IMG/VR virus record: IMGVR_UViG_3300032167_000030
Length of the DNA: 64,000 nucleotides
Source of the DNA: an uncultured virus (IMG/VR IMGVR_UViG_3300032167_000030)
Lineage: Duplodnaviria > Heunggongvirae > Uroviricota > Caudoviricetes
Reading direction: 5' to 3' (one strand)
Shown here: piece by piece, positions 1 to 64,000 of the stretch
Position numbering within the stretch: the first letter of the stretch is position 1
Layout: every line of letters begins with the position of its first letter
Program-made: the position numbers and the translations under genes
Notes under the pieces: generated by a model
The model's input: the letters and a program-made list of their open reading frames with translations, nothing else
Told to the model about the DNA's origin: nothing
Databases searched by the model: none

Positions 1-2
1 AA

Positions 3-2468
3 TGTAAGGTTGATTTTAATGATCCTAAATTCTCTTTAGTAAGATTTAAGAAACTTTGTAACATTCTATATAAGATTTCTAATGGTATTACTCTAGATAA
101 GGATGAAGAAACTGAATTAATTGAAAGAGACGTTAATCAGGAAATAACTAATAGAATCAATAAAGAACTAAACATTGATTTTGGTAATGAAATAAAAGCT
201 AGTTCTTTAAAGCAGATTTCTAATACTGATCCTCATGTTGAAATAGCTAATCTTGTTAAAGAAAAGATAGTTAATGGATTAAGTCTAAACACTAAACTTT
301 CTCATAGTAGTAAGGATTTAGATTTAATGGATAAGATAGAAAAAACTATAAACGTTAAATCTAGTCTTTATGATAATGAAAATGACTTAGAGGATAGCTT
401 GAACAATGATAAAAAATTCTTACAGTATCTAATAGACTTAGGTGATAATCAAACTACTGTTTCTGAGAAAAAAGTAGAACAACTTAAGGAAAAACAGAAA
501 AAAGTAGACGTTTCTCTTAAGAAAGATGAAAAACCTGTTTCTATAGATAGTATTATAAAAGAACATTCAGTTCATAACATAGAATCTAAAAATATCAAGA
601 TAGATACATTGAATGATGAAGTCAAGAAATGTACTCTAAAAGATTTAGATAGAAACTATGTTAAAAATCAAAAGGATAGAGACTTGATAAAGGTTCTATC
701 TGCTTTTAATGATGACCCTGAATGTCCTATCTATGTTACTAACCTATCTAGAGAAGATATTTCTACTGAGTTAGATAAAAAAGAACTAATAAAGGTTACC
801 TATGAAGATGGTTGGGGTAATAAGCATTTAGTTAACATCCAAATGCCTATCATTTATGATAACTCATTCATGTATCTAAATGACCATAAGATTTCTATAG
901 GTAAGCAGTTAATGAAACTTCCTATAACTAAGAATAAGCCAAACGAAGTTTCTATTTCTACTGATAAGAACAAGATGTTCTTTTGGAGATTTAATCAGAA
1001 GCTATCTTCTAACTCTGATAAGCTAAAGAACTTTATTCTAAAAGATGCTCCTAATCATAAAGGAAGTATTAAAGTAAAGCTAGGTAATTGTGTTACTATC
1101 AATTCCAAGTATCAGACGATAATGGAATACGATGAGATTTCTAAGTATATGCTTAACTTTACTTTTAACGACAATGTTTTCTTTTCCTTTAATAGAGAGA
1201 CAGTTAATGCAGAAGTAGCAGAATTCTTAGATTATGCAGTAGATGATAGTATACCTGAAAATGAGTACTTATTAGGTGCTCTTAAAGGAAATTCAATGAT
1301 TTTTACTATCAATACTGAAACTGGATTAGTTAACTCTTATAAAGTAGTTTTAAATGAAGCAACTAGTATTGTTGAAACTTTAACTACTCGTAATTCTATC
1401 TTTGACCTATTCTTAGATATCTTTAAGATTCATGGATATGATGACCTTTATAAGAAACTTCTAACTCAAAAAACTTCTACTAAGTTCATGTATGTTAGAA
1501 CTAAAGTAGCTGGTACTATGATACCTTTGGCTATTTTAACAGGTTTCTATTTTGGTTTAGAGAACGTTATGATAAGATATGGTATAGAGTATGAACTTTC
1601 AGAAAAAAAGAAGCAAGTAGATGAAAGTGAACAATCTCTATGGTCATCTATAAGATTCAAAGATGGTTATCTGAACTATAAGTCTACACCTCTAAGAAAT
1701 AGTCTCTTTATGAATGGTATAAACGATATTCCATTCTTAAGAGAAGTAGAATTCTCTCAAATGAATTCTAAGGAAATCTATATTGAGTATTTCGATTTAC
1801 GTTATGGTAAACGAAATCTAGCAAAAGGTTTCCAAAATACTTTGAATTTCATACTAGATCCTAAGACTAAGGAAATTCTAGAGTATATGAAGCTACCTAG
1901 TGACTTACTAGGAGTTTTACTGTATTGCAATACTCTATTAGACAATAACAGTTATGTTAATGCTAATAGTATGGAAAACTATCGTTTACGTAGTATTGAA
2001 ACTGTTAATGCAACTTTATATGATGTACTGTCTGAAGCAGTAAGAGAATATAAAGATGCTTATAAATCTGGTTATAAAGATCGTAAAATTTCTTTACACA
2101 GTCCAGATGCTGTAATAAAGAAACTAGTAGAATCACCTATCGTTGAAGCATACTCAACTTTAAGTCCTGTATTAGAAATTGAAAGACTTGGTTCAACAAC
2201 TTATAAGGGTATTGGAGGTACGAACCTAGATGATGCCTTTACCCCTCAGATGAGATCTTATGATCAATCTATGGTTGGATTATTGGGTATCAGTTCCCCC
2301 GATAGTAATAAAGTTGGTGTTACTCGTCAGCTTTCCTATAGTCCTAAGATTACTAATAACTTAGGTTTTATTGATAATAATACTGATGTAAATGATTTAG
2401 CTGCAACTAACATGTTGACAGCTGGTGAACTATTATCATGTTATACTAGTTTACATGCCGATCCACCT
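3..2468 (+). CDS. Multisubunit RNA polymerase beta-like subunit, exon 1 (5'-partial; frame open from the window edge)
   Basis: Frame is open from position 3 into ORF 327..2498. Contains SPDSNKVG (cf. RpoB TPEGPNIG). Ends HADPP, which joins RIGMQTQQ in exon 2 (cf. RpoB DDANRALMGSNMQRQ). Confidence 0.85.
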
Positions 2469-2604
2469 AAAATAAATCTGGGCCTCAATTTTGTTTGAGG
2501 AAATCTCTTTAATTGCTGGAAAATATTAAGAAAGTATAATCAGCAGCTATAAAAATGTAAAAAAGAAGGGACATTTATACTGATCCCTTAACAGTATATT
2601 AAAA

Positions 2605-3798
2605 TTAAAGTTTATAAATTTTTAATGAATTTGCTTTGGCTCTAATATTCTTAGTGGACTTATGTGTTTTAAGTAATTCAGGAATATCAGGACCTTGTGT
2701 AGGATATTTTTCCTTAAGGATAGCTACTTCCTCATCGGTCCACGAACAATGAATTTTTACCTTATCTAAATTCAGTACTATTGCTTTATCCCTAATACTA
2801 TTAATAGTACGAGCCTTAAGTAATTCAGGAATATTAGATCCTTGTGTAGGATATTTTTCCTTAAGGATAGCTACTTCCTCCTCTGTCCAAGGATTTACTT
2901 TATTAGTTACATTATATTCAGTAGCCTTAATCTGAATTGCCTGATTAGTATGTGTCTTAAGTAATTCAGGAATATTAGATCCTTGTGTAGGATATTTTTC
3001 CTTAAGGATAGCTACTTCCTCCTCTGTCCAAGGATTAATTAATCTATTAATTAAACACAGATAATTTGACTTAGTTACAATTGACTGTCTAGTATGTGTC
3101 TTAAGTAATTCAGGAATATTAGATCCTTGTGTAGGATATTTTTCCTTAAGGATAGCTACTTCCTCCTCTGTCCAAGGATTACCTTTTTCTTCACTTAAAT
3201 TTAATCTAACTGCTTTATGTCGAATAGATGTTTTAGTTCGTTTCTTAAGTAATTCAGGAATATCAGGACCTTGTGTAGGATATTTTTCCTTAAGGATAGC
3301 TACTTCCTCCTCTGTCCAAGGATTAAGTTTTGGATTAATTTTAACTGGTTCGATTTTCCGTATTTTTAGTATACTTGCTTTACTACGAATTTTATCAGCA
3401 GTTCGTTTCTTAAGTAATTCAGGAATATTAGATCCTTGTGTAGGATATTTTTCCTTAAGGATAGCTACTTCCTCCTCTGTCCAAGGATTTTTTTCACTAG
3501 TTAAACCGAATTCAAATGCAGCACTATTAATAGCCATTTTAGTACGAGTCTTAAGTAATTCAGGAATATTAGATCCTTGTGTGGGATATTTTTCCTTAAG
3601 GATAGCTACTTCCTCCTCAGTCCAAGAACTACCTTTAGGTAAATTAACTAAATTTAGTTTATGAGCTTCAGCTTTAATAGCACAATTAGTATGTGTCTTA
3701 AGTAATTCAGGAATATTAGATCCTTGTGTAGGATATTTTTCCTTAAGGATAGCTACTTCCTCCTCTGTCCATAAATTAAATTTTCGTCCTTTGTTCAT
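2605..3798 (-). CDS. Intron-borne antisense Myb/SANT-like tandem-repeat protein (8 repeats)
   Basis: 8 x WT(E/D)EEVAILKEKYPTQG(SN/PD)IPELLK, each followed by a variable helix. SD GAAAGG upstream. No nuclease motif seen. Confidence 0.8.
   Translation of the reverse strand: MNKGRKFNLWTEEEVAILKEKYPTQGSNIPELLKTHTNCAIKAEAHKLNLVNLPKGSSWTEEEVAILKEKYPTQGSNIPELLKTRTKMAINSAAFEFGLTSEKNPWTEEEVAILKEKYPTQGSNIPELLKKRTADKIRSKASILKIRKIEPVKINPKLNPWTEEEVAILKEKYPTQGPDIPELLKKRTKTSIRHKAVRLNLSEEKGNPWTEEEVAILKEKYPTQGSNIPELLKTHTRQSIVTKSNYLCLINRLINPWTEEEVAILKEKYPTQGSNIPELLKTHTNQAIQIKATEYNVTNKVNPWTEEEVAILKEKYPTQGSNIPELLKARTINSIRDKAIVLNLDKVKIHCSWTDEEVAILKEKYPTQGPDIPELLKTHKSTKNIRAKANSLKIYKL
2669..3771. repeat. Eight ~75-78 bp near-identical direct repeats separated by divergent spacers of roughly 63-88 bp (coding)
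   Basis: TTAAGTAATTCAGGAATATTAGATCCTTGTGTAGGATATTTTTCCTTAAGGATAGCTACTTCCTCCTCTGTCCA near 2669, 2815, 2956, 3100, 3244, 3408, 3550 and 3697. Confidence 0.95.
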
Positions 3799-4031
3799 AA
3801 AACTTTACAACCTTTCTAAATTATAATTAAAATATACTATAAATATAATATATAATTAAAATTTTACACTTTACATTTTTATAGTTCAACGACTAATTAG
3901 TACATTCTAACTCTAGAATGGAAATAAGAGAAGATTCATAATAGAATCTTGATATAGTCTCCTCTCTATTTTATAATAGAGCAGTTGTTAAGACAACGCT
4001 TGTAGTTTTAAGTTCTACAAGGAAGATATTG

Positions 4032-4284
4032 AGAATCGGAATGCAAACGCAGCAAGCGAAACATATAGTTCCCACTGAAAAACAATCTAGAGCCTTATAT
4101 GGTTCTGGTATTGAACGTACACTACCTTATACACTATCATCTGACTTTGTATCAGTAGCAGAGCAAGATGGTGTAGTAGAAAAAGTAGATGAAAAGAATG
4201 AATTAGCAATAATTCGTTATAAAGATGGTACTTCTGATGTAATCGATATATCAGAACGTATTAGTAAAAACTCCAATGGTGGTT
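4032..4284 (+). CDS. RNAP beta-like subunit, exon 2
   Basis: RIGMQTQQAKH...SKNSNGG; the last T joins TT of exon 3 to give Phe. Confidence 0.88.
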
Positions 4285-4424
4285 GAAATTTGTATTGATC
4301 ACCTTTATAAATTTCCTTAATTGCTGGAACATACAAAAAATTGTATAATCAGCAGCTTATCTTAAAAATGTATTAAAAAAAAAGAGAGCCTAAAAAGACT
4401 CTCTCTTTGAATGTAGTAAAAGGA

Positions 4425-4562
4425 TTATTCATCCTTAAACATAAAGGGGTGAATTACTTTCTGAAAGAACTGACTTACAGCCAATCCAGCAGCATATGCA
4501 GTTGCAAAGAGAGAAGTAATATAAACGATTTCCTTAATGACTTTCTTGGTGTTGTTTTTCAT
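4425..4562 (-). CDS. Small (45 aa) putative membrane peptide, intron 2 cargo
   Basis: SD AAGGAG; MKNNTKKVIKEIVYITSLFATAYAAGLAVSQFFQKVIHPFMFKDE. Below the ORF-track cut-off. Confidence 0.6.
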   Translation of the reverse strand: MKNNTKKVIKEIVYITSLFATAYAAGLAVSQFFQKVIHPFMFKDE

Positions 4563-4595
4563 GATTAAAATCTCCTTTTCTTATTTATTTTTGGA

Positions 4596-4802
4596 TTAAA
4601 TAGGTTTATAGATATCAGAATTTAAAACATCATAGAGAATAGCAATAGTTTTTCCAATTTTTTCAGCGACATCTTTGTTTATATGAGGAAATGCAGGATA
4701 TGAGATATTACTTACTGCTTGCTCTAATTTATCAATTGCAGTTTCAATTAGATCAAAAAATCTTATATTCTCAGTAGTATCTCTAATAGTTGTATTCATC
4801 AT
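4596..4802 (-). CDS. Hypothetical protein, intron 2 cargo
   Basis: 68 aa ORF with SD AAGGAG. Confidence 0.7.
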   Translation of the reverse strand: MMNTTIRDTTENIRFFDLIETAIDKLEQAVSNISYPAFPHINKDVAEKIGKTIAILYDVLNSDIYKPI

Positions 4803-4823
4803 AGTGAAAATCTCCTTTTCTTT

Positions 4824-5363
4824 TTATGTATCTTGTGGTACAGCAGAAATGGCTTCATAACATCCTTTTACGTTATAATGAAATAAATCTTTATAAATAA
4901 TAGCGGATTCAAACCTAATTTCTCTAAGACTTCCAAACTTAGCAGTATGTAATTCAATGGCTTCTTGTTTTGCATCAAATTCTGTACAGCTAGATACGGT
5001 ACGATGAAAAATAGATTCTTTTCCAGTACACGCATCTTGATATTTCAGAGTTACATCATAAAGTTTTTCGGTTAATGCGTCTTTGAACATAGGAAATTCT
5101 TTTTCAAAATCCATAAAACCAAATGTATCGATGTAGTCTTCAATAGGATCTTCATCTGGGCAAAGAATTTCAGAAAATCTTACAAATAGTTTTGCATTAT
5201 CTTCGAAACATTTTATAGTCTTTTGATCGGGATTAGGATCATACGTGCCATTTGCTAACTTAATCATGTCTTGGTTAGAATAGATACTGGCACACATGGC
5301 TTCATAAAGAAGATAGACTTCTTGGGGAGTGAGTTCGATATTAAAAGTTTTATTAGTAGACAT
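4824..5363 (-). CDS. Hypothetical protein, intron 2 cargo
   Basis: ORF 4824..5405; SD AAGGAG favours a start at 5363 (MSTNK). Confidence 0.7.
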   Translation of the reverse strand: MSTNKTFNIELTPQEVYLLYEAMCASIYSNQDMIKLANGTYDPNPDQKTIKCFEDNAKLFVRFSEILCPDEDPIEDYIDTFGFMDFEKEFPMFKDALTEKLYDVTLKYQDACTGKESIFHRTVSSCTEFDAKQEAIELHTAKFGSLREIRFESAIIYKDLFHYNVKGCYEAISAVPQDT

Positions 5364-5438
5364 AATATGTAAATTCTCCTTTATTATAAAAACTAAAAGA
5401 GACATTTATAGTGATCTCTTAACACTCTGCTAGATTTG

Positions 5439-5795
5439 TTATCTACGCTTCATCTGATCAAAGAAATCTCTAAAAACTTGGCTATTATTTCCATCTTCAT
5501 AGATTTCCAGATCAATGTGATGTCTCTGACAGATTCTTTTGAAAGTATCAGATTTAAAGAAAGCCTTATCTCTACAATCCAGTTCATAATGATTGTAGAA
5601 ACGTCCATCTCTAGTTTCGTAGGTATCGGTAGCACCGCCCCACATACAGATTTCTTTGAAAAGGTCATTGATGAATCTGTCTGTAGTGGATACATAAGCA
5701 CGATAACCATATCCAGTGCTTAAGCAACTGAAACCTTGTTTAGTCGGATTACCAATAAGATTCATGAAGATATGACCATTTTTAGTGTTGTTCAT
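5439..5795 (-). CDS. Hypothetical protein, intron 2 cargo
   Basis: 118 aa ORF with SD GAGGAG. Confidence 0.7.
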   Translation of the reverse strand: MNNTKNGHIFMNLIGNPTKQGFSCLSTGYGYRAYVSTTDRFINDLFKEICMWGGATDTYETRDGRFYNHYELDCRDKAFFKSDTFKRICQRHHIDLEIYEDGNNSQVFRDFFDQMKRR

Positions 5796-5816
5796 TATCT
5801 AGTCTCCTCTTTGTAA

Positions 5817-6263
5817 TTAAAAAATCTCACTTTGAATGTAATCATTATAAGCATCTACTATTCTGTTTAAAGATGATGTACTGATTACATCATCATAGAT
5901 TACTGGATAGTAAAATTCTGTAAAGATTTCGTTTTTAAGATTACTATAGATACTTTCTTTGATTAGTTTATCTTTCAACTTTTTTGCATACTTAATTCTA
6001 CGTAGAGTAGTATCATTAAGAGGTTTATCTTTACAGAGATTATAGTTGATAAAGTTTCTAAGTAGTCTAATAGCTCCTGCTAGATTAAGTTTAATACTAT
6101 CTTCGTATGCTCCTAAACTTATTTTATCAATTTTTGTTACAGAGAATGATTCTACAACGTTAGGATATATCGATTTATCTATTACAAAGAAAATGATACG
6201 TTCTTTGTCGAGTTTATAAATTGCTCTTTCAAAATAGTAGAATTTATAAAATATACTTGTCAT
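5817..6263 (-). CDS. Hypothetical protein, first gene of intron 2 cargo
   Basis: 148 aa ORF, SD AAGGGAG, directly downstream of the promoter motif at 6298-6328. Confidence 0.7.
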   Translation of the reverse strand: MTSIFYKFYYFERAIYKLDKERIIFFVIDKSIYPNVVESFSVTKIDKISLGAYEDSIKLNLAGAIRLLRNFINYNLCKDKPLNDTTLRRIKYAKKLKDKLIKESIYSNLKNEIFTEFYYPVIYDDVISTSSLNRIVDAYNDYIQSEIF

Positions 6264-6297
6264 AAATAGTTCTCCCTTTTAGCTTTATTACACATTT

Positions 6298-6328
6298 ATA
6301 ATATATATTCATAAAATTTCAAATTACG
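6298..6328 (-). promoter_or_regulatory. Putative early promoter CG-N19-TATATATTAT (one of 9 copies)
   Basis: Same spacing at 3845(-, TG variant), 8466(-), 19323(-), 33548(+), 34461(+), 35492(+), 46081(-), 47745(-). Confidence 0.7.
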
Positions 6329-6464
6329 TATTTTTAAGATAAGTTCAACGACTATATTGCAGTCAAATGATTGTATAATAGGAAAGTACAATAAGATATA
6401 GTCTAATCTAAGTTGTAATAACTTAGTAGTTATAGAAGTAATGACTCTATACAAATACAAAATG

Positions 6465-7372
6465 TTTACATTTCCAATAAGAAAGATCTACTTTTCAAAG
6501 AAGGTCAAAAATTCAAAAAAGATGATATCTTAGCTAAAAACAGTAATTTCTTCTTAGGTAATAAACCTGATAGTATTACTTACACTCAAGGCTATCTAGC
6601 AAAAGTAGCTATTGCACAGGGCGATTATACTCTAGAAGACTCCTCTGTTATTACTGATGAGATTTCTGAAGGTATGTCTAGTTACATTACTATGGTATCT
6701 ACTGTAAATCTAACGCCTAATACTAACATTCTTTACATGGCAAAGAAACATCAGCATATCAAAGCTAGTGAATCTCTGATTACGTTTGAGCATACTTTTG
6801 AAGATGCTGCTGCTAATCAGATTCTAGATAGTTTAGATAACGATGATTTTGCTAGTTTCGTAGAAGAAATGGGTAAAGATAGTAAGAAGGCAAAATATTC
6901 AGGTGAGATTATAGATATCAAGGTTTACTATAATGTACCTAAAGAAATCTGTTCTGATTCTATACAGAAATTACTAAATGATTATGCTAAAGAAGTTAAC
7001 ACTAGAAAGAAGATAGTAGAACATACTGATAACAAATCTACTTTCTTCCCCAGAACTGAACAGATTAAAGATGAAAAGATTAAAGGTATAGATTTTGAAG
7101 GTATTGTAATCGAATTCTATGTAAAACATAGAGATAGATTAAAGACTGGCGACAAGGTTACTTATGGTACTGCAGTTAAGACTATCGTTAGTGACGTATT
7201 ACCTAAAGGAGAAGAACCTTTCTCTGAAAGATATCCTGATGAAAATATACTAGCAATCTATTCACCTATGAGTATTGTATCTCGTATGACTACAGATACT
7301 TATAACATGCTATATACGAATAAGCTCATAATTGAGATGAAACGTAAAATGAAAGAGATCTGGGAAGCCTAA
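6465..7372 (+). CDS. RNAP beta-like subunit, exon 3
   Basis: GDYTLEDS (cf. GYNFEDS), GDKVTYGTAVK (cf. GDKMAGRHGNK), SPMSIVSRM (cf. NPLGVPSRM). Confidence 0.88.
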
Positions 7373-7381
7373 TCTAACAAT

Positions 7382-7419
7382 TTTTATCCTAATACCTGAA
7401 ATATGGTATTAGGATAAAA
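7382..7419. terminator. Intrinsic terminator-like hairpin after RNAP gene
   Basis: TTTTATCCTAATACC...GGTATTAGGATAAAA inverted repeat. Confidence 0.6.
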
Positions 7420-7472
7420 CTTATAAAAAAAGAAGGGACATTTATAGTGATCCCTTAACACTTTTATTAAGA

Positions 7473-7760
7473 TTACTCTTCGCTAAATTCAATAAGTTCA
7501 GCATTATAGCAAAAAGCAACTCTATGAAGAATTTCATTAGTCCACATAGGATAAGAAATTTCCTTCTTTTCTATAAAAGGACGTCCATCTTGAATATGCT
7601 CAAAATAGCATTTACCAGCTTCATATGTAAAGAAATACTGATCGTCATCAAATTTATGATCAAATTTGATAGCAGAATATTGGTAAAAATTATGTATCAA
7701 CTGGTATTCAAGATTTTTTGCAGTTTCTATGTCTTCAATAGTGATGAGTTTATTAGCCAT
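7473..7760 (-). CDS. Hypothetical protein
   Basis: 95 aa ORF, SD GAAAGGA. Confidence 0.7.
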   Translation of the reverse strand: MANKLITIEDIETAKNLEYQLIHNFYQYSAIKFDHKFDDDQYFFTYEAGKCYFEHIQDGRPFIEKKEISYPMWTNEILHRVAFCYNAELIEFSEE

Positions 7761-7805
7761 TGTATGTTTCCTTTCTGGCTTAAAAGCCTGTGAGGATGTA
7801 TATTT

Positions 7806-8435
7806 CTAACTATTTACTAAACTAAATGTATAGATTAGACTATTTTCATTTTTAGATAAAGTAATATCATCTAGTTTAAAGAAGTTTATTGAAAGATCAT
7901 AACCTTTTTTATTAACTTCCCTAATAGTAGCTAATAAAGCACATTTAGTTAAGAATTTTTTATTTTTGATGATATTTTCTCTAAACTTATTGAAATCAGG
8001 TTTTTCATCATTATTCTTTTTCATGAAAAATTTTACCTTTATGAAATCAAAATCCTCTATTTTTTCTATTGTATTTTCAATATAAACCATAGGATATGAT
8101 ACAATTTCATTAAGTTTAGTTTTATGCATGAAAAATATTGGATCTTGTAAAGAAATTTTATAAATAATTTTTTTCAATTCATCTATATTCATACCATCTT
8201 TGATATTTTCTTTTATCAAATTTTTTAAATGATTAAGATTTGTTCTTTCAATAAACTCAGGTAAAAATTCTTTAATAAATCCTTCAAAGCTAATACGACT
8301 TTCAAAAGAACTAAAATAAAATCCTCCATATGGTTTACGTCGGTTATAATGATGAACAATAAAGGTATAAGTATCACAGTCGAAAGATATTGCTGAATAT
8401 GGACGTTCAGTAGTATATAAGTGAATAAAGTTCAT
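7806..8435 (-). CDS. Hypothetical protein
   Basis: 209 aa ORF, SD AAGGAG, promoter motif at 8466-8496. Confidence 0.75.
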   Translation of the reverse strand: MNFIHLYTTERPYSAISFDCDTYTFIVHHYNRRKPYGGFYFSSFESRISFEGFIKEFLPEFIERTNLNHLKNLIKENIKDGMNIDELKKIIYKISLQDPIFFMHKTKLNEIVSYPMVYIENTIEKIEDFDFIKVKFFMKKNNDEKPDFNKFRENIIKNKKFLTKCALLATIREVNKKGYDLSINFFKLDDITLSKNENSLIYTFSLVNS

Positions 8436-8545
8436 ATAGTCTTCTCCTTTTATTTTTCTATAGGTATAATATATACCTATAATTTTTCAAATTACGAATT
8501 TTTACTTTTCTTTTATTTATATATTCTTTTTATAGAATTTATTAT

Positions 8546-8788
8546 ATGAAAGGATATGAAATTATGTTTTACACAGATCCTCCATCAAGAAAGCAAATCA
8601 TAGCAATGGATTCTATTATTCGTTACTTACCTCATCTAAAAGAGGAAAGAAATAAATGTGATACTAGTTATAAAGCCAGTCAATTTATTTCTAAATATGG
8701 ATTTTCTTCTTATGAAGCTAGAGCTACAGAAAAAGGACATATGAATGTTAGAGATTTCCTAAAATCTAAAGGAATTAATGTAGAATAA
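8546..8788 (+). CDS. Hypothetical protein
   Basis: 80 aa ORF upstream of 8802 on the same strand. Confidence 0.5.
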   Translation: MKGYEIMFYTDPPSRKQIIAMDSIIRYLPHLKEERNKCDTSYKASQFISKYGFSSYEARATEKGHMNVRDFLKSKGINVE

Positions 8789-8801
8789 GGGAACTGAAAA
8801 T

Positions 8802-9500
8802 ATGGCAAATATTAAACAGAATGTTAAAATTCAATTAAGAAGAGATTCTAAAGAAAATTGGAATGATGTAAATCCAATTCTTAGAAATGGTGAATTAGTT
8901 ATAGTACAAGATAAAGATGATGAAGATAATACAATAGTTTCATTTAAAATGGGTGATGGTATAAATCCATATAAAAATCTTCCATTTATACCACTTTTAG
9001 AAGCAATTAATAGTGGTTATATATATTTTGGTAAACCAGTTCAAATCAATGGAAAAATTACATTAGCTATAGATGATGTAAAGGAAGATAATTCAAATAA
9101 ATCTAAAATTCTATCTAAGAAGCAAATATTTGATTTAAAGTTTAAGTATCTAGATATGATTCCTGAAGATGGTAGCGGTAAAAAAATAGAAAATTGGTGG
9201 GAGAATTCTATAGCTTGGATTAATGTATCTATGAATAAAAAGATTTCTTTAGAATTTGCTAGAGAATTTAAGAATAACTTAGTTTGGGAAACATTGTGCT
9301 ATTATAATACTCTATCTGAAGAAATTATGAGAGAGTTTAGTGATAAGATTAATTGGAAGACAATTTCTAGTAAACAGATGTTATCTGAGGGATTTATAAG
9401 GGAATTTAAAGATAAGTTAGATTGGAATTGTATTCCTTACTATCAGAAATTATCTGAAGAGTTTATAGAAGAAATGAAAAAAGAAGATTATATAAAGTAA
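8802..9500 (+). CDS. Fusion of tail-fibre N-terminal-like (Mtd_N/hyaluronidase-N) domain and Trp-repeat domain
   Basis: IQLRRD..ENW...NPILRNGE...KMGDG...Y..LP, then W..IS..Q.LSE.FI.EF.D.L.W repeats. Confidence 0.65.
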   Translation: MANIKQNVKIQLRRDSKENWNDVNPILRNGELVIVQDKDDEDNTIVSFKMGDGINPYKNLPFIPLLEAINSGYIYFGKPVQINGKITLAIDDVKEDNSNKSKILSKKQIFDLKFKYLDMIPEDGSGKKIENWWENSIAWINVSMNKKISLEFAREFKNNLVWETLCYYNTLSEEIMREFSDKINWKTISSKQMLSEGFIREFKDKLDWNCIPYYQKLSEEFIEEMKKEDYIK

Positions 9501-9661
9501 TAAAGAAACAAGAGGAATAAGGCTCTCACCTTATTCCTCTTTCTTATTCTTTAATTATGAAAAACAATAGATTAATAAATCTAATTTTAAATATTTTTTT
9601 TTTGTTTAGAATTAGTAAGACTTGGATTGATAATTTAAAAGAAAGTGAGTGAAATATAAAT

Positions 9662-10450
9662 ATGATTTTAGATAATCTAGTTAATAAATCTTATGAGAAT
9701 TTATTAGAAGCTCAAAATTGTATTCATGAATTAGAGATGAAAATGATTAAATGTGAGCATTATTGTCTAGTTAATGAAGATAGTAATCTATTATTAGAAG
9801 CTGAAAATGATTTTAAAGAAAAAGTAAAATCTACTATTAAGAATATGGTTTCTAAATTCTTAGAATTTATTGAAGAAGTTCGTATTAAATGGACTTCTTT
9901 TATGTCTAATATTGCTAAAAAATTCTTAAATCAAACCATATATGAAGTAATGTTAGAAGTTATTAAAGATGAAGAAATTACTTTAGAAATTGATAGATCT
10001 GAACTTGATAATATTAGTGGCATATTTCTTGATATTGTTAGTTTAAGGTTTGAATCACTTAATGATGATGAGAAATTTAATAAAACACTTCATTTAATTG
10101 AAAATGGAGAAATTAGTAAAGTTGGTAAAGTTAGAATCACTAAAGAATATATTGAAGACGCTGATGCATTTTTACATTCTATACCTGACTATATTGGGCA
10201 GTTAAATAAAATTAAGGCAAAAGTTAAAGAATTAGCTGCAAATGATATTAAAAATGAAAGTAATTCAAATAATTTAGTAACTTCTAAATATATTCATCTT
10301 ATTAATAAATTAATTATTCGTATTAATAAAGCATCTATTACCGCTATAAAGATTTGTAGAGCTTGCTATCATAAAACTACCAATAAAGAGGGAGTTAAAA
10401 ATATAAAAGAAGTTTATAAAACGGCTAAACGAAAAGGTTATGTTAAATAA
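9662..10450 (+). CDS. Putative virion (head) protein
   Basis: 262 aa; AACA-N6-TA motif at 9563; N-terminal L-x-E sites. Confidence 0.5.
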   Translation: MILDNLVNKSYENLLEAQNCIHELEMKMIKCEHYCLVNEDSNLLLEAENDFKEKVKSTIKNMVSKFLEFIEEVRIKWTSFMSNIAKKFLNQTIYEVMLEVIKDEEITLEIDRSELDNISGIFLDIVSLRFESLNDDEKFNKTLHLIENGEISKVGKVRITKEYIEDADAFLHSIPDYIGQLNKIKAKVKELAANDIKNESNSNNLVTSKYIHLINKLIIRINKASITAIKICRACYHKTTNKEGVKNIKEVYKTAKRKGYVK

Positions 10451-10478
10451 TTGATTTTTTTTAAAGAGGAATAAGGAT

Positions 10479-11159
10479 TTACCTTATTCCTCTTTCTTTT
10501 TTCTCTAGTTCTCTTTCAAACATATTTCTTTTATTCTTTAATACAACTAGTAATTGTTCCATCTCACGAATACACTTTACTATTTCAGCTTCATAGCCAC
10601 CAAGCTTTACTGTATCACTAGCTTTACCTATTTCACCTATACTGTTTTTAGCAGCATTAGCTATCTTTAAACCTTTACTCATTTTAGAGATTTTATCAGC
10701 TTTTTCTACAATCTTTGCAGGTATTTTAGTAAAGTTAAGTAACTTAGCAATAATTCTTTTTGATTTAGTAATTTTTTTAGCATTAGTAACTAAAGATGGT
10801 AAAGCTTTAGCAGCACCAGCAATACTAATGTAAATACTCAATACTATTACAGCTATTTTTATACTAGTTGATAGAATAGTATCGATCTTGTTTAATCTTT
10901 CGATTTTTGATTTCTCATCTTCTGATTTAGAACGATAATCAGCTAATTCTTTTTTTGCTAATTCTAGCTTATCTTCGTATGTTTGGATTAAACCATCTAG
11001 TCTCGTAATCTTAGCTTTATCAAATCCAGGAATATATGTCATTAGCTGGCATTGATTTCTGATTTTAGAGATATAATCAGATGCTAACTTTCCTTTAGCA
11101 TATGCTTCAGTCAAGTATTGTTCGTTATACACTTCATAATCTATCTTATCTAAGAACAT
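10479..11159 (-). CDS. Hypothetical (possible virion) protein with hydrophobic segment
   Basis: 226 aa ORF; LTE site near the N terminus. Confidence 0.5.
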   Translation of the reverse strand: MFLDKIDYEVYNEQYLTEAYAKGKLASDYISKIRNQCQLMTYIPGFDKAKITRLDGLIQTYEDKLELAKKELADYRSKSEDEKSKIERLNKIDTILSTSIKIAVIVLSIYISIAGAAKALPSLVTNAKKITKSKRIIAKLLNFTKIPAKIVEKADKISKMSKGLKIANAAKNSIGEIGKASDTVKLGGYEAEIVKCIREMEQLLVVLKNKRNMFERELEKKERGIR

Positions 11160-11189
11160 TTTCTATTCTACACCACACTTTCATCATTT

Positions 11190-12527
11190 TTAAGAGAATG
11201 ATAAATAGTCTTTAGTTAGTCTTGCAAAAGACACTACAACATCAGTTTCATATAGATCTTTACCTATTTTTACAAAGTTAGTTGACATATTTTCAGCTTC
11301 ATACATACCATTGTAATCTGAATAGGAATCATCTAAAAATGATAAGTATATGGTTTTGTTCATAGTTAAGAACCAAGTATCAATATCTTTGAATCTTCCT
11401 TCATATCTTAATTCACTACGACTTATAGCTGATAACATTTCTTCTTCAGCATAAGTATTAGTATTTTGATTAAAGTAGTATTTTTTCTTACTTTCTCTAT
11501 CAGAAGAACCTAAATTGACATTTTCTGCAGTATAGTTATTCTCTAATTCATCAACATTTACTTCTCTTTTCTCTTGATTATTAGATTGAATAACCATTTC
11601 ATTACCATAAATATCCTTATTTGACTTATCGTTGAATGTAAAAGCATCAGAGTTTGGCATTAGCAAATAATAAGTCTTAGTAGCATTATCAAAATAACAA
11701 CCCGATGTTTCTGTTGCAGATTTACCTATATAACAGATTACATTCTTGTATTCTATAGGTGGTTCTTCTGCGACTGGTTCATTTTCCTTTATATCGTGCG
11801 TTAGACAGTAAGATCTATCAAAGTCAAAGAACAATCTTAAACCAGATTTATAAATACCATAAGTATCTTGTATATACTGTATTGTCTGAGATAGATTCTT
11901 TCCAGGCAATACTATCTGTTTCATAATTTCATTTTTTCTATTAGACTTTTGTATTAAGATTTTTTGTTTTGCTTTAGATAATAGATGAACTAACATGTTA
12001 TCTAGTTTAACATTATTGTAAATTCCAGTAATAGGTTTTTTATTTATAGCCAAATGCTCAGATTTAAAAAGTTCTAGATGTATTTGTATTTTTTTAGCAT
12101 TAATAAAGCCACCTTTATATTGTTCTGATTCATCACGGAAACGAGCTTTATCATAATCAGATAATTCTAACATTAAATCCTTATAAACAGATTCTGCAGC
12201 TGCATTAGTATAATGTATATCATTAACTACATAATCTACATCACCAGTTATAGGTATCTTATATAAATTTAGTCTAAACTTAACATTATTTACATTATTA
12301 CATATTTTCATGTGTTCATTTGGACTCAAATTTATAGAAACAGATACAATAGGAAAAATGAAATCATTATAAAATTGAAATATCTTAAATTCGTAAATAG
12401 AATCAGAAAGATACATTACTTCGCTACCAATAATTGCAGCAAATGAGATTTTGTGAACATAATGATGATTTTTTATTTGGTTATTATAAGATTTAGGTCC
12501 TAATAAGATTGGTGAGCTTAATGACAT
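11190..12527 (-). CDS. Hypothetical protein (possible baseplate/tail component)
   Basis: 445 aa ORF with strong SD; the function is a guess. Confidence 0.4.
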   Translation of the reverse strand: MSLSSPILLGPKSYNNQIKNHHYVHKISFAAIIGSEVMYLSDSIYEFKIFQFYNDFIFPIVSVSINLSPNEHMKICNNVNNVKFRLNLYKIPITGDVDYVVNDIHYTNAAAESVYKDLMLELSDYDKARFRDESEQYKGGFINAKKIQIHLELFKSEHLAINKKPITGIYNNVKLDNMLVHLLSKAKQKILIQKSNRKNEIMKQIVLPGKNLSQTIQYIQDTYGIYKSGLRLFFDFDRSYCLTHDIKENEPVAEEPPIEYKNVICYIGKSATETSGCYFDNATKTYYLLMPNSDAFTFNDKSNKDIYGNEMVIQSNNQEKREVNVDELENNYTAENVNLGSSDRESKKKYYFNQNTNTYAEEEMLSAISRSELRYEGRFKDIDTWFLTMNKTIYLSFLDDSYSDYNGMYEAENMSTNFVKIGKDLYETDVVVSFARLTKDYLSFS

Positions 12528-12580
12528 ATATCTAAAAATTCACCTTCCTTTCAAAAAAAAAACGGTCTAGTATTTAAATA

Positions 12581-13777
12581 CTAGACCGACTCATATTCTT
12601 CTCCTAACATTAATTCTTCTAAATGTAAAGGATATTTTTCATAATATTCTGCGTTTATATCTACTAAAGATTTCATATCTTGTAAATCTTTAACTGTAAA
12701 AGTAGATAAGATTTCACTATCAGATAATGACATATACATGGTAGGAACATGGAATAGTGAAATATTTCGTTCTAGTATATGGTATTGTTCAGGAGTTATA
12801 GAACTCTTTATTTCATTAAGAAATATAGAAGGTTCTTTATAATTAATGTTAGAAATTACATTTTCATCTAATAGTTTTTTGAATAGCTTACAGGTCTTTA
12901 ATTCAGCATAACCTTTACAACCTTCTATAGAATATTTCTTATGACCGCTAAAAGAATATAGATAAGGTAGTAATTGAGGGTTTAAAGTAAACTCATCTTT
13001 CTTACAAAATAATTCTATTAAGTCATTCTGACTATACAGGTTTACATTACCATAACTAGATGTAAGTAAATAAGTATTCTTATTCTGTAGACAGTTTAGC
13101 ATTTGTACTTTATCATTAGAATATATAATAGCCATTTCGTCTGATTCTTGACAACCAATAAAGTGATAAGGTGCTAAGTTAGGATTAATCTCCTTTGTAT
13201 TTACAAAGTAGATATGAGGTAGATAGTTAGTAAGAATTTCACATAGATTTAAGTTAGATTTGATCAGTTTATTCATAAGAATGAATTCTGAATTGTTATC
13301 TAAACGTTTCTTGTAAAACTCTTCTCTATAATCTGGATATATTTCTAGTTCCTTTTCACTCTTTTCAGTTGAATAGAAAAATACAAAATTGGTGTATAGC
13401 TGTTTACGTGTAGCAAAATAGTTACGAAAATGTGCTGCTAGGTTGATCAGATTTGATGAGAAAATGAAAGATTTTTCATCATTAAATGCAGAAATGTTTT
13501 CAAGAATACTTGGATTGTATAGATTGTTTATGATACTAAAAACATCAATATACATGGTAACAGTTGTAATGTTTTTAGGAATCTTAGTGAATAAAGAATT
13601 TAGAATTTCATAACGAATTTTCTTAGCATTAAGAATTTTTTCCATAGTTGTATCAGAATTATGGATATCATCTTGCTCTAATTCTTTTTCAGTCATTTGA
13701 CTTCTTGGTTTTGTTTTGTTAAAATCTCGTCTTACTTTAATCATTATATTTACACACCACCTTACTTTATTAGACAA
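12581..13777 (-). CDS. Putative FEN/T4 RNase H-like 5'-3' nuclease-fold protein (degenerate)
   Basis: YIDVFS; YPDYR; SNDK; SGHKKYSIEGCKGYAELKTCKL resembles the H3TH motif GD.SDNIPGV.GIG.KTA.KL. Confidence 0.45.
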   Translation of the reverse strand: MSNKVRWCVNIMIKVRRDFNKTKPRSQMTEKELEQDDIHNSDTTMEKILNAKKIRYEILNSLFTKIPKNITTVTMYIDVFSIINNLYNPSILENISAFNDEKSFIFSSNLINLAAHFRNYFATRKQLYTNFVFFYSTEKSEKELEIYPDYREEFYKKRLDNNSEFILMNKLIKSNLNLCEILTNYLPHIYFVNTKEINPNLAPYHFIGCQESDEMAIIYSNDKVQMLNCLQNKNTYLLTSSYGNVNLYSQNDLIELFCKKDEFTLNPQLLPYLYSFSGHKKYSIEGCKGYAELKTCKLFKKLLDENVISNINYKEPSIFLNEIKSSITPEQYHILERNISLFHVPTMYMSLSDSEILSTFTVKDLQDMKSLVDINAEYYEKYPLHLEELMLGEEYESV

Positions 13778-14073
13778 ATGTCAAATATAGTTTTCTTAAT
13801 TTTTGTAAATAGACTTTCTAAATCGTCATCGTATATCTGTATAATATACTCATAGTTTCCATCATCATTCAATGTCTGTTTGAATTTGATATTTGTTCCC
13901 ATAACAGTACTATTCATACGTCTTTTATTATTATCACTAATAACCATTAATAATACATCTAAATCATTAAGTTTTAAAATCTTAAACTTTAATTTATAGA
14001 TTTCAATTTCACTTTTAAAAACATCCTCTAATATATCAATAAAATCCTTTTCAATAAATGCACATGTAATCAT
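13762..14073 (-). CDS. Hypothetical protein
   Basis: 103 aa ORF, SD AAGGAG. Confidence 0.65.
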   Translation of the reverse strand: MITCAFIEKDFIDILEDVFKSEIEIYKLKFKILKLNDLDVLLMVISDNNKRRMNSTVMGTNIKFKQTLNDDGNYEYIIQIYDDDLESLFTKIKKTIFDICLIK

Positions 14074-14141
14074 ATAGGATTCTCCTTTATATAAAATTTT
14101 GAGAGTATAGGTTATATCATTTACCTATACTCTCAAAACAA

Positions 14142-14435
14142 TCATTCTTCATCTTCTTTAGTGAAGTATCTTTCTAGATTCTTAGTATTGATCTTTTGTA
14201 GAGCAATTAGATCATCTAGATTTAAGGTTACACCCTTACCAGCAACTACACTACCATCATCCTTATACTGCCACTTTCTAATGTCAATAACTTCTTGCTT
14301 ATAGTTTCCCCAAGTCATGATATTGACTTGCTTGACCCAGCCTTTGTTATCAGGTTCACATAGATCAGCAACATGTTCAATGATTGTATATTTAAGTTCT
14401 CTACTAGCCATAAAATTTTCTCCTTTTCTATACAA
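14142..14435 (-). CDS. YdbC/PC4-family ssDNA-binding protein (likely start 14411)
   Basis: GWVKQVNIMTWG...IDIRKW...GKGVTL. Confidence 0.8.
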   Translation of the reverse strand: MYRKGENFMASRELKYTIIEHVADLCEPDNKGWVKQVNIMTWGNYKQEVIDIRKWQYKDDGSVVAGKGVTLNLDDLIALQKINTKNLERYFTKEDEE

Positions 14436-14517
14436 ATTCTATAAAATACATTTATAGAACTGTTAGAAAAGGAGATTTTTATCATAAAAAAGTATAGTAT
14501 AAATTATATAAACTAGA

Positions 14518-14988
14518 TTATAGCTTATATGGTTTAATAGCTTCATTTATGTTTTCTTTAAAGAACTTAACACCTTGTTCATTGATTTTCTTTAAATTGC
14601 TATCAAATTCTTCTTTAGCAATTCTTTCAGCTTCTTTTAAATCATTCTTTAACTGACTTAACTTAGCTTCCTTTTCTTTAGTAGTAACTGCTTTATTACT
14701 AAAGTATTCTGCTATAAAAGGTAAAAGAATTCTTCTACAAGCTTCACTACCAGCTAGAATGAAAGCTTGAACGCAATCAGGTTCTAGTAGTTCTTTGATT
14801 TCTGCTAGATTACCAGTCATTTTAGATTTCTTAAATTTCTCTTGAGTGATAATGGATTTAGCAAACTTAGCACAACTAGCAATCATTCTATTGAAAACAT
14901 CACCAGAAAATCTATTATTTAGTACAGGAGTTTCTGACAGGAATATACAATTTTTATACATTTCTCGTTGATTCTCGTTCAAAATCAT
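14518..14988 (-). CDS. Putative internal head protein (MILNE-leader family)
   Basis: N terminus MILNENQREMYKNCIFLSE shared with 38672 and 39119; AACA-N6-TA at 15031-15042. Confidence 0.55.
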   Translation of the reverse strand: MILNENQREMYKNCIFLSETPVLNNRFSGDVFNRMIASCAKFAKSIITQEKFKKSKMTGNLAEIKELLEPDCVQAFILAGSEACRRILLPFIAEYFSNKAVTTKEKEAKLSQLKNDLKEAERIAKEEFDSNLKKINEQGVKFFKENINEAIKPYKL

Positions 14989-15184
14989 TTATAACAAACC
15001 TTCTTTCTGTATTAGAAGTTCTATATACTTTATTGTATTGTTTTTAAAAGAAAATTAGAGTATCTAGACAGAAAATCTAGATACTCTAATTGTGGATAAG
15101 TTAAAAGAAAGGAAATAAAAATGTCATCTTTAAGAATAGAAAATGTAATATGATTTTATTGATGATCTATTAATTTGTTCGTTT

Positions 15185-17959
15185 TTAAACTTTAAAAAGT
15201 ACAGTTTTATTACTCATAAAATCTTTATTGTTTTCATCAATTCCATTATCTTTTAACAGAATCATATCGATTGGGATATTCTCAAACTCATTGTTATGAG
15301 AAATGATAAACACTTGTTCAGAATTTAGTACTTTCATTTGAGTCTGAACCATATCGATAAAGCTTCTACGATTAGTTGTATCTAAAGCTCCATCTAATTC
15401 GTCTAATAGGAAAATGTTGTATTTCTTCATAGACTGCTCGATTAAAGCTAGAGATAGAGAAAGAGAAGTAAGAGCAGTTTCACCCTGAGATGCTTGAGAG
15501 ATATCAGATAGAATATCACCATTATTCTTATAGACCTTAATGAAGAAGTCTTTATCTGTAACCTCGAATGCTATGGCAAACTTACCATTTTGAGAAATAT
15601 CTAGAAGATTGTTAGTTATGAACTTAGTCTTATCTAAGTAGTTTTCAATGAAATACACTGGGATACCCTTAGTAGGATTAAGTGCATCTTTAATACAAGA
15701 AGTCTTTTCATAGTTGTCTTCTAGTGTTTTCTTACGATCAGTATATTCCTTTAGTTTACTAATCTTAATCTTTACCTTATCTAAAGCAGACTCAATTAGA
15801 GGTAACTGTTTACTATAAGAATCTTTCTCTTCCTTTTGTTCAGATACAACTGTAGCTAAATCAGAAATTTCTAATAGAACTTTTTCAGTATTATCAAAAT
15901 TGGATTTTACTTCATTATACTTTTCTAAGAATTTTTTTTCTTCTTTAAAGTATTCTAGAATTGTATTAAGTTCTACTAATCTACTCTCTGATTTATCCTT
16001 ATTTTCATTATAGTCAGAAATAGTTAGATTGCATCTAGCAATTTCTTTTGTTAGTTTTTCTTTCTTGTCTTCTAGTTCCTTTAATTCCTTAGATAGTTCC
16101 TTATGAATCTTATCAATACTTTCATTAGCTTTGATCTTATCTTGAATTACTTCATTTTCCTTCTTTAATCCAGAAATTTCATCATTTAGAGAAACGAAGT
16201 ACTTTAGGTTCTCAGAACCATCAAGTAATAGAGACTTACGATCAATCTTAGATGTAGTTAAGAAATACTTCATTAAATCATTGAATGAAGTAAAACTTAC
16301 TTTAGCTAATACATCATTTACAAGAGGGAATCCATCTTTGTAATTGTTATATACTTTTTCAATTTCAAGAATTAATTCCTTAACACTATCAAAGATATAG
16401 ACATTATTTTCTAAAGTTTCTAGTTCACTATCTATTTTTGCTATATCTTTAAAAATTTCTTCTATTTCAGCCTCAATATTCTGATACTTTAATGCAGTTG
16501 AAATGAAAGGACAACTATCAGTAATACAATCAGCAGGTCTTTGTTTTAGAATTTCTAGGTATTTCTTATTAGAAATAGCTTCTGATAGCTTATTCTCTAG
16601 ATTTCTTTTTTCTTTTTCTTTATCTTCTATATCGACCTTATACTGATTTAGCTGATTTAAGAAATCTTTCCATGTCATTACCTTTGTAATGAAAATCTTT
16701 TCTAGTATATTTCTATACTCAATACTAATTCTACTTTCGATACTATCAAGTACATTGTATACTTGTCTCATTGTAACAGCAAGTAAAGGTATACCTTTAG
16801 CATTTAGTAAAGAGTCTGTTTTGAAATTAGATAAATCTAGTTTAGCCAATTCTTCATTTAGCATGTATAGACGGTTAAGATTTTTAGTCTCCATAGTTCT
16901 TAGATTTTCTAGATCATCATTATCCATTCCATCTAACTGTTTCTGTTTAGCTTTAATATTTACTAAAACAGTACCTAGATTTTCCTTACTGTTACCTAAA
17001 CCTTCACTAACTAGTAGGATACTATTCTTAAACTCAGTTATACTCTTTTCACATTCAGTTATTTCTTTTTCAATTTCTTCTAGAGAATAGTTAGATGTAA
17101 TTTCTTCAATCTTAACTTTCTCTTTTTCTAGTTTAGTTAATTCCTTAGTATATGGATTTTCATATCTATTAGACTTCAGTAATCCATCTTTATCTAATGT
17201 GTTTACTGTAGTTTTAGCAGTAACAATCTTGTTATTACACTTTTCAATGGATTTTCTTATAGTTTCTAACTGTTTTTCCAATCTATTCTTTTCTAGATTT
17301 AGTGTATTTTCATCATCTAGTTTAAGTATTTCGTCTGATAAATACTTGATTTCTTTAGTCATAATCTTGTACTTATCATTAACGATCTTATAACGCTTTA
17401 AGTATTCATCGATATCTGGTAGAAATGTAGAGATATACTTTTTACGATTAGCTGTAGATAGGTCAATGAAGTTAGTTACATTAGAGCCAATACGAGAAAT
17501 CTTAAAAAATTCCTCATCTACACCTAAGTAAGTTTCTACAGCTTCTTTAAAAGTAATAACACCACCATTTTCATTAAGTTCTTCACCATATAAGTCGGCT
17601 ATTTCATCTTTAGCTTGAGGTTTTGATAGATAACTTTGGTATTCCATCTTAGCAATATAGGACTTAGTCTTATTTTTAGCTGATGTATAGTGACGAATCA
17701 TATATACTATATCATCTAGCAGATAATGGATTTCTTTTTCACCATCTTTACCTTCAATAAAGAATCTGTCTCGTTCATCATTACATGTACCAGTAAATGG
17801 GTGTAATGAACTAACTAGTGTAGTCTTACCACTTCCGTTGCCACCAAAAAGCATGACAATATTGTTACTACCTTTAGTGAAATCAATCTCAATTTCTCGC
17901 TTACTAGTGCCTGCATAAATACCAGCTGAATTAACTAATCTTAAGTAAAGTATCTTCAT
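15185..17959 (-). CDS. SbcC/Rad50-like SMC ATPase
   Basis: Walker A GGNGSGKT, coiled coils, central CITDSCP hook-like motif, signature SQGE, Walker B LLDELDGALD, ISH. Confidence 0.9.
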   Translation of the reverse strand: MKILYLRLVNSAGIYAGTSKREIEIDFTKGSNNIVMLFGGNGSGKTTLVSSLHPFTGTCNDERDRFFIEGKDGEKEIHYLLDDIVYMIRHYTSAKNKTKSYIAKMEYQSYLSKPQAKDEIADLYGEELNENGGVITFKEAVETYLGVDEEFFKISRIGSNVTNFIDLSTANRKKYISTFLPDIDEYLKRYKIVNDKYKIMTKEIKYLSDEILKLDDENTLNLEKNRLEKQLETIRKSIEKCNNKIVTAKTTVNTLDKDGLLKSNRYENPYTKELTKLEKEKVKIEEITSNYSLEEIEKEITECEKSITEFKNSILLVSEGLGNSKENLGTVLVNIKAKQKQLDGMDNDDLENLRTMETKNLNRLYMLNEELAKLDLSNFKTDSLLNAKGIPLLAVTMRQVYNVLDSIESRISIEYRNILEKIFITKVMTWKDFLNQLNQYKVDIEDKEKEKRNLENKLSEAISNKKYLEILKQRPADCITDSCPFISTALKYQNIEAEIEEIFKDIAKIDSELETLENNVYIFDSVKELILEIEKVYNNYKDGFPLVNDVLAKVSFTSFNDLMKYFLTTSKIDRKSLLLDGSENLKYFVSLNDEISGLKKENEVIQDKIKANESIDKIHKELSKELKELEDKKEKLTKEIARCNLTISDYNENKDKSESRLVELNTILEYFKEEKKFLEKYNEVKSNFDNTEKVLLEISDLATVVSEQKEEKDSYSKQLPLIESALDKVKIKISKLKEYTDRKKTLEDNYEKTSCIKDALNPTKGIPVYFIENYLDKTKFITNNLLDISQNGKFAIAFEVTDKDFFIKVYKNNGDILSDISQASQGETALTSLSLSLALIEQSMKKYNIFLLDELDGALDTTNRRSFIDMVQTQMKVLNSEQVFIISHNNEFENIPIDMILLKDNGIDENNKDFMSNKTVLFKV

Positions 17960-18119
17960 TTGTTCTATCCTTTCTTCTCATTTTCCTTTTTATATTTTTA
18001 GTTTTTATAGATTTTTTATAGTGCTTACATTTGTAATCCTTTCGAAATTTTTTACAGGTCAAATAATCACAGAAATAACACTCCCAACAGCCAATTTTCT
18101 TATGAGAATTACCTTTCAT
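17931..18119 (-). CDS. Small Cys-rich basic protein
   Basis: CWEC..C....C......C; SD AAGGAG. Confidence 0.5.
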   Translation of the reverse strand: MKGNSHKKIGCWECYFCDYLTCKKFRKDYKCKHYKKSIKTKNIKRKMRRKDRTNEDTLLKIS

Positions 18120-18316
18120 TAAATTTCTCCTTAAGAATTTTTAATTTCATATCTAATGTATTATATATATTCAAAAATAAAGTAAAAAAAAAAGAAAGGG
18201 AAAGTATTATAAAATACTTTCCCCTTTATATTTAAAGTTTAGTAACTTTACTTAACATTAACCTTTTCTTTCGCTTTCGCTTAGATCGCTTACATCTAGT
18301 TCAACTTCGATAGGCA

Positions 18317-19015
18317 TTAATCCAGACCTCCTTCCTCTAATGGAATGAGATCTGAACATAACCCAAAGTAGTTTGAGGTTATGTTCATATTTCTAATTGT
18401 ATAGTGTATTAGAAATATAGACTCTTTATCTGTATTATAAATTTTTAGATTGAATTCTTTAGTTGAAGCTAATAGTTTTCCTAGATACTTAGGAAATATA
18501 GAAATCATTAGAAAGTTAGTTAGATTTTCATCTGTAAATGAGATACAATTGTTTGCTAGATCAGCAAACATTCTGTTAGATTTTTCCCCTATAAACTTTG
18601 TTAATTCATCTTTTGTAAAATTGTAATCAAAAATTCTATTTTTGACTTCTGTATTTAAGTCTTCAAAAAAGTTTTTAATTCTCTTTAGTTTTGCTGTATC
18701 TGTTTTTTCCCATTTGAATTTTAGACTTGTATTTGGAATACTTGTAATGATTTCTATAGAGTTATCTTCATCAAACTTAATTCCTGTAACTGATTTTTTA
18801 TAATCTTTTAGAAAATCATTAAACTCGTCTACTTGAATCTTGAATGTTTTATCACTAAAATATTCTCCACCCTTTTTGTCCTCTTTAAAATCTGTAAATG
18901 CTTGTACTAATTGTTCTTCATCATACGTATAAGAGATTCCTTGGTCAAAGTATATATACCTATTAGTAGATATACCTTTTGTTTGTGCTATAAATTCTGT
19001 CAGTCTATTAACCAT
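18317..19015 (-). CDS. Hypothetical protein
   Basis: 232 aa ORF. Confidence 0.7.
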   Translation of the reverse strand: MVNRLTEFIAQTKGISTNRYIYFDQGISYTYDEEQLVQAFTDFKEDKKGGEYFSDKTFKIQVDEFNDFLKDYKKSVTGIKFDEDNSIEIITSIPNTSLKFKWEKTDTAKLKRIKNFFEDLNTEVKNRIFDYNFTKDELTKFIGEKSNRMFADLANNCISFTDENLTNFLMISIFPKYLGKLLASTKEFNLKIYNTDKESIFLIHYTIRNMNITSNYFGLCSDLIPLEEGGLD

Positions 19016-19346
19016 TACGTATAATCATTTCTCCTCCTGTCAATGTACGATTAGTCTACTATTGGTGTCTGTGTGTGATTTGTTTTTGAATTAAAGATAA
19101 GATCATTTTATTTGTTTGATACTATATAGTATAGCATGATTCATTACTTGTTTTTGATACATTTCAATATACTGATTCATTAAAGCTTGATGTTACTTTC
19201 ACAGCGAATGATTTTCTTTAATTCAAAAACTAAAAGATGATTTAAAGATAGAATGAATGATTTTTGTGCCAATGATACAAAAAACTTCCACTGATTATTC
19301 ATTCTATCTCTAAATCTAGTTTAAAATATATACTTATAAATCTTGA

Positions 19347-21035
19347 TTATGCGATTTTTCTATTTTCTAGTAATTCTAGCATATCTGTTACATTAGGTAG
19401 ATCAAAATAGTCTTTACCAATGTTGATATAGTTTCTAGTTACAATGTCATCAACTAACTTAGGACTATCAAATTCATCAGATTCAATACGTCCAATCTGA
19501 GTAGTAGCATCTACATTGAATGCTAGAATAATACTTGGATATAGAGAAGTTAAGTCAAAGTCAATGACATTTTCAAAAATATATTTAGATTTACTACCGT
19601 TAATTACCAAACCTAGAGGCTTGTTTAACAAGGGGTTAGCCACAAACGCACCGCGGAAGCTTTCCTTGACAGTTTCATTTAGTCCACCATAATTCGTATT
19701 ATGGTTATTACTCATGATATAACCTCTGTCAAAATAGAATCTTCTAGCTAGATTTTTCAAACATACAGTCTTCTTTAGTGCTTTCTGAATTCTAGTTTCA
19801 GTCTTTGCAGCTACAGCATAAATCATGTTGAAGTCTTTATTTCTAGCTTCAATCATATGAAGAAGCATTGTATCATGAAGGTTGTATTCAATGAATTCTT
19901 CATAATCCATCCATGCTGAATTCTTTGTAGTAGTATCTGGATTTTTAAACTCTAGTTTGTTCTCACCTAATTCTTCAAATGCAATTGCATCCAAAGAATA
20001 AGATTCTCTCTTACCTGCACCTTTTCTTAAGTTAGCAAACAGTAACATTTGGTCTAGATAGTTAGTGTAGCTAGATACTGAGAAATAGTCACCTTTATCT
20101 GCAGGATCCTGATTTTTAGTATCTTTACTGAGATAACAATACTTATATGGAATATCTTCAGCACAAATGATGTCATTAGGGGTAGCACCTAACTGAGCAA
20201 TTCGATTGATTAGATACTCAATATCGAATCCGAATATATTCCAGCCACTAGCAAAGTCAGGTTTCAAAAGATTGATCAAATGAAAGAAATCTGCAATTAG
20301 AGATAATTCATCTTCTTCATTATACCAGATTAGTTTTAGTTTTATATCTAAACCCTTATCTTTATACTTTTGCTTCATTCTCTTCTTGAAATCTTTTAGT
20401 CGATTAGTTTCAAATTCTTCAATTAAGGGATTTTCAGAATTTCTTAAGAATAATCCATATAGTGTCATGTTGCTATCATTAAAGAAAGAAATAGCATTAA
20501 CAGGACATTCAGCATCTGCAGGATTTGGGAATCCTAGAATCTTCATAGAATCAACTTCGATATCAAAAAATCCTTTAGTAAATTCGTTCTTAGATTGTTC
20601 TACTGGATACTTACTATAGTGTTTTCCAATATAGTAATCTTCTAAGTCAATATCAGAACCATGTACATTAGGATCTAGAAATACTGCTTTAGCTGCACTA
20701 AATTTCTTACTCTTAATACATTTCCAGAAGAAATCTTCATTACCAGTTTCATATGCAACAGATTTTACTATATTACTAGATGAACAGGTTATTTCTCGCA
20801 CTTTTTCTTTTTCTATATAGTTTACTTGTTCATCTAATACATAATCATCATCAGTTACATAATAAGTAAAATCTGGATCTGGAATAGTTTCAACTATCTT
20901 TTCACCAGTTTCTTCATCTTTTAATACTTTCATTATTACATCAAAACGATTACCCTCATCATCATAGTCTTGAGATTTTATAGTTTTTACTAATTGATAG
21001 AAACTCACATCTTTCATCCTCCTTTTATGGTTCAT
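19347..21035 (-). CDS. Family B DNA polymerase, N-terminal part of a split enzyme (3'-5' exonuclease + motif A)
   Basis: ExoI FFDIEV, ExoII GWNIFGFDIEY, ExoIII YNLHD, motif A DFDLTSLYPSII. Ends without motifs B and C. Confidence 0.88.
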   Translation of the reverse strand: MNHKRRMKDVSFYQLVKTIKSQDYDDEGNRFDVIMKVLKDEETGEKIVETIPDPDFTYYVTDDDYVLDEQVNYIEKEKVREITCSSSNIVKSVAYETGNEDFFWKCIKSKKFSAAKAVFLDPNVHGSDIDLEDYYIGKHYSKYPVEQSKNEFTKGFFDIEVDSMKILGFPNPADAECPVNAISFFNDSNMTLYGLFLRNSENPLIEEFETNRLKDFKKRMKQKYKDKGLDIKLKLIWYNEEDELSLIADFFHLINLLKPDFASGWNIFGFDIEYLINRIAQLGATPNDIICAEDIPYKYCYLSKDTKNQDPADKGDYFSVSSYTNYLDQMLLFANLRKGAGKRESYSLDAIAFEELGENKLEFKNPDTTTKNSAWMDYEEFIEYNLHDTMLLHMIEARNKDFNMIYAVAAKTETRIQKALKKTVCLKNLARRFYFDRGYIMSNNHNTNYGGLNETVKESFRGAFVANPLLNKPLGLVINGSKSKYIFENVIDFDLTSLYPSIILAFNVDATTQIGRIESDEFDSPKLVDDIVTRNYINIGKDYFDLPNVTDMLELLENRKIA

Positions 21036-21270
21036 TTAGTTTTTCTCTAATTTTTTCACGCATAAAATGTTGTAGTTCTAAACGTGTATTAAATTTTGGA
21101 ATTTCAATTTTTTTAATACCAAAATCAAATAAGATTTTTTTAACATTCTTTTCATCTGTTTCAGTCGGTTTTTTCTTCATCATAACTTCACTTACTGTTT
21201 GATCAGATGAAAAATCGTTAAAGATATTGTTTTCAATACTATTTGCCAAAATTAAGCAACTCCTTTTCAT
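21025..21270 (-). CDS. Hypothetical protein
   Basis: 81 aa ORF abutting the DNA polymerase gene. Confidence 0.5.
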   Translation of the reverse strand: MKRSCLILANSIENNIFNDFSSDQTVSEVMMKKKPTETDEKNVKKILFDFGIKKIEIPKFNTRLELQHFMREKIREKLNEP

Positions 21271-21367
21271 TCGTATAAAATATTTAATTAAAAGTTATTT
21301 TTAATTTTCTATCATTAAAATATATATTTCTAACAATTTTTAATCTTTTACAATCTAATATAACAAA

Positions 21368-21379
21368 AACAATACAATA
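21368..21379 (+). promoter_or_regulatory. Putative late promoter AACA-N6-TA upstream of portal (representative copy)
   Basis: Also at 9563, 23300, 38621, 45507, 48306 (+) and 14453, 15031, 29356, 41886, 44059, 45444 (-). Confidence 0.6.
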
Positions 21380-21410
21380 AAACTTTCAAAGAAAGGAAGG
21401 TGAGTATATT

Positions 21411-23201
21411 TTGGCGGATAAGAAAAAAGAATTAACTTTAAAAGATCAGCTAGATCAATTTAGAGCTGTATCTAAATTGTCTACATCTGAATTATATGGA
21501 ACTACTGAAAAATTTGCAGATGATAACTATAAAGATCTTTCTGACATTAGAAATACTATAGATAGTGTTATGTTTAGATATAAGAAATCTACTGGTGATG
21601 ATATCATAGAATTTTTTAATGCAGTTAACATGAAACATAATTCTAATGTTGGTCGTCCTAGTCGTTCTGCAAAAACAGAACATGTTAAAAAACAACTTTC
21701 AGATATTGAAAGTATGGTAAATAATACTGATATCTATTCTATGAATGAATTATTCAGTCAAGAATCAGGACGTTTCCAACTTTATAGTAGTTATCAGCTA
21801 ATCTATGAGAATATACCCCAGATGGCTCAAGCCTTGGATACTTATGTCGATAATATAATGTCACCTGATGATTTTACTAAAGATATCTTTAACATCTATC
21901 TAGATGATGTTATTATTTCTACTACAGAAAATAAAGGTGAAAATGTTAAGATAATCGATAATTGTAAGGATCTAATTAAAAAGTATAAATTAGACACTCA
22001 ATGTAAGAGAATTATAAAAGAAACTTTAAAATTAGGCGATCAATTTGTTGCAGTTTTAAAGATGAACGATGAAATTTCAAAAGTAATGTTATCTGAAGAT
22101 TATAAAAGTAGTATGGAAGCTACTAATAAGTCTTTAACAGAATCAGATATTACTTTAACTGATGATGAAATTGTTCAACTAGCTGAAATGTTTGATTTAT
22201 CTAATGTAAAAATCCCTCAGAATAATCCTCCTTCAATATCTGATTATAAAAATTATACTGATAAGAAAAAACTAAATGAAGCTTATCAACATGACTTAAA
22301 AATCTATAACGAGGAAGTAAAAGTATTTAATGAAGCTAAACAAAGGCTCTCACATGATATAGCTGAGATTCTAAATAAGAACTTTGTTTTTACAGAGGAT
22401 TCATCTTGTCTATTAGAAGACAATGTAGAGATATCTAAACAATTTGGAATTAGTAGTAAGAAAAACTTATTCAATAATTTCCAAAGCCAAAATAAAGAAG
22501 ATAGAAAGAATCTAAATCCTTTCTCTAAAACTAAATCTACTGATGAAATTCGAGTAGGTGGTTCTGTATTAAAAGTACTAAAACCTGAGAGAGTTATTAA
22601 GCTAGTTTTAGATGACTTTGAATATGGTTACTACTATATTGAGAATCTAGAAAATAATGCTGATATGCTAACTACTGGTAGTTACAGTGTATCTTCTAAC
22701 ATCTTTACTTCTTTTAAATCACAGGCAAATGAAAAACCAGATATCATTAATGCTAAGTATAGATTAATAACTGATGTCTTTGTTAAGAATATGGCAAAGA
22801 AAATTGATAAGAAGTTTATCAATAAAAATCCTGATTTTAAAAATACTGTCTATCAGTTACTAAAGCAGAATTACTTACTTAATAAACAAGTTAGAATGAT
22901 TTATTTGAAAGCTAGTGAAGTAGTACACTTCGGTAGTGGTACTGAAGATTACTATGATAGTATTTATAAATCCATTCTATTTAGTGCTAAGCTATATTTA
23001 GCAGTTTTAACTTCACAGGTTATGTTAAGACTAGTAAGATCACCTGAGAAACGTGCTTTTTATGTTGAGGTAGATCTTGATAATGATACTGAAGCTGTAG
23101 TACAACAGTTCATGAGAGATATTAAGACTAAAGATATTAAGATGAGTAACTTTGGTCAAGATATTAATACTCTTTTAAATGCTATAGGAACGTTCCAAGA
23201 T
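21411..23201 (+). CDS. Portal protein (T4 gp20-like), exon 1
   Basis: RLVRSPEKRAFYVEV (cf. gp20 RITRAPDRRVWYVD). Spliced product is 842 aa. Confidence 0.85.
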
Positions 23202-24302
23202 TAAATAATAGTCGTCTATATTAGTGATAGTATAGAGAATTATTTCAAGAATTGCTGGAAAAATCTGTACAAGTATATTTAAAACTGGGTACTAGAAACA
23301 ACAATTTATTAAAAATAGTTTCTAGGGGGCAGTTTTATGATAAATAAAATTATTGATGGAATTATAGTAAAATTTGATTCCGATATAGTTTGTTCTGAAA
23401 ATCGAATTATAAAAGACATTAAAGCTATTAAAGATCATTTATTAGAAATAAATGAGTCCGATAGATATTTTGAATGTCTTTATAAATTAGAAGAAGATTC
23501 TAAATCAAAACATAATCGTCTTTTTATAAAAACTAATGATAAATGTGGACATGGTGATTATATAGTAAGATTTGATAAATTCAAAAAAGGATCAAGATGT
23601 CCAGAATTTGATTGTAAATTAAAACGTGTAAATAAAAGTAAAGAAATTAATAAAAGAAAAGAAATAATAGAATTTGTTAATAATAGTAATTATGATTTTT
23701 TTGATGATGATATAAATAAATCAATAATTCAAATGTCTGAAAAAGGATATAAACTACGTTTATTATGTCCTTATTGTAAACATCTTTATGAAACAATGTA
23801 TTACAATTTTAAAGCAGGATATGGATGTGGATGTAGACATGGTTCTAGAGCTGAAGAAAAGATTCAATCATTCTTAGAATCAAAAAATTTTAATTTTGTT
23901 TCAGAAAAGAAGTTTGACGATTTGGTTTATATCGAAAAATTAAGATTAGATTTTTATTTACCAGATTATAATATTGCAATTGAATTTGATGGTGAGCAAC
24001 ATAAAAAAGGATGGAATAAAGATCCTGAAAGTTTGAAAATCACCAAAATTAGAGATCAGATAAAAGACGAATATTGTAAAAATAATGGAATAACTCTTCT
24101 AAGATTTGATAGAAAAGATTATAAAAATCTAGAAGAAATACTTGACAGATCAATCAGCAGCCTTATAAAAGGTTCAAAGACTATGTAGTATATAAGTTGT
24201 ATACTCTGTATGAAACAACTATAAAGATAGTTGAAGATATAGTCTATTCTCATATGAAAATATGAGTTTAGAGTTTAACAAACTCTGAAATAATAAGCAA
24301 AG
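23202..24302 (+). mobile_element. Group I intron 3 (1101 nt) in portal gene, with homing endonuclease
   Basis: P 23250, Q 24152, R GTTCAAAGACTA 24172, S 24234, terminal G24302. Splicing gives FQD|YYIP. Confidence 0.9.
23337..24188 (+). CDS. Intron-encoded putative homing endonuclease (Zn-ribbon + DUF559/Vsr-like nuclease domain)
   Basis: CPYC-type Cys pairs; LRLDFYLPDYNIAIEFDGEQH...RDQIKDEYC...GITLLRF. Confidence 0.8.
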   Translation: MINKIIDGIIVKFDSDIVCSENRIIKDIKAIKDHLLEINESDRYFECLYKLEEDSKSKHNRLFIKTNDKCGHGDYIVRFDKFKKGSRCPEFDCKLKRVNKSKEINKRKEIIEFVNNSNYDFFDDDINKSIIQMSEKGYKLRLLCPYCKHLYETMYYNFKAGYGCGCRHGSRAEEKIQSFLESKNFNFVSEKKFDDLVYIEKLRLDFYLPDYNIAIEFDGEQHKKGWNKDPESLKITKIRDQIKDEYCKNNGITLLRFDRKDYKNLEEILDRSISSLIKGSKTM

Positions 24303-24350
24303 TATTACATTCCTGTAGTTGAAGGACAAAAACCTGTTGAAATAGACACT
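24303..24350 (+). CDS. Portal protein, exon 2 (48 nt)
   Basis: YYIPVVEGQKPVEIDT (cf. gp20-family DYWLPRR..GKGTEITTLPG). Confidence 0.85.
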
Positions 24351-24563
24351 TAAAGTTTAGGGTAGGTGTCTCTAAATTTTCTTAATTGCTGGAAAATGCT
24401 TAACGTACAATCAGCAGCCTTTTAAATAAGGTTCAACGACTATATAGTACGATGTAAATACATTGGATATAGAAAACATAGAAGATATAGTCTGATCTCT
24501 AGTTTAAAATCTAGAGCATAATTCAAAAGGTGCAAGCTTAATAGACTTGTATTAACAACTATG
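24351..24563 (+). mobile_element. Group I intron 4 (213 nt, no ORF) in portal gene
   Basis: IGS GGTGTC pairs with exon GACACT. P 24384, Q 24409, R 24431, S 24482, terminal G24563. Splicing gives EIDT|IPGM. Confidence 0.92.
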
Positions 24564-25253
24564 ATCCCTGGCATGAATGTAGAGATCACTAATGATTTCT
24601 TAGAATATCTATTAAAGTCTATGATTTCTGGTATGGGTATTCCCCCTGAATTCTTAAGTTATTCTGAACAAACAGAATTTGCTAGATCACTAGGAATGAT
24701 GAACGGTAAGTTTGTTCGTTCTATTCTTGTTTGGCAGAAGATTTTAGGTGAACAATTCACTAAGATGTTCCGTTTACTATATCAGAATGAATACCTTAAT
24801 GATTATGATCTTAAGAAAGCTGAAAAGAAACTAAAGAAACTTAATCAAAAGCCTAAAGATGATACCGTATTAGTTGATACTGAAGAAGAAAAGGATCATG
24901 TAGCTAAAACTAGAGCAGAATTAAAAGATACTTATTTCAATCTAGAACAACTATCTGTTAAATTCCCTCCCCCTCAAGCACTTAACATGACTACTATAAC
25001 TGAACGTATCAATAATTCTAGAGATATAATAGATTTTATAACTAACACTATGGTATCTCAGGATAATGCTGAATTACAAACTGAATTTAGACGAGAATTA
25101 ACTAAAGATATTCTTAATACTTTTGATTGGAGTAAATACGATAAAATCCTTGAATCCGCAAAAGTTAATAAAACAGAGACTTCTATTAAAAATTCTTCTA
25201 TTGAACCTACTGATGACGCATCATCAATGGGCGGAGGAATGGGAGGATTCTAA
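24564..25253 (+). CDS. Portal protein, exon 3
   Basis: IPGMN...YLLKSMISGMGIPPEFL...KFVRSI; continues the portal alignment. Confidence 0.85.
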   Translation: MPGMNVEITNDFLEYLLKSMISGMGIPPEFLSYSEQTEFARSLGMMNGKFVRSILVWQKILGEQFTKMFRLLYQNEYLNDYDLKKAEKKLKKLNQKPKDDTVLVDTEEEKDHVAKTRAELKDTYFNLEQLSVKFPPPQALNMTTITERINNSRDIIDFITNTMVSQDNAELQTEFRRELTKDILNTFDWSKYDKILESAKVNKTETSIKNSSIEPTDDASSMGGGMGGF

Positions 25254-25307
25254 TAAAAATATAGACTATATCCATAAAGGATATAGTCTATATTTATTTA
25301 AACTAGA

Positions 25308-26168
25308 TTAGATATAATTCTGAGCTGAGCCGCCTAAACCACGATCAACGTCAGTATATCCATAAGCACCAGTTTCACCAACTCTGGTATCAGCAATAAA
25401 GCTTTCATCCATAGTTAACTTACCAGCATCAGGAGTAGTAGGATCGAATTCACCAAGTTCCATAAAGCCATAGACTTTTTCGTCTAAGACTTGTTTAGCA
25501 AAAGCATCAACCTTAGAAGACATATGGAAAACACCACGGAAATTCTGTTCATATTCTACTGCATCATGAGTACCATGAGTAAATGCAAACTGAGATAACA
25601 TAATACGAGTAGGCATAACAGCAGTGTAATAACATGCAAATTCAATATTGTTACGTCCAACGTTATTAGCATCAGGACGAGTTACAATATAGATAATTTC
25701 GCCAGTATGGTTCTTAGCTGCATAGTCAGTACCATGAACTCTAGGATAAGTAGCAATACCAGTTTCAGGATCACGAACGCCAGTAATCCAATACTGATAC
25801 ATATTACGAATAGGAGATCCAGAGAATTCACGATGAGTAATAGAGAATTCAGTATTAGCTTTATTCATAGTAGAAGCAATGTTGTATTCATTAGCTGCAA
25901 AACCATGAGTAACTTGAGTAGTCTGTAGTTCAATATCACCGAGAGAGAAACCAGAAAGGAAATTTTTCTCAGTCATTGCTTGGAAATCAGGGAAAGCCTG
26001 AAGAACCCAAGAAGGAACTACAATCCACTTAAAGAAAGAATAGCCAGAAACTAGAGGATCAAAGTCTAGCATCATAGTATTATAAGATCCATTAAAGAAA
26101 CTTTTAGTACTTGCAGGACCATTATTACCATTAAAGACAATTACGTTATTAGAGTCATGTCTTAACAT
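25308..26168 (-). CDS. Putative tail tube protein
   Basis: Directly downstream of the sheath gene; YQYWITGVRDPETG...GEIIYIVTRP pattern. Confidence 0.7.
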   Translation of the reverse strand: MLRHDSNNVIVFNGNNGPASTKSFFNGSYNTMMLDFDPLVSGYSFFKWIVVPSWVLQAFPDFQAMTEKNFLSGFSLGDIELQTTQVTHGFAANEYNIASTMNKANTEFSITHREFSGSPIRNMYQYWITGVRDPETGIATYPRVHGTDYAAKNHTGEIIYIVTRPDANNVGRNNIEFACYYTAVMPTRIMLSQFAFTHGTHDAVEYEQNFRGVFHMSSKVDAFAKQVLDEKVYGFMELGEFDPTTPDAGKLTMDESFIADTRVGETGAYGYTDVDRGLGGSAQNYI

Positions 26169-26278
26169 AAGTTTTCTCCTTTCAAATTTTAGAAGTTAGA
26201 TTTTTAATGTGAGAGGATAGAAAAGATTGTTTTCTATCCTCTCAACCGTAATTATTGGTCTAATAATTAGTTCATAAA

Positions 26279-29245
26279 TTAGTTATTGACAATTAGGTCA
26301 ATAGCAATTCTTTCAATGATAGAATTGAAGACAAGTTCAATCTTAACACGAAGTAGCTTCTGTTGTCTATCATAATCAGATGCATAAACAGTACCAGTGA
26401 TATTATCACAAGCTCTATTAGAAATCCACTGATTTAAGTAGGAGTTTAGAGCAGTCTGTGCATTAGTAATAGTAATGTCATCATTAAATTCGAACTGATA
26501 GTTCTTCATTAAATCTTCAACATCACGCTGAATACGTAATAAAGTACGAACACAACTGATGTTAGATAGAGCAGAAACAGTAGTCTGAGAAGTTAACTGA
26601 GAACCAAATCTGGTAGAAACCTGGTCTTGCTGTACATAGTTAATCTGTTTAATATAAAGATCTTCTCTTTCTAAAGAATTAGGTAAGAAGTTAATAGACT
26701 TAAAGCCAGAAATAGTACCACGACGAGGACCAACAAAGTTCCAATGGATACCATAGTTATTATCATTAGCAGGAATTTTGGATGCTAAGAAATAAGTAGG
26801 AGAAACTTCAATATTATTACCAGTATACTTAACATCATCGACTATAAAGGTCTGAGTGAAAATAGCTAAACGGAAGTTATTAACACTGATAGAATTCTTT
26901 CTATACTCGATTACTTTATCGCAATCAGGCTGATCTTCAGTATCTAAAATACCAATAAAGTCATTACGAATTTCAGTACATAGATTAGCAATAGCATTTT
27001 TAATAGATACAGGATATTTAGCATCAAGTACCATATCAATAGGCCACTGATCTTTATCTTCTAAACTAGGATCAATTTCACCACTATAACCCTTAGCTAT
27101 TAATTGTTCTATTTCTTTATTATTAGCCCATGCAGCATTTTCAATAGAACCATCTGTACCATATCTTAAATTAATAAAAGAATCATAGTTCTGAAGTCTA
27201 GTAATATAAGTATTTTGTTCTAATTGTTCCATCTTAGCTTTTACATTATCAACAGCAGTTTTAGCAGTATCATATTTAATAGAAGCTATATTACTTGCAA
27301 TATCACCAATAAGAGAAATAATTAAAGTTTTAGTATTTTTTATACTATTCTCAATAGAATTATAAATTTTAGTTTTATACTCTAGTAAGGATAGATTAAT
27401 TGCAAAAACTAAACTAGTAGATGATAGTAAACGTTCAATAGTTTCCCATGCAGCATCCATAGTTTCTGTGTAATCATCGAATAAAGTATATTTATCTGTT
27501 AAGATATCATAATCATTTTTAATAGAATTTAATAAAGATTCAGCTTCAGTTAATTTACCATTAGCAAATTTGATACTGTCTTCTTCACTATATCTATCAG
27601 TAATATTATCTAAAAATCCTAAAATCTTTTCACATTTACCAATAAATTCAAAGAAAAATTCTTCTTTTTCAGAATTACTATTAGAAATATCTAGCTCAGT
27701 ATATTTTTCTAATAAATTGGTTATTAGATTTTTATATCTAGTACAGTTAAGATCATAAGTGATAATATTTTTTATATTACTTTCAATATTTTTTAAAGCG
27801 TCTAAAATGTTAATATAATCATCTGATGAATGAGAAAGATTTGATCCTTGACCGATTCTAGAATAATCATAAAGTTCATACATTTGATTGAGTAAATTAT
27901 CTATACTACTAGATAAAGTATACATTAATGAATTGGCGATATTATAATCTTCTTCACCAATATCACCTTCAACAGAATTTTTAGTTTCTAATACATCTTT
28001 ATAGTCATTAAAATCTGAATAAGCTTTTTCAACAGTAGTATCTTTTTCTAAATTCTCAATACCAGCACCTAAAGTTGCAGGATTAGAACCATCCTTATCC
28101 TTAATAGTATCCAAACTAATAGAAGTAAAGTTATTAGCATCACCCTTATTGTTTTGGATCTTTCTAACTACACCTAATGCTTTTTTAATTCTATTAAAGG
28201 AATCATTATGGCGTTCATATAAACCATTACGATAAGAAGTATCGACTGATGCAATTTCAGCTTCAACCTCATCTCTTACGTCAACAATATTTCTTTCATC
28301 AGTAGCTATACCATTGACGTAACAGATAAGAGACATATGAATATCTTCATTTTTTAAGGTACGTTCATCATAATAAGTTTCATACTCACCATCAACAAAA
28401 CGAGTTTTACCACTGAAGACATCAATTCTATTAGGATGTACATCGGGATCGGAGTTAATAATCTTAGCTAGTTTTTCATAATTGTCTTCATTGAAAATAA
28501 TAGTAAAATAATCACAATATTTTTCAATAACATCAACAATGAATAAAGAAGAACCACTATAAGACATTGCATCGGGATCTAATGAAACAAGGAAAGGACC
28601 TTGGACAGTGGAAACACTTCCAGATTCAGAAGTTTTAGTTACTTCAAAATCATAAAGTCTGAACTCATAAGTAGAATCATAAGCATCATTTAAATTAATT
28701 CTAAAACCTAAATCATTATAACCAGAACCTCTGCCTTTAGGAATAACTGCAAAGATCATATTATTATCATAATGATCAACAGTTTTATCAGTAGATCGTC
28801 TTAATTCATTGAAGTTAATATCAGTTATTTCTTTATTATTAACTTTGGTATAAGTAACACAAGGTCTTAATTCTACATTATCAACATCTACAAATTCACC
28901 ATTTGCATTTAGAACTTGTTTAGTAGAAACCTTAGTTTGAATGTTTACAATAGCATTTGCATAACCTGCATCACCAGGAAGTACACGTAAGCAATATACT
29001 ACACCACCAGCATTAAGCCAATTAACGATATTATAGCCAGTCTGACCATATAATTTCATATTAGGCTCACCGTAGTTAAACACAAATTCAGAGACAGAAG
29101 TCATCATTTTGATTTTATTATCTACACCTTTTTCAGAGGTAAAGACAGCAAATAACTTAGTAGTACCTGAAGCGGTTATATATACGGTAGAATTGTCAGT
29201 AATGGTACTGCTTACAGAAGGATGTACATAATTAATATTTGCCAT
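26279..29245 (-). CDS. Tail sheath protein
   Basis: HPSV N terminus; FNYGEP; C-terminal GPRRG, INYV, RTLLRIQR, FEFND, IIERIAI. Confidence 0.88.
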   Translation of the reverse strand: MANINYVHPSVSSTITDNSTVYITASGTTKLFAVFTSEKGVDNKIKMMTSVSEFVFNYGEPNMKLYGQTGYNIVNWLNAGGVVYCLRVLPGDAGYANAIVNIQTKVSTKQVLNANGEFVDVDNVELRPCVTYTKVNNKEITDINFNELRRSTDKTVDHYDNNMIFAVIPKGRGSGYNDLGFRINLNDAYDSTYEFRLYDFEVTKTSESGSVSTVQGPFLVSLDPDAMSYSGSSLFIVDVIEKYCDYFTIIFNEDNYEKLAKIINSDPDVHPNRIDVFSGKTRFVDGEYETYYDERTLKNEDIHMSLICYVNGIATDERNIVDVRDEVEAEIASVDTSYRNGLYERHNDSFNRIKKALGVVRKIQNNKGDANNFTSISLDTIKDKDGSNPATLGAGIENLEKDTTVEKAYSDFNDYKDVLETKNSVEGDIGEEDYNIANSLMYTLSSSIDNLLNQMYELYDYSRIGQGSNLSHSSDDYINILDALKNIESNIKNIITYDLNCTRYKNLITNLLEKYTELDISNSNSEKEEFFFEFIGKCEKILGFLDNITDRYSEEDSIKFANGKLTEAESLLNSIKNDYDILTDKYTLFDDYTETMDAAWETIERLLSSTSLVFAINLSLLEYKTKIYNSIENSIKNTKTLIISLIGDIASNIASIKYDTAKTAVDNVKAKMEQLEQNTYITRLQNYDSFINLRYGTDGSIENAAWANNKEIEQLIAKGYSGEIDPSLEDKDQWPIDMVLDAKYPVSIKNAIANLCTEIRNDFIGILDTEDQPDCDKVIEYRKNSISVNNFRLAIFTQTFIVDDVKYTGNNIEVSPTYFLASKIPANDNNYGIHWNFVGPRRGTISGFKSINFLPNSLEREDLYIKQINYVQQDQVSTRFGSQLTSQTTVSALSNISCVRTLLRIQRDVEDLMKNYQFEFNDDITITNAQTALNSYLNQWISNRACDNITGTVYASDYDRQQKLLRVKIELVFNSIIERIAIDLIVNN

Positions 29246-29506
29246 AAGTTTTTTCTGCTGTGTAAAAATATAGTATAATCTTAATAATTTCTTACAGCAG
29301 AATCCTCCTTTCTTTTATTTTAAATTTTTAAGATTTGTAAATATAAAAGATGTTTTATATATTTGTTTTAAAATATAGGTATAAACCTATACCACATAAT
29401 GCAATTATATAAAATTGTATCTTTATTTTTCTTGATCTAATATCTTGTTCTGAAAAAATAATAAAAACTTCCATTACCTCAAAATAAGGTAATGGAAGTA
29501 TGCTTT

Positions 29507-30304
29507 TTAATACTTTATTGTTGGTTCTATAGGTGTTTCAGATTCTTTACCACCAGTTCTAGATTTAGAAACTGAATAAGTAATAGCTTTATTGATATTC
29601 TCACTAGTCATAGCTGTAAATGTTGAAGTTAACATAGCTAATTCTTTTATAGAAACCTGCTTGTAATCTAATTCAGATACTTTAGTATTACTTTTTCCTA
29701 TAACTTGTCTGAATGGAATTTCAGGGTTTCGTTTATATCTAGCTAACTCAGAAATAGTAAGTTCTAGAATTAATGAAGGAACTTGTAGGTCAGTACTATT
29801 AGTATCCATATTTTCTATATAAAGCTTAATAAAGTCACTATATCTAATAGATTTAGGTAGTTTACCTTTTTGATGTAGCTTTACTAGTTTTTCTGTATTT
29901 TTATAGGATTTAGCATGATTTAAGTTACTTATAAAAGAATCATTTTGATATAAAGTAAAAACTCTATAAGTATCTTCTGTGTTATCATCACTATCTATAT
30001 CACCATTTTCATCGTCATCATTGAAATCTCTTTCAATCAAAACTTCTTTTACATTATCTTGAAATTCTGAGAATGAAAATGTTATATCTTCAGGTAATGA
30101 TAACTGATAGGTATCATACTTATTTGATTCAGGATCTTTATAATACTTCATAACAAAGCATCCTATAGTCTTTACTTCAGTTCCTAATTCTTCTGCTAAC
30201 ATATCTTCGTCAAAATAAGACTTAGGAATGTATATATCAAGTCTGTTTCCAACAAATACAACTTTATCTTCCTCTTTTTTTAAGAAGGTAAAAGTCATAG
30301 TCAT
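29507..30304 (-). CDS. Probable RNAP beta'-like C-terminal fragment
   Basis: VPSLILELTISELAR and SIKELAMLTSTFTAMTSENINKAIT resemble RpoC INDKHIEVIVRQM and GITKASL..SFISAASFQETTRVLT. Confidence 0.5.
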   Translation of the reverse strand: MTMTFTFLKKEEDKVVFVGNRLDIYIPKSYFDEDMLAEELGTEVKTIGCFVMKYYKDPESNKYDTYQLSLPEDITFSFSEFQDNVKEVLIERDFNDDDENGDIDSDDNTEDTYRVFTLYQNDSFISNLNHAKSYKNTEKLVKLHQKGKLPKSIRYSDFIKLYIENMDTNSTDLQVPSLILELTISELARYKRNPEIPFRQVIGKSNTKVSELDYKQVSIKELAMLTSTFTAMTSENINKAITYSVSKSRTGGKESETPIEPTIKY

Positions 30305-31023
30305 CTCTCACAATCTTCAGAAATTTTTGTATGATCCTTGTAGGGTTTAAGCATAAAATCTACAATTGGATCATCAGAATTAAGAATTTTTAGATTCTTA
30401 ATAGTATTAGAAATGTAAATGTAATACTTATCTAATTCGTTTCTTTTTTCTATAATAAATCCACAAAATTGATAAAAATCAAATTTAAGATCTTCACAAT
30501 AAGGTTTATTTAAAGAATCAATAATTTCAGGAATATCTAAAATGCTATCAAATTTCTTTTCAGACTCTTGCAGTTTCTTTTCAGCTTTTTCTAATCTTGA
30601 CTCATAAGTTTCACCATCAGATAAACCATGACAACTACAAGGTTTAATCCAATCATAAATCCAATCAATCTGCTTTAAACTATCATTACATAAAGTTTGA
30701 GCATCATAGTATTCAGAAATTCTTTCATCTTCAGGATGTTCTTCAATGTATTTAGTATACATTTCTAACTTGTTTTTGATATTCTTCTTTAATAGCTCAT
30801 AAACTAGAATTCTGGAATTATTAGGAATGCTATCTGGATCTAATCCATTTTCTTTTAAGAAATCTGACATAATTTCCTTAATAGAATTATCATAGTTTTG
30901 TTTATATTCTTCAATTCTACGATTAGTTCTATTGATAGAATGATTCATGTTAGAATGAGCTTTATTCTGTAAATGTACATTATATTTTTGTTGTTGTACA
31001 AATCTACTTCTTTTCTTACCCAT
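30301..31023 (-). CDS. Hypothetical protein
   Basis: 240 aa ORF in an operon. Confidence 0.7.
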   Translation of the reverse strand: MGKKRSRFVQQQKYNVHLQNKAHSNMNHSINRTNRRIEEYKQNYDNSIKEIMSDFLKENGLDPDSIPNNSRILVYELLKKNIKNKLEMYTKYIEEHPEDERISEYYDAQTLCNDSLKQIDWIYDWIKPCSCHGLSDGETYESRLEKAEKKLQESEKKFDSILDIPEIIDSLNKPYCEDLKFDFYQFCGFIIEKRNELDKYYIYISNTIKNLKILNSDDPIVDFMLKPYKDHTKISEDCER

Positions 31024-31025
31024 TT

Positions 31026-31820
31026 TTATTTGCCTCCATGCTTTAATAGAGTGATTAAATCATTTCTAATACTAGAATATATATCATACTGGAATTCTTC
31101 ATCATTAAGAGGTTTAAAGAATTCTCCAATAAACATTTTTTCTAGTGTAGTATTAAATCTATTGTCAATTAGTAGTTCTTTCATTGCAAAGTTAGTAGCT
31201 TCATATTCATCTGTGCTAATAATTTCTTCTACAATAAACTCAGGTTCATCTTCATTCTGAGAAAAATCATTTATGATGTTTTCCATATAATAAAGTAAGA
31301 GAATATCTTCATTATTGTTAAGATTTTTCTTAAGAGAACGATACATTAAGTCTTTCTTTTCTTCTTCATTTTCATATTCTTTTACTAAGTCTTTTTTATG
31401 ACTATAAAGATAACTAATGAAGAAATTTACAAGATTCGTTCTATATTTTAGAATAAAGAAATTATATAATTCTCTAGTGTAGAAATAGAAATCATCAGTA
31501 CCAATGATTTCATTTAAGTCAGAAGTAATAGAAAATCTAGTTGTAATTACATTATAGATTTTGCTATAGATATTTTTCTTGATGTCTTTACATCTTTCTA
31601 TAATACTTTCATCTTCTGGATAGAATTGCATTATAAAGTCATATCTATTATCAAAAATAGAAAGCATATCATTATAAGAAACAGAATTAATGAAAGGATT
31701 CTTTAACTGTTCTTCAATATTAGTTAACAAAACTTCATCTGATAACTTAGCTAATAATTCAGCTCTTTCAGTTTCAGTTGGTTGAAATAAGTTAAACTCA
31801 TCATCTACTTGTCTTATCAT
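31026..31820 (-). CDS. Hypothetical protein
   Basis: 264 aa ORF with SD. Confidence 0.7.
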   Translation of the reverse strand: MIRQVDDEFNLFQPTETERAELLAKLSDEVLLTNIEEQLKNPFINSVSYNDMLSIFDNRYDFIMQFYPEDESIIERCKDIKKNIYSKIYNVITTRFSITSDLNEIIGTDDFYFYTRELYNFFILKYRTNLVNFFISYLYSHKKDLVKEYENEEEKKDLMYRSLKKNLNNNEDILLLYYMENIINDFSQNEDEPEFIVEEIISTDEYEATNFAMKELLIDNRFNTTLEKMFIGEFFKPLNDEEFQYDIYSSIRNDLITLLKHGGK

Positions 31821-31848
31821 AAGTTTTTATCTCCTTTAACTTTTAGTA

Positions 31849-32151
31849 TTAATCTATTGGTGATTCTTCATAAGAAGCACCTTCTACAATACATAGTATA
31901 TCTGATTCTTTTACTAGAATATATTTAAAACCTTCAAATTCTACCCATTTACCAGTTTGCCTAGGAATTATTACAACAGTACCTTCTTTTAAATCTTCAT
32001 TCTTTACATCAGGTCCAATTGTAGAAATTACATAGTACGGAGGAATCTGTGTTTCTATTGCACGATTAGAAAGAATAATTCCAGCATCAGTTACTTTTTG
32101 TTTATATGGAATTACTAATACATTATCATGTAGTACTCTAAGTTCACTCAT
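31849..32151 (-). CDS. groES: GroES-like co-chaperonin
   Basis: LRVLHDNVLV...AGIIL...GP...G..V...YILVKESDILCIVE. Confidence 0.85.
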   Translation of the reverse strand: MSELRVLHDNVLVIPYKQKVTDAGIILSNRAIETQIPPYYVISTIGPDVKNEDLKEGTVVIIPRQTGKWVEFEGFKYILVKESDILCIVEGASYEESPID

Positions 32152-32296
32152 TATAATAAGCCTCCTCTTAGTATCTTATTAAAAATAGAAAAATTTAATG
32201 TATTTTTATAAGATGTTTTATTTAAAAAATTTAAAATGCTTAAAACATTTTATAAAACTATATACTAAAAATAAATAAAAAGAAAGGAGATTTATT

Positions 32297-33109
32297 ATGA
32301 TTGTAATTCATAGTACTAATAAGAAACCTGATGCAAATTTTACAGTCGAACAGTTAAGAAGTATCTCACATTTAATGGATTGGAGTAAACTATATAAGTA
32401 CATAGACCCAGATTCTATAACTATGGAATTTATGGAAACTTTTAAAGATGAGATTAATAAAAGAGGACATCTATTTCAGAAATTTACAATTAAATCTACT
32501 CATTTAGATGTTGTAAAGTTATTTAGTACATTTAATGGTAGATTCTCTTATTATCTAACGTATAGTAAAGAATCCTATATTTCAGAAGAGTTTATTTCTT
32601 ATTATAAAGATAGGATTACTGATTGGGATTTCATAATGAATAAAAATCTTAATTCTAATAATGGTATTTCAGAAAAACTATTTGAAGAGATATATCCTTA
32701 TATCATGAAAAATGAAAAAGAACAGACCTATATAAAATATGGAAATAATACTTATACAAGAAATATACAGCTTTTTAATCTAATGATGGAAAATAAAAAT
32801 CTATCTGAAGAATGTATAAAAAAGTATAAAAGTACTGAAATAGAAGATACTTACAAAATGTATCTTAATCTCAATAAATTTGATAAATACAATAAACCAA
32901 TTACTCCTACTTTCAATTTCTTAAAAGTATATAGAGATATCATTGATTGGGAGTTAGTTATGAAATATGCACCAATAAAAACTTTTACTAAAAATTTTGT
33001 AGTTGAATTCTATAGTTACATAGCACCTTTGTGTATTTCAATTCCTGATGTAGATCCTAGAATAGTAAAGTTAGTTACTAAATACAGAAAATATATTAAG
33101 AAAAATTAA
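32297..33109 (+). CDS. Trp-repeat-like hypothetical protein
   Basis: Recurrent DW and (I/L)SE.F motifs. Confidence 0.55.
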   Translation: MIVIHSTNKKPDANFTVEQLRSISHLMDWSKLYKYIDPDSITMEFMETFKDEINKRGHLFQKFTIKSTHLDVVKLFSTFNGRFSYYLTYSKESYISEEFISYYKDRITDWDFIMNKNLNSNNGISEKLFEEIYPYIMKNEKEQTYIKYGNNTYTRNIQLFNLMMENKNLSEECIKKYKSTEIEDTYKMYLNLNKFDKYNKPITPTFNFLKVYRDIIDWELVMKYAPIKTFTKNFVVEFYSYIAPLCISIPDVDPRIVKLVTKYRKYIKKN

Positions 33110-33170
33110 GTAAATCAAAAAAAAAAAATAGAAATCTCTTAATAAAGGAGATTTCTATTTTTTTTAAATC

Positions 33171-33491
33171 TTATTCTATACGATATGATTTAATGTAATC
33201 TGGTAATAGCAATAAATCTTTTTCTGAAATATGCTCCATATAAATAGCTGTATTAGTACTATATACATCTGATATATGATTTTCTAAATCTATTAAAACA
33301 GTACAGTCTATTCTAAAATCAGTTTCTAACATATATTCTACATATGCAAGATTAGTTTTAAGATTAAATTCTTCTATAATAATGTGAATAATTAGATTTA
33401 AATCTTCTTTATTTAGTATTACAAAATATGCAGGATTGTATTTAAATCTTAGATCAAATTCAAATCTTTTTATTAATTCTTTATTATCCAT
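33171..33491 (-). CDS. Hypothetical protein
   Basis: 106 aa, SD AAGGAG. Confidence 0.65.
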   Translation of the reverse strand: MDNKELIKRFEFDLRFKYNPAYFVILNKEDLNLIIHIIIEEFNLKTNLAYVEYMLETDFRIDCTVLIDLENHISDVYSTNTAIYMEHISEKDLLLLPDYIKSYRIE

Positions 33492-33627
33492 TAAATCTCT
33501 CCTTTCATTAAGTCTATGATATATAGTTATAAAGTTTTATAAAAATTCGTATTTTAAAAAACTATAAATATATATTATTAATGTAATGAATATAGAAAAG
33601 AAATATTCATTACATACTTTTTGATTT

Positions 33628-34110
33628 TTGAAAAGAGAGGTTTTTATCATGACTAATCCTAGAAACAACATTGTTCCCATTAGCAATTACTCCAATATCA
33701 ACTATAGACGACAATCTAAGAAGAGAGCTAGATACAATAGAGTTAAAACTATTGTTACTAATATTGTAATTTTCATTGCAGTTATTGCTGCAGGTTCTTT
33801 GTTAATGTTGCATATCGATGATAATATCGAAGTCTATTCTTCTACTAGAAACTACCAGTTTATGATGGACCTGAATAATGGCGATAGAGAAGCTATTGAA
33901 AGATACGAATCTCACTATATTGCTAGAGATAAGTATCTGTTTAATGGTCCTCTGACTATTGAATTGATGGCTGAAAAGTATAATATCGATTTTGAAGAAC
34001 TTTATGAAATCTATGAAGAATCTGGTTATGAGTCTGCACAGAAATTCTTCAAAGATTATGTTCAAAATAGAGCTGAGTGTCAGGAATTCGAAGACACTTA
34101 TTGTGGATAA
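33628..34110 (+). CDS. Hypothetical membrane-anchored protein (likely start 33649)
   Basis: Single hydrophobic segment; promoter motif at 33548. Confidence 0.65.
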   Translation: MKREVFIMTNPRNNIVPISNYSNINYRRQSKKRARYNRVKTIVTNIVIFIAVIAAGSLLMLHIDDNIEVYSSTRNYQFMMDLNNGDREAIERYESHYIARDKYLFNGPLTIELMAEKYNIDFEELYEIYEESGYESAQKFFKDYVQNRAECQEFEDTYCG

Positions 34111-34131
34111 AAGAAGAAAGGAAATTGAACA

Positions 34132-34428
34132 ATGTTAAAGGAATATGAAATCATTATTGCTGGTGATGACTATCTTTCCACCAAAATTATGTTGACTGAA
34201 GAGGAAATCAATATCTTTAACAAGATTATTTCTTCTATGAAACCTGATGGTAAATTTGTACCTAGTATTTTGATTCGAGATATCGAAGAAGAGAAAAAGT
34301 ATTTGGAAGAAGAAAGGAAAAGAATCAAAAAAGAAAGAGAAGACAGAAGAGAATCTTATAGAAACGATAGCAGAAATTTTCCTTCTGCTATGTCTTTGGC
34401 TTTCCAGAAAGCTATGAATAAAAACTAA
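34132..34428 (+). CDS. Hypothetical protein
   Basis: 98 aa with SD. Confidence 0.65.
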   Translation: MLKEYEIIIAGDDYLSTKIMLTEEEINIFNKIISSMKPDGKFVPSILIRDIEEEKKYLEEERKRIKKEREDRRESYRNDSRNFPSAMSLAFQKAMNKN

Positions 34429-34533
34429 AAGAAAGGTATTAAGTACCTTTCTTTTTTTAGCGAATTATAAAGATTTATAAGTATATATCATAACTCTGAA
34501 TGAAATACTTAAAAAGGAGTTGATTTATAAAAC

Positions 34534-34947
34534 ATGGATAACATTGATTACAATTACTTTAGAAAAATGAAAAGATTACAAGAAAATTCTATTTACGGTC
34601 TTAATCATTTTTATGGAACAACAATTACCAAAGATACAAAGATTACGTCTAAGAAAATTGATAAACCATTAACAAAACAACAACTATTTGATCTATATAC
34701 TAAATGGTGTAATATAGGTTTTATGCAACATTGTTTAAAATATGGATATAATGATATCTTTGATACTAAGATTTTTTGGCAACTTTTATCATATGGATAT
34801 TATAAAGATTTACCAGAAGATTTTATCGAAGAATATAAGGAATTATTAGAATTGAGTCCTATTCATAAGACTGGATTTGATAGCAAAATTACTACTATAG
34901 ATGATATTGCTAATTTCTATCCTAGTTGTTTATTATCTTTCGAATGA
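34534..34947 (+). CDS. Hypothetical protein, KQQ(I/L)FDL/Trp-repeat family
   Basis: LTKQQLFDLYTKW; LPEDFIEEY. Confidence 0.6.
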   Translation: MDNIDYNYFRKMKRLQENSIYGLNHFYGTTITKDTKITSKKIDKPLTKQQLFDLYTKWCNIGFMQHCLKYGYNDIFDTKIFWQLLSYGYYKDLPEDFIEEYKELLELSPIHKTGFDSKITTIDDIANFYPSCLLSFE

Positions 34948-34963
34948 AAGAAGGTTATATAGA

Positions 34964-35470
34964 ATGAAAGAATTTACTAAACAGCAAATATTCAATCTTC
35001 AATTCAAATGGTCTGATATTAAACCAAAGTACTATATAAATGGTGATAAACGTATAAAGGAGTGGTGGAACTATGAAGAATATTGGACAAATATTTCTGA
35101 ATATGTAAAACCATTACCTGTAGATTTTATTAGAGAATTTAAGGACTATGTAAACTGGTATTTAATTGGAATGTGTCAAAAATTATCTGAAGAATTTATG
35201 CGAGAATTCAGTTATTATTTATGTTGGTATGATTTACCTATGTATCAAAAATTATCTGAAAACCTCATTAAAGAAAATAAAGATACGATTAATTGGTATA
35301 GAGTTCAACAATATCAAGATTTATCTGAAGAATTTCTATATGAATTCAAAGATAAGATAGATTGGTTCTGTTATCTTCATGGTAGATCAAATAGAACACA
35401 ATTATCTGAGGAAATGCTAAAGAAATTGATAGATGAAGGATATATCAGAGATGAAGAATTTTTTAACTAA
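34964..35470 (+). CDS. Trp-repeat protein
   Basis: FTKQQIFNLQFKW, then W....YQ.LSE.F..EF.D.I.W repeats. Confidence 0.7.
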   Translation: MKEFTKQQIFNLQFKWSDIKPKYYINGDKRIKEWWNYEEYWTNISEYVKPLPVDFIREFKDYVNWYLIGMCQKLSEEFMREFSYYLCWYDLPMYQKLSENLIKENKDTINWYRVQQYQDLSEEFLYEFKDKIDWFCYLHGRSNRTQLSEEMLKKLIDEGYIRDEEFFN

Positions 35471-35574
35471 AATCTAACTACATACAATTTCCGTATTTTC
35501 AGCAGTTTTATCTATATATAATAAACTTAGTTAAAAACAAATAAAACCATTTTTATTAAAAGGAGATTTTACAA

Positions 35575-36129
35575 ATGAACAAGAACTATGACATCATGCT
35601 GATCGAAGCTATTGACAAGCACAATCTCAAGACTGCTGAAACTATTTTGAAATCTGGTAAAGCAACTCTTTATAAGAAGTATCCTCATATGATGTGTCAT
35701 GTTGCTGCATACGGTGAACATGATGAATTTGAATTGTTAGTAAAGTATGGTGGCGATCCTCATATTGACAATGATAATCCTATTAAGTGTGCAGCAACAA
35801 TGGGTCGTTTCAAGAATGTAATGCATATTCTCAGTAATCACGGAATCAATAGTAATATTGAAGATTTTGTTAAGAACTATATTCTTACAGCTGCTATTGA
35901 TCTTAATAACCTTGATTGGTTTAAGTTCTTCGGTAATAAGTATCATATCGATTTGAATGATGAACAGCTTATCAATTATGCACTCGTTTATGGAAACAGA
36001 GAACTTATCAATTACTTTGTTTCTAAGAATGTAGAAATTGATGGAAATCTCATCATTCAGCTGCTTAACAGTGACGGTTTTGTACTTAGTGATGATTACA
36101 AGGAATATCTTCATAGTCTTATTGACTAA
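35575..36129 (+). CDS. Ankyrin-repeat-like protein
   Basis: AAYGE...ELLVKYGGDP; AATMGR; ALVYGNRELINYFVS. Confidence 0.65.
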   Translation: MNKNYDIMLIEAIDKHNLKTAETILKSGKATLYKKYPHMMCHVAAYGEHDEFELLVKYGGDPHIDNDNPIKCAATMGRFKNVMHILSNHGINSNIEDFVKNYILTAAIDLNNLDWFKFFGNKYHIDLNDEQLINYALVYGNRELINYFVSKNVEIDGNLIIQLLNSDGFVLSDDYKEYLHSLID

Positions 36130-36202
36130 TTGAAAATTTTCTGTGATCCAAAGCAAAAAAAAAAGAAACTCTCTTAATGAGAGTTTCTTTTTTTTTATTA
36201 GT

Positions 36203-36448
36203 TTAAGCATCTAAGTCTAGATTATATTTATCAATAATTTTTTCCCACCAATATTTATTCATACCATCCGAAATACCAAGAACTTTTTGATCTCCTTCTT
36301 TTTTATAATAGAAATGATCACCTTTTGTTCTAATTAACTTCCAACCATTTCTTTCTACTACTCTCTTCGCTTCCTTAGTATTATAGATTTTCATTTTTGT
36401 TTTAGATTTCGATGAAGACTTATTAGAAGGTTTTACCATTTTTGCCAT
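36203..36448 (-). CDS. HicA-family RNase-like protein
   Basis: EAKRVVERNGWKLIRTKGDHFYYKK. Confidence 0.7.
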   Translation of the reverse strand: MAKMVKPSNKSSSKSKTKMKIYNTKEAKRVVERNGWKLIRTKGDHFYYKKEGDQKVLGISDGMNKYWWEKIIDKYNLDLDA

Positions 36449-36470
36449 ATATAATATATCCTTTCTGTAC

Positions 36471-36821
36471 TTAGTATATATTTTCTTTTATATTATAATC
36501 TTCTTCCATTCTTTCTATAAATTCTTTAGAAAGAGATTGATATTTTACAATATGATTCCATACTATATAATTTTTCATTTCTTTAATAAATTTCTCTGAT
36601 AAATTTTGATTTCTAGAAATACAATCCCAATTTAACTGTTTTCTAAATTCTCTCATAAAATCTTCGCTTAGTTTGAAATTATCGGAAATATGTTTCCAAA
36701 TACGATGATCATCAAACCAGACTTTATTACCATATGATAGATTGATAATTCTACCTATTCTATTTACTTCTGGATACTTAAAGAGTAAATCAAATATCTG
36801 TTTTCTAGTTAGTGGTTTCAT
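36471..36821 (-). CDS. Trp-repeat protein
   Basis: LTRKQIFDLLFKY, then W..IS...LSE.F repeats. Confidence 0.7.
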   Translation of the reverse strand: MKPLTRKQIFDLLFKYPEVNRIGRIINLSYGNKVWFDDHRIWKHISDNFKLSEDFMREFRKQLNWDCISRNQNLSEKFIKEMKNYIVWNHIVKYQSLSKEFIERMEEDYNIKENIY

Positions 36822-37021
36822 AATTTCATTTCCTTTCTATACCATTTTCTTAAGTATCTAACTTTATTACAATCTTCACAATAACTAATATCTGATAGGT
36901 GATATTTATATAGGAAGTTATTTATTCTCCATCCAAATTTAGGTAGGCTGAATTGAATACAATAAATTCTATAGTTTGTATTAAATAAGTTTCTGTATGA
37001 TAGATGTCTTATTAGTTTCAT
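36818..37021 (-). CDS. Hypothetical protein
   Basis: 67 aa with SD; ATGA overlap with the next gene. Confidence 0.55.
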   Translation of the reverse strand: MKLIRHLSYRNLFNTNYRIYCIQFSLPKFGWRINNFLYKYHLSDISYCEDCNKVRYLRKWYRKEMKL

Positions 37022-37308
37022 ATAAGGATTATACTCCTAATTATAAAAATCTTTTTAAAGGTTTAGATCTATATTACATTCATGCAAATTCTCATTTTAA
37101 TTTTATTTTTCCAGTTGATTATTTACAACTTATGTCATTTTTCTCATAAGTACAATCAATCCTTTCTATATATATTATAACATATAAAGAATATATAGAT
37201 AAAAATCTTTTATAGTTTTATTCTTTTTTATTTTAAAATTCGTACATATCCGAACATAAAAATAATACGAAATAATCGTACGAATTTAGATAAAAAGGAG
37301 TTAAAGTT

Positions 37309-37752
37309 ATGAATACTAATGATAAGAGAGCAAAGTATGAAGAGTTTTTAAATGAAGTAATGGGAAATACCGTACAGAAAGATAAAGGCGGATTTTTCAG
37401 TAAAAACAAGATGATGGGAAAAACTGTTTTTAATAAGAATGGTAAGAGATTAAGATTTGGTATAATCTATGAAGAACCTATCTATCACGATTTTAGTTAT
37501 ACCGAAAGACATACTAATCAGTATGAAATTAGAGTAAAATCTGTTGAAGCTTATGAAATTAAAGACAAAGAAAAATCTAAGAATAACTATACTAGATGGT
37601 GGATTTCTACTAGTACAGATCTAGATAAGGATATGTATATAGTAGATGATGAAGGTAAAAAAGTTTATAAGAATGAAGAACTTACTAAAAAGTTAAAACA
37701 ACTACAGAATGATTTAAAAACTAAAGAAAAAGAATATAGCAAGGAAAACTAA
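37309..37752 (+). CDS. Hypothetical protein (paralog of 37768..38124)
   Basis: Shared NQYEIRV and WWxSTSTDL motifs. Confidence 0.7.
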   Translation: MNTNDKRAKYEEFLNEVMGNTVQKDKGGFFSKNKMMGKTVFNKNGKRLRFGIIYEEPIYHDFSYTERHTNQYEIRVKSVEAYEIKDKEKSKNNYTRWWISTSTDLDKDMYIVDDEGKKVYKNEELTKKLKQLQNDLKTKEKEYSKEN

Positions 37753-37767
37753 GGAGGAAATAAAATT

Positions 37768-38124
37768 ATGGATAAATATACAAGATTTACAAATGAAATG
37801 AAAAAATTAGCAGCTAATAAGGATAGTTTAGTTGGAAAGACAATTTTTAATATAAAGGCAAAAGAAAATTATGGTATTATTGTTTCAGAACCAATTCCAT
37901 ATGATTCTGATAGACATCCTAATCAATATGAGATTAGAGTGGAAAGAAAGAATCCAAATAAGACTAAAAGAGACAATCGTACTACATGGTGGTTATCTAC
38001 AAGTACAGATCTTAAAACAGATCTTGTTATTGTAGATGATTCTGGTGATGAAATTATAATTGATTATAATATGACTAAGAAATTAGAAGCTTTTCAAAAT
38101 AAATTAAAGAAAAATGAATTTTAA
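37768..38124 (+). CDS. Hypothetical protein (paralog of 37309..37752)
   Basis: Shared NQYEIRV and WWxSTSTDL motifs. Confidence 0.7.
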   Translation: MDKYTRFTNEMKKLAANKDSLVGKTIFNIKAKENYGIIVSEPIPYDSDRHPNQYEIRVERKNPNKTKRDNRTTWWLSTSTDLKTDLVIVDDSGDEIIIDYNMTKKLEAFQNKLKKNEF

Positions 38125-38170
38125 TAAAAAAAAAGAAGATTACCTATTTTTAGGTAATCTTCTTAAATTT

Positions 38171-38554
38171 TTATAAATAGAAAAGATAAAATGTAAAAGT
38201 TACTAAAATTTGAATTAGATGACATAATTGATCTATAATTAGATTTATTTTGAATTTATTAGCTTTTAGGTTATCTATATAAGCATGTATTAGCAAGTTA
38301 ACAATAAAGAAGATAATCATATTAAAATCTAGATTAAAGCTAACATAGATAAATATAGGTAGCATTATCATAAAAGACCAACTAAATCCATGCATAAATA
38401 AAGCTACTATGTAATCATATTTGTATAAATCTTGTGGAGCATTTTCCTTCCAATATTTCTTCTGTTTTAATGAAGCTAAAATTCCCTGTAAATAGTAGTC
38501 ATCTACAATATGTAAGAAAATCATAGATAATAGAGTGAATATAGGATATTTCAT
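38171..38554 (-). CDS. DUF3307-like membrane protein
   Basis: HIVDDYYLQ...H...HAYID...DQLCH with hydrophobic helices. Confidence 0.7.
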   Translation of the reverse strand: MKYPIFTLLSMIFLHIVDDYYLQGILASLKQKKYWKENAPQDLYKYDYIVALFMHGFSWSFMIMLPIFIYVSFNLDFNMIIFFIVNLLIHAYIDNLKANKFKINLIIDQLCHLIQILVTFTFYLFYL

Positions 38555-38671
38555 AGAATTAAAAACGTCTCCTTTTATCTTTAGTATAATGAAATTTTTA
38601 AATGTATTTTTATATATAAAAACAATAGATTAATAAGAAATACTTTCAATAGAAAGGAAAGTGATATAGAA

Positions 38672-39103
38672 ATGATTCTAAATGAAAATCAAAAGAATAT
38701 GTATAAAGATTGCATTTTCCTAAATGAAGGTTTCATTAATCAGACTTTCATGGGATTAAAGATACATCCCCATCAGAATATAGATGAAACTTTTAAGAAG
38801 CATAAATACGAAGGATACTTGAATCTTATAAATAGAACTAAGAAAGTAAATGGCCTAGAATACATTAGAAAAGACATCTATCTTGGTATTTCACAGTTTA
38901 AGAAAATTGGTGAACGTATAGAGAAATGTTCTAGATTAGGTGAATGTGATGAAACTAAGAACTACTATAATGGTATTAAGAAGAAATATCTAGATAAAGG
39001 TATAACTACTAAAGATGTAGAACTAACTATAAAGTGGTTTAGAGAAGTTGCTCTTAAGACTTTGAATGAAAGAATTAAGAAGATTAAGAGTAGTAGTAAA
39101 TAA
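38672..39103 (+). CDS. Putative internal head protein (MILNE-leader family)
   Basis: MILNENQKNMYKDCIFLNE; AACA-N6-TA at 38621. Confidence 0.55.
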   Translation: MILNENQKNMYKDCIFLNEGFINQTFMGLKIHPHQNIDETFKKHKYEGYLNLINRTKKVNGLEYIRKDIYLGISQFKKIGERIEKCSRLGECDETKNYYNGIKKKYLDKGITTKDVELTIKWFREVALKTLNERIKKIKSSSK

Positions 39104-39118
39104 AGAGAAGGTGAAAAT

Positions 39119-39718
39119 ATGATACTTAATGAAAAACAAAGAGAAATGTATAGAAATTGTATGTTTTTAAATGAAGAATTGGTTTTATCTGAAGGAGTCG
39201 GCCTAACAATTGCTGCTGCATTAGCTATTCTTATTGCAGGTGATGTCATTGTTGAAGGGGTTCTAAATAAAAAAGCTATAAAAGCTTTACCTGTTGCTAT
39301 GGATGATTATGCTAATATAAAGAAATTACCTAAACATAAAGAAATAAAAGTCATTCAGCTTAAAAATAATAGTATTAGTCTAGACTATATAAATAAACAT
39401 CTAGAATTAAAAAAATATTTAATAAAGCAATATGAATATACTCATGATGGAAAACCAAAGTCTGATAAAGATTTAATAGAATATTTAGATGGATTTTGTT
39501 TTGAATATCAAAATAAACTTCAACTTTATATGGAATTTAAAGGTTATAAGAATTCAATGCAATACTGTAAGTTCTTTAATAGAATTTTTACTAAAGAATA
39601 TAAAAACTATGTAGATGCTATTGCATATGTAAAACTGATACAAGAATTAAAACTGAAATTACCACTTAATGTAAGACCCTTTATAAATGAATATAAACGA
39701 TTAAAAAATGTAAATTAA
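39119..39718 (+). CDS. Putative internal head protein (MILNE-leader family)
   Basis: MILNEKQREMYRNCMFLNE. Confidence 0.55.
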   Translation: MILNEKQREMYRNCMFLNEELVLSEGVGLTIAAALAILIAGDVIVEGVLNKKAIKALPVAMDDYANIKKLPKHKEIKVIQLKNNSISLDYINKHLELKKYLIKQYEYTHDGKPKSDKDLIEYLDGFCFEYQNKLQLYMEFKGYKNSMQYCKFFNRIFTKEYKNYVDAIAYVKLIQELKLKLPLNVRPFINEYKRLKNVN

Positions 39719-39781
39719 TAATTTAGAAGATTACCTATTAAGTTAGGTAATCTTCTAATATTTTATAAAATTTAATTAGTT

Positions 39782-40279
39782 TTATTTAATGTTTTTTAAA
39801 TAGTCATCTAATCCAATAAAACTTGTATTTGTGCTAAGTTTATCATTAAGAAGATTATCATCATATATAAATACTATTTTAATTCTATCAATAAGCTCTA
39901 ATTCCTCTTTTGTAAGTTTAGGAATATTAATTCCAATATCTTCTTTTTTAATCTTATCTTCATATCTATATTGTGCAGGAATATATTCATCAAATTCTTT
40001 ATCAGTAAAATCTGAATTATAACCATAACAGATATTGAACAAAAATCTTTGATTCTTTTGTTCTGATCTCTCACCTGCGAAAACTAACATTTCCATGTCT
40101 TTTTCATACTTACTACTAATTCTTTCATTTACTTTTAAGATACCAATACATTCACAATAATTATCATTACTAAGTCTAATATCATATTTTTTAAGTAGAT
40201 TTAAGATATCTTTAATATCTTCATTATTCTTTTCAATGTCTTTATTATTAGTATAAATACAACTTTCTTGATAACCCAT
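39782..40279 (-). CDS. Hypothetical protein
   Basis: 165 aa, SD AGGAGG. Confidence 0.65.
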   Translation of the reverse strand: MGYQESCIYTNNKDIEKNNEDIKDILNLLKKYDIRLSNDNYCECIGILKVNERISSKYEKDMEMLVFAGERSEQKNQRFLFNICYGYNSDFTDKEFDEYIPAQYRYEDKIKKEDIGINIPKLTKEELELIDRIKIVFIYDDNLLNDKLSTNTSFIGLDDYLKNIK

Positions 40280-40285
40280 TTTTAT

Positions 40286-41839
40286 TTAACCTCCTAAATT
40301 TTTCATTCTGTATTTTATTAATCCACAATTCCAAACTCTTAAATAACCAGCTTCTTGCATCATTTGCTTTTCAGTTTTAGAATCATCATATATTTCTGGA
40401 AATAGTTTTTTAATCTTATCCTTTCTAAATCCAAATTTATGATGTAACACTAATTCATTTCTTTTATAGTATTTATAATCTGGTTTAGTATAACTTTCAA
40501 TATAGAAATTATTTTTCTCATACATATTTCCTATAGACCAAGTTCTATCAGCAAATGATATAATAGAATTAAATTCATAGTTTCTAGTAAAATATTTTAA
40601 TAGTTTACTAAATCCTCCTTCAATGATATAATTATTATCACTAGCATATCTAGAAAGGTTATATTCGATATCATTAGAATTGTTATTAGTTCTTAAAAAT
40701 GTCATAACTGCAATTAATTGATTCATTTCTTTTTGTTTTTTAGGTATATAATGTTTATAATAAAGACCTAGATTTATAGTAGTTGTTTTATCTGAACCTT
40801 GAATATGATTTTTATTAAGAAATTTATTCTTTAAATCATCATCAATTTCTTTTATGGTACATTTTCTAGCATATATTTTATACAAATCTGTACTTTCATG
40901 TAAAATATACTTTATTTTTGATTTGACAATTTCTTTTGAATTATACCAATCATTCTCAAATATATGTATTAAACGAATACCATTATTTTCACAATCTTTA
41001 GTTTTATTATAATGATACCATCTATCACATTTACCATTACTACCTTCTTCACTATGCCAATATAAACCATTATATTCTATTGCAAGTTTATCATCTGGTA
41101 GATAAAAATCTAACTCTTGACCCTTTAAAATAGTTCTATCATTAAGAATAATTGTTTTTTTATAAAAAGATTTTAAAAATTCATAAATTTCATCTTCTGC
41201 TTCAGATCTATCCTTTAAAATTTTACATTTAGGACATGGAACAGAATTCTTTTTCAAAGTTGTTTTAAAGTAATCTGGATTAATTGAAAAAATATGTTTA
41301 CAAGAATTATGTCTACATTTTAAATTCTTTCTTTTTCCTTTATATTTTTCCATGAATGTGTATTCACTACCAACTAAACTAAAAATTTCTTTTTTAAAAT
41401 CTTGATCTGATTTTAAGTTATTAGTACTATTTTTCTTACAAGTATCTATTATAATTTCTTTAGCACATTTAGGACATCTTTTTCCATTTTGAAAATTAGT
41501 ATAACTTACATTATATTCATGATTACAGATTTTATGTCTAATTTTAACTGGTGTATGAACATTTGTAATAGTTTTTTCTAGAAGCTCATATTCATTATTG
41601 GCTTCATTTTTGATTGTATCCTTGAAATCTTTTATTGTTATTTTTTGTTTACCATTACATTTAGGGCAAGATTTATACCGTTTAAAATCCTTTGGCCATC
41701 TTTCAAATTCATGTCCAACAGGACATCTGAATTTCATTGAAGTTTTATTATTTTTATATTCAGATAAAATTTCAAAACCTTGATTTAGCAATTCTTTGCA
41801 TTCTAATACATATTCATCATGTGTTTTAAGCATTATCAT
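40286..41839 (-). CDS. Free-standing Hef-like homing endonuclease with Zn-ribbon repeats
   Basis: Three C..(G/N)H...CPKC modules; ELDFYLPDDKLAIEYNGLYWH; YARKC.IKEI...FLNKNHIQG; WNCG C terminus. Confidence 0.75.
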   Translation of the reverse strand: MIMLKTHDEYVLECKELLNQGFEILSEYKNNKTSMKFRCPVGHEFERWPKDFKRYKSCPKCNGKQKITIKDFKDTIKNEANNEYELLEKTITNVHTPVKIRHKICNHEYNVSYTNFQNGKRCPKCAKEIIIDTCKKNSTNNLKSDQDFKKEIFSLVGSEYTFMEKYKGKRKNLKCRHNSCKHIFSINPDYFKTTLKKNSVPCPKCKILKDRSEAEDEIYEFLKSFYKKTIILNDRTILKGQELDFYLPDDKLAIEYNGLYWHSEEGSNGKCDRWYHYNKTKDCENNGIRLIHIFENDWYNSKEIVKSKIKYILHESTDLYKIYARKCTIKEIDDDLKNKFLNKNHIQGSDKTTTINLGLYYKHYIPKKQKEMNQLIAVMTFLRTNNNSNDIEYNLSRYASDNNYIIEGGFSKLLKYFTRNYEFNSIISFADRTWSIGNMYEKNNFYIESYTKPDYKYYKRNELVLHHKFGFRKDKIKKLFPEIYDDSKTEKQMMQEAGYLRVWNCGLIKYRMKNLGG

Positions 41840-41996
41840 TTTCCTTTCTTAAGAAGAATTTACTCTATAAAAATAAAATATATTTTAAAAATTTGTTAGA
41901 AATTAAAAATATTTTTACAAAAAAAAACAATCTCCTAGACTAAAAAGATCTAGGAGATTGTCATTATTTAATTAGCGTAAATTCTTATTAAGATAA

Positions 41997-42180
41997 TTAA
42001 TAACCAGGAGTCTGAGGAACTGCTCCGACATTATTCTTAATAGCAATACGGCAGATTAGAGGCGTGAACTCCTCAAGAGCATGTCTCTTAGTCATCATTA
42101 GACTAGGTACATTAGGCATATTAGGATCACGGTAACCACGCTCAACGTTGAAGGTATAAGGATAGTATTTGTAAGTCATA
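41997..42180 (-). CDS. Major capsid protein, exon 2
   Basis: L-MTYKYYPY...PSLMMTKRH; in frame after splicing. Confidence 0.85.
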
Positions 42181-42415
42181 CTTTTAGTTTTTATACATTC
42201 ATTAGATGTATTTAATCATTAATTTTCATTAATGAACAGACTATATCTTTAACCTAACTATTCTCGCTATCATTAGGTCATTTTGTACTAAATTATCATT
42301 TGATAATCATATAGTCGTTGAACCTTTTATAAAAGGATGCTGATTTACCTTATAGTATTTCCAGCAATTCTCAAAATAATTCTATATTGTTGCCAATATA
42401 GTGGCCTATTAATTA
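42181..42415 (-). mobile_element. Group I intron 5 (235 nt, no ORF) in major capsid gene
   Basis: Minus strand: IGS GGCC pairs with exon GGCT. P 42369-42358, Q 42345, R 42323, S 42249, terminal G at 42181. Confidence 0.9.
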
Positions 42416-43920
42416 AGCCTGTCGATACCAGGAACGAAGAACATAATAAATGCACCAGAAGGAACTAAGTCACTAGAGACCATTTCATACTTGTTAGCAC
42501 CACTAAAGGCACCGAGATTGAAAGAAACGTCAACACCAGACATCTGGTCAGAAGTATGATTGAAGACCCAGTCAACATTAGGAATGATCTGCATGTCAAT
42601 GGGGTTACCAATGATCATGAACTTACCACCATGGAACTTAGCATCAGTCTTCATCTTGATAGCAAAGTAGTCAATGACAGTCTTTAGTTCTTCACGCCAT
42701 GCTTTAGGAGTACCATTGAAGCCAGCAGAAGGAACCATGTTGAACTCACCTAGATACTGGATGTTGTTAACTTCGATAGACTTAGCTAGGAAGTTATAAA
42801 TCTCAATTTCTAGCTGCTGTGCAACAGTCTGAGACATTAGGTCAACAACTTCAGCTGCACCATCGATATTGTAGATAGCCATAGTGTCCTGTAGCCATTC
42901 GATGGGTAGAGGAGCATTTAGGTGGCTGCCAACACCGATAGTAACGTCCTTAGTTAGAACGTCGAAGCTGACGGACTGACCATAGTCATTAGCTTCCTGA
43001 GATAGACGAGCGTCAACCATAACAGCAGAGATTAGGCCGTTGGAGGACATTAGAGTCATCTTGCCTTCAGTGTAGTCAACTTTACCTAGTAGAGTATCAT
43101 AGACTTCGCCATAACGCTTGGTTAGACCAGTAACAGGATCGGTATACTGAACAGGAATAGCAACCTTAGCATAAACTAGAGCCTGTAGATCAGTCTTGAT
43201 ATGAACTCTTAGAGTGACTTCATCGATATCAGCAGGAACTTCAGGTAGAGAAGCAGCAGCCTTTAGGACAGCAGCCTTGTCAGTAACGACATGCTCAACA
43301 TAGAAGACCTTATCAATGGTGTCAGTACCCTTTAGACCAGCAACATCGAAGCCAACAGGCTGACCTTCATAATCAGCAGAGTCAATCTCGAATAGGCTGA
43401 AGTCAGTCATAGGTAGAACTAGACCTTCTGCAGGGTTACGGAAACGAGGTAGCTGAGCCTCAGTGTTACCTAGATAGTTGATAGCATCAGGTAGTTCTTT
43501 CTTATTACCATTAGCATCCATTAGATATGCCTTGGTGTAGGAAATAGCGAAACGAGGAGTAGCAACTACCTGAGTAGGAATAGCGTGCTTTAGAGCAACC
43601 TTTGCCCACATCTTACGAATGGTAGGCATAGATAAGCCAGCGATCTGCTGTACACCAGAGACAGAAGCTTCCTGTAGCATCTGAGTACGAGCATTATCCA
43701 TTAGCTGATTGAAGTTCTCAATCTGATCGGGTTCCATACCCTCTAATAGATGATCTTTATATTCGTTAAATAGAGTCTGTTCAGATAGAATCTCTTCCAT
43801 ACCCTGATGGGAGGTCATCTGAATGCCCTTATCTGCAAAGAATTCTGCAGCTTCACGTAGTACATCGGTAAAACCATCGTTCATTCTGGAACGAGCGGTC
43901 TGACGGTATTCAATAGACAT
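42416..43920 (-). CDS. Major capsid protein, exon 1 (spliced product 562 aa)
   Basis: Strongest codon bias in the window; located near the protease; T4 gp23-like C-terminal region (EWLQD...YNIDG..EVVDLMS..VAQQLEIEI). Confidence 0.8.
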
Positions 43921-44153
43921 AATTTGAATTTATCATACACTCTTTCTTTTTGATTAAGTCTATTTTAGATAAAAAAGAGAAATAATCAAAAAATGTATGA
44001 TTTCCTCCTTTCATTAAGAAATAATTTTGAATTTTGTTTGATTTAATATAATCTGATATATTGTTTTGTTTTATTTACTATAGTATAGACGTAACTATAG
44101 TAAATATATGATTAGTAGACTATTGATTTGTTTGATTTTTAATTAGAAAAATT

Positions 44154-44753
44154 TTAAGATTTTTCATTATATGCATCATTTAGCTGTTTTAGCATATCAC
44201 TATATAGCTTAGTTGCCATTTTTAGATACATATAGATTGTTAATAACTGTTGGTAAGAAAGATTTAAATATTGTTCTGTCATTATAATAACTATTTTTTC
44301 TTTATTCTCTTCCATCTTATGAGTTATAAAATTATAAATCTTTTTTGCATCTTCTGGAAGATCTTTAGCTAAGACATTAGAAGAAATATCTTCTAAATTT
44401 TCAATAACAGTTAATAAATCTTTATAATCTTTAAATAGTTTTCTTTTTTTGAAAACATCTTTAACAGGAGGTTGACCCATACTAGGATCAGTTCCCATAT
44501 TACCATCAGTACCACTCATAGAAGGATCCATATCTCCGCCACCCATATCCATTTCTTCCATTCCAGGATCCATATTCATATTACCTTCACCCATGTCATT
44601 TTCTGTACCCATAGAAGCATTCTGTTCTTGAGGTTCAAAAGCAGCATTGTCTTGTGAGGTTTGCATAGTGGCTGTTTGACCCATAGCATCATTAGGTGGT
44701 GCTTCATTTAGTAGGGATAGTAAATATTCTTCACTATATTTTTTTATAGACAT
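44154..44753 (-). CDS. Putative head assembly/scaffold-type protein
   Basis: Met/Gly/Asp-rich low-complexity region; LNE site; upstream of the capsid gene. Confidence 0.45.
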   Translation of the reverse strand: MSIKKYSEEYLLSLLNEAPPNDAMGQTATMQTSQDNAAFEPQEQNASMGTENDMGEGNMNMDPGMEEMDMGGGDMDPSMSGTDGNMGTDPSMGQPPVKDVFKKRKLFKDYKDLLTVIENLEDISSNVLAKDLPEDAKKIYNFITHKMEENKEKIVIIMTEQYLNLSYQQLLTIYMYLKMATKLYSDMLKQLNDAYNEKS

Positions 44754-44774
44754 AATTAATTAACCATCCCTTTC

Positions 44775-45419
44775 TTAAAATGTATAATTTCTAGGTTTAT
44801 TCTTTTTCATTTTAGCTGTTTGTTCTTCGATATGAGAAAGTTTATAATTAAATTCTAAACGTTTTATATTCATATCTAATTCAGCTGACATTTTCTTTAA
44901 TAGAATTAGTTGCTCTTTTTGATCATTAGAAATCTTTTTCATTTTTTCTAATTGTTCAATCTTAGCAACAACAGCTTCTTTATCACCTTTTAGTTTTGTA
45001 TATAAATTTAGAATTTTTTCTCTTTCTATTTTTCCTAATGCTGGAACATTATTAACAGCAGCTTTAGTAAGTGCCATTAAAGGTATACCAATTGTTTTAC
45101 CAACAAATGGAAATTTTGTACATAATTTATAAAGGATATTACTATGATAACCAAATCCTTTAATTAAGTACTCTTCGTCTTTTATACTCTTTTGCATTCT
45201 CTTAAGTAAAGCAGTACTCTTATTTAAAAGATTCTTTTTCTTATTTAGAACTTCAGGATTAGAATTACTCTGATCTAAAGTTTTCTTATCTTTACTATCA
45301 TATAATGTCATTTCTTGTAATAGTCTCTTACTATCGTTTTCAATTTCTTGTAAGATTTCGTTAGAAAATTCCATATATAAATTAAACACTCCTTTCTTTA
45401 CTAGAATTAGAAAGTTCAT
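44775..45419 (-). CDS. Hypothetical virion protein (likely start 45374)
   Basis: ORF with SD and AACA-N6-TA at 45444-45455. Confidence 0.55.
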   Translation of the reverse strand: MNFLILVKKGVFNLYMEFSNEILQEIENDSKRLLQEMTLYDSKDKKTLDQSNSNPEVLNKKKNLLNKSTALLKRMQKSIKDEEYLIKGFGYHSNILYKLCTKFPFVGKTIGIPLMALTKAAVNNVPALGKIEREKILNLYTKLKGDKEAVVAKIEQLEKMKKISNDQKEQLILLKKMSAELDMNIKRLEFNYKLSHIEEQTAKMKKNKPRNYTF

Positions 45420-45558
45420 AGTTAAGTATTTTCTTATCTAATTTAATAAAATGTTGAAACTAATGATTTTTATAATAAAACTAGTATTTTTAGATAATAA
45501 AGATTCAACATTTCATTATATGATACCCTTATTTTAAAGAAAGGAGTTGTAATGTATT

Positions 45559-45792
45559 TTGAGAGATGAAAAAATTAAGGGATATATCATTTCTGAAGAT
45601 GCTATATCTACTACACCTAGAATTATTAGTGATAAATCTGGTCAACCTACTGTAATTGAAACTATATTACAAGAGGGTGATGTACAGAATCGTAATAAAC
45701 GTATTTATCCTACTGATACTATTAAGAAAGCTTTAACTTCTGAATATGTACAGGAAAGATTAAATACTAAGTCTTGGGTTGGAGAAGCAGGT
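45559..45792 (+). CDS. Prohead core protease (T4 gp21-like), exon 1
   Basis: LQEGDVQNRNKRIYP...WVGEAG. Spliced product is 264 aa. Confidence 0.88.
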
Positions 45793-46265
45793 AAAATAAG
45801 GATTGCCTAACCATAATGATAACATATGGTTTTAACTATTCTTAAATGCTGGAAACTATAAAGAATTTAGTTTATACAATCAGCAGCTTAGATAAAAACT
45901 AAAAAAAAAAGAAACCCCATTATAAGGATATAAATAACCTTTCTTTAGATTATCTAACTTTTGGGAAGTTAATGGGATTTTCTTTTTTTAGAGAATATTT
46001 CTTCTTTTGTATACTATGTTAAAAAGTTCTAAAGTATTATTTTTATTATAATACAGTTTTCTTTTGTATAGTACAAAGTGATTATATATAGCTATAATAG
46101 TACGCTTTACGTTTTATCTAAGTTCAACGACTATAAAAGAGTTTTAGTAAGCTCGTAATAGAAAAGTATTCTTATTTATAAGGATAGAGATATAGTCTAA
46201 TCTAGGTAGAAATACTTAGCTTTTTAATGAAGTTATAGAATTAACGATTCTATATAAAGAAAATG
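45793..46265 (+). mobile_element. Group I intron 6 (473 nt) in protease gene
   Basis: IGS GCCT pairs with exon AGGT. P 45844, Q 45878, R 46122, S ~46189, terminal G46265. Splicing restores GEAG|HP. Confidence 0.92.
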
Positions 46266-46521
46266 CATCCATTATCTCCAACTGTTGAAAGACAATTGTA
46301 TATTGATCAATCTAATTTATCTCACTTAATTACTGATGTATGGTGGGAAGGTAATTTACTAAAAGGTCGTGTCGAAACCTGTTTAACTGAAAGAGGTAAA
46401 GACATGCAAGGTTTAATCAGACAAGGAATGCAAGTAGCATTCTCAATGAGAGGATTTGGACCTGTTTCTGAAAAGAAAGGTGATATTACTTATATCAAAG
46501 ATCCTCTACACATTTTAACGT
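46266..46521 (+). CDS. Prohead protease, exon 2
   Basis: HP...SHLI...AFSMRGFG (cf. gp21 GVSSRG.G). Confidence 0.88.
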
Positions 46522-47945
46522 AGATTGTGCGATTATAACTAGTAATAGTTATACTAAATCTCTTTAATTGCTGGAACATACAAAAAATTGTATTATCAGC
46601 AGCTTAAAAACGTAAAAAAAAGATCCCATTATAAAATAATGGAATCTTTTTATAGAATTATTTAATAAGTTTTAGTCCTTCCTTAAAGGCTTTTCCGATA
46701 ATTGCATTTTTATTTCTAGTTTTAAGTAATTCAGGAATATTGGATCCATTAATTGGATAATACTTTTTAAGAAGATCTAATTCATAATCTGTCCAACTAT
46801 CTTCCAATTTAGATACTCGTTCAATTCTAGCTTTAGTTTTAATTGAACTTGTAGTTCTAGTTTTAAGTAATTCAGGAATATTGTATCCATTAATTGGATA
46901 ATACTTTTTAAGAAGATCTAATTCATAATCTGTCCAAGGATCATTATCTCGTTCACCTAATCCTAATCTAATTGCTTGATTAGTAATTGCCACTACAGTT
47001 CTAGTTTTAAGCAATTCAGGAATATTGGATCCATTAATTGGATAATACTTTTTAAGAAGATTTAATTCATCTACAGTCCAATGTTTTTTACTTTTTCTTT
47101 TTGGATTATTTGGACTAATTACAAATAACTTTTCCTTACGTGCCATGTCAATAATTGAATATGCAGTTCTAGTTTTAAGCAATTCAGGAATTTTGTATCC
47201 ATTAATTGGATAATACTTTTTAAGAAGATCTAATTCATAATCTGTCCAAGGATCATTACACTCTAATTTTAATAATCCTTCGATATTAGCTCTACTCCTA
47301 ATTGCATTTTCAGTTCTAGTTTTAAGCAATTTAGGAATATTAGATCCATTAATTGGATAATACTTTTTAAGAAGATCTAATTCATAATCTGTCCAAGAGT
47401 CTTCTGTTTTAGTTAATCCTTCGATATTAGCTCTACTCCTAATTGCATTTTCAGTTCTAGTTTTAAGTAATTCAGGAATATTAGATCCATATGTCGGATA
47501 ATATTTCTTAAGAAGATTTAATTCATATTCAGTCCAAGGTTCATTAAAATCGAGATTAACTAGATTCATTTTAAATGCTTTTGTTCTAATTGCTACTGCA
47601 GTTCTAGTTTTAAGTAGTTCAGGAATATTTACACCTTTAGTTGGATATTCTCGTCTAAGAATTTTTAATTCTTCTTGCGACCAATGTTTTTTAGATGTAG
47701 ACATAAAAACACTCCTTATGTTATGTAAAGATTAGTACACATTTATAATATATAAATAAAAATTTTTTAATTACGTTTTTAAGTTCAACGACTATTAGTA
47801 CATTCTAAATCTCTTAAGAATGGAAATAAGAGAAGTCTTTTATACCGCACATATAGAAGATTTTGATATAGTCTCACCTTTGTTTTATAACAAAGTAGTT
47901 GTTAAGACAACACTTATAGTTTAAAGATCTATAAGGAAGATACTG
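46522..47945 (+). mobile_element. Group I intron 7 (1424 nt) in protease gene
   Basis: P 46566, Q 46594, R 47783, S 47865, terminal G47945. Splicing gives ILT-Y-DWVLHPS. Confidence 0.92.
46658..47704 (-). CDS. Intron-borne antisense Myb/SANT-like tandem-repeat protein (7 repeats)
   Basis: 7 x WTDYELDLLKKYYPINGSNIPELLKTRT-like units, each with a variable helix; SD AAGGAG; paralog of 2605..3798. Confidence 0.8.
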   Translation of the reverse strand: MSTSKKHWSQEELKILRREYPTKGVNIPELLKTRTAVAIRTKAFKMNLVNLDFNEPWTEYELNLLKKYYPTYGSNIPELLKTRTENAIRSRANIEGLTKTEDSWTDYELDLLKKYYPINGSNIPKLLKTRTENAIRSRANIEGLLKLECNDPWTDYELDLLKKYYPINGYKIPELLKTRTAYSIIDMARKEKLFVISPNNPKRKSKKHWTVDELNLLKKYYPINGSNIPELLKTRTVVAITNQAIRLGLGERDNDPWTDYELDLLKKYYPINGYNIPELLKTRTTSSIKTKARIERVSKLEDSWTDYELDLLKKYYPINGSNIPELLKTRNKNAIIGKAFKEGLKLIK

Positions 47946-48250
47946 ACGATTGGGTATTACATCCCTCTCATAGACCTGCTTATATGCAGAAAGTTTTACA
48001 AGAAAATACTTCATTCATTCCTATGTCTGAGTCTTATTTTATTCCTTTAACTGAAGACTCTATTGTTAATTATCTAAATACTGAAAGTAAGAATATTAAA
48101 TCTTTAAAAGACCAGTATAATTTCCAAGATGCAATTGCATTAGGTAAGAAAGGTAACTTAGTTTACTTCCAAGAAGGTAATGATATTCTAGCTGCTTATT
48201 TAGAAGATTATATTAATATAGAATTAGACAGATATCTAGCTAATTTATAA
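47946..48250 (+). CDS. Prohead protease, exon 3
   Basis: DWVLHPSHRPAYMQKV... (cf. DxVxxPS). Confidence 0.85.
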
Positions 48251-48371
48251 AAATTGTATAGATTGTTAAGGTTTTATCTAGCTAATTTTTCGTTTCCTTC
48301 TTAAGAACATACTATTAAAGCAATACTTTACATTTTATAAATGTAAAAATATGAAAGAAAGGAGTACTTAA

Positions 48372-48656
48372 ATGGCTGGCATTCATAAGATAAAAGCTAA
48401 ACAAATTGACATTGCAAGTGTTGAAACTGAATTAAAAGATTCTTTTTTAAGTAAGTCAAGTGATGATCTAATTAGATTAGAAGAATCTATTGATGGAAAA
48501 GCACCAGTTGATAATCCAGTTTTTACTGGAACTGTTACTTTGCCACCTGTTAATTCTGAAACTGGTAAAGATAATTTAAAGGCTGCTACTGTTGGATTTG
48601 TTATCGAACAATTAGAGAATATTCTAATTGGTAATCTTGATGGCGGTGAAATTTAA
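48372..48656 (+). CDS. Small tail-fibre-associated protein
   Basis: KAPVDNPVFTGTVTLP...AATVGFV fibre repeat motif. Confidence 0.6.
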   Translation: MAGIHKIKAKQIDIASVETELKDSFLSKSSDDLIRLEESIDGKAPVDNPVFTGTVTLPPVNSETGKDNLKAATVGFVIEQLENILIGNLDGGEI

Positions 48657-48669
48657 GGAGTAGTGGATT

Positions 48670-49017
48670 ATGGCAAAAATAACAAGAATTCAATTTAAAC
48701 GTGGTCCTGCTTCAAAATGGAAAGAACTAAATATAGTTCTGCGATCTGGTGAACCTGGCTATGTTACAGACGAAAATCGATTTAAGATCGGTGATGGTGT
48801 AACACCTTGGAATCAACTAGGTTATGTTGGTGAAAATAATGTAATTAATGCTAAAACACATTATGATTTTCCATCTATAGGTAGTGCTAATACTATTTAT
48901 AAAGCAGAATCTGAACAAAAAATATATCAGTGGAATACAACCACTCTTAGATATGAAGCTTTAAATTATTCTAATGATTTAGACATAACATTAATCAATG
49001 GAGGTAATGCTGAATGA
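48670..49017 (+). CDS. Mtd_N/hyaluronidase-N-like fibre protein
   Basis: RIQFKRG....W......L..GE.G...D..RFKIGDG.TPW..L.Y. Confidence 0.7.
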   Translation: MAKITRIQFKRGPASKWKELNIVLRSGEPGYVTDENRFKIGDGVTPWNQLGYVGENNVINAKTHYDFPSIGSANTIYKAESEQKIYQWNTTTLRYEALNYSNDLDITLINGGNAE

Positions 49018-50309
49018 GTGTTTTAAATACAAGAATTGTTCTTCGTAATGATTCTTCTGCAAACTGGAATTCAGCAGTAGTAAATGCTGGCGATGAAGGT
49101 CTAGTTTTACTTAAAGGCGAAATTGGTTTAGAGTTTACTGATAACGGTGTAAAAATGAAAGTCGGTGATGGAACCACTAAATGGCAAGATCTTTCTTACT
49201 TTGGTGGTGACAGTGAAGACGCTCGTGTTTTTGAAGCCACTGTTAATGAAGGTGAAACTCATAACGATGCTCTTGTTCGTGCAACTAGTGGTTATATGCC
49301 CAATACTCATGACATTGGTATTGTTGCAGAGTTAATTGCAATTGATGCTGAAGGTAATGAAAAATATCAACATACTGCTTATCGTTACAATGGTACTGCT
49401 TGGGCAGCTATGGATGGTAACTACAATGCAAACAATGTTTACTTTGATGAGGATATGCTAGTTACAACTGATATTGGTTATATTACAACCACTAATGGTT
49501 CTGCTACTATTCCTTCTAAGGGTAAAAATTTAGCTGAAGTATTTGAAGCTATGTTTGTTAAAGAACAAGATCCTGAAAAAACTGATCCTTCTGTAAGTGT
49601 TACATTAACTGGTACTGGTTCTTATGAAGTTGGTACTATTGTTAGTGGTGTTAGTTATAGTGCTTCTTTTGAAGATGGTAATTATAGTTATGGTCCTGAA
49701 CCCACTGGCGCAACAGTTACAAACTGGTCTATAGTAACTAGTGATGGTTCATATACTACTGCTTCTGGCGATTTACCTGATGTAACTGTATCTGATGACA
49801 CTAATTTTTCTGTAACTGCAAAAGCCACTCACACTGCTGGTGAAACTCCTCTTACCAATAAGGGTAATCCTTGTACTGATAGTAGTAAAAAGATTACATC
49901 TGGTGTTAAGAGTAAAACTTCTGGTGCAATTACTGGTTATAGAAGTTTCTTCTATGGTATACTTGATACAACTTCTGAAGAAGCTCCTTTAACTTCTGCA
50001 ATTATTCGTAATCAACTTACTAATGGTGGCGAATATAATAAATCTAAATCTCTTACCCTTAAGGGTAATGATGTAGAAGGTGCTAAGAGAATTGTAATTG
50101 CAATTCCTAGTAATTCTACTCGTAATGGTTTAAGTGAAGTAATTCTTACTTCTGCTATGAATACACCTATAACTAAGTCTTATGTTAAGACATCTGCTGG
50201 TGTTAAAGTTGAAGGTCTAAACGGTGTTACTGCTGTAGACTATGATACTTATGTATATGAACCTAGCAAGATTGATGCTGGTGAAGTTCATGCTATTAAA
50301 CTTGCATAA
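49014..50309 (+). CDS. Tail fibre/virion appendage protein
   Basis: Mtd_N-like N terminus (LLKGEIG...KVGDGTTKW); Thr/Ser-rich body. Confidence 0.65.
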   Translation: MSVLNTRIVLRNDSSANWNSAVVNAGDEGLVLLKGEIGLEFTDNGVKMKVGDGTTKWQDLSYFGGDSEDARVFEATVNEGETHNDALVRATSGYMPNTHDIGIVAELIAIDAEGNEKYQHTAYRYNGTAWAAMDGNYNANNVYFDEDMLVTTDIGYITTTNGSATIPSKGKNLAEVFEAMFVKEQDPEKTDPSVSVTLTGTGSYEVGTIVSGVSYSASFEDGNYSYGPEPTGATVTNWSIVTSDGSYTTASGDLPDVTVSDDTNFSVTAKATHTAGETPLTNKGNPCTDSSKKITSGVKSKTSGAITGYRSFFYGILDTTSEEAPLTSAIIRNQLTNGGEYNKSKSLTLKGNDVEGAKRIVIAIPSNSTRNGLSEVILTSAMNTPITKSYVKTSAGVKVEGLNGVTAVDYDTYVYEPSKIDAGEVHAIKLA

Positions 50310-50327
50310 GAAAGGAGGGAATAGATT

Positions 50328-52265
50328 ATGGCAAAATACAATCTTGAAAACTATCTAGAAACAGATGGTCTTGGTTTCCCTCTAAATTTTAGACGAGGTA
50401 ATCCTAATCCTCTTGATAATAGCTCTGTATGGAAAAGTTTAGAATTAGCAAAAGAATATGCTAAGAATGATCCTACTGCTTATGTAGGTCAGATCATTTC
50501 TGTAGTTAACTATACTAGTTCTACTGATAGTACAGTTAATGTCTATTATATCGAAGATGAATTAGGTACTTTAAAACCTGTTGGTAGCTCTTCTGTTGGT
50601 GATGAAAGTACTATTACTATCAATGAAAATGGTACTGTAAGTCTATATGGAATCGAAGGTCTAGAACTTACTAGAACTGAGGAGAGCGGCGAAGTTGTTA
50701 GTATTTCTTACCAACCTTTATATGTTAATGGTAAGCTAATCTGGGTAGAACCTTCTTCTACTACTGCTGAAGGTCTTTCCACTGAAATTGAAGGTTTAAA
50801 GAGCAGAGTTAGTAATCTTGAAGCCGTAGTTGGCGAAGTTCCTGAAAACAAAACTCTGGTTGAAATGATTGATGAAGTTGCATATGATGATGAATCTATA
50901 GTCAATAGAATAACTGCTATTGAGAATGATTATCTAGATTCTTCTGATAAGACTGAGCTACAAAATGCTATTAATCTAAAAGCTAATCAATCTGATTTAG
51001 ATGATACTAACAATACAGTTTCAGCTCATACTACTGCTATTAGTAATCTAACTGAACGTATTGAATCAGTTGAAAACGATATTGATGTCTTAAATGGTAA
51101 TGATACTGTAGTTGGTTCAGTAGATTACAAAATTAAAGAAGGTATTAATGAATTTGCAACACAAATAAGTGATAATGGCATTCATGATACTTTCAAAGAA
51201 TTAGTCGATTATATCAATGAATATGGCGGCGATGCTGCTGAAATGGCATCTGCTATTTCCACTTTAGAAGGTGAAATGGAAGTAGTTCAGACAGATATCG
51301 CTAATGCTAAAACTAATATCAGTAATAATACTACTGCTATTTCTGAATTAGCAGCCTTAATTGGTGAAGATTCTGTTGATGATCAGATTAAAGCTGCTTT
51401 TGAAGCTGCAAATCTAGATCAATATGCCACTAATAGTGATTTAACTGCTTTAACTAATAGAGTAGTCGCTATTGAAAATGATTATTTAGATTCTTCTGAT
51501 AAGACTGAATTAGCTGATCTCATTTCTGCAAATTCTGCTAAACTAGCTAGTATTGAAACTGCTTATAAAGCAGCTGATGAAGCTATTAATGCTGCATTAG
51601 CTAATAAAGCTGATAGTTCTTCTCTTAACAGTGCAATTGACAGAATTGCTGCTCTTGAAGAAGCTGGAGCTGAAAAGAATGTTATTGCATCTGTTGATGA
51701 AGCTCAGTTTAGTGTTGATGAAAATAGAAAACTAACTCTTCTCGACATTGCTATTGAAAAAGTAACTGGTCTATCTGATGCTCTTGCTAATAAGGTAGAC
51801 GTTAAAGAAGGTTCTCGTCTATTAACTTCTGATGAAGCTATTAAGTTAGAAAAGTTAGTTATTGGCGAAAATGGTGAAGTTGAAGTTTCTGGTAAGGTTG
51901 CTGCTGGTAATATTGATGGTCTTGAAGACTGGATTACTAACCGTGCAAGTACTCTTAAAGGTCTTTCTGAAAACAACTTTACTAATGCTCTATTAGAAAA
52001 ACTAAATGGGATTGAAAGTGGTGCAAAGGATAATGTTATTGAAGCTATAGCAATCAATGATGTACCTCTTGCAGTTTCTGATAAAACTGTAAACATTCCT
52101 ATTGCTGCTGCTGAGAATTTTGGTGTTGTTAAATCTTCTGATGAAGATAACAAAATTTCTGTTAATGATGATGGTACTATGGAAGTTAATGGTCTAAATG
52201 TTAACAGATTAATACAAACTGATGGCGATAGTCTAATCCTTAATGGTGGCTCTTCCGCTGTCTAA
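50328..52265 (+). CDS. Coiled-coil fibre protein
   Basis: Heptad-rich; GSVDYKI and DTFKEL motifs; internal repeat AIENDYLDSSDKTEL. Confidence 0.65.
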   Translation: MAKYNLENYLETDGLGFPLNFRRGNPNPLDNSSVWKSLELAKEYAKNDPTAYVGQIISVVNYTSSTDSTVNVYYIEDELGTLKPVGSSSVGDESTITINENGTVSLYGIEGLELTRTEESGEVVSISYQPLYVNGKLIWVEPSSTTAEGLSTEIEGLKSRVSNLEAVVGEVPENKTLVEMIDEVAYDDESIVNRITAIENDYLDSSDKTELQNAINLKANQSDLDDTNNTVSAHTTAISNLTERIESVENDIDVLNGNDTVVGSVDYKIKEGINEFATQISDNGIHDTFKELVDYINEYGGDAAEMASAISTLEGEMEVVQTDIANAKTNISNNTTAISELAALIGEDSVDDQIKAAFEAANLDQYATNSDLTALTNRVVAIENDYLDSSDKTELADLISANSAKLASIETAYKAADEAINAALANKADSSSLNSAIDRIAALEEAGAEKNVIASVDEAQFSVDENRKLTLLDIAIEKVTGLSDALANKVDVKEGSRLLTSDEAIKLEKLVIGENGEVEVSGKVAAGNIDGLEDWITNRASTLKGLSENNFTNALLEKLNGIESGAKDNVIEAIAINDVPLAVSDKTVNIPIAAAENFGVVKSSDEDNKISVNDDGTMEVNGLNVNRLIQTDGDSLILNGGSSAV

Positions 52266-52315
52266 TCTCATTCACAAAAACTTTAATTTTTTAGAAAAGG
52301 AAGGTATTTTAAATT

Positions 52316-54589
52316 ATGGCTGATAAGATTCTAAATACTCGTATTGCCCTTAAATATGATAGTCTAAGTAACTGGAAAAGTAGTGCTGTAAAGCTCCGTC
52401 CCGGTGAAGTTGCCTTTGCTTACATTGATTCTGCTAATGGTGGTAGTCAGCTATATGGCGAGACTAATGCTGTAAAGCAGCCTACCGTACTATTCAAGGT
52501 TGGTGTTGGTACTCCTGGTGCTACCGATGATGGCACTTGGAAGTCTTTCAATGAGCTACCTTGGGCTTCTGCTCTAGCTGCTGACGTTTATGGTTGGGCA
52601 AAGAAGAGTGAAGAAGAGTTTAAGTCTTACTTAACTGAACTACTAAGTCAGGGTGCAATTGGTGACTATGCTACTACTGCTGCTCTAAGAGAGACCAACA
52701 CTAAGGTTGCTGCTAACGAAGAAGCTATTGCAAAGCTAAATGGTGCTGCTGATGCTGAAGGTTCTGTAGCTAAGATGATTGCTGACGCTCTAGCTGGTGC
52801 AAATCTAGATCAGTATGCTACCGATGAAGAGCTAAAGGCTGTTACCGACAAGATCAACCATGCTGAAACTGGCTTAGATACTAAGGCTTCTCAGGATGAT
52901 CTAGACGAACTAGCTACTGTTGTTGAAGGTCTAGTTGAGGGTGAAAACTCTGTTGATAGCAAGATTGAAGCTGCTTTCGAGGCTGCAAATCTAGATCAGT
53001 ATGCTACCGATACTGAGCTAAAGGCTGTTACCGACAAGATCAATGCTGCTGACACTGGCCTAGATTCCAAGGCTTCTCAGGACGACCTAGATGCTCTAGA
53101 GACCATTGTTGGTGACGAAAACGAAGGTCTAGTTAAGGATGTTGCTGACCTACAGGGTGCTGTCGCTACTAAGGCTGAGAGTTCCGTCGTTGAAGGTATC
53201 GGTGGTAGAGTCACTAATCTAGAGACTGCTGTCAATCATGCTGAAACTGGTCTAGCTACCAAAGCTTCTCAGGACGATCTAGACGAACTAGCTACTGTTG
53301 TCGGTGACGAAAACGAAGGTTTAGTTAAGGATGTTGCTGACCTACAGGGTGCTGTCGCTACTAAGGCTGAGAGTTCTGTTGTCGAGGGTATCGGTGGCAG
53401 AGTTACCACTCTAGAAAATGCTGTTAACCATGCTGAAACTGGTCTAGCTACTAAGGCTTCTCAGGATGATGTAGATGATCACGAGACTCGTATCGCTGAA
53501 TTAGAAGGTACTATCACTGGTCTAAGTGGTGCTATGCACTTTGTTGGTGTTGAAACTGCACTACCTGAAGGCGAAGCTCTAGCTGCTTATTCTGATGGTG
53601 ATGTAATCATTGTTGGTGAAAAGGAATATGTCTTCAACAGTGGTGCATTCGTTGAATTCGGTGACGTTTCTGCTGAAGGTGACCGTATTGCTGCTCTAGA
53701 AAGAGATATTGTTACTAAGGCTTCTCAGGACGATCTAGACGAACTATCCACTGTTGTTGGTGACGAGACTGATGGTCTAGTTAAGGATGTTGCTGACCTA
53801 CAGGGTGCCGTTGCTACTAAGGCTGAGAGTTCTGTTGTCGAGGGTATTGGCGGTAGAGTCACTAATCTAGAGACTGCTGTCAATCATGCTGAAACTGGTC
53901 TAGCTACTAAGGCTTCTCAGGACGACCTAGATGCTCTAGAGACTATCGTTGGTGACGAGACTGATGGTCTAGTTAAGGATGTTGCCGATCTACAGGGTGC
54001 TGTCGCTACTAAGGCTGAGAGTTCTGTCGTTGAAGGCATTTCTGGTAAAGTTACTGCTCTAGAGACTGCTGTTAACCATGCTGAAACTGGTCTAGCTACT
54101 AAGGCTTCTCAGGACGACCTAGACGAAGTAAAAACCAAGGTTGATGCTCTAGTTGAGGGCGACAATTCCGTTGATAGCAAGATCGAAGCTGCCTTCGAAG
54201 CTGCTAACTTAGATCAGTACGCTACCGATACTGAACTAAAGGCTGTCACTGACAAGATCAACCATGCTGAAACTGGCTTAGATACTAAGGCTTCTCAGGA
54301 TGATCTAGACGAACTAGCTACTGTTGTCGGTGACGAAAACGAAGGTCTAGTTAAGGATGTTGCTGACCTAAAGGCTAACAGTGCTACTTCCGCTGCTCTA
54401 AATGAAGTTTCTGGTAAGGTTACTGCTCTAGAGACTGCTGTCAACCATGCTGAAACTGGTCTAGCTACTAAGGCTTCTCAGGATGATCTAGACGAAGTAG
54501 AAACCAAGGTTGATGCTCTTGTTGAGAAATTCGGCGAAGCAGAAGACTTCCTAATCATGTACTGCGGTACTTCTACTGTAAATGTATAA
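52316..54589 (+). CDS. Repetitive coiled-coil fibre protein
   Basis: Repeated HAETGLATKASQDDLD and GLVKDVADLQGAVATKAE modules; strong codon bias. Confidence 0.7.
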   Translation: MADKILNTRIALKYDSLSNWKSSAVKLRPGEVAFAYIDSANGGSQLYGETNAVKQPTVLFKVGVGTPGATDDGTWKSFNELPWASALAADVYGWAKKSEEEFKSYLTELLSQGAIGDYATTAALRETNTKVAANEEAIAKLNGAADAEGSVAKMIADALAGANLDQYATDEELKAVTDKINHAETGLDTKASQDDLDELATVVEGLVEGENSVDSKIEAAFEAANLDQYATDTELKAVTDKINAADTGLDSKASQDDLDALETIVGDENEGLVKDVADLQGAVATKAESSVVEGIGGRVTNLETAVNHAETGLATKASQDDLDELATVVGDENEGLVKDVADLQGAVATKAESSVVEGIGGRVTTLENAVNHAETGLATKASQDDVDDHETRIAELEGTITGLSGAMHFVGVETALPEGEALAAYSDGDVIIVGEKEYVFNSGAFVEFGDVSAEGDRIAALERDIVTKASQDDLDELSTVVGDETDGLVKDVADLQGAVATKAESSVVEGIGGRVTNLETAVNHAETGLATKASQDDLDALETIVGDETDGLVKDVADLQGAVATKAESSVVEGISGKVTALETAVNHAETGLATKASQDDLDEVKTKVDALVEGDNSVDSKIEAAFEAANLDQYATDTELKAVTDKINHAETGLDTKASQDDLDELATVVGDENEGLVKDVADLKANSATSAALNEVSGKVTALETAVNHAETGLATKASQDDLDEVETKVDALVEKFGEAEDFLIMYCGTSTVNV

Positions 54590-54706
54590 TTATCTATAAA
54601 AGTATAGATTTAAGTTAAAATATAATAAGATTTACCACATCATTAAGGTGATGTGGTAAATCTTAATTAAAAGTATTCTAAATAGAAAGGAGTGTTGATA
54701 GAAATT

Positions 54707-57700
54707 ATGTCTATAGTTAAACATCGAAGAGGTTCTACCGAAAGATGGAATGAAGTCGATCCAATTATTGAACGTGGCGAGATAGTTGTAGAATATTGTG
54801 AAGATGGAAGTACTAAACTTAAAGTTGGTAATGATGAAAAGTTTAGTAATACACCTTATATACAAGGATCTGATAATGTATCTGGTGGTGGAAGTAGTAA
54901 TGTATCTAACGAACAGATTGAAGCTATAAATGAAAAAATTGATACTATTGATGAAAGTATTACTGATCTTACTAGTAGAGTAGAAACACTAGAAAATAGT
55001 GAAGATAGTTCAGTTGATCTTACTGATATTACTAGTAGAGTAGAAACACTTGAAGCTCTTGATATCAACACTAAACTAGAAACAGTTAATACTAATGTTT
55101 CAGATCTTACTAGTAGAGTAGAAACACTAGAAAATAGTGAAGATGAAAATGTTAATGTTGACTTAAGTCCTATTACTAATGAACTCGCTGATATTACTGC
55201 TAGATTAGAGATACTAGAAAATAGTGGAGACATTGGTAATGTTGATTTAAGTTCTATTACTAAGGAATTAACTAATCTTAGTACTAGAGTAGAAACACTT
55301 GAAAATAGTGGAGTTAATGTTGACTTAAGTTCCATTACTAATGAACTCGCTGATATTACTGCTAGATTAGAGATACTAGAAAATAGTGAAGTGGATATCG
55401 ATCTAACTCCTATTACTGAAGAACTAACTAGTCTTACCAATAGAGTAGAAACATTAGAAAATAGTGAAGTAGATATCGATCTAACTCCTATTACTAATGA
55501 ACTCGCTGACATTACTGCTAGAGTAGAAACATTAGAAAATAGTGAAGTAGATATCGATCTAACTCCTATTACTAATGAACTAACTAGTCTTAATACTAAT
55601 ATTGCTGACCTTACTACTAGAGTGGAAACACTAGAGAATAGTGAAGGTGAAAATGGTAGTTTAGAAAATATTACTAATGAAATTGCAAGTATTAATACGG
55701 ATATTGCCGATCTTACTGCTAGAGTAGAAACAAATGAAACTGGTATTGCAGTTGCTAACTCTAGAATGGATACTTTTGTTGCATTAAAAGATGGTTCAAC
55801 CACAGGTGATGCAGAATTAGCTGACATTAGAGTTAGTTATGATGGTACTACTTATGAAACTGCAGGCGAAGCAGTTAGATCTCTTGGTAACGAATTAAGT
55901 TATCTTAAAAACAATCTACAAGATTTTATAGACGCAGATGCTGTTGATGGTTTATACTATAATGAAGGAACCAATCAGTTATATCTAACTTCAAAAGGTG
56001 AACCTGTAGGAAATTCTGTTACAATTGTCGGTGGCGGCGGTGGTGGTGTAGAAGGTTATAGTTTACGTATAGTAAACAAAATGTCTTCAAACATTCTTAC
56101 TGTTGCTCAATCAAAACAGAATTTAATCAGTATTGAATTCTATGAAAAATGGGGTAATGTATCCACTGGTAAATCTGGTACTGTTGAGATTTCTTATAAA
56201 TTAAGTACTGATAGTGAATGGATTCCCTTTAGAAGAGTTATAAACGTTCTACAAGGCACTCCATTCTCAATAGACGTAGCTGGTATTCTTGTTAAAGATA
56301 CTCCTGTTGACATTCAGTTTACCGTTATCGGTGGTGAATCTGGCGAGGAATATAAGCGTTCATTAACTTTCCAAATTACACAGGTTGAGGCTGGTATCTC
56401 AGCAGATAGAAACTTTAATCCTTATGCTAGATATACTGGTAACTTTGAATTTAAATATCTATGTATAGGTCTTAACTTAAATAAGACAGTTTATTTTGAG
56501 ATTGATGACGAAATATGCTATGAGATTAATATCGGCACTAGTCATAATACCCTAATTCCTCAGATTATTGAGATGCTTGGAAAATATGAATATGGTGTAC
56601 ATGATCTAAAAGTATATTTCAAAACTGAAGACGGTGCAATGTCCAATGTTCTACAGTATGCTATTCTGTATGATGATGGAAATGGTACTGCACCTATGAT
56701 TGGTGTAAACTGTAAACAAACCGAATACAATTATGGTGATATAATAAGCCTAGATTATGTAGTATATACACCCAATCAAGAAACTACTGATGAGTTATCT
56801 ATTCGTGTATATAGTAAAGATGATCAAGATAATGAGATTGTTTATGATACAACTGAACTTGTTGGTATTATTAACAACAAACAGCAATCATGGAATGGTA
56901 CTTCTTATCCCTCATCTGGTACTGTATATATCGAATTTAAGAGTAAAGAAACTATTAGAACTGTTGAATTAACAATCAACGAGATTCAAAGTAAATACGA
57001 CTTAAAATCTGTTTCTACAGGCTTAATTTATAGCTATAGTGCAAATGGTCGTAGTAATAATGACGTAAATAAAGATGTATATAAGTATGCTTATACAACT
57101 TCTAATGGTGTTAAAACACAAATAGAAGGACAATTTACTGGTTTTAACTGGGTTTCTAATGGTTATATTGATAATGAGTCTCTAACTTTAAGTGGTGACT
57201 CTCGTCATACTATTGAACTACCTATGTTCTCTACTAACTATATAGATAAAGAGGGACAAATTGTCAATCTTGAAAATATAGCTGATGCTACAGTTACAAC
57301 TAGTGGTAGAACTTTTGAAATCGAATTTAAGGTTACTAATGTAACTGATATAAATGCTCGTATTATTGAATGTATGTCAAATGATCATGCTGGTTTTGTA
57401 ATTACTCCTCAGTCTTGTTACTTACTATCAGCTAATGGTCAAAATGTAAAACTTGATAGTACTGGTTTCATTGAAAATGAAGAAAGTATTGCAGCTGCAT
57501 ATATCAAGGATAATACTCGTATAAGAGTAAGCTTTGTTATCCAACCTTTAAAATCTATAAGTTATACAAATGATAATGGTGAACTAATTACTGGTCAGTG
57601 TATAAATATCTTTATCAATGGCGAATTTGCAAAGTCCTTTATTTATCCTGATAATGCAAGATTTGTAAGTGATAAGTACATTAAGATGGGTAGTAATACT

Positions 57701-60700
57701 TGTATCTTAAATGTATATGATATACGTATTTATAATCGTGGTCTTAATAAGGATGAAATTCTTCAGAACTATAAAGCTTCTCCTGTTGTTGTACAGGATA
57801 AGATTAGTAGATTTGAAGATAATGACATATTAACCGATAATACTTCTGATATAGATATTGATTACTACAAAGCAATTAATAAGTATCCTTGTTTACTAAT
57901 TACTGGTGATCTATCTCCTTATAAAGATGATGATAGAAATACTGGTGGTACAAGATATAGTGGTTCTATTCTTACTAAGCCTGATGGTAATGGTAGTTAT
58001 ACTACTGAGTTCTCATTAATGGATAGAGATTCTAATGGAAGATATTTATGTTATAATAAAGTACAGGGTACTTCTTCAGTTAAATTCCCCATTAAGAACT
58101 TTAAGTTCTATCTAAGATTTGATAAAAATGGTGAATCTTCAAAATTCAAGTATGCTCTTAAGGGTCTTGATGAAGAAGGTAATGCACTTTCTATTCCTGA
58201 ATCCACATTATGTTGGAAAGCTGACTTCATGTCCTCAGACCATGCTAATACATTTAACGCAAACTTAGCTGATACTCTATTTACTGATATTACACCTTCT
58301 CAGTTAGAAGATCCTCGTGTACAGAATACCATTTATGGATTCCGTTGTCTATTATTTAGACGAAATCATGAAAATGGTGACATCTACTTTGTTGGTGATG
58401 GTGCATTAAACAACGATAAGAGTAACTCTAAGACTTTCGGTCTAGAATGTGATGGAGATAGTGGTAATAATACTACTCGTCAGAAATGGGAATTCCTAAA
58501 CAACACTGAAGCTCTATGTTCTTTCCAAACTGACCGTTTCTATGAAATGGTTAAAACTGAAGAAGGCTCACAAGTTAAACGTGTAACACTTGGTTTAGAG
58601 TCAATGTATCCTGATCAGGGTGACCTTGAAGATGAAGGATTAGAACCTAATTATGATTATCTACAATTACTCTTTACTTGGGTATATCAGAGAGCTAATT
58701 TCTGGGATGCTTCAACTGATACATTAGATGTTCCTTATACTTATCAAGGTGTTGAGTATTATAGTGAATATGATTATCGTAAAGCAATTTTCGTAAGAGA
58801 ATTTGAAAGACACTTTAATCTAAATCATACATTAGTTTACTATCTATTCATGGAATTCATTGCATTATGTGATAACCGTGCAAAGAACCTATTCATTAAA
58901 TGCGAAGATGTTCACGCAGAACAATTAATTGATATACATGGTAACGAAATTTCTATTAATGACGTTATCAACATGGATACTGGTGAAGTTAATGCTAATA
59001 TGATAGATTGGGAGAATTCTTCCTTTGCTATTTGGTATCCTTCTCTATATGACCTTGACTCTGGTTATGGTGTTGAAAACTCTGGTTATCTTCAGATTCC
59101 TTATTATGCTGACTGGAGCTATCAGCTAAATGGTACTCAGAAGTTCAATGGTTATGAATCAAGACTATGGTTAATGTTTGAAGATGCATTTGCAAATAAG
59201 ATTCAAGCTACTGCACAAGAATTAACTGAGAAAAAAGTTGAAGAAGGTGCTTTAAGCTATGAAGCTCTATATAAAGTGCATATTGAAGGTAATGCTAAGC
59301 TTGTATGTCCTGCAGTAGTCAACCAAGATATGACTTATAAGTACGAAGATCCTTGGGTTGAAGGTTTCGTAGACTATTCATCTGAAGGTAACCCTGTACG
59401 TCATATTTCTGACTATAAGTACTTACAACGTGGTAGCCGTACTGAACAGAAAGACGCTTTCATTTATAGACGTTCTAACATGTTATACAGTAAGTATAAG
59501 TGTAAGAAATTCTTAAACAACAACATTAACTTCCGTTGTGGTACTAATGGCGGTGTATCTGCTATCAATAGTGGTATTTCTATAACTGCTAACCAGACTT
59601 TATATCCTGCTGTAAAATTTGGTGATGGTGATGCTGCTGTTATTTCTGGTGCAAAAACTGATGCTGGTAATGTATGTGTAGTTACAAAGCCAGGTTCAAC
59701 ATCTAGTGATAAGGTCGGTTTCTCTGATACTATCTATATTGCTGGTGGTACATTCCTTACCGATATTGGTGATATTTCAAAGTTTAGACCTTATGAATTA
59801 CAGTTACAAAATGCAACTGGTATAAGACATTTAACAATTGGTTCAGACGAAGAAGGTTATGAAAACGTTCAGTTAAAGAAAATTGACACTTCTAGTTGTA
59901 GACTACTTGAAGAATTAAATGTTATGGGTTGTACTGCATTAGGTAACTTAGATCTATCCAAGAATGGTATCTTAAAGAGACTATATGCATCTAAGTCTAG
60001 TGTTCAGTCTGTAATACTAGCTAATGGTGGTGTAGTTGAAGAACTATATCTTGGTGATATCGTTGACCTTGAAATCTTAAACCAAGCAAATCTTAAGATA
60101 TTCGAATGTACAAGTTATGATTCACTAAATAGACTACACATTGAAAATACTCCTAATATCCCTGTATTTGATATTCTTAAAAACTATATGTCTCAATTAA
60201 CTGGTGGTATCAGAATTGTTGGTCTACATGAAAGTTTAGAAGATGATTCTTTCGTAAGATTACTACTAAGTGATGATGCTAAGGGTAAGTATATTGATGC
60301 AAGTGGAACTCATATAGACGATGCAAATCGTTATCCTTTAATCTCTGGTTCTGTACATGTACCTACTATTAGAGGTACTATGTTAAAGAAGATGAACAAG
60401 GTATATCCTGAATTAACCGTTACTTATGATACATTAGTAGCTGACATCACATATATGAATGATGAAGGAACTACAGTCTTACATCAGTACACTATTTATA
60501 ATGGTGAAAATGCTACTGACATTATTAAGGATGGTATGTATGCAAAGCCTACAAAAGACAGTACTGCTCAGTATGATTTCACATATGGTGGTTGGTCTAG
60601 AATAGCAAATGGTGATCCTGATCCTAATGCTTTAAAGAAGATTGATGAGGATATTACTGTTTACATTGCATTCCATAAAGCTATAAAGAGCTACGATATA

Positions 60701-61579
60701 AACTTCTATAATGCTGATAGTCTAATCTATACCGCAAGAACAGAATATGGTAGTGATGCTATATTTGTTGGTGATCTACCTATAAAGTTAGATACTAAGC
60801 ATCCTGATCTATATGAATTTGTGGGATGGCAACCTAAACCTGAAGCTATTACTGGTACTATGAACTGTTATGCTCAGTACTATTTCATTGGTAGTGAAGA
60901 TACTGTATACCAATTTGTATTATCTGATTTCGATTATTCTCTAATGGATTCAAACCAAGATGGTGTCAAAGATGCTATATCTCTTGACATATATAATGGT
61001 GTTAATGCTATTGGTAGAATTCCTTCTACTTATGATTTAGATAAGACATATCTAGTTTATAAGATAGGTATAGGTGGAGGAGTTAAGGAAGTAACAGGTT
61101 TTAAAGATAAGGCAGATTTAGAAATAATCTACTTACCCAATACTATAGGTGTAATAGCACCATATGCATTCTGGGGTTGTACGAAACTAACTTTACTTGA
61201 TTTACCTGAAAGTCTTACTAGAATTGAAAGCTATTCATTTGCTGGTTGTAAGTCTCTTAAGACTGTTAAAATTCCTGAAAGCGTTACTAGTATAGGATCC
61301 ATGGGATTCTATGATTGTGGATTTACTGAAGTATATATTCCTAAGAACATTACTTATATAGGTATGTATGGTTTCGGTCAGTGTAAGGACTTAACTGAAA
61401 TTACTTTCAGTGCAGATATCGATTATAGTTCACTAACAATACATGCTGAAGCTTTCGATGACTGTCCTAACCTTACTACAATCAATGTACCTTGGTCTAA
61501 GGGTGACGTTTCAGGTGATAGCTCTAGATGGGGTGCTGTTAACGCAACTGTAAACTATAACTATGTGGAGGAAATGTGA
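54707..61579 (+). CDS. Large virion-associated protein: Mtd_N-like + coiled-coil repeats + CotH-like domain + leucine-rich/BspA-like repeats
   Basis: VQGTSS..FP.KNF, WKADF, DNRAKN, YDLDS; C-terminal L..I.LP.S...I...AF..C repeats. Confidence 0.7.
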   Translation: MSIVKHRRGSTERWNEVDPIIERGEIVVEYCEDGSTKLKVGNDEKFSNTPYIQGSDNVSGGGSSNVSNEQIEAINEKIDTIDESITDLTSRVETLENSEDSSVDLTDITSRVETLEALDINTKLETVNTNVSDLTSRVETLENSEDENVNVDLSPITNELADITARLEILENSGDIGNVDLSSITKELTNLSTRVETLENSGVNVDLSSITNELADITARLEILENSEVDIDLTPITEELTSLTNRVETLENSEVDIDLTPITNELADITARVETLENSEVDIDLTPITNELTSLNTNIADLTTRVETLENSEGENGSLENITNEIASINTDIADLTARVETNETGIAVANSRMDTFVALKDGSTTGDAELADIRVSYDGTTYETAGEAVRSLGNELSYLKNNLQDFIDADAVDGLYYNEGTNQLYLTSKGEPVGNSVTIVGGGGGGVEGYSLRIVNKMSSNILTVAQSKQNLISIEFYEKWGNVSTGKSGTVEISYKLSTDSEWIPFRRVINVLQGTPFSIDVAGILVKDTPVDIQFTVIGGESGEEYKRSLTFQITQVEAGISADRNFNPYARYTGNFEFKYLCIGLNLNKTVYFEIDDEICYEINIGTSHNTLIPQIIEMLGKYEYGVHDLKVYFKTEDGAMSNVLQYAILYDDGNGTAPMIGVNCKQTEYNYGDIISLDYVVYTPNQETTDELSIRVYSKDDQDNEIVYDTTELVGIINNKQQSWNGTSYPSSGTVYIEFKSKETIRTVELTINEIQSKYDLKSVSTGLIYSYSANGRSNNDVNKDVYKYAYTTSNGVKTQIEGQFTGFNWVSNGYIDNESLTLSGDSRHTIELPMFSTNYIDKEGQIVNLENIADATVTTSGRTFEIEFKVTNVTDINARIIECMSNDHAGFVITPQSCYLLSANGQNVKLDSTGFIENEESIAAAYIKDNTRIRVSFVIQPLKSISYTNDNGELITGQCINIFINGEFAKSFIYPDNARFVSDKYIKMGSNTCILNVYDIRIYNRGLNKDEILQNYKASPVVVQDKISRFEDNDILTDNTSDIDIDYYKAINKYPCLLITGDLSPYKDDDRNTGGTRYSGSILTKPDGNGSYTTEFSLMDRDSNGRYLCYNKVQGTSSVKFPIKNFKFYLRFDKNGESSKFKYALKGLDEEGNALSIPESTLCWKADFMSSDHANTFNANLADTLFTDITPSQLEDPRVQNTIYGFRCLLFRRNHENGDIYFVGDGALNNDKSNSKTFGLECDGDSGNNTTRQKWEFLNNTEALCSFQTDRFYEMVKTEEGSQVKRVTLGLESMYPDQGDLEDEGLEPNYDYLQLLFTWVYQRANFWDASTDTLDVPYTYQGVEYYSEYDYRKAIFVREFERHFNLNHTLVYYLFMEFIALCDNRAKNLFIKCEDVHAEQLIDIHGNEISINDVINMDTGEVNANMIDWENSSFAIWYPSLYDLDSGYGVENSGYLQIPYYADWSYQLNGTQKFNGYESRLWLMFEDAFANKIQATAQELTEKKVEEGALSYEALYKVHIEGNAKLVCPAVVNQDMTYKYEDPWVEGFVDYSSEGNPVRHISDYKYLQRGSRTEQKDAFIYRRSNMLYSKYKCKKFLNNNINFRCGTNGGVSAINSGISITANQTLYPAVKFGDGDAAVISGAKTDAGNVCVVTKPGSTSSDKVGFSDTIYIAGGTFLTDIGDISKFRPYELQLQNATGIRHLTIGSDEEGYENVQLKKIDTSSCRLLEELNVMGCTALGNLDLSKNGILKRLYASKSSVQSVILANGGVVEELYLGDIVDLEILNQANLKIFECTSYDSLNRLHIENTPNIPVFDILKNYMSQLTGGIRIVGLHESLEDDSFVRLLLSDDAKGKYIDASGTHIDDANRYPLISGSVHVPTIRGTMLKKMNKVYPELTVTYDTLVADITYMNDEGTTVLHQYTIYNGENATDIIKDGMYAKPTKDSTAQYDFTYGGWSRIANGDPDPNALKKIDEDITVYIAFHKAIKSYDINFYNADSLIYTARTEYGSDAIFVGDLPIKLDTKHPDLYEFVGWQPKPEAITGTMNCYAQYYFIGSEDTVYQFVLSDFDYSLMDSNQDGVKDAISLDIYNGVNAIGRIPSTYDLDKTYLVYKIGIGGGVKEVTGFKDKADLEIIYLPNTIGVIAPYAFWGCTKLTLLDLPESLTRIESYSFAGCKSLKTVKIPESVTSIGSMGFYDCGFTEVYIPKNITYIGMYGFGQCKDLTEITFSADIDYSSLTIHAEAFDDCPNLTTINVPWSKGDVSGDSSRWGAVNATVNYNYVEEM
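54960..55740 (+). repeat. Tandem ~75 bp coding repeats (DLTPITNELADITARVETLENSEVDI-like)
   Basis: Recurrent TAGAGTAGAAACA(C/T)TAGAAAATAGTGAAG. Confidence 0.85.
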
Positions 61580-61580
61580 T

Positions 61581-62225
61581 ATGTATAAAATAGTTCATGA
61601 AAGCATAGTTATTGACATTTTAAAAGAAGTAAAATACATGAGATTTTTACAAAAAGCTAAAATTGCTGTTATGACAGACAGACCTAGTGCAAACTGCATT
61701 TTAGCTTCTGATAATAAAGAGAAGTATCACGTTCAGGGTATGCCCTATCCTGAAGGTTCTGGTTATAAAACTGTATCTTTAGTAGAAATCTCAGAATCTG
61801 AGTATGAAAATCTTTCTCATCTGATAGAGAGTGGTGACACTGTTTGTGGAGATGAAAGTATACTAAATGATATAAGAGAGAAAAAGATAGAAGAAATGAG
61901 TAAGATTTGCAATCAAACTATTGTTAATGGTGTTACTGTTACTTTTAGTGACAATAAGAAACATCATTTCAGATTAACAATAGAAGATCAAATCAATCTA
62001 ATCTCTCTTAAATCATTGATTGAATCAGGTTCAAAAGAAGTAGTATATCATGAAACCGATAGTTTATGTAAGAGCTATAAGGCAAAAGATATATTATTAT
62101 TGATTAAAACTGCTGATGAACATAAAATATATCATACAACATACTTTAATAAGCTAAAACATTATATAAAAAGCTTATACGATATTGAAAAGATCAATAG
62201 TATTGAATATGGTATTATAATTTAA
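61581..62225 (+). CDS. DUF4376-like tail fibre-associated protein
   Basis: KKIEEMS..CNQTI.NG...HFRLT.EDQINL...YH.....C..Y...TTYFN.LK.YI. Confidence 0.65.
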   Translation: MYKIVHESIVIDILKEVKYMRFLQKAKIAVMTDRPSANCILASDNKEKYHVQGMPYPEGSGYKTVSLVEISESEYENLSHLIESGDTVCGDESILNDIREKKIEEMSKICNQTIVNGVTVTFSDNKKHHFRLTIEDQINLISLKSLIESGSKEVVYHETDSLCKSYKAKDILLLIKTADEHKIYHTTYFNKLKHYIKSLYDIEKINSIEYGIII

Positions 62226-62314
62226 CTAAAATATAAAAAGGGTAAACCTGAAATAATGGTTTACCCTTTTCTTTAAAAATTCTGAAGCTAATAAATTGAA
62301 AGGAGATATTGTAT

Positions 62315-64000
62315 ATGATTGAGACACCAATTAATACTAGAATACAAAATAAACATGATATTGAAGATAAATGGTTAGCAGCTACAAATTTCATACCTAA
62401 AGCTGGTGAATTAATCGTATACGATGTTGATAATAAGTATTCTTATACACGTATAAAAATAGGCGATGGTGAAACTACTGTTAATGATTTACCATTTGTG
62501 TATAGTATAAAAACTGGTGGAGATATTAATGTAGATTCTTTTGGTAATATTACTGTTAATGATTCTAGTCATAATCATAGTATGACTAATATAGAAGGTT
62601 TACAAGCTAAATTAGAAGAAATTTCTATGACTATAATTGAACCAGCAAATAATGATATTCCAAAAGTTTTTATTACTGGTGAAATGCCTACTACAAAAGA
62701 TGATGTAATAGCTGAAATGACTTATATATCAAAGACGCTTAAGTTTCATTCTTATATAAAAATTAAGTGTCAAGGTACATCTTCATTAAGATATCCTAAA
62801 AAGAATTTTACTATTAAATTATTCGAAGATAAAGAACGTACAATAAAATTAAAAAATAACTTTAGATGTTGGGGAGAACAGAATAAGTTCTGTTTAAAAG
62901 CAAATTGGATAGATATTTCTCATGCAAGAAATATTGTTTCAGCAAGAATATGGTCTGATATTGTAAAAACTCGTAAAAACTATAATGAACTTCCTGAATT
63001 ATTAACTACAAGTCCAAATCAAGGAGCAATTGATGGATTTTTTATAAAGGTTTATTATAATGGAGTTTATCAAGGTAGATATACTTGGAATATTCCAAAA
63101 GATGCTTGGATGACAAATATGGATGATAGTATTGATTCGCATTGTATTCTTTGTGGAGAGAATTATGATAGTGGTTGTTTTAGAGCACTACCAATTATTG
63201 ATGAAAGTGATTGGTCTGATGAAATTCATGATTCATGTCCTAATAGTATTAAGGCTAGATGGACTGAAGTAATTGATTTTGTTATAAATAGTTCTGATGA
63301 AGAATTTAAAACAAACTTAGATAACTATTTTGATATACCAAGTCTATTAGATTACCATATATTTGGTATTGCTATGTGTGGACTTGATTCTTATGGTAAG
63401 AATCAAATATACATGACATATGATGGCAATAAATGGATTGCATCTATGTATGATATGGACAGTACATGGGGTTTATATTGGAATGGAGAAACACTTGTTT
63501 CTTATGATTATGCTCGTACAAGTTTCGAAGATATGGTAAATGAACGTCAAGGAAATTTACTATATGAACGTTTAGAGCAAAATTTCTATAAAGAACTTCA
63601 AGATCGTTGGATAGAATTAAAAAATTCTGCATTATCTTTATCAAATATCATTAATAGATTTGAACGATTTACAGATGTTATATCTTCTGACTTAATAAAA
63701 GAAGATTATGCATCTACTACTGCTAATGGAAATTATGTTGGAATTCCATCTATTGCAAGAAACAATATTCAGCAAATAAGAAACTTTGCTGTTTTAAGAC
63801 GAGATTGGACTGATCACTATTTCAATATGTTATCACCAATCGAAAGAGTACCATGTACTGGTATTACATTATCTGTAACCGAACTTGTATTTACTAGTAG
63901 GGGAACTCAAACATTAATAGCAACTGTTGAACCAATAAATACTACAGATAGAATTATATGGTCTACTAATGATGACAGTGTTGCTACTGTAAAGATGGTG
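62315..64000 (+). CDS. Mtd_N-like + CotH kinase-like protein with Ig-like (Big_2) start, 3'-partial (not in ORF track)
   Basis: SD AAGGAG; MIETPINTRIQNKHD...PKAGE...KIGDG; IKCQGTSSLRYPKKNF, CLKANWID, DSYGKN, YDMDSTWG; frame open to the window end. Confidence 0.75.
   Translation, partial: MIETPINTRIQNKHDIEDKWLAATNFIPKAGELIVYDVDNKYSYTRIKIGDGETTVNDLPFVYSIKTGGDINVDSFGNITVNDSSHNHSMTNIEGLQAKLEEISMTIIEPANNDIPKVFITGEMPTTKDDVIAEMTYISKTLKFHSYIKIKCQGTSSLRYPKKNFTIKLFEDKERTIKLKNNFRCWGEQNKFCLKANWIDISHARNIVSARIWSDIVKTRKNYNELPELLTTSPNQGAIDGFFIKVYYNGVYQGRYTWNIPKDAWMTNMDDSIDSHCILCGENYDSGCFRALPIIDESDWSDEIHDSCPNSIKARWTEVIDFVINSSDEEFKTNLDNYFDIPSLLDYHIFGIAMCGLDSYGKNQIYMTYDGNKWIASMYDMDSTWGLYWNGETLVSYDYARTSFEDMVNERQGNLLYERLEQNFYKELQDRWIELKNSALSLSNIINRFERFTDVISSDLIKEDYASTTANGNYVGIPSIARNNIQQIRNFAVLRRDWTDHYFNMLSPIERVPCTGITLSVTELVFTSRGTQTLIATVEPINTTDRIIWSTNDDSVATVKMV

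Follow-up and report, generated by a model that had tools for sequence, protein, structure and literature searches.

Group I introns in the late genes of an AR9/PBS1-like jumbo phage probably house autonomous antisense units in their P6 terminal loops, each with an early promoter, a cargo and usually an intrinsic terminator. The window (the whole 64,000-nucleotide stretch analyzed here) comes from a genome of 319,626 bp, and four of its introns carry the inserts described below.

Intron cores, borders and host genes

A sequence-only reading of this DNA had proposed seven introns in the window and had given borders for four of them. We located all seven group I cores in the window (15 in the whole genome), and a motif search of the window placed the R motif at seven positions.

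3884, 6343, 24172, 24431, 46122 and 47783, + strand: R motif GTTCAAnGACTA
42323, - strand: R motif GTTCAAnGACTA
2469..4031, + strand: intron 1, group I, in the virion-RNAP beta gene after codon 822; excision restores the frame; covariance model matches both halves
4285..6464, + strand: intron 2, group I, in the virion-RNAP beta gene; covariance model match; frame open after excision
45793..46265, + strand: intron 3, group I, in the prohead protease gene; covariance model match; frame open after excision
46522..47945, + strand: intron 4, group I, in the prohead protease gene; covariance model match; frame open after excision

Joining the virion-RNAP beta exons (3-2468, 4032-4284 and 6465-7372) gave a 1209 aa product, and joining the prohead protease exons (45559-45792, 46266-46521 and 47946-48250) gave one of 265 aa, each with 0 internal stops. 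Besides this frame-restoring excision, introns 1-4 show the other border features of group I introns, a U before the 5' splice site (T at 2468, 4284, 45792 and 46521) and a terminal G (at 4031, 6464, 46265 and 47945). The proposed borders proved exact, since the spliced frames are open and empty alleles exist at three of the four sites. Introns 1-4 are group I introns, and they are predicted to self-splice. By homology, the host genes of the cassettes correspond to AR9 late gene g189 (virion RNAP beta subunit), a head protease and a terminase, which agrees with the earlier view that they are probably late genes (PMC5312081).

The inserts sit in P6 under a lengthened stem

We built a covariance model from six insert-free introns of the same genome. 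RNAalifold on these paralogues recovered helices P4, P5, P6, P7, P8 and P9 (37 pairs, 19 with compensatory changes), with covariation at 3/5 pairs of the P6 helix. The model matched both halves of introns 1-4 on the + strand (E 3e-8 to 0.064), and the break in each match was located in P6.

2503-2565 / 3873-3983, + strand: model-matched halves of intron 1
4311-4449 / 6314-6428, + strand: model-matched halves of intron 2
45836-45905 / 46088-46221, + strand: model-matched halves of intron 3
46558-46700 / 47773-47897, + strand: model-matched halves of intron 4
2547..2561 pairing with 3870-3884, + strand: P6 stem of intron 1, 15 bp, 100% paired
4356..4369 pairing with 6330-6343, + strand: P6 stem of intron 2, 14 bp, 100% paired
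45887-45897 / 46112-46122, + strand: P6 stem of intron 3, 11 bp, perfect
46603-46615 / 47771-47783, + strand: P6 stem of intron 4, 13 bp, perfect

At its gathering threshold of 50 bits, Rfam RF00028, the model that the sequence-only reading had named for placing the inserts, gave 0 matches in the window. Below threshold it matched introns 3 and 4 in their 3' parts alone (29.3 and 23.8 bits), with no match on introns 1 and 2 at E up to 1; one insert-free paralogue of the same genome scored 45.1 bits (E 2.9e-8). The RF00028 model is split by the 0.2-2 kb inserts of introns 1-4. The check by RF00028 therefore fell short of the gathering score, but our own model does place the inserts in P6.

The extended stems that had been proposed were borne out, with 15, 14, 11 and 13 perfect pairs closing inserts in the P6 terminal loop. 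The closing helix spans 11-15 perfect bp in the four insert-bearing introns, compared with 4-8 bp in seven insert-free P6 helices of the same genome. Against a close relative's stem, that of intron 2 differs by a paired A/T insertion (14 vs 15 bp). The long stem is specific to the intron context, since a non-intronic cassette with the same modules lacks a flanking inverted repeat.

7416-8510: non-intronic early-type cassette, same promoter and terminator modules, no flanking inverted repeat

When we surveyed the inserts for ORFs of at least 45 aa with a ribosome-binding site (RBS), all lay on the minus strand, and no sense ORF >95 aa was present in any of the four inserts. Each of the four inserts forms a self-contained unit within the P6 loop and runs antisense to its host gene. 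We also observed a fifth antisense cassette, in the intron of the terminase large subunit gene, outside the window. The earlier statement that every insert is antisense holds for the promoter-bearing cassettes but not for one other P6 insert of the genome, a sense LAGLIDADG-like ORF in another intron, which indicates that P6 accepts sense genes.

Promoters and terminators

The experimentally defined consensus of the AR9 early (virion RNAP) promoter is AAATATATATTAT-(6N)-G (PMC5312081). We found early-type promoters of this kind at the heads of the cassettes.

3838..3875, - strand: cassette 1 early-type promoter, TGTA-N17-TATATATTAT-N6; TGTA inside the P6 3' strand
6291..6328, - strand: cassette 2 early-type promoter, CGTA-N17-TATATATTAT-N6-G; abuts the P6 3' strand
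47738..47775, - strand: cassette 4 early-type promoter, core TATATATTAT exact; CGTA inside the P6 3' strand
2566..2594, - strand: cassette 1 weak terminator hairpin with U6, -7.7 kcal/mol, z -1.4
4379..4408, - strand: cassette 2 strong intrinsic terminator, -16.3 kcal/mol, z -6.9
46617..46651, - strand: cassette 4 strong intrinsic terminator, -15.9 kcal/mol, z -6.3

By match to the consensus, these are putative AR9-type early promoters, and it is only this match that suggests early timing of the cassettes. Cassettes 1, 2 and 4 and the terminase cassette have an exact TATATATTAT core; the base after core and N6 is G for cassettes 2 and 4 but A for the other two. Genome-wide, 10/14 exact TATATATTAT sites have [CT]GTA-N17 upstream, and 4/10 of these lie in intron P6 loops. 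A relaxed promoter pattern gave 43 genome matches, against 9-28 in 10 Markov-1 random genomes. As had been noted before, the CG/TG end of the promoter meets the P6 3' strand, inside it in cassettes 1 and 4 and next to it in cassette 2.

Cassette 3 has three weak points: it holds no ORF; its promoter is a variant, CGTA-N17-TATATATAAT, with one mismatch in the core; and its terminator fold shows no clear hairpin (z -0.1), with a U10 tract present. According to the AR9 paper, one departure from the consensus can be enough to silence an early promoter (PMC5312081). The sequence-only reading had given all four inserts the same promoter motif and a hairpin/U-tract end next to Q. The motif is exact in three, with the one-mismatch core in intron 3; the terminator is strong in two, weak in one and without a clear hairpin in intron 3. 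A 28-nt terminator module recurs in three copies (the 2566..2594 region, 5398 and 7434) and is 97.9% identical in a relative. At 2/5 terminators U-runs follow the hairpin in both directions, which weakens the argument that the orientation exists because a sense terminator would be lethal.

Cargo without a nuclease

ORFs preceded by an RBS occur in three of the four window cassettes, or 4/5 counting the terminase cassette.

2605..3798, - strand: cargo 1, 397 aa, 8 Myb/SANT-like repeats; PF00249 1.1e-18, 67.5 bits
4425..6263, - strand: cargo 2, 5 ORFs (148, 118, 193, 68 and 45 aa) with RBS; no known family
45898..46111, - strand: cassette 3, variant promoter, ~170 nt without ORF, U10 tract
46658..47704, - strand: cargo 4, 348 aa, 7 Myb/SANT-like repeats; PF00249 4e-25, 88.1 bits

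Cargo 1 and cargo 4 exceed the Pfam PF00249 gathering cut-off (24.4 bits) and so belong to the Myb/SANT family. The claim of non-nuclease cargo withstood comparison with Pfam, PHROGs and PADLOC: 0/7 window cargo ORFs matched a nuclease family (LAGLIDADG, GIY-YIG, HNH, His-Cys or PD-(D/E)xK), and none is a recognizable homing endonuclease. The 148-aa ORF of cassette 2 gave a weak XisH match below cut-off (E 0.096), and its protein matched only itself among 5.8 billion protein clusters. A sense 283-aa ORF at 23337-24188 did give a nuclease-domain match (phrog_559, 3.2e-40). We propose that the cargo is of two kinds: variable ORFan early-gene sets and, tied to a single intron lineage, a DNA-binding gene of Myb repeats.

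Empty sites, turnover and recurrence in relatives

L053/L054 and a DNA contig of run X2 (2467 joined to 4032) lack the intron at site 1, L062/L063 lack those at sites 3 and 4, and L067 lacks the one at site 4. At site 3, AR9 and L067 have the intron with no P6 insert. Cargo turnover, which the sequence-only reading had suggested looking for in related phages, is seen at site 2: AR9 has a cargo-free ~300-nt intron there, the window an insert of 2.0 kb with 5 ORFs, and L053, a close relative at 89% protein identity, one of 5.3 kb with 11-12 ORFs. The promoter and terminator flanks are conserved between the window and L053, and the interior is replaced. For the terminase intron, comparison of L005 with L008 shows a conserved cargo protein whose gene has synonymous changes, and a terminator with compensatory ones.

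Antisense early-type cassettes in P6 of late-gene introns recur in related viruses. In Bacillus phage BpSp, gp249, gp247, gp246 and gp190 are antisense ORFs in introns of the same genes, annotated merely as hypothetical, and two further contigs, L003 and L044, carry mutually homologous antisense intronic ORFs (E 2e-19). The pattern with which we looked for more cases takes an antisense promoter for granted. Among 76 IMG/VR introns sharing the same core, a sample less affected by that bias, we counted 19 that carry an insert before R; a sense ORF abutted R in 9 of the 19, and only 3 held antisense ORFs alone.

Alternative readings of the cassettes

Rather than being passengers, the Myb cassettes of introns 1 and 4 might supply a factor by which the intron lineage moves or maintains itself. 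This factor would derive from, or act together with, a homing endonuclease while lacking a nuclease domain, and its 7-8 repeats would read a long target, for instance the empty homing site; we regard this as a real but lesser possibility. The two introns are paralogous over their whole length, Myb gene included (2816-4031 vs 46722-47945, 66% over 1271 nt, E 2e-78), and their 3' halves are mutual best matches (80%, vs 58-72% for others). The genome's only two Myb genes are both intronic, and sites 1 and 4 are empty in a relative with 89% protein identity, which indicates recent gain. Homologues of the Myb proteins are at times fused to LAGLIDADG_2 (5/55), LAGLIDADG_3 (1/55) or a treble-clef zinc finger (1/55). 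The repeats combine a near-invariant scaffold (94% nucleotide identity) with a hypervariable recognition-helix segment (48%), alignment to c-Myb R1-R3 (E 0.005) puts the variable part on helix 3, and the two paralogues, which share 49% of their amino acids, are both intact. However, the Myb proteins have no nuclease domain, nor room for one, since the repeats fill them; their best PHROGs family is 'transcriptional regulator', and the other three cassettes hold unrelated cargo or none. Co-inheritance with the intron together with presence/absence polymorphism was found for the two Myb cassettes only. The notion of neutral landing pads fits the turnover at site 2, but it is doubtful for these two cassettes, which are inherited with their intron and have homologues sometimes fused to LAGLIDADG. 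It is a bolder and rather unlikely idea that modular Myb readers recognize the empty site of the intron and promote or protect its spread with no nuclease of their own, early genes hitch-hiking on homing by way of the P6 slot; if it were true, any early gene could ride intron homing between co-infecting jumbo phages.

The sequence-only reading had also suggested that antisense RNA could delay splicing. A role of the cassettes as sources of antisense RNA that slows or adjusts how the RNAP, protease and terminase messages are spliced would suit cassette 3 and the L019-type and L011 inserts, the former with no ORF and the latter with none of at least 50 aa, and such RNA would by construction be fully complementary to part of the intron. 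In the two introns with strong terminators, however, the unit ends before the catalytic core, so the RNA would cover a dispensable loop only; moreover, 4/5 cassettes encode RBS-bearing proteins, one conserved at the protein level. We found no support for this role and consider it very unlikely. Scarcely credible is the reading of the minus-strand ORFs as chance or decayed frames in degenerate former sense endonuclease genes. AT-rich DNA is rich in short ORFs, and cassette 3 has none, but the 397- and 348-aa ORFs match Myb far over the Pfam cut-off, no insert keeps a long sense ORF, relatives conserve one cargo protein, and antisense ORFs on separate contigs are homologous; this evidence contradicts it.

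A proposed cycle

We return to the autonomous antisense unit as the preferred reading. Its promoter is of the type that the injected virion RNA polymerase would read. Early in infection the cassette would be transcribed backwards, stopping ahead of the ribozyme core; late in infection, transcription of the host gene would run through the cassette, so that the two may be separated in time. The 11-15 bp P6 helix would clamp the ends of the 0.2-2 kb loop and thereby let the ribozyme fold and splice, and that helix takes in the promoter's A/T-rich upstream element. Sets of ORFan genes, putatively early, are gained and lost between the conserved promoter and terminator modules, presumably by recombination, and the Myb-repeat gene belongs to a single intron lineage and moves with that intron.

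Comparison with known systems

We found no published description of antisense early cassettes in phage group I introns. In phage group I introns, homing-endonuclease ORFs are looped out from peripheral helices, as with I-TevI in T4 td. These are alike in having an ORF in a terminal loop, an intact ribozyme core and expression separate from the host gene; unlike the antisense, nuclease-less units of the window, they encode sense-strand nucleases that mobilize the intron. A close case is AR9 early gene g190, which has its own early promoter within an intron of late gene g189 (PMC5312081). Phage family, host gene and the arrangement of an early promoter and gene in a late-gene group I intron are all shared. 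However, g190 is by annotation a sense-strand HNH homing endonuclease, whereas the units of the window type are antisense and nuclease-less, carry as many as 5 genes (11-12 in a relative) and lie in P6, closed by a longer stem.

A word search of a 2014 review of bacterial group I introns (PMC3984707) did not find 'antisense', 'opposite' or 'orientation'. Nuclear rDNA group I introns carry antisense His-Cys-box homing endonuclease genes (PMC9548176). They share a protein gene on the strand opposite to the host gene, but are eukaryotic, with a single nuclease gene and no phage-type promoter-terminator cassette. The ND5-717 intron of corallimorpharians reportedly holds many genes. It is a giant mitochondrial group I intron (PMC6545197). 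It resembles the window in having several ordinary genes in a group I intron loop; these are sense-strand organellar core genes, whereas the window has a putative antisense early operon of ORFans.

The PeSLs of T4-type phages are promoter-terminator cassettes (PMC2839356, PMC4122927). They place variable ORFan early genes between conserved early-promoter and stem-loop motifs and are swapped among close relatives, a pattern that the cassettes described here may share. PeSLs lie intergenically in hyperplastic regions, whereas the units described here lie inside introns, where exchange may proceed via the flanking motifs.

Four group I introns in the beta and protease genes

The window is the reverse strand of 222170-286169 within a single 319,626-bp virus record with a G+C content of ~28%. 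Positions 1-8000 and 45400-48400 best match, in short exon segments with 68-80% DNA identity, the virion RNA polymerase beta and head protease genes of the Bacillus phages AR9, PBS1, and BpSp and of jumbo phages of Staphylococcus. Introns in these two genes were already known for the AR9-like phage family, since the AR9 annotation joins the homologous beta gene from six pieces and the protease gene from two, and the MarsHill preprint reports them too.

The sequence-only reading had named Rfam model RF00028 as the means of placing the inserts in P6. A whole-window search gave no match at the gathering score; sub-threshold hits (45.1 and 30.7 bits) fell on two short introns near 24.2-24.5 kb, and introns 1-4 were not matched. 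In narrower searches, introns 3 and 4 were matched in their 3' halves, at 29.3 and 23.8 bits, respectively; introns 1 and 2 again had no match. Because RF00028 was weak or silent on the four introns, we aligned six introns of this genome that have no insert, and the placement comes from a covariance model built on a trimmed alignment. From these six, RNAalifold predicted helices P4, P5, P6, P7, P8, and P9, with compensatory changes in 19 of 37 pairs, including three of the five P6 pairs. The model matched both halves of every intron, and the split was located at P6 in all four.

Covariance-model matches and P6 stems of the four introns
2503-2565 and 3873-3983, + strand, both halves of intron 1 (beta gene); P6 stem 2547-2561/3870-3884, 15 perfect bp
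4311-4449 and 6314-6428, + strand, both halves of intron 2 (beta gene); P6 stem 4356-4369/6330-6343, 14 perfect bp
45836-45905 and 46088-46221, + strand, both halves of intron 3 (protease gene); P6 stem 45887-45897/46112-46122, 11 perfect bp
46558-46700 and 47773-47897, + strand, both halves of intron 4 (protease gene); P6 stem 46603-46615/47771-47783, 13 perfect bp

Removal of 2469-4031 and 4285-6464 from the beta gene leaves an open 1209-aa frame, and removal of 45793-46265 and 46522-47945 from the protease gene leaves one of 265 aa. The base preceding each intron is T, and the last base of each intron is G. Site 1 is empty in a 299-kb IMG/VR relative (89% protein identity), where exon 1 runs directly into exon 2, and in a DNA contig of run X2 (2467 joined to 4032), the only contig joint from four DNA runs that we counted; others, with 20-24-letter sides, were left out, and no RNA run turned up among the 11 runs listed. 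Introns 3 and 4 are absent from two loci of relatives (L062 and L063) and intron 4 from another (L067), and AR9 has introns of ~300 nt at exactly sites 2 and 3. The borders proposed from sequence are thus borne out by open spliced frames, T/G ends, empty alleles, and two-half model matches, and the four elements are true group I introns.

The genome has 15 copies of the R motif, GTTCAAnGACTA, seven of them in the window. We also noted two adjacent introns splitting a virion structural protein gene (phrog_3004; 21411-25253, + strand); their cores span 24127-24268 and 24376-24516. Between P4 and P4' of the first, not in P6, lies an endonuclease ORF of 283 aa in sense orientation (23337-24188; phrog_559, 3.2e-40). 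Within 40286-43920 (- strand), an intron with no insert (42215-42377) comes after the major head protein gene (42409-43920; phrog_20655, 1e-121; G+C ~40%), and beyond it lies an ORF of 517 aa for an HNH-type homing endonuclease (40286-41839; phrog_559, 1.7e-124).

Inserts lie in P6 beneath a lengthened helix

The inserts occupy the P6 loop beneath a lengthened helix, as had been claimed: the stems have 11-15 perfect pairs and the model breaks at P6, and P6 of the insert-free introns has only 4-8 pairs. We rejected the idea that the cassettes bring their own terminal inverted repeats. A non-intronic early cassette beside the RNA polymerase gene (7416-8510, - strand) shares its promoter and its 28-nt terminator module with the intronic cassettes but lacks a flanking inverted repeat; the long stems therefore belong to the intron context, not to the cassette.

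Copies of the 28-nt terminator-hairpin module lie at 2567-2594, 5398-5425, and 7434-7461 in the window and at 8304-8350 and 8718-8762 in L053, a locus of the relative, both at cassette ends and between cargo ORFs. The module is 97.9% identical to that of the relative, versus only 73-88% for the flanking DNA.

The inserts are antisense units with early-promoter matches

Substantial ORFs in the inserts are on the minus strand only, and the units run antisense, with early-promoter matches, ribosome-binding sites, and terminators; the terminator hairpin adjoins the P6 5' strand at the far end of the insert.

Minus-strand content of the four inserts
Cassette 1, - strand: ORF of 397 aa; weak terminator, z -1.4
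Cassette 2, - strand: ORFs of 148, 118, 193, 68, and 45 aa; strong terminator, -16.3 kcal/mol, z -6.9
Cassette 3, - strand: no substantial ORF; U-tract only at its end
Cassette 4, - strand: ORF of 348 aa; strong terminator, -15.9 kcal/mol, z -6.3
2605-3798 and 46658-47704, - strand: Myb-repeat arrays (PF00249) in cassettes 1 and 4

On the minus strand, the inserts of introns 1, 2, and 4 start with [CT]GTA-N17-TATATATTAT, and intron 3 has TATATATAAT instead, so that the single promoter motif ascribed to every insert is present in three and as a variant in the fourth. The expected hairpin/U-tract end is likewise strong in cassettes 2 and 4, weak in 1, and reduced to a U-tract in 3. The promoter core alone is not enriched (14 exact genome sites versus 22 expected from composition); [CT]GTA stands at exactly 17 nt in 10 of these 14, four of the 10 lying in intron P6 loops, and a relaxed pattern matched the genome 43 times versus 9-28 times in ten Markov-1 random genomes. 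The motif agrees with the AR9 early-promoter consensus AAATATATATTAT-(6N)-G, which the AR9 transcription study derives from dRNA-seq and primer extension and assigns to the virion RNA polymerase (PMC5312081); one annotated AR9 promoter was also compared. Separately, AACA-N6-TA, the AR9 late-promoter consensus, occurs at 45507-45518, ~40 nt upstream of the protease gene ribosome-binding site, although so short a motif is expected by chance roughly once per kilobase per strand.

A fifth cassette lies outside the window, in an intron of the terminase large-subunit gene (AR9 TerL, 38% identity, E 3e-64). Its P6 stem has 15 bp, and it likewise runs antisense throughout, from the same promoter through a gene for a membrane-type protein of 89 aa to a terminator. 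Two relatives have a diverged copy of the protein with many synonymous differences, and the terminator shows compensatory changes, which argues for a functional gene and hairpin. Orientation opposite to the host gene, claimed for every insert, holds for the promoter-bearing cassettes but not for one P6 insert elsewhere in the genome, a sense 257-aa LAGLIDADG-like ORF. Another P6 insert, of 198 nt, in an intron at L059 (G000:C1:173500-174400; R at locus position 520), has a hairpin and T-run in the sense direction and no early-promoter motif on either strand. Two further introns have sense endonuclease ORFs positioned elsewhere in the intron.

Cargo differs among relatives

The site 2 intron is shared with the 299-kb relative, as are the promoter type, the terminator module, and the P6 stem, which is one pair longer in the relative by a paired insertion. 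The relative's cargo spans 5.3 kb and 11-12 minus-strand ORFs (64-314 aa) versus five ORFs here, and only one small ORF resembles one of our five. The site 3 intron of the relative is uninterrupted (full-length model match, 96.7 bits), and all 12 model matches in AR9 are contiguous (199-271 nt). Cargo at one site thus differs among relatives, the turnover that the sequence-only reading had proposed looking for. None of the five intron 2 ORFs or the 12 ORFs of the relative (L053) had a family in Pfam, PHROGs, or PADLOC, and the 148-aa protein matched only itself among 5.8 billion clusters; its Atlas matches, made with a poor model (pLDDT 0.46), were set aside for their chance-prone scores.

Eight Myb/SANT-like repeats make up the 397-aa protein and seven the 348-aa protein (PF00249; 67.5 and 88.1 bits, respectively), and theirs are the only Myb genes in the genome. 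Each repeat opens with 27 residues that are near-invariant even in DNA (94% mean nucleotide identity in the 397-aa protein), and the following 15 are hypervariable (48%); this variable segment aligns with the c-Myb recognition helix. Such a fixed scaffold with a variable helix resembles modular DNA-reading arrays. Fusions among 55 homologues involved LAGLIDADG_2 (five), LAGLIDADG_3 (one), a treble-clef zinc finger (one), and helicase domains (five). Searches for distant homologues of the arrays gave only the identical relative in one case, no INPHARED match in another, and 27-residue matches only in a third; five related records gave no match to the Myb protein in a search that had no positive control.

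Introns 1 and 4 are paralogous over their full length, cargo included (2816-4031 versus 46722-47945, 66% over 1271 nt, E 2e-78), but in its 5' half, intron 4 is most similar to intron 2 (80%), suggesting that introns have recombined with one another. The relative with 89% protein identity has no intron at either Myb-intron site; therefore, the composite intron and Myb element, which has no recognizable nuclease, moved or was lost recently.

Antisense cassettes recur in BpSp and in IMG/VR

The annotation of Bacillus pumilus phage vB_BpuM-BpSp (KT895374) divides the beta gene into three genes, among which stand three "hypothetical" genes on the minus strand. Of these, gp249 lies in P6 of the first beta-gene intron; its promoter, TGTA-N17-TATATATTAT-N6-G, runs out of the P6 3' strand, and its terminator stands beside the 5' strand. 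gp247 lies in P6 of the site 2 intron. The same intron carries antisense gp246 (306 aa; 4940-5880 of locus L264) just downstream of R, in the loop filled by a short P7.1-type hairpin in other BpSp introns, and therefore P6 is not the only slot. A further antisense gene, gp190, is within a protease intron. No Pfam family was found for gp249, gp247, or gp246. The annotation files the four antisense genes as ordinary hypotheticals amid RNA polymerase and protease "fragments", and antisense intronic genes are not the subject of the papers found, in the literature searched, to mention both BpSp and introns, the MarsHill preprint among them.

A pattern search of IMG/VR for an antisense early promoter beside R returned 50 loci, a count biased toward antisense promoters since the pattern presupposes one. 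These include close relatives that carry variant cargo, as well as different large phage contigs (the L003 group and L044) with mutually homologous antisense ORFs in their introns (38% identity, E 2e-19). L018 and L024 (zero covariance-model matches) and L015 (no match at its R-like motif) were not counted as introns.

Some inserts are non-coding. In eight IMG/VR loci (the L019 group, e.g., a 263,786-bp contig), P6 holds an antisense unit of ~350 nt with early promoter and terminator; it has no ORF of at least 50 aa and a fairly high G+C content, and could encode a small RNA. The inserts of L019, L011, L059, and L022 matched no Rfam family except intron halves.

For a less biased sample, we took 76 IMG/VR introns that share both the R and the S motif, from the first 80 loci among the matches listed, and classed inserts by a looser rule that assumes neither this subfamily's P4' sequence nor a stem closing exactly at R. 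Among these listed matches, 19 introns carried an insert ahead of R. Nine of these inserts had a sense ORF (100-252 aa) directly adjoining R, three had antisense ORFs alone (60-100 aa), four had no ORF, and three had mixed ORFs or a distant one. Sense endonuclease genes are thus the overall rule, as the background claim of mostly sense phage intron ORFs had it (9 versus 3 of 19 among the matches listed), and it is this phage group that specializes in antisense cassettes.

A model for antisense cassettes in late genes

We propose that the injected virion polymerase would transcribe the cassettes early. The host genes would be transcribed late, as the AR9 study reports for g189, its virion RNA polymerase beta gene (PMC5312081), so the two transcriptions would be separated in time. 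The long stem would keep the ribozyme foldable, and cargo could be swapped by recombination via the conserved promoter and terminator modules.

We considered whether the terminator forces the antisense orientation, given that with a sense unit the pre-mRNA would acquire both a terminator and translated ORFs. Yet two terminators out of five appear bidirectional, and P6 does accommodate sense genes. For the earlier suggestion that antisense RNA delays splicing of the host message, nothing spoke except the complementarity of this RNA to a dispensable loop. In this phage and its relatives, a cultured Bacillus phage among them, the dispensable P6 loop would serve as a slot for independently regulated backward early genes, and its load at one site ranges from none to about a dozen genes. 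Introns would let new phage genes build up inside essential late genes while leaving the coding density of the mature message unaffected, and if the intron homes, cargo genes could spread along with it. The layout suggests how a ribozyme may tolerate kilobase inserts, through a P6 lengthened with promoter sequence from the cassette itself, and it is a concrete argument for checking the opposite strand of introns during annotation.

Comparison with known intron-borne genes

Phage group I introns are usually seen as carriers of one sense-strand homing endonuclease. The early gene g190, which has an early promoter of its own within an intron of AR9 g189 (PMC5312081), is such a sense-strand HNH endonuclease, whereas the cassettes here are antisense. 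Multi-gene group I introns reportedly occur in coral mitochondria. Nothing in the full-text literature searched, which did not cover the 2016 AR9 genome paper (Virology), describes early cassettes of phage group I introns that are antisense, multi-gene, and free of nucleases. Antisense endonuclease genes are known in nuclear rDNA introns (PMC9548176). For the PeSL cassettes of T4-type phages, recombination through conserved modules has been proposed (PMC2839356); like them, the cassettes described here would exchange cargo via their promoter and terminator modules.

Follow-up and report, generated by a model that had tools for sequence, protein, structure and literature searches.

A group I intron in the virion RNA polymerase beta gene of an AR9-like jumbo phage hosts a putative five-gene unit on the opposite strand

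Results

Five ORFs, headed by a predicted early promoter and closed by a predicted intrinsic terminator, are found on the minus strand within a group I intron that interrupts the virion RNA polymerase beta gene of an AR9/PBS1-like jumbo phage. The intron, denominated intron 2, is likely a functional cis-splicing member of the AR9 lineage, and its P6 loop a self-contained slot for the expression of genes from the opposite strand. In close relatives the same intron hosts a largely different payload. The window, i.e. the whole stretch of DNA analysed, spans 64,000 nucleotides (IMG/VR record IMGVR_UViG_3300032167_000030) of a 320-kb genome.

The beta gene and its introns

The beta gene lies on the plus strand, and is interrupted twice by a group I intron, at 2469-4031 and at 4285-6464. 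Exon 1 (3-2468) is truncated by the window start, the start codon of the gene lying some 621 nt farther upstream. Exon 2 (4032-4284) consists of 84 codons plus 1 nt, and exon 3 (6465-7372) is the last. The three pieces are colinear on phrog_14872, as they match positions 389-1006, 1005-1088 and 1162-1392, respectively. Exon 2 is 52-65% identical to the AR9 and L021 sequences, and exon 3 is 49% identical to AR9 g189, the beta ortholog, which is annotated as a join of six pieces. A scan for AR9-type late promoters upstream of the beta start detected one AACA-N6-TA motif at -211. No match to the region 2300-8600 was found by megablast among 50,697 phage records.

Intron 1 (2469-4031, plus strand) is marked at its ends by covariance-model matches at 2461-2547 (43.3 bits) and 3884-4033 (34.4 bits). 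Its P6 loop hosts an antisense ORF of 397 aa (2605-3798) with Myb repeats (Pfam Myb_DNA-binding, E 1.1e-18), which features an early-type promoter of its own and a conserved hairpin as terminator. Intron 1 is missing from the close gut relatives L010 and L011, and exons 1 and 2 are contiguous in these as well as in L021, L022 and LPJP1.

The join of exons 2 and 3 across intron 2 is in frame (NSNGG-F-YISNKK), with a single final stop. Introns at this site are present in AR9, BpSp, L010/L011 and the window, and absent in L021, L022, LPJP1 and MarsHill. In the intron-less L021, L022 and LPJP1, exactly one codon lies between the match to exon 2 and that to exon 3.

Anatomy of the intron 2 ribozyme

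Intron 2 (4285-6464, plus strand, 2180 nt) has the 5' splice site after U4284 and G6464 as terminal nucleotide. P1 (4278-4303), as read from the sequence, is formed by GGUGGUU (4278-4284) and GAUCACC (4297-4303), with the U4284.G4297 pair at the cleavage site; the same layout recurs in the paralog at 24341-24515. The 5' core (4312-4356) was delimited by folding the intron after deletion of the insert, by the alignment of 15 paralogs and by P3 covariation. It includes the 5' strand of P3, UUUCCU (4312-4317), the P element (4318-4330), P4 (4322-4327/4349-4354, 6 bp), P5 (4331-4336/4341-4346) and Q (4347-4356). The 3' core (6329-6464) includes the 3' strand of P6, R (6343-6354), P7 (6350-6356/6397-6403, 7 bp), a P7.1-like hairpin (6358-6364/6369-6375), the 3' strand of P3, AGGAAA (6380-6385), S (6394-6403), P9 (6408-6415/6419-6426) and a second 3' hairpin (6431-6436/6446-6451). 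In intron 2, where about 8 nt separate AGGAAA from S, no P8 hairpin is apparent, and the same holds for the shorter paralogs; longer paralogs do have a hairpin there.

The two halves are joined by P6. Its 5' strand (4355-4370) and 3' strand (6329-6344) form 13 Watson-Crick pairs (4356-4368/6331-6343), or 16 pairs if wobble ends are included, and the resulting 13-16-bp stem closes a loop of 1.96 kb. In L010 the P6 stem has one additional A and one additional T, located on opposite strands. The insert sits in the P6 loop, between Q and R as had been stated in a preliminary description of this DNA. The insert-deleted fold has z = -5.4, and P4, P5, P6 and P9 are recovered in it.

Half-intron covariance models, trained on six ORF-less paralogs with intron 2 excluded, match the region 4266-4356 with 45.6 bits (E 1.7e-6) and the region 6343-6474 with 66 bits (E 8.1e-9), and the intron 2 halves are the best non-training matches of both models in the window. 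Two paralogs of intron 2 pass the cut-off of Rfam RF00028; the R and S elements of intron 2 are identical to theirs, and Q differs by one base. Intron 2 itself was not matched by RF00028, either in the window at the gathering score or in the 2300-8700 region at E up to 10, presumably because the 2-kb insert splits the model. The best P3 helix is found 25-30 nt after R in 10 of the 14 paralogs scored, with compensatory changes: UUUCCU/AGGAAA in intron 2 is replaced by UUUUCU/AGAAAA, UCUCUU/AAGAGA or ACUCA/UGAGU in paralogs.

It might be argued that intron 2 does not splice in cis. The flanking exons would then encode separate beta polypeptides, or the two halves of the intron would splice in trans, and the minus-strand genes would be ordinary genes lying between fragments. 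The polymerase subunits of jumbo phages are often encoded by separate genes (PMC7598289), the polymerase pieces are annotated as separate genes in BpSp, the insert is as long as 5.2 kb in a relative, and the lack of an Rfam match could be read in the same way. Exon 2 alone, however, would encode an 84-aa fragment, exon 3 begins mid-codon and has its first in-frame ATG 70 codons in, and homologs feature a single contiguous beta ORF. By eye, no AACA-N6-TA/G motif is found on the plus strand just before R. The core elements are all intact, as in paralogs that look spliceable, and the P3 and P6 pairings across the insert are kept by compensatory changes. We regard the absence of cis-splicing as distinctly improbable, and infer that intron 2 is removed from the beta transcript in cis.

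Predicted control signals of the cargo unit

A predicted early promoter of the AR9 type is located on the minus strand at 6291-6330, and consists of GAATATATATTAT (6310-6298) followed by 6 nt and by G6291, the predicted start. The AR9 early consensus, defined experimentally, is reported as AAATATATATTAT-(6N)-G (PMC5312081). The cargo promoter, GAATATATATTAT-AAATGT-G, fits 12 of the 13 consensus positions and has the G after 6 nt. Its upstream element, which includes AAAAATACGTAATTTG, overlaps the 3' strand of P6. A promoter motif had been placed at 6298-6328; it is found at 6292-6330. Exact copies of the 10-mer promoter core number 14 in the genome, which is AT-rich, and 9-21 in five simulations, so that the core is not enriched; the extended two-part form is found at only about 10 sites, four of which are in introns. 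The motif is therefore a candidate, at most, for a general early promoter of this phage. A promoter for the host polymerase (TTGAAA...TATAAA) had also been considered. Sigma-70-type sites are not enriched (36 found, 35.6 expected), and the idea was dropped.

At the other end, a predicted intrinsic terminator is located on the minus strand at 4375-4408, beside the 5' strand of P6. It is made of a 13-pair stem followed by a T run, and is one of only three terminator-like sites found in the 2300-8700 region; the terminator scan thus agrees with the cargo end proposed earlier.

A third signal, a weakened terminator-like copy of a conserved hairpin (5383-5426, minus strand), is found between ORF B and ORF C. 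It is 88.6% identical to L010 2585-2627, and the motif is present in only three copies in the 320-kb genome. The hairpin may split the unit into a two-gene and a three-gene module. The motif follows only some genes, with one internal copy in the intron 2 cargo and two in L010. An integron-like cassette array was considered and rejected, as the hairpin is not found after each gene and no recombinase family was detected in the cargo or in the neighbours scanned.

Just past the beta gene lies an ordinary cassette of two minus-strand genes (7416-8500; 209 and 95 aa), whose promoter resembles that of the cargo and whose terminator is the conserved hairpin. The preliminary description held that the intron cargo mirrors this cassette (there delimited as 7433-8496). 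The likeness is correct for the promoter; the shared hairpin motif, instead, is internal in the cargo and does not mark the end of the unit. The 95-aa gene has a weak match (28.9 bits) in the L010 intron cargo, to its last gene, and beside the latter lies a 47-nt motif that is 97.9% identical to the cassette motif. To judge from these resemblances, the cassette is a probable exchange partner of the intron cargo.

The five cargo ORFs

All five minus-strand ORFs were found at the places and with the sizes initially described. ORF A (5817-6263, 148 aa), the first after the promoter, is preceded by the SD AAGGGAGA, and is followed by ORF B (5439-5795, 118 aa), ORF C (4824-5363, 179 aa from the ATG preceded by an SD, 193 aa from the first ATG), ORF D (4596-4802, 68 aa) and ORF E (4425-4562, 45 aa), preceded by the SD AAAGGAGA. 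The claim that each ORF has an SD also holds: within the insert, RGGAG is found seven times on the cargo strand and once on the opposite one, and five of the seven copies lie shortly before the starts of the five ORFs. In codon usage, the frame of each ORF outscores the other five (0.31-0.59 per codon; 0.307 for ORF A, 0.440 for ORF C, 0.593 for ORF D, 0.375 for ORF E), the reference being 0.53 +/- 0.14 for 87 training ORFs of the phage genome. These features suggest that the ORFs are translated.

ORF B belongs to a conserved family, with 22 homologs (52-71% identity) and 39 invariant columns, and a homolog is found outside any intron in L013/L014. Its AlphaFold model is confident (pLDDT 82.5) and did not match known folds, the best Foldseek hit against PDB having E 0.03 and the best hit of the wide VIA-align search (Z 5.1) being a protein of unknown function. 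ORF C has one homolog of 50% identity and one marginal match in an exhaustive search of 1.84 billion representatives; its AlphaFold model is unusable (pLDDT 44.6), and the ESM Atlas score of 0.78 is unreliable. ORF D is 38% identical over 55 aa (43.5 bits) to a 77-aa ORF of L010. ORF E includes a hydrophobic segment that is probably membrane-spanning. Word-indexed searches with ORFs A and C returned only the query itself, and no homolog of ORF A or ORF E was found anywhere searched, ORF E having been covered by genome and locus comparison and by family scans only. The search of 50,697 phage records by tblastn gave no match for ORFs A, B, C and D.

No nuclease and no named family was found for ORFs A-E in Pfam, PHROGs, NCBIfam and PADLOC, in keeping with the earlier remark that no homing endonuclease motif is recognisable. 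Intron 2 could nonetheless be an ordinary mobile intron endowed with an unrecognised mobility protein, for which ORF A is the candidate, the other four ORFs being hitch-hikers. ORF A is proximal to the promoter, the place taken by the lone gene in one-gene cassettes, and the presence or absence of the intron among relatives implies mobility. There are also faint leads, namely a match to Pfam XisH (E 0.096) and LAGLIDADG clusters among the ESM Atlas structure rows (TM 0.35-0.40), the latter on a low-confidence model (pLDDT 0.46). By features, ORF A scored 0.92 against an LIC12162-family cluster, with 169 shared features (guide value 170), an unreliable result given the poor model. The family scans stand against this reading, and the absence of homologs of ORF A would be odd for a working mobility gene. 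Antisense single-gene cargoes elsewhere encode a helical protein of about 116 aa, a membrane-anchored acidic protein and proteins with Myb repeats; by eye, none of them looks like a nuclease. Homing endonucleases are detectable in this lineage, as an intron ORF of MarsHill, on the sense strand, clearly encodes one of the HNH type. A hidden mobility gene is therefore unlikely, though a novel nuclease is conceivable given the poor models of ORFs A and C, and the cargo looks like a set of accessory early genes. A role in host takeover or counter-defence would be a guess.

The same site in related phages

The site of intron 2 is variously occupied. The AR9 intron is ORF-less. In BpSp, one antisense gene is found in P6 and another between R and S. 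L010 and L011 have the same intron, promoter and terminator; their payload measures 5.2 kb and includes 11-12 minus-strand ORFs, of which one, the homolog of ORF D, is shared with the window. Identity between L010/L011 and the window is 87% up to position 4387 and 83% from 6292, that is, up to the predicted start of the cargo transcript. As about a dozen different genes occupy the same slot in a related phage, the intron seems to act as a docking bay for accessory genes.

The layout is not confined to intron 2. In 5 of the 15 introns of the phage genome, the P6 stem measures 10-16 bp and an antisense promoter lies near the 3' end of the Q-R gap, at a distance of 28-35 nt, and 11 of 27 IMG/VR loci having the promoter-R arrangement host a single antisense ORF. 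An exact search of IMG/VR with the Q-P6 sequence of intron 2 retrieved only two contigs, both already known.

The window is a metagenome assembly, and the insert could in principle be an artefact or a chimera. Unitigs break at 4352 and at 6323/6324, at repeats common to other introns, and in a contig from run X2 the segment 6324-6556 continues into 346 nt foreign to this place, a hint that alternative payloads may coexist. In some runs, part of the stretch is not covered by any of the contigs listed, and none of the runs listed as holding the stretch is of RNA. Contigs from runs of other studies, on the other hand, cover 4352-6323, 4341-5295, 4260-4535 and 6330-6521 without differences. Those at 4260-4535 and 4341-5295 bridge exon 2, 5' core, P6, terminator and ORF E, and Q into ORF C, respectively. 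The 6323/6324 junction is bridged by none of these contigs; its architecture is carried, cargo included, by three separate assemblies of a relative. In the protein collection, ORFs A and B are found on 16 and 17 contigs, and the BpSp isolate has antisense genes in the same intron. Misassembly, which had been named as a possible refutation, is thus extremely unlikely.

Discussion

We propose the following sequence of steps. The virion polymerase, once injected, would start early in infection at the AR9-type promoter, just inside the 3' strand of P6 (predicted start 6291), and transcribe ORFs A to E, possibly with attenuation at the internal hairpin, to stop at the hairpin and U-tract beside the 5' strand of P6. 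Late in infection, the beta gene would be transcribed on the other strand, through the cargo; the P6 stem would then join the ribozyme halves across the insert, and the intron would be spliced out. Intron core, P6 stem, promoter up to the start site and terminator tail make up a conserved chassis, in which the payload, five ORFs here and 11-12 others in the close relatives, is exchangeable, probably by recombination with ordinary early cassettes sharing promoter and terminator. Less probable is a further reading, that the P6 loop works as a portable platform, with promoter and terminator set in the stem and genes swapped or stacked between them, the array being spread by homing or co-conversion. 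Such a platform might conceivably move among co-infecting jumbo phages, into an essential gene from which it is hard to delete. On the same reading, as both the late precursor and the excised 2.2-kb intron are perfectly antisense to the cargo message, splicing and cargo shut-off could be coupled in time.

Single aspects of this organization are known from other systems. In Bacillus phage AR9, g190 is a gene with an early promoter located in an intron of the late gene g189 (PMC5312081). Host gene, intron lineage and promoter consensus correspond to those of the window, as does the nesting of an early gene in an intron of a late one. Yet g190 is one HNH homing endonuclease gene, which occupies another intron and is read in the sense direction, whereas the window features five antisense ORFs that lack any recognisable endonuclease, a terminator of their own and a payload that varies among relatives. 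BpSp (Bacillus phage vB_BpuM-BpSp, KT895374) is closer, as the homologous intron has an antisense gene in P6 and an antisense early-type promoter beside R, and a second intron has the same layout. It differs in that each loop holds a single gene, with gp247 in P6 and gp246 located between R and S. The annotation calls them hypothetical proteins, next to polymerase genes termed 'split', and no literature describing gp247, gp246 or gp249 as intron cargo was found. The preliminary description knew of no reported multi-gene operon in a phage group I intron; none was found in the literature searched here either, but the BpSp genome already holds two antisense genes within one such intron.

Tolerance for several genes in one loop is also known from hexacoral mitochondria, in which many functional genes lie in one peripheral loop of the giant ND5-717 group I intron (PMC6545197). 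As described there, these are core genes of the organelle, located in the P8 loop of an intron that undergoes back-splicing; in the window, the genes are accessory genes of a phage, located in P6, antisense, and served by a promoter and a terminator that belong to the unit. A protein gene on the strand opposite to the intron is likewise known from group I introns of nuclear rDNA, but those described are single His-Cys endonuclease genes, eukaryotic and dependent for expression on spliceosomal and polyadenylation signals (PMC9548176).

Among phage elements, the cargo can be compared to morons. Morons are promoter-gene-terminator units inserted between essential genes; like the cargo, they are autonomous accessory transcription units that vary among related phages. 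The cargo unit differs in its location, since the ribozyme loop that holds it interrupts an essential gene; it would thus be spliced out of the host mRNA and co-converted with the intron.

To our knowledge, phage group I introns are viewed as minimal selfish elements, with no more than a single homing endonuclease gene on board. Among the related phages compared here, the number of genes in this one ribozyme loop is 0, 1, 5 or about 12, and the intron core stays under selection. If the proposed reading is true, introns in essential genes would offer accessory or counter-defence genes a place that is protected, and possibly mobile, and annotation pipelines that call polymerase genes 'split' would overlook the intron as well as what the enclosed genes are. 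The antisense arrangement may in addition provide a built-in temporal regulation via RNA-RNA pairing, which is testable, and because BpSp is cultured and has the same layout, the whole arrangement is accessible at the bench.

Group I intron splitting the virion RNA polymerase beta gene

The window corresponds to the minus strand of an IMG/VR virus record of 319,626 bp, and differs from the genome of the phage (G000) at 10 positions, nine located at the window ends (1-4, 63994-64000) and one at 44979, none being near intron 2. The multisubunit RNA polymerase beta subunit is encoded on the plus strand of the window in three colinear pieces matching phrog_14872 (positions 389-1006, 1005-1088 and 1162-1392). 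The nearest isolates are Bacillus phages AR9 and PBS1, 48-49% identical in the last exon. The AR9 ortholog g189 encodes the virion polymerase beta subunit, and its annotation joins six pieces and places the HNH gene g190 in an intron. The AR9 report describes g189 as a late gene, one intron of which hosts g190 and its own early promoter (PMC5312081).

On sequence grounds, the DNA flanking the five cargo ORFs is a group I intron (intron 2, 4285-6464, plus strand). At the 5' splice site the last base of exon 2, U4284, pairs with G4297 in a 7-bp P1; G6464 is the last intron base. The 4284-6465 join reads ..NSNGG-F-YISNKK.. in frame, with a single stop, at the gene end. In homologs lacking introns here (two metagenome contigs and Listeria phage LPJP1), the three exons run on without a break, a single codon separating exon 2 from exon 3. 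AR9 features at exactly this site a short ORF-less intron, with about 26 nt from Q to R. The Rfam group I model did not match intron 2; elsewhere in the genome it matched nine places, two above cut-off, one of the nine being an ORF-less paralog inside the window (45.1 bits). Covariance models of the 5' and 3' halves, built from six ORF-less paralogs only, matched 4266-4356 (45.6 bits, E 1.7e-6) and 6343-6474 (66 bits, E 8.1e-9), the best matches in the window, training sequences aside. Deprived of the loop, intron 2 folds at -59.6 kcal/mol (z = -5.4), and P4, P5, P6, P9 and a further 3' hairpin are recovered. The two halves are joined by P3, formed by UUUCCU (4312-4317) and AGGAAA (6380-6385). 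The best P3 helix is found at the same place, 25-30 nt past R, with compensatory differences, in 10 of the 14 paralogs scored; the other four have longer R-S regions, and the scripted best helix falls elsewhere. A P8 hairpin was sought, and found neither in intron 2 nor in the shortest paralogs.

An antisense five-gene unit in the P6 loop

P6 of intron 2 includes 13 Watson-Crick pairs (4356-4368/6331-6343), 16 with wobble ends. Just inside its 3' strand is a minus-strand promoter, ..AAAAATACGTAATTTGAAATTTTAT-GAATATATATTAT-AAATGT-G, from which transcription is predicted to start at 6291. The AR9 early promoter consensus is reported as AAATATATATTAT-(6N)-G(+1) (PMC5312081); of its 13 positions, 12 are matched by the promoter assigned to the operon in the preliminary description, and so is the G. 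Along the minus strand, the promoter is followed by a 28-nt leader, ORFs A (5817-6263) and B (5439-5795), a conserved hairpin motif in weakened form (5383-5426), ORFs C (4824-5363), D (4596-4802) and E (4425-4562), and a terminator. All five ORFs are present between Q and R as originally described, and the hairpin and U-tract said to end the operon correspond to a 13-pair hairpin with a U run at 4375-4408, a few bases from the P6 5' strand. The Shine-Dalgarno sequences attributed to each ORF were also recovered, as each of the five start codons is directly preceded by an RGGAG motif, out of seven such motifs on the cargo strand of the insert. On its plus strand, the insert contains a single RGGAG, and only one terminator-like site, which is weak. 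Judged from sequence, the cargo unit fills the P6 loop, L6, exactly.

The region occurs in fecal metagenome runs from several studies. Contigs from four runs cover 4352-6323, 4341-5295, 4260-4535 and 6330-6521 with zero differences; none of those listed crosses 6323/6324, located in the promoter AT-repeat. A 579-nt contig from run X2 matches 6324-6556 with one difference, and its first 346 nt are found nowhere in 2000-9000. It could derive from a strain with another payload, or be a graph artefact at the shared promoter repeat.

Codon usage was scored by log-likelihood, using 87 long ORFs from G000 as training set. The own frame is the best of six in each of the five ORFs, with 0.31-0.59 per codon vs 0.53 +/- 0.14 in the training set. 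ORF B has 22 homologs (52-71% identity, 39 invariant columns), ORF C one (50% identity), and ORF D a relative in the contig L010 (38% identity); homologs of ORF A, and of ORF E in genome and locus comparisons and family scans, were searched for and not found. None of the five matches Pfam, PHROGs, NCBIfam or PADLOC. The predicted structure of ORF B is confident (pLDDT 82.5) and matches no solved fold, the ORF C model is unusable, and ESM Atlas leads for ORFs A and C are at chance level only. It is possible that a cryptic endonuclease hides among ORFs A-E.

From the sequence and the AR9 precedent, the cargo unit would be transcribed early by the injected virion polymerase. The beta gene would be transcribed late, through the cargo on the opposite strand, after which P6 would close the loop and intron 2 would splice.

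A literature search for antisense or multi-gene cargo in phage introns returned no account of such a phage arrangement, the single-gene phage case being the early-promoter g190 in the g189 intron, as presented for AR9 (PMC5312081). The other sources returned describe endonuclease genes on the antisense strand of nuclear rDNA introns (PMC9548176), a fungal intron harbouring five endonuclease genes (PMC11835236), the giant coral intron ND5-717 (PMC6545197) and, in surveys of gut jumbo phages, small introns (PMC12880540).

Cargo slots across the intron lineage

Fifteen Q-R-S triplets were found in the genome. The Q-R gap is 10-15 nt in seven, holds a sense ORF (257 or 322 aa) in two, and measures 198 nt without ORF in one. 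In the remaining five, a promoter-like site in antisense orientation lies 28-35 nt from the gap 3' end and a terminator at the gap 5' end; they carry nothing (234 nt), an 89-105-aa membrane protein, Myb-repeat proteins of 348 aa and 397 aa, and the five ORFs. A P6 stem of 7-16 bp is kept in all insert-bearing introns. By sequence comparison, the antisense promoter/terminator layout characterises this lineage of introns.

In the homologous intron of the isolate BpSp, P6 carries gp247 in antisense orientation, an antisense promoter lies 7 nt ahead of R, and gp246 (306 aa, phrog_22902) is antisense between R and S (L025 6878-7898, in the BpSp sequence), so that a second loop of the same ribozyme takes cargo too. 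Another intron of the same gene carries gp249 in a like arrangement. None of the three belongs to a named family. A pattern search of IMG/VR, requiring the promoter core to lie 18-42 nt ahead of R, yielded 27 loci, of which 11 have a single antisense ORF (51-348 aa), nine have inserts of 301-367 nt with no ORF of at least 40 aa, and seven have gaps of at most 66 nt. A second antisense ORF was found in none of the 27, which marks multi-gene payloads as exceptional. P6 inserts of 234-367 nt with no ORF reaching 40 aa, and with an antisense promoter and a terminator-like end, are at window 45786-46277 and in the IMG/VR loci L035, L038, L039, L043, L046-L049 and L056; they may represent unfilled slots, genes for small peptides, or small RNAs.

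The half-models identify seven group I introns in the window in all. Besides introns 1 and 2, they are located at 23195-24309, which appears to include a sense ORF, 24331-24574, 42169-42422 (minus strand) and within 45786-47955. Intron 1 (2469-4031) hosts an antisense gene, equipped with an early-type promoter of its own and with the conserved hairpin terminator, encoding a 397-aa protein with eight Myb/SANT-like repeats (WTEEEVAILKEKYPTQG..IPELLK). A 348-aa paralog, 49% identical, is in another intron (46515-47955). About ten sites in G000 show a two-part promoter form, ..CGTA..(about 18 nt)..TATATATTAT; four are in intron P6 loops and one precedes the cassette adjoining the beta gene, locations suggesting that this variant may travel with introns.

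Payload exchange between relatives

L010 and L011 are near-identical contigs of a related phage, in which the exon 3 protein is 85% identical to that of the window; a third contig, L009, ends upstream of the promoter, and only the 3' side is seen. Intron 1 is absent from these close relatives (L010/L011), and is therefore polymorphic; intron 2 is at the same site. The nucleotide match to the window covers exon 2 through 4387 at 87%, and picks up again at 6292 at 83%, a single base ahead of the predicted start. The stretch of L010 in between is 5.2 kb long and carries 11-12 ORFs on the minus strand, of which just one is homologous to an ORF of the window. P6 of L010 has one extra A.T pair, involving both strands. 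As far as these sequences tell, the intron 2 payload is exchangeable.

An ORF B homolog lies outside introns in the loci L013/L014, where it is preceded by an early-like promoter and, further upstream, by an intron-rich gene. The last gene of the L010 cargo resembles weakly (28.9 bits, 30% identity) the 95-aa gene of the two-gene antisense cassette (7416-8500) of the window. At each of the two locations, a 47-nt hairpin motif comes after the gene, 97.9% identical in two phages with differing surrounding genes, a conservation exceeding the need of a plain terminator. Copies of the motif (~45 nt, ..GTGTTAAGGGATCACTATAAATGTCCCTTCTTTTTTT) are at window 2560-2600, 5383-5426 and 7416-7462, and at L010 2581-2627 and 2995-3039; the 320-kb genome has three only, all within 2591-7458. 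The extra-intron ORF B homolog, the weak likeness of the 95-aa gene and the shared 47-nt motif suggest that neighbouring early cassettes and the intron slot exchange modules.

Follow-up and report, generated by a model that had tools for sequence, protein, structure and literature searches.

Proteins encoded within introns are known as nucleases or maturases, and in group I introns the homing-endonuclease genes usually sit in the loop that separates elements Q and R; homing as known requires a DNA break. The HNH homing endonuclease g190 of phage AR9 carries an AP2 domain, otherwise a domain of eukaryotic transcription factors. Comparable add-ons are the NUMOD/IENR modules and the CapR/DUF4379/DUF723 arrays found on EDxHD/Vsr nucleases (PMC12350094, where Myb is mentioned 0 times). 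All of these are small DNA-binding units, present in variable copies on different nuclease families, with genes located in phage introns or free-standing between genes. A mobility protein that is defective or unusual occurs in two phage group I introns of essential genes. The PhiPA3 intron is reportedly hosted by a jumbo-phage RNA polymerase gene. According to an excerpt of PMC2790892, the T4 nrdB intron carries the defunct I-TevIII and is mobilised in trans by mobE—i.e., inheritance can be biased by a nuclease encoded elsewhere—and, in a passage of PMC11620839, the PhiPA3 intron endonuclease gp210 is described as being used in competition against PhiKZ, an intron product thus acting against a co-infecting relative. 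Finally, the N-terminal domain of GcrA (PF07750) and RsfA-like Myb-type phage transcription factors belong to the branch of Myb-like HTH domains found in bacteria and phages, and an excerpt of Iyer et al. 2021 (PMC7824862) reports that Myb-type HTH transcription factors have expanded in certain jumbo phages.

The window (the whole stretch of DNA that was analysed, 64,000 nucleotides) belongs to the 320-kb genome of an AR9/PBS1-like jumbo phage (319,626 bp) with 16 group I cores. Two of its introns each carry, in antisense, a gene for an array of Myb-like units; these genes, ORF A and ORF B, are the sole two copies in the genome. Their features are listed below in window coordinates, X1 being a public DNA run with sequences of a related phage.

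2469..4031, (+) strand: intron 1, group I, in the virion RNA polymerase beta gene (between HADPP and RIGMQ)
2605..3798, (-) strand: ORF B, paralog of ORF A, 397 aa, 8 units; antisense in intron 1
3844..3855, (-) strand: TTATATATTATA, the same promoter-like 12-mer as before ORF A, 46 nt upstream of the ORF B ATG
45559..45792, (+) strand: protease exon 1, Peptidase_S77 profile positions 44-88
45793..46265, (+) strand: compact ORF-less group I intron in the protease gene, from core motifs and an X1 contig lacking it
46266..46521, (+) strand: protease exon 2, Peptidase_S77 profile positions 97-163
46522..47945, (+) strand: intron 7, group I, in the head-maturation protease gene, from core motifs and exon continuity
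46569..46603, (+) strand: intron 7 core elements P (TGCTGGAA, 46569-46576) and Q (ATCAGCAGC, 46595-46603)
46607..46651, (-) strand: terminator-like hairpin of 16 pairs plus a T run, directly behind the ORF A stop (1 found in the region, 0.4 expected)
46658..47704, (-) strand: ORF A, 348 aa, 7 tandem Myb-like units and no other domain seen
47712..47717, (-) strand: AAGGAG ribosome-binding site, 7 nt before the ORF A ATG
47744..47755, (-) strand: TTATATATTATA, promoter-like 12-mer, 40 nt upstream of the ORF A ATG
47783..47873, (+) strand: intron 7 core elements R (GTTCAACGACT, 47783-47793) and S (GATATAGTC, 47865-47873)
47946..48250, (+) strand: protease exon 3, with a match to the AR9 head maturation protease at E 2e-10 that continues the one of exon 2

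Rfam returned nothing for the whole window at the gathering score and chance matches only for positions 45000-49000 at an E-value threshold, and intron 7 was therefore defined by its core motifs, by sibling introns and by exon continuity. T is the last letter of the 5' exon and G that of the intron; the four core elements, which we take to be those named P, Q, R and S, are in order, and ORF A lies antisense between Q and R. These elements also line up with the RF00028 consensus in a sibling intron (24341-24515); this model leaves the ORF-bearing intron unmatched and scores 57.1 bits (gathering score 50) and 45.2 bits in sibling compact introns. In the AR9 protease, the matches of exons 2 and 3 adjoin with one codon between them, and across the intron 1 site the match to PHROG 14872 stops at profile position 1003 in exon 1 and picks up again at 1005 in exon 2. 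Elsewhere in the genome, introns hold a Vsr-like or LAGLIDADG gene between the core elements, intron 2 holds 4-5 antisense ORFs with no Pfam or PHROG match, and a 105-aa ORF lies antisense in a fourth intron (genome 2518-3075).

The protease gene also exists in intron-less form. One X1 contig joins position 46519 to 47960 with 16 letters between, so that exactly 46522-47945 (i.e., intron 7) is missing; another joins 45791 to 46297 with 32 letters between and lacks the compact intron. Both encode identical amino acids across the junction. AR9 is likewise uninterrupted at the insertion sites of introns 1 and 7, and has an intron of its own only 33 nt away from the former. An apparently higher synonymous divergence of the intron-less allele at the junctions (6/16 and 12/32 letters) was discarded, as these are letters that the aligner had left unplaced and the comparison is biased. 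Joints from 46580 to 47460 in X1, with sides of 22-25 letters, probably derive from sibling introns and were also set aside.

The product of ORF A is an array from end to end. Its units (residues 8-56, 57-103, 104-152, 153-208, 209-256, 257-303 and 304-348) span residues 8-345 of 348, measure 46-56 aa, and each combine a near-identical 28-residue scaffold with a hypervariable third helix; at the DNA level, Tandem Repeats Finder reports periods of 141-147 bp across 46714-47629. The longest unit of ORF A, A4 (56 aa), and unit B3 of ORF B (55 aa) contain long basic linkers in mid-array. The initial annotation had described seven Myb-like repeats on a common scaffold and had quoted their third-helix strings; all of them were recovered, ENAIRSRANIE twice, and PF00249 (Myb_DNA-binding) matches ORF A in 6 stretches with 88.1 bits (cut-off 24.4; E 4e-25). 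PHROG 323, annotated as 'transcriptional regulator', matches at E 3.6e-16. The GcrA profile PF07750 reaches 24.3 bits, under its 26.9-bit cut-off, with unit 7 covering profile positions 2-43, and the NCBIfam GcrA model gives 14.4 bits where 280 are required; many relatives of ORF A do pass the GcrA cut-off. Searches with Pfam, PHROG and NCBIfam for a nuclease catalytic domain (LAGLIDADG, HNH, GIY-YIG, His-Cys, PD-(D/E)xK, EDxHD) found none in ORF A, NUMOD1-4 are absent from its Pfam matches, and NCBIfam and PADLOC returned no meaningful match for either ORF. In a collection of isolated phages, neither the region (megablast) nor the protein (tblastn) had a match.

The predicted fold agrees with this assignment. 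An AlphaFold2 model of ORF A (mean pLDDT 87.5) shows three predicted helices in 6/7 units; helix 2 is very short (4 residues) and was not called in units 2 and 3, unit 3 being counted among the six with a short HHH marked. The best Foldseek match was c-Myb R1R2R3 on DNA (PDB 1h88; probability 1.00, E 0.006), together with SNAPc (SNAPC4) and Reb1-Ter, i.e., fork-barrier/terminator proteins of the Reb1/Rtf1 type (PDB 5eyb), all at E > 0.001. In phmmer, units 1-3 run in register with c-Myb R1-R3 (E 0.005, ...TRTENAIRSRAN vs GRTDNAIKNHWN), and the recognition helices align as RTDNAIKNHWN in c-Myb and RTENAIRSRAN in ORF A. These proteins share the three-helix Myb unit with ORF A and ORF B; the phage proteins differ in their origin, in their 7-8 units and in a homogenised scaffold, and the structural E-values are weak (0.006 and worse). 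Of the three signature tryptophans only W1 is retained, without variation, and the other two positions are Y13 and A36; the unit is therefore Myb-like (SANT/GcrA-like) rather than canonical Myb. In GcrA itself a single domain of this type is joined to a sigma-70-binding part; ORF A consists of its 7 units alone. Considering its pI of 9.55 and the fusion of the unit to DNA enzymes elsewhere, ORF A is a putative binder of double-stranded DNA.

Those fusions emerge from a family that is very large and apparently undescribed: 1900 cluster representatives match the unit at E 0.001 or better. Unit counts per protein range from 1 to 13. Among 63 near-length homologs, LAGLIDADG_2 occurs in 6, helicase domains in 8, and LAGLIDADG_3, DUF723 and DUF4379 in 1 each; the 83 top representatives include 32 with an SF2 helicase, 2 with HNH and 1 each with LAGLIDADG_3, DUF723 and DUF4379, and 46/83 have neither a nuclease nor a helicase domain. 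The loci that were fetched added HNH (L008), LAGLIDADG_3 (L012, L142) and a 'homing endonuclease associated repeat' (two ORFs, L010). In the LAGLIDADG fusions, 4-5 units are split across both sides of the nuclease (Myb-LAGLIDADG-Myb). Moreover, L144-L150 encode proteins of roughly 10 units whose terminal domain can be aligned with the DUF559/Vsr-like part of the intron endonuclease that this phage itself encodes (BLASTP E 3e-5, with L144 as the test case). The unit is thus a NUMOD-like, nuclease-associated module, occurring on at least two unrelated nuclease families and in variable copy number. Where ORF A departs from the NUMOD-type add-ons is in its longer array (7-8 units, counting ORF B), in having no nuclease and in showing no NUMOD sequence match. 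A literature search found no paper linking Myb to homing endonucleases.

The variation between units is concentrated on one surface. Leaving ORF A and ORF B aside, within-protein identity across the proteins that contain 5 or more units (111 in all) is lowest at unit positions 29, 30, 33, 34, 37 and 38 (0.11-0.16), which lie on one helix face, and high at positions 32, 36 and 39 (0.67-0.86). Four of the variable positions (33, 34, 37 and 38) align with c-Myb R3 residues that presumably contact bases. Within the two phage genes, pN/pS at the six variable codons is 1.17 (A) and 1.75 (B), and 0.49 and 0.38 over the scaffold.

Over the scaffold (codons 1-28), nucleotide identity is 0.92 within A (units 2-7), 0.94 within B and 0.71 between the genes, and the synonymous difference pS is 0.18 (A) and 0.12 (B) within genes vs 0.53 between them; over helix 3 (codons 29-41), identity is 0.46-0.62 within a gene vs 0.48 between genes. 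The earlier statement that repeats resemble each other more within a gene than between genes therefore stands for the scaffold and fails for helix 3. Its reading as concerted evolution within each gene fares similarly: the scaffold is homogenised at the DNA level, but helix 3 is not. In addition, the closest stand-alone relative—P0002, a protein of another phage encoded on a 1487-base contig—combines a B-type scaffold with unrelated helices, so the likeness of scaffolds partly reflects a conserved scaffold type and not concerted evolution alone. Recent duplication of units could also have produced the homogenised scaffolds. Both paralogs are intact, and scaffold pN/pS between them is 0.43 at the pS of 0.53.

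The 3' halves of introns 1 and 7 are each other's best match at 80% identity, compared with 53-68% for the best partners of the other 14 introns, confirming that they are the most alike of the set in this part. For the 5' half of intron 7 the best match is intron 2 (72%), and identity to intron 1 reaches only 61%. Introns 1 and 7 thus share a specific 3' half, the promoter-like 12-mer and the sequence adjoining the Q element, so ORF plus intron go back to one origin within this genome. The proposal that intron and repeat gene spread as a unit is borne out to that extent, but the 5' halves are mosaic.

Expression signals accompany both arrays. Each ORF has a ribosome-binding site and, upstream, the 12-mer TTATATATTATA, whose only 2 matches in the window (0.22 expected) are those before ORF A and ORF B. 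The 12-mer closely resembles AAATATATATTAT-(6N)-G, the consensus of the early promoters that the AR9 virion RNA polymerase uses. Genome-wide, an RBS-led ORF follows within 130 nt after 12/14 matches of TATATATTAT vs 185/2000 random positions. Four of these 14 early-promoter-like motifs precede antisense ORFs within introns, two of the four standing before cargo without an assigned function, namely the intron 2 cassette and the 105-aa ORF. These motifs make early transcription of ORF A probable, with an AR9-type virion-polymerase promoter of its own.

The initial annotation had suggested scoring the co-occurrence of the repeat family with group I cores, and beyond this genome none emerged: a group I core was found at 0/19 homolog loci, by nhmmer or by Rfam, and a Myb unit lay within 2.5 kb of the same intron core motif at 0/120 loci. 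At family level this is the outcome that the initial annotation had named as refuting its proposal. One metagenome scan gave 6 loci, none of them a stand-alone array in an intron. A separate locus scan used a small unit alignment, the larger one (A2) being too diverse. Searches for loci with the whole of ORF A, ORF B or P0002 returned the same phage only, or nothing. The link between array and intron is specific to this phage.

How, then, might the arrays act? The reading that we favour, tentatively and somewhat short of calling it probable, is that ORF A and ORF B encode early DNA binders with a long site, derived from the targeting modules of homing endonucleases and acting for their own introns. 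Helices 1-2 would provide a near-invariant scaffold and the face of helix 3, which differs by unit, would let the whole array read one long unique DNA site. Elsewhere the same module appears to do the targeting for homing endonucleases (LAGLIDADG, HNH, Vsr-like) and for restriction-type SF2 motors; here it stands alone, antisense in the Q-R loop, and would be expressed early from the AR9-type promoter. Its likeliest task would be to bind, in co-infecting relatives, the insertion site as it is before the intron enters and so bias inheritance toward the intron-carrying allele, either by recruiting a nuclease from another locus or by obstructing, as a tight roadblock, one of the competitor's essential genes. 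Of the roles put forward in the initial annotation, the candidate ones of guiding a trans-acting nuclease and of repressing competitors gain indirect support from the occurrence of this module on three types of homing-endonuclease nuclease, while a maturase gains none. The T4 nrdB and PhiPA3 introns are also group I introns in essential phage genes; their products are or were nucleases, whereas here a putative DNA-binding array stands alone, antisense and behind an early-type promoter motif. Several considerations speak against this explanation: ORF A has no nuclease domain and homing needs a break; arrays and introns are not generally associated (0/19 and 0/120 loci); the homogenised scaffolds could stem from recent unit duplication; the 46/83 representatives with neither nuclease nor helicase may be plain regulators; and, as two intronic promoter motifs precede other cargo, the intron location may mean no more than that early genes are safe there. 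The search for a partner nuclease of ORF A yielded none: GIY-YIG is absent from the genome, and one ORF that has two HNH motifs and lies ~3.4 kb beyond the window offers no case for being that partner. We give an outside chance to a stricter form, in which the nuclease-free array would itself be a drive. It would be made early and clamp the intron-less protease or virion RNA polymerase allele of relatives, blocking the gene or stalling forks, and recombination would copy in the intron, which splits the binding site. Arrays of this kind would be natural, re-programmable and TALE-like DNA-reading systems, the six variable positions per unit spelling the target.

The favoured reading has to be weighed against an ordinary early regulator or host-takeover factor, carried as cargo in an intron loop that is harmless to a late host gene and having no role in mobility. 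The antisense ORFs of intron 2 and the 105-aa ORF are indeed other intronic cargo, and the PHROG 323 annotation, the weak GcrA matches, the jumbo-phage expansions cited above and the 46/83 representatives all fit a regulator. We nevertheless regard it as rather unlikely: both genome copies lie in introns and none elsewhere, the module is repeatedly fused to homing-endonuclease nucleases, and an array with 7 or 8 different recognition helices implies a single long, unique site, which homing enzymes typically have and regulators rarely do. The crowding of introns in the host genes, with 16 cores in the genome, the AR9 intron 33 nt from the intron 1 site and several endonuclease genes in other introns would suit a site guard, i.e., an array shielding its own or a co-infecting site from the endonuclease of another element, or blocking invasion next to it; to this we give little chance, since an intron already destroys its own target and a guard is unneeded there.

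Decay has very little chance of explaining the arrays. A functionless remnant of a homing-endonuclease gene would account for the missing nuclease domain, and the mid-array linkers of A4 and B3 could mark a lost central domain, as in Myb-LAGLIDADG-Myb; but both paralogs are intact with a scaffold pN/pS of 0.43 between them at pS 0.53, both retain their RBS and promoter-like motif (and ORF A its terminator-like hairpin), and the arrays have expanded to 7-8 units compared with 4-5 in the LAGLIDADG fusions. Some intron-encoded proteins are maturases, and introns 1 and 7 have a 3' half in common; both points could speak for a protein that binds the intron RNA to aid splicing. The fold, however, is of the DNA-binding Myb type, the gene is antisense with its own promoter-like motif, 14 sibling introns do without the array and a hypervariable helix is unexpected for a conserved RNA core, which leaves a maturase hardly any chance.

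If Myb-like units indeed do the targeting for phage homing endonucleases and restriction-type motors, they add a new kind of modular DNA-binding array, and a nuclease-free array kept under selection in the endonuclease slot would raise the question of whether introns can bias inheritance or fight rivals by binding alone, or with a trans partner. Were the array to act as a drive by itself, homing or interference competition could proceed without a dedicated endonuclease. The parallel with the AP2 domain of AR9 g190 would, in turn, bear on the origin of Myb/SANT domains.

An invariant scaffold with six variable positions makes a recognition code worth seeking. TALE repeats and C2H2 zinc-finger arrays likewise consist of tandem units with a near-identical scaffold and few hypervariable DNA-facing positions, and in ORF A and ORF B the DNA that encodes the scaffold is likewise homogenised. 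The analogy is functional, between unrelated proteins: the fold of the ORF A unit is different. One minor observation concerns the repeats themselves. A joint in the X1 assembly skips 141 bases (47272 to 47414), i.e., one unit, with 54 letters fitting on either side; it was set aside, since the assembly may have collapsed the duplicated units A2 and A3 at this place.

Two introns of this phage carry, in antisense orientation, genes encoding arrays of Myb-like units, each unit consisting of a scaffold (positions 1-28) followed by a variable helix 3:

46522-47945 (+): intron 7, in the head-maturation protease gene
46658-47704 (-): ORF A, 348 aa, a 7-residue head plus seven units of 46-56 residues each
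2469-4031 (+): intron 1, splitting a homolog of g189, the virion RNA polymerase beta subunit gene of the Bacillus jumbo phage AR9
2605-3798 (-): ORF B, a paralog of ORF A with eight units

The seven-repeat ORF described in the initial annotation is real, its scaffold and seven helix strings matching those quoted there exactly, and Tandem Repeats Finder recovered periods of 141-147 bp in its repeats. ORF A, a basic protein (pI 9.55), matched Pfam Myb_DNA-binding over six stretches (E 4e-25, 88.1 bits; cut-off 24.4), and a protein search and six-frame profile scan of the whole genome found no Myb-like unit beyond ORF A and ORF B. In an AlphaFold2 model of ORF A built on an alignment of 32 arrays, three helices of 14, 4 and 10 residues are called in six of the seven units, with the units being confident and their mutual arrangement not (mean pLDDT 87.5, pTM 0.45). 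The top Foldseek matches of this model were c-Myb R1R2R3 on DNA (probability 1.00, E 0.006), SNAPc and the Reb1-Ter complex, with none at E 0.001. Searching solved structures with phmmer gave an in-register alignment of ORF A units 1-3 to c-Myb R1-R3 (E 0.005), pairing ORF A ...TRTENAIRSRAN with c-Myb GRTDNAIKNHWN; by this alignment, unit positions 33, 34, 37 and 38 correspond to K182, N183, N186 and S187 of c-Myb R3, its presumed base contacts.

Across the proteins with at least five units (111 in all) apart from ORF A and ORF B themselves, within-protein identity is lowest at positions 29, 30, 33, 34, 37 and 38 (0.11-0.16), while positions 32, 36 and 39 are kept (0.67-0.86). The same six codons gave pN/pS values of 1.17 in ORF A and 1.75 in ORF B, against 0.49 and 0.38 for the respective scaffolds—the six-codon ratios being rough because pN there is near saturation. 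The proposal that repeats are more alike within each gene than between the genes proved correct for the scaffold, which is homogenised at the DNA level (codons 1-28; nucleotide identity 0.92 among ORF A units 2-7, 0.94 in ORF B and 0.71 between the two; pS 0.18, 0.12 and 0.53, respectively), but not for helix 3 (codons 29-41), which is equally different within genes (identity 0.46-0.62) and between them (0.48), with pN/pS of about 1. Ranked by scaffold identity among the 111 proteins, ORF B came first (0.91) and ORF A third (0.79; median 0.46). The helix-3 DNA of ORF A units 2 and 3 is identical, indicating a recent unit duplication. A 4522-base contig from the public sequencing run X1 skips 141 bases at 47272-47414, exactly one repeat unit (that of units 2/3); the contig represents a variant with six units or else a collapse of the duplication during assembly. 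The closest stand-alone array relative, P0002 from another phage, has a B-type scaffold (0.76 identity) and unrelated helices (0.28 in register); scaffold types are therefore conserved across phages and helices exchanged.

A phmmer search against 1.84 billion cluster representatives returned 1900 proteins at E <=0.001, 108 of them at <=1e-30. Unit counts range from 1 to 13 per protein. Domain scanning of the best 83 of 150 listed representatives identified an N-terminal SF2 helicase (ResIII/Helicase_C/DEAD) in 32; other domains were HNH (2), LAGLIDADG_3 (1), DUF723 (1) and DUF4379 (1), and the remaining 46 had Myb-like or GcrA-like matches only, incidental matches, or none. Precomputed Pfam assignments for 63 near-length homologs gave LAGLIDADG_2 in 6, LAGLIDADG_3, DUF723 and DUF4379 in 1 each, and helicase domains in 8. 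LAGLIDADG fusions have the nuclease flanked by 2-3 units on each side, and the helicase parts of fusions are similar to motors of the restriction type (PADLOC PbeA and type IV, E about 1e-21). Taken with the Myb-like domain and the one-sided hypervariability, these fusions make it very likely that the array binds DNA sequence-specifically at a long site. Contexts of relatives were drawn from 19 loci on viral and metagenome contigs, a small sample biased by the search patterns; the 18 inspected, all but L009, are:

L007, L011, L014, L015: helicase fusions
L008: free-standing Myb-HNH gene
L012, L142, L013: Myb plus LAGLIDADG_3 (L013 judged from its ORF, P0011)
L010: two ORFs with 'homing endonuclease associated repeat'
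L144-L150 (seven loci): about 10 longer Myb-like units plus a C-terminal domain
L016, L143: no recognised enzyme

In L144, the C-terminal domain can be aligned (E 3e-5) with the DUF559/Vsr-like portion of the intron endonuclease that this phage itself encodes. In other phages, at L016 and L144-L150, Myb-array genes adjoin tRNA gene clusters, an arrangement that recalls the free-standing homing endonucleases of T4-type tRNA regions; at L144 and L147, a skipping-rope RNA lies in the same locus as the array gene.

The window comes from a virus record of 319,626 bases that is rated complete and whose nearest isolated relatives are the Bacillus jumbo phages AR9 and PBS1 (59% identity in protease exon 2, 62% in an RNA polymerase beta exon); the public DNA runs containing the phage are listed as faeces metagenomes. 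At least 16 group I intron cores occur in its genome, marked by the series TGCTGGAA / ATCAGCAGC / GTTCAACGACT / GATATAGTC, the P, Q, R and S elements of classical description. Among the compact sibling introns, two match Rfam RF00028, one at 42217-42425 (-) with 57.1 bits (gathering score 50) and one at 24341-24515 (+) with 45.2 bits, the same motifs aligning to the model consensus; the ORF-bearing introns had no Rfam match. A whole-window scan at gathering score misses 42217-42425, which reaches its 57.1 bits when a 331-base stretch is scanned, because speed filters hide the intron in a long AT-rich window. This compact intron sits at the end of the Gp23-like major capsid gene (42409-43920), and a neighbouring 517-aa ORF with a DUF4379 treble-clef zinc finger (40286-41839, (-)) could encode a further endonuclease next to or within the capsid gene. 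Sense-oriented endonuclease genes occupy other introns (window 23337-24188 (+); genome 4251-5219 (-), 140505-141389 (+) and 184736-185509 (+)), three encoding zinc-ribbon proteins with a DUF559/Vsr-like C-terminal part and one LAGLIDADG-like by motifs. The window copy, the only one run through Pfam and PHROG, matches PHROG homing-endonuclease families.

Protease exons 1 and 2 cover Peptidase_S77 profile positions 44-88 and 97-163, and in AR9 the stretches matching exon 2 (88826-89080) and exon 3 (88517-88822) adjoin with one codon between them—the Tyr codon split by intron 7. A 409-base X1 contig connects 46519 to 47960 via 16 other letters, exactly as predicted by removal of 46522-47945, and a second X1 contig connects 45791 to 46297 via 32 letters, with the compact intron 45793-46265 gone. 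Both leave the amino acids unchanged (TYDWVL, GHPLSPTVERQL), with 12 of 132 and 43 of 258 letters differing in the exon parts that flank the joints; the same sample therefore contains a related phage whose alleles lack these introns. In the intron 1 host gene, exon 1 ends at position 1003 of the PHROG 14872 profile and exon 2 restarts at 1005. AR9 g189 is joined from six pieces, one intron holding the HNH-AP2 endonuclease gene g190; AR9 is uninterrupted at the intron 1 site, between HADPP and R, and has one intron 33 nt downstream and another where the window has its intron 2. In AR9 (KU878088.1, 4579-4964 and 4059-4359), the downstream intron shares the conserved HADPPR.GMQ..QQ.KH stretch with the intron 1 site, and insertion sites of the related phages are neighbouring yet different within it.

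Introns 1 and 7 had been singled out as most alike in their 3' halves, and they are indeed 80% identical there, against 53-68% for the best partners of the other 14 introns. They also have in common an extra hairpin GTTGTTAAGACAAC (two AR9 g189 introns have one of similar sequence in the same place), the stretch between the ORF stop and Q, and 21 bases preceding P; the stem that follows P in intron 7 is identical to the one in intron 2. These likenesses point to one origin of ORF and intron within this genome, with later exchange among sibling introns. The initial annotation's view that intron and repeat gene spread as a unit thus holds for their common origin, as seen in the shared 3' half and stop-to-Q stretch, and is qualified by the later exchange. 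Co-occurrence of the array family with group I cores was not borne out: none of the 19 relative loci had a core by nhmmer profiles or Rfam at gathering score, both of which a distant or ORF-split intron could escape, and none of 120 loci with the same R...S motif on other viral contigs had a Myb unit (2.5-kb flanks being fetched for 80).

An AAGGAG lies 7 nt upstream of the ORF A start codon ATG, and a 16-pair hairpin with a T run immediately follows the stop. The 12-mer TTATATATTATA has two matches in the window (0.22 expected), 40 and 46 nt upstream of ORF A and ORF B, and closely resembles AAATATATATTAT-(6N)-G, the consensus of the early AR9 promoters that the injected virion polymerase recognises. 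Across the genome, TATATATTAT is not over-represented (14 matches against 11.8 expected); 12 of the 14 have an ORF of 50 codons or more, led by an RBS, within the next 130 nt, compared with 185 of 2000 random positions. Four of the 14 matches lie inside introns in antisense, before ORF A, ORF B, the first ORF of the intron 2 cassette and a 105-aa ORF. By analogy with AR9, the intronic ORFs may be transcribed early and antisense. The two further introns concerned are:

about 4285-6455 (+): intron 2, RNA polymerase beta gene (P at 4322, S at 6395)
5817-6263, 5439-5795, 4824-5405, 4596-4802, 4425-4562, all (-): intron 2 cassette of 4-5 antisense ORFs
genome 2518-3075, outside the window (-): fourth intron bearing an ORF in antisense (membrane-protein-like, 105 aa, preceded by the same promoter-like motif)

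An early-promoter-like motif at about 6307 precedes the intron 2 cassette, and the four of its ORFs that were run had no match in Pfam or PHROG; the AR9 counterpart at the same gene position is compact and ORF-less.

Our main reading, held tentatively, is that the array benefits its intron by binding, in co-infecting relatives, the site that lacks the intron. Such a role in the intron's favour is indicated by the array's position where endonuclease genes sit, by the different helices of paralogs in two different essential genes, by purifying selection on both scaffolds and by the circulation of intron-less alleles. Once bound to the intron-less allele in a co-infecting relative, the array might bias inheritance through a nuclease supplied in trans, for instance, or as a roadblock on transcription or replication. 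The target of gp210 of phage PhiPA3 is reportedly a PhiKZ RNA polymerase gene. This protein is a precedent for an intron product interfering with a rival's gene (PMC11620839), and the T4 nrdB intron is mobilised in trans by the nuclease mobE (PMC2790892). The main rival, which we consider rather unlikely, takes the arrays to be ordinary early regulators lodged in intron loops as places where they do no harm; the antisense cargo of two other introns, unrelated to the arrays, would point this way. That the array acts as a site guard is improbable, that it is a dead remnant slightly more so, and a maturase function is hardly credible.

A full-text literature search found no paper linking Myb-like units with homing endonucleases or introns. 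PMC12350094 treats a different module, CapR/DUF4379/DUF723 arrays on EDxHD/Vsr nucleases, with no mention of Myb; Myb-type HTH transcription factors are expanded in some jumbo phages, according to PMC7824862. What appears to be new is the use of this unit as a modular targeting element in homing endonucleases, and its occurrence here as an array that lacks a nuclease, occupies the intron's endonuclease slot and has a putative function.

Elsewhere in the window, long in-frame tandem repeats at 53047-54127 and 55151-55732 (192-bp and 156/78-bp periods, 85-86% matches) fall within the large (+) ORFs 52316-54589 and 54692-61579. A major tropism determinant N-terminal domain (Mtd_N) begins two ORFs, 8802-9500 (+) and 48670-49017 (+), one of which is directly downstream of the protease gene.
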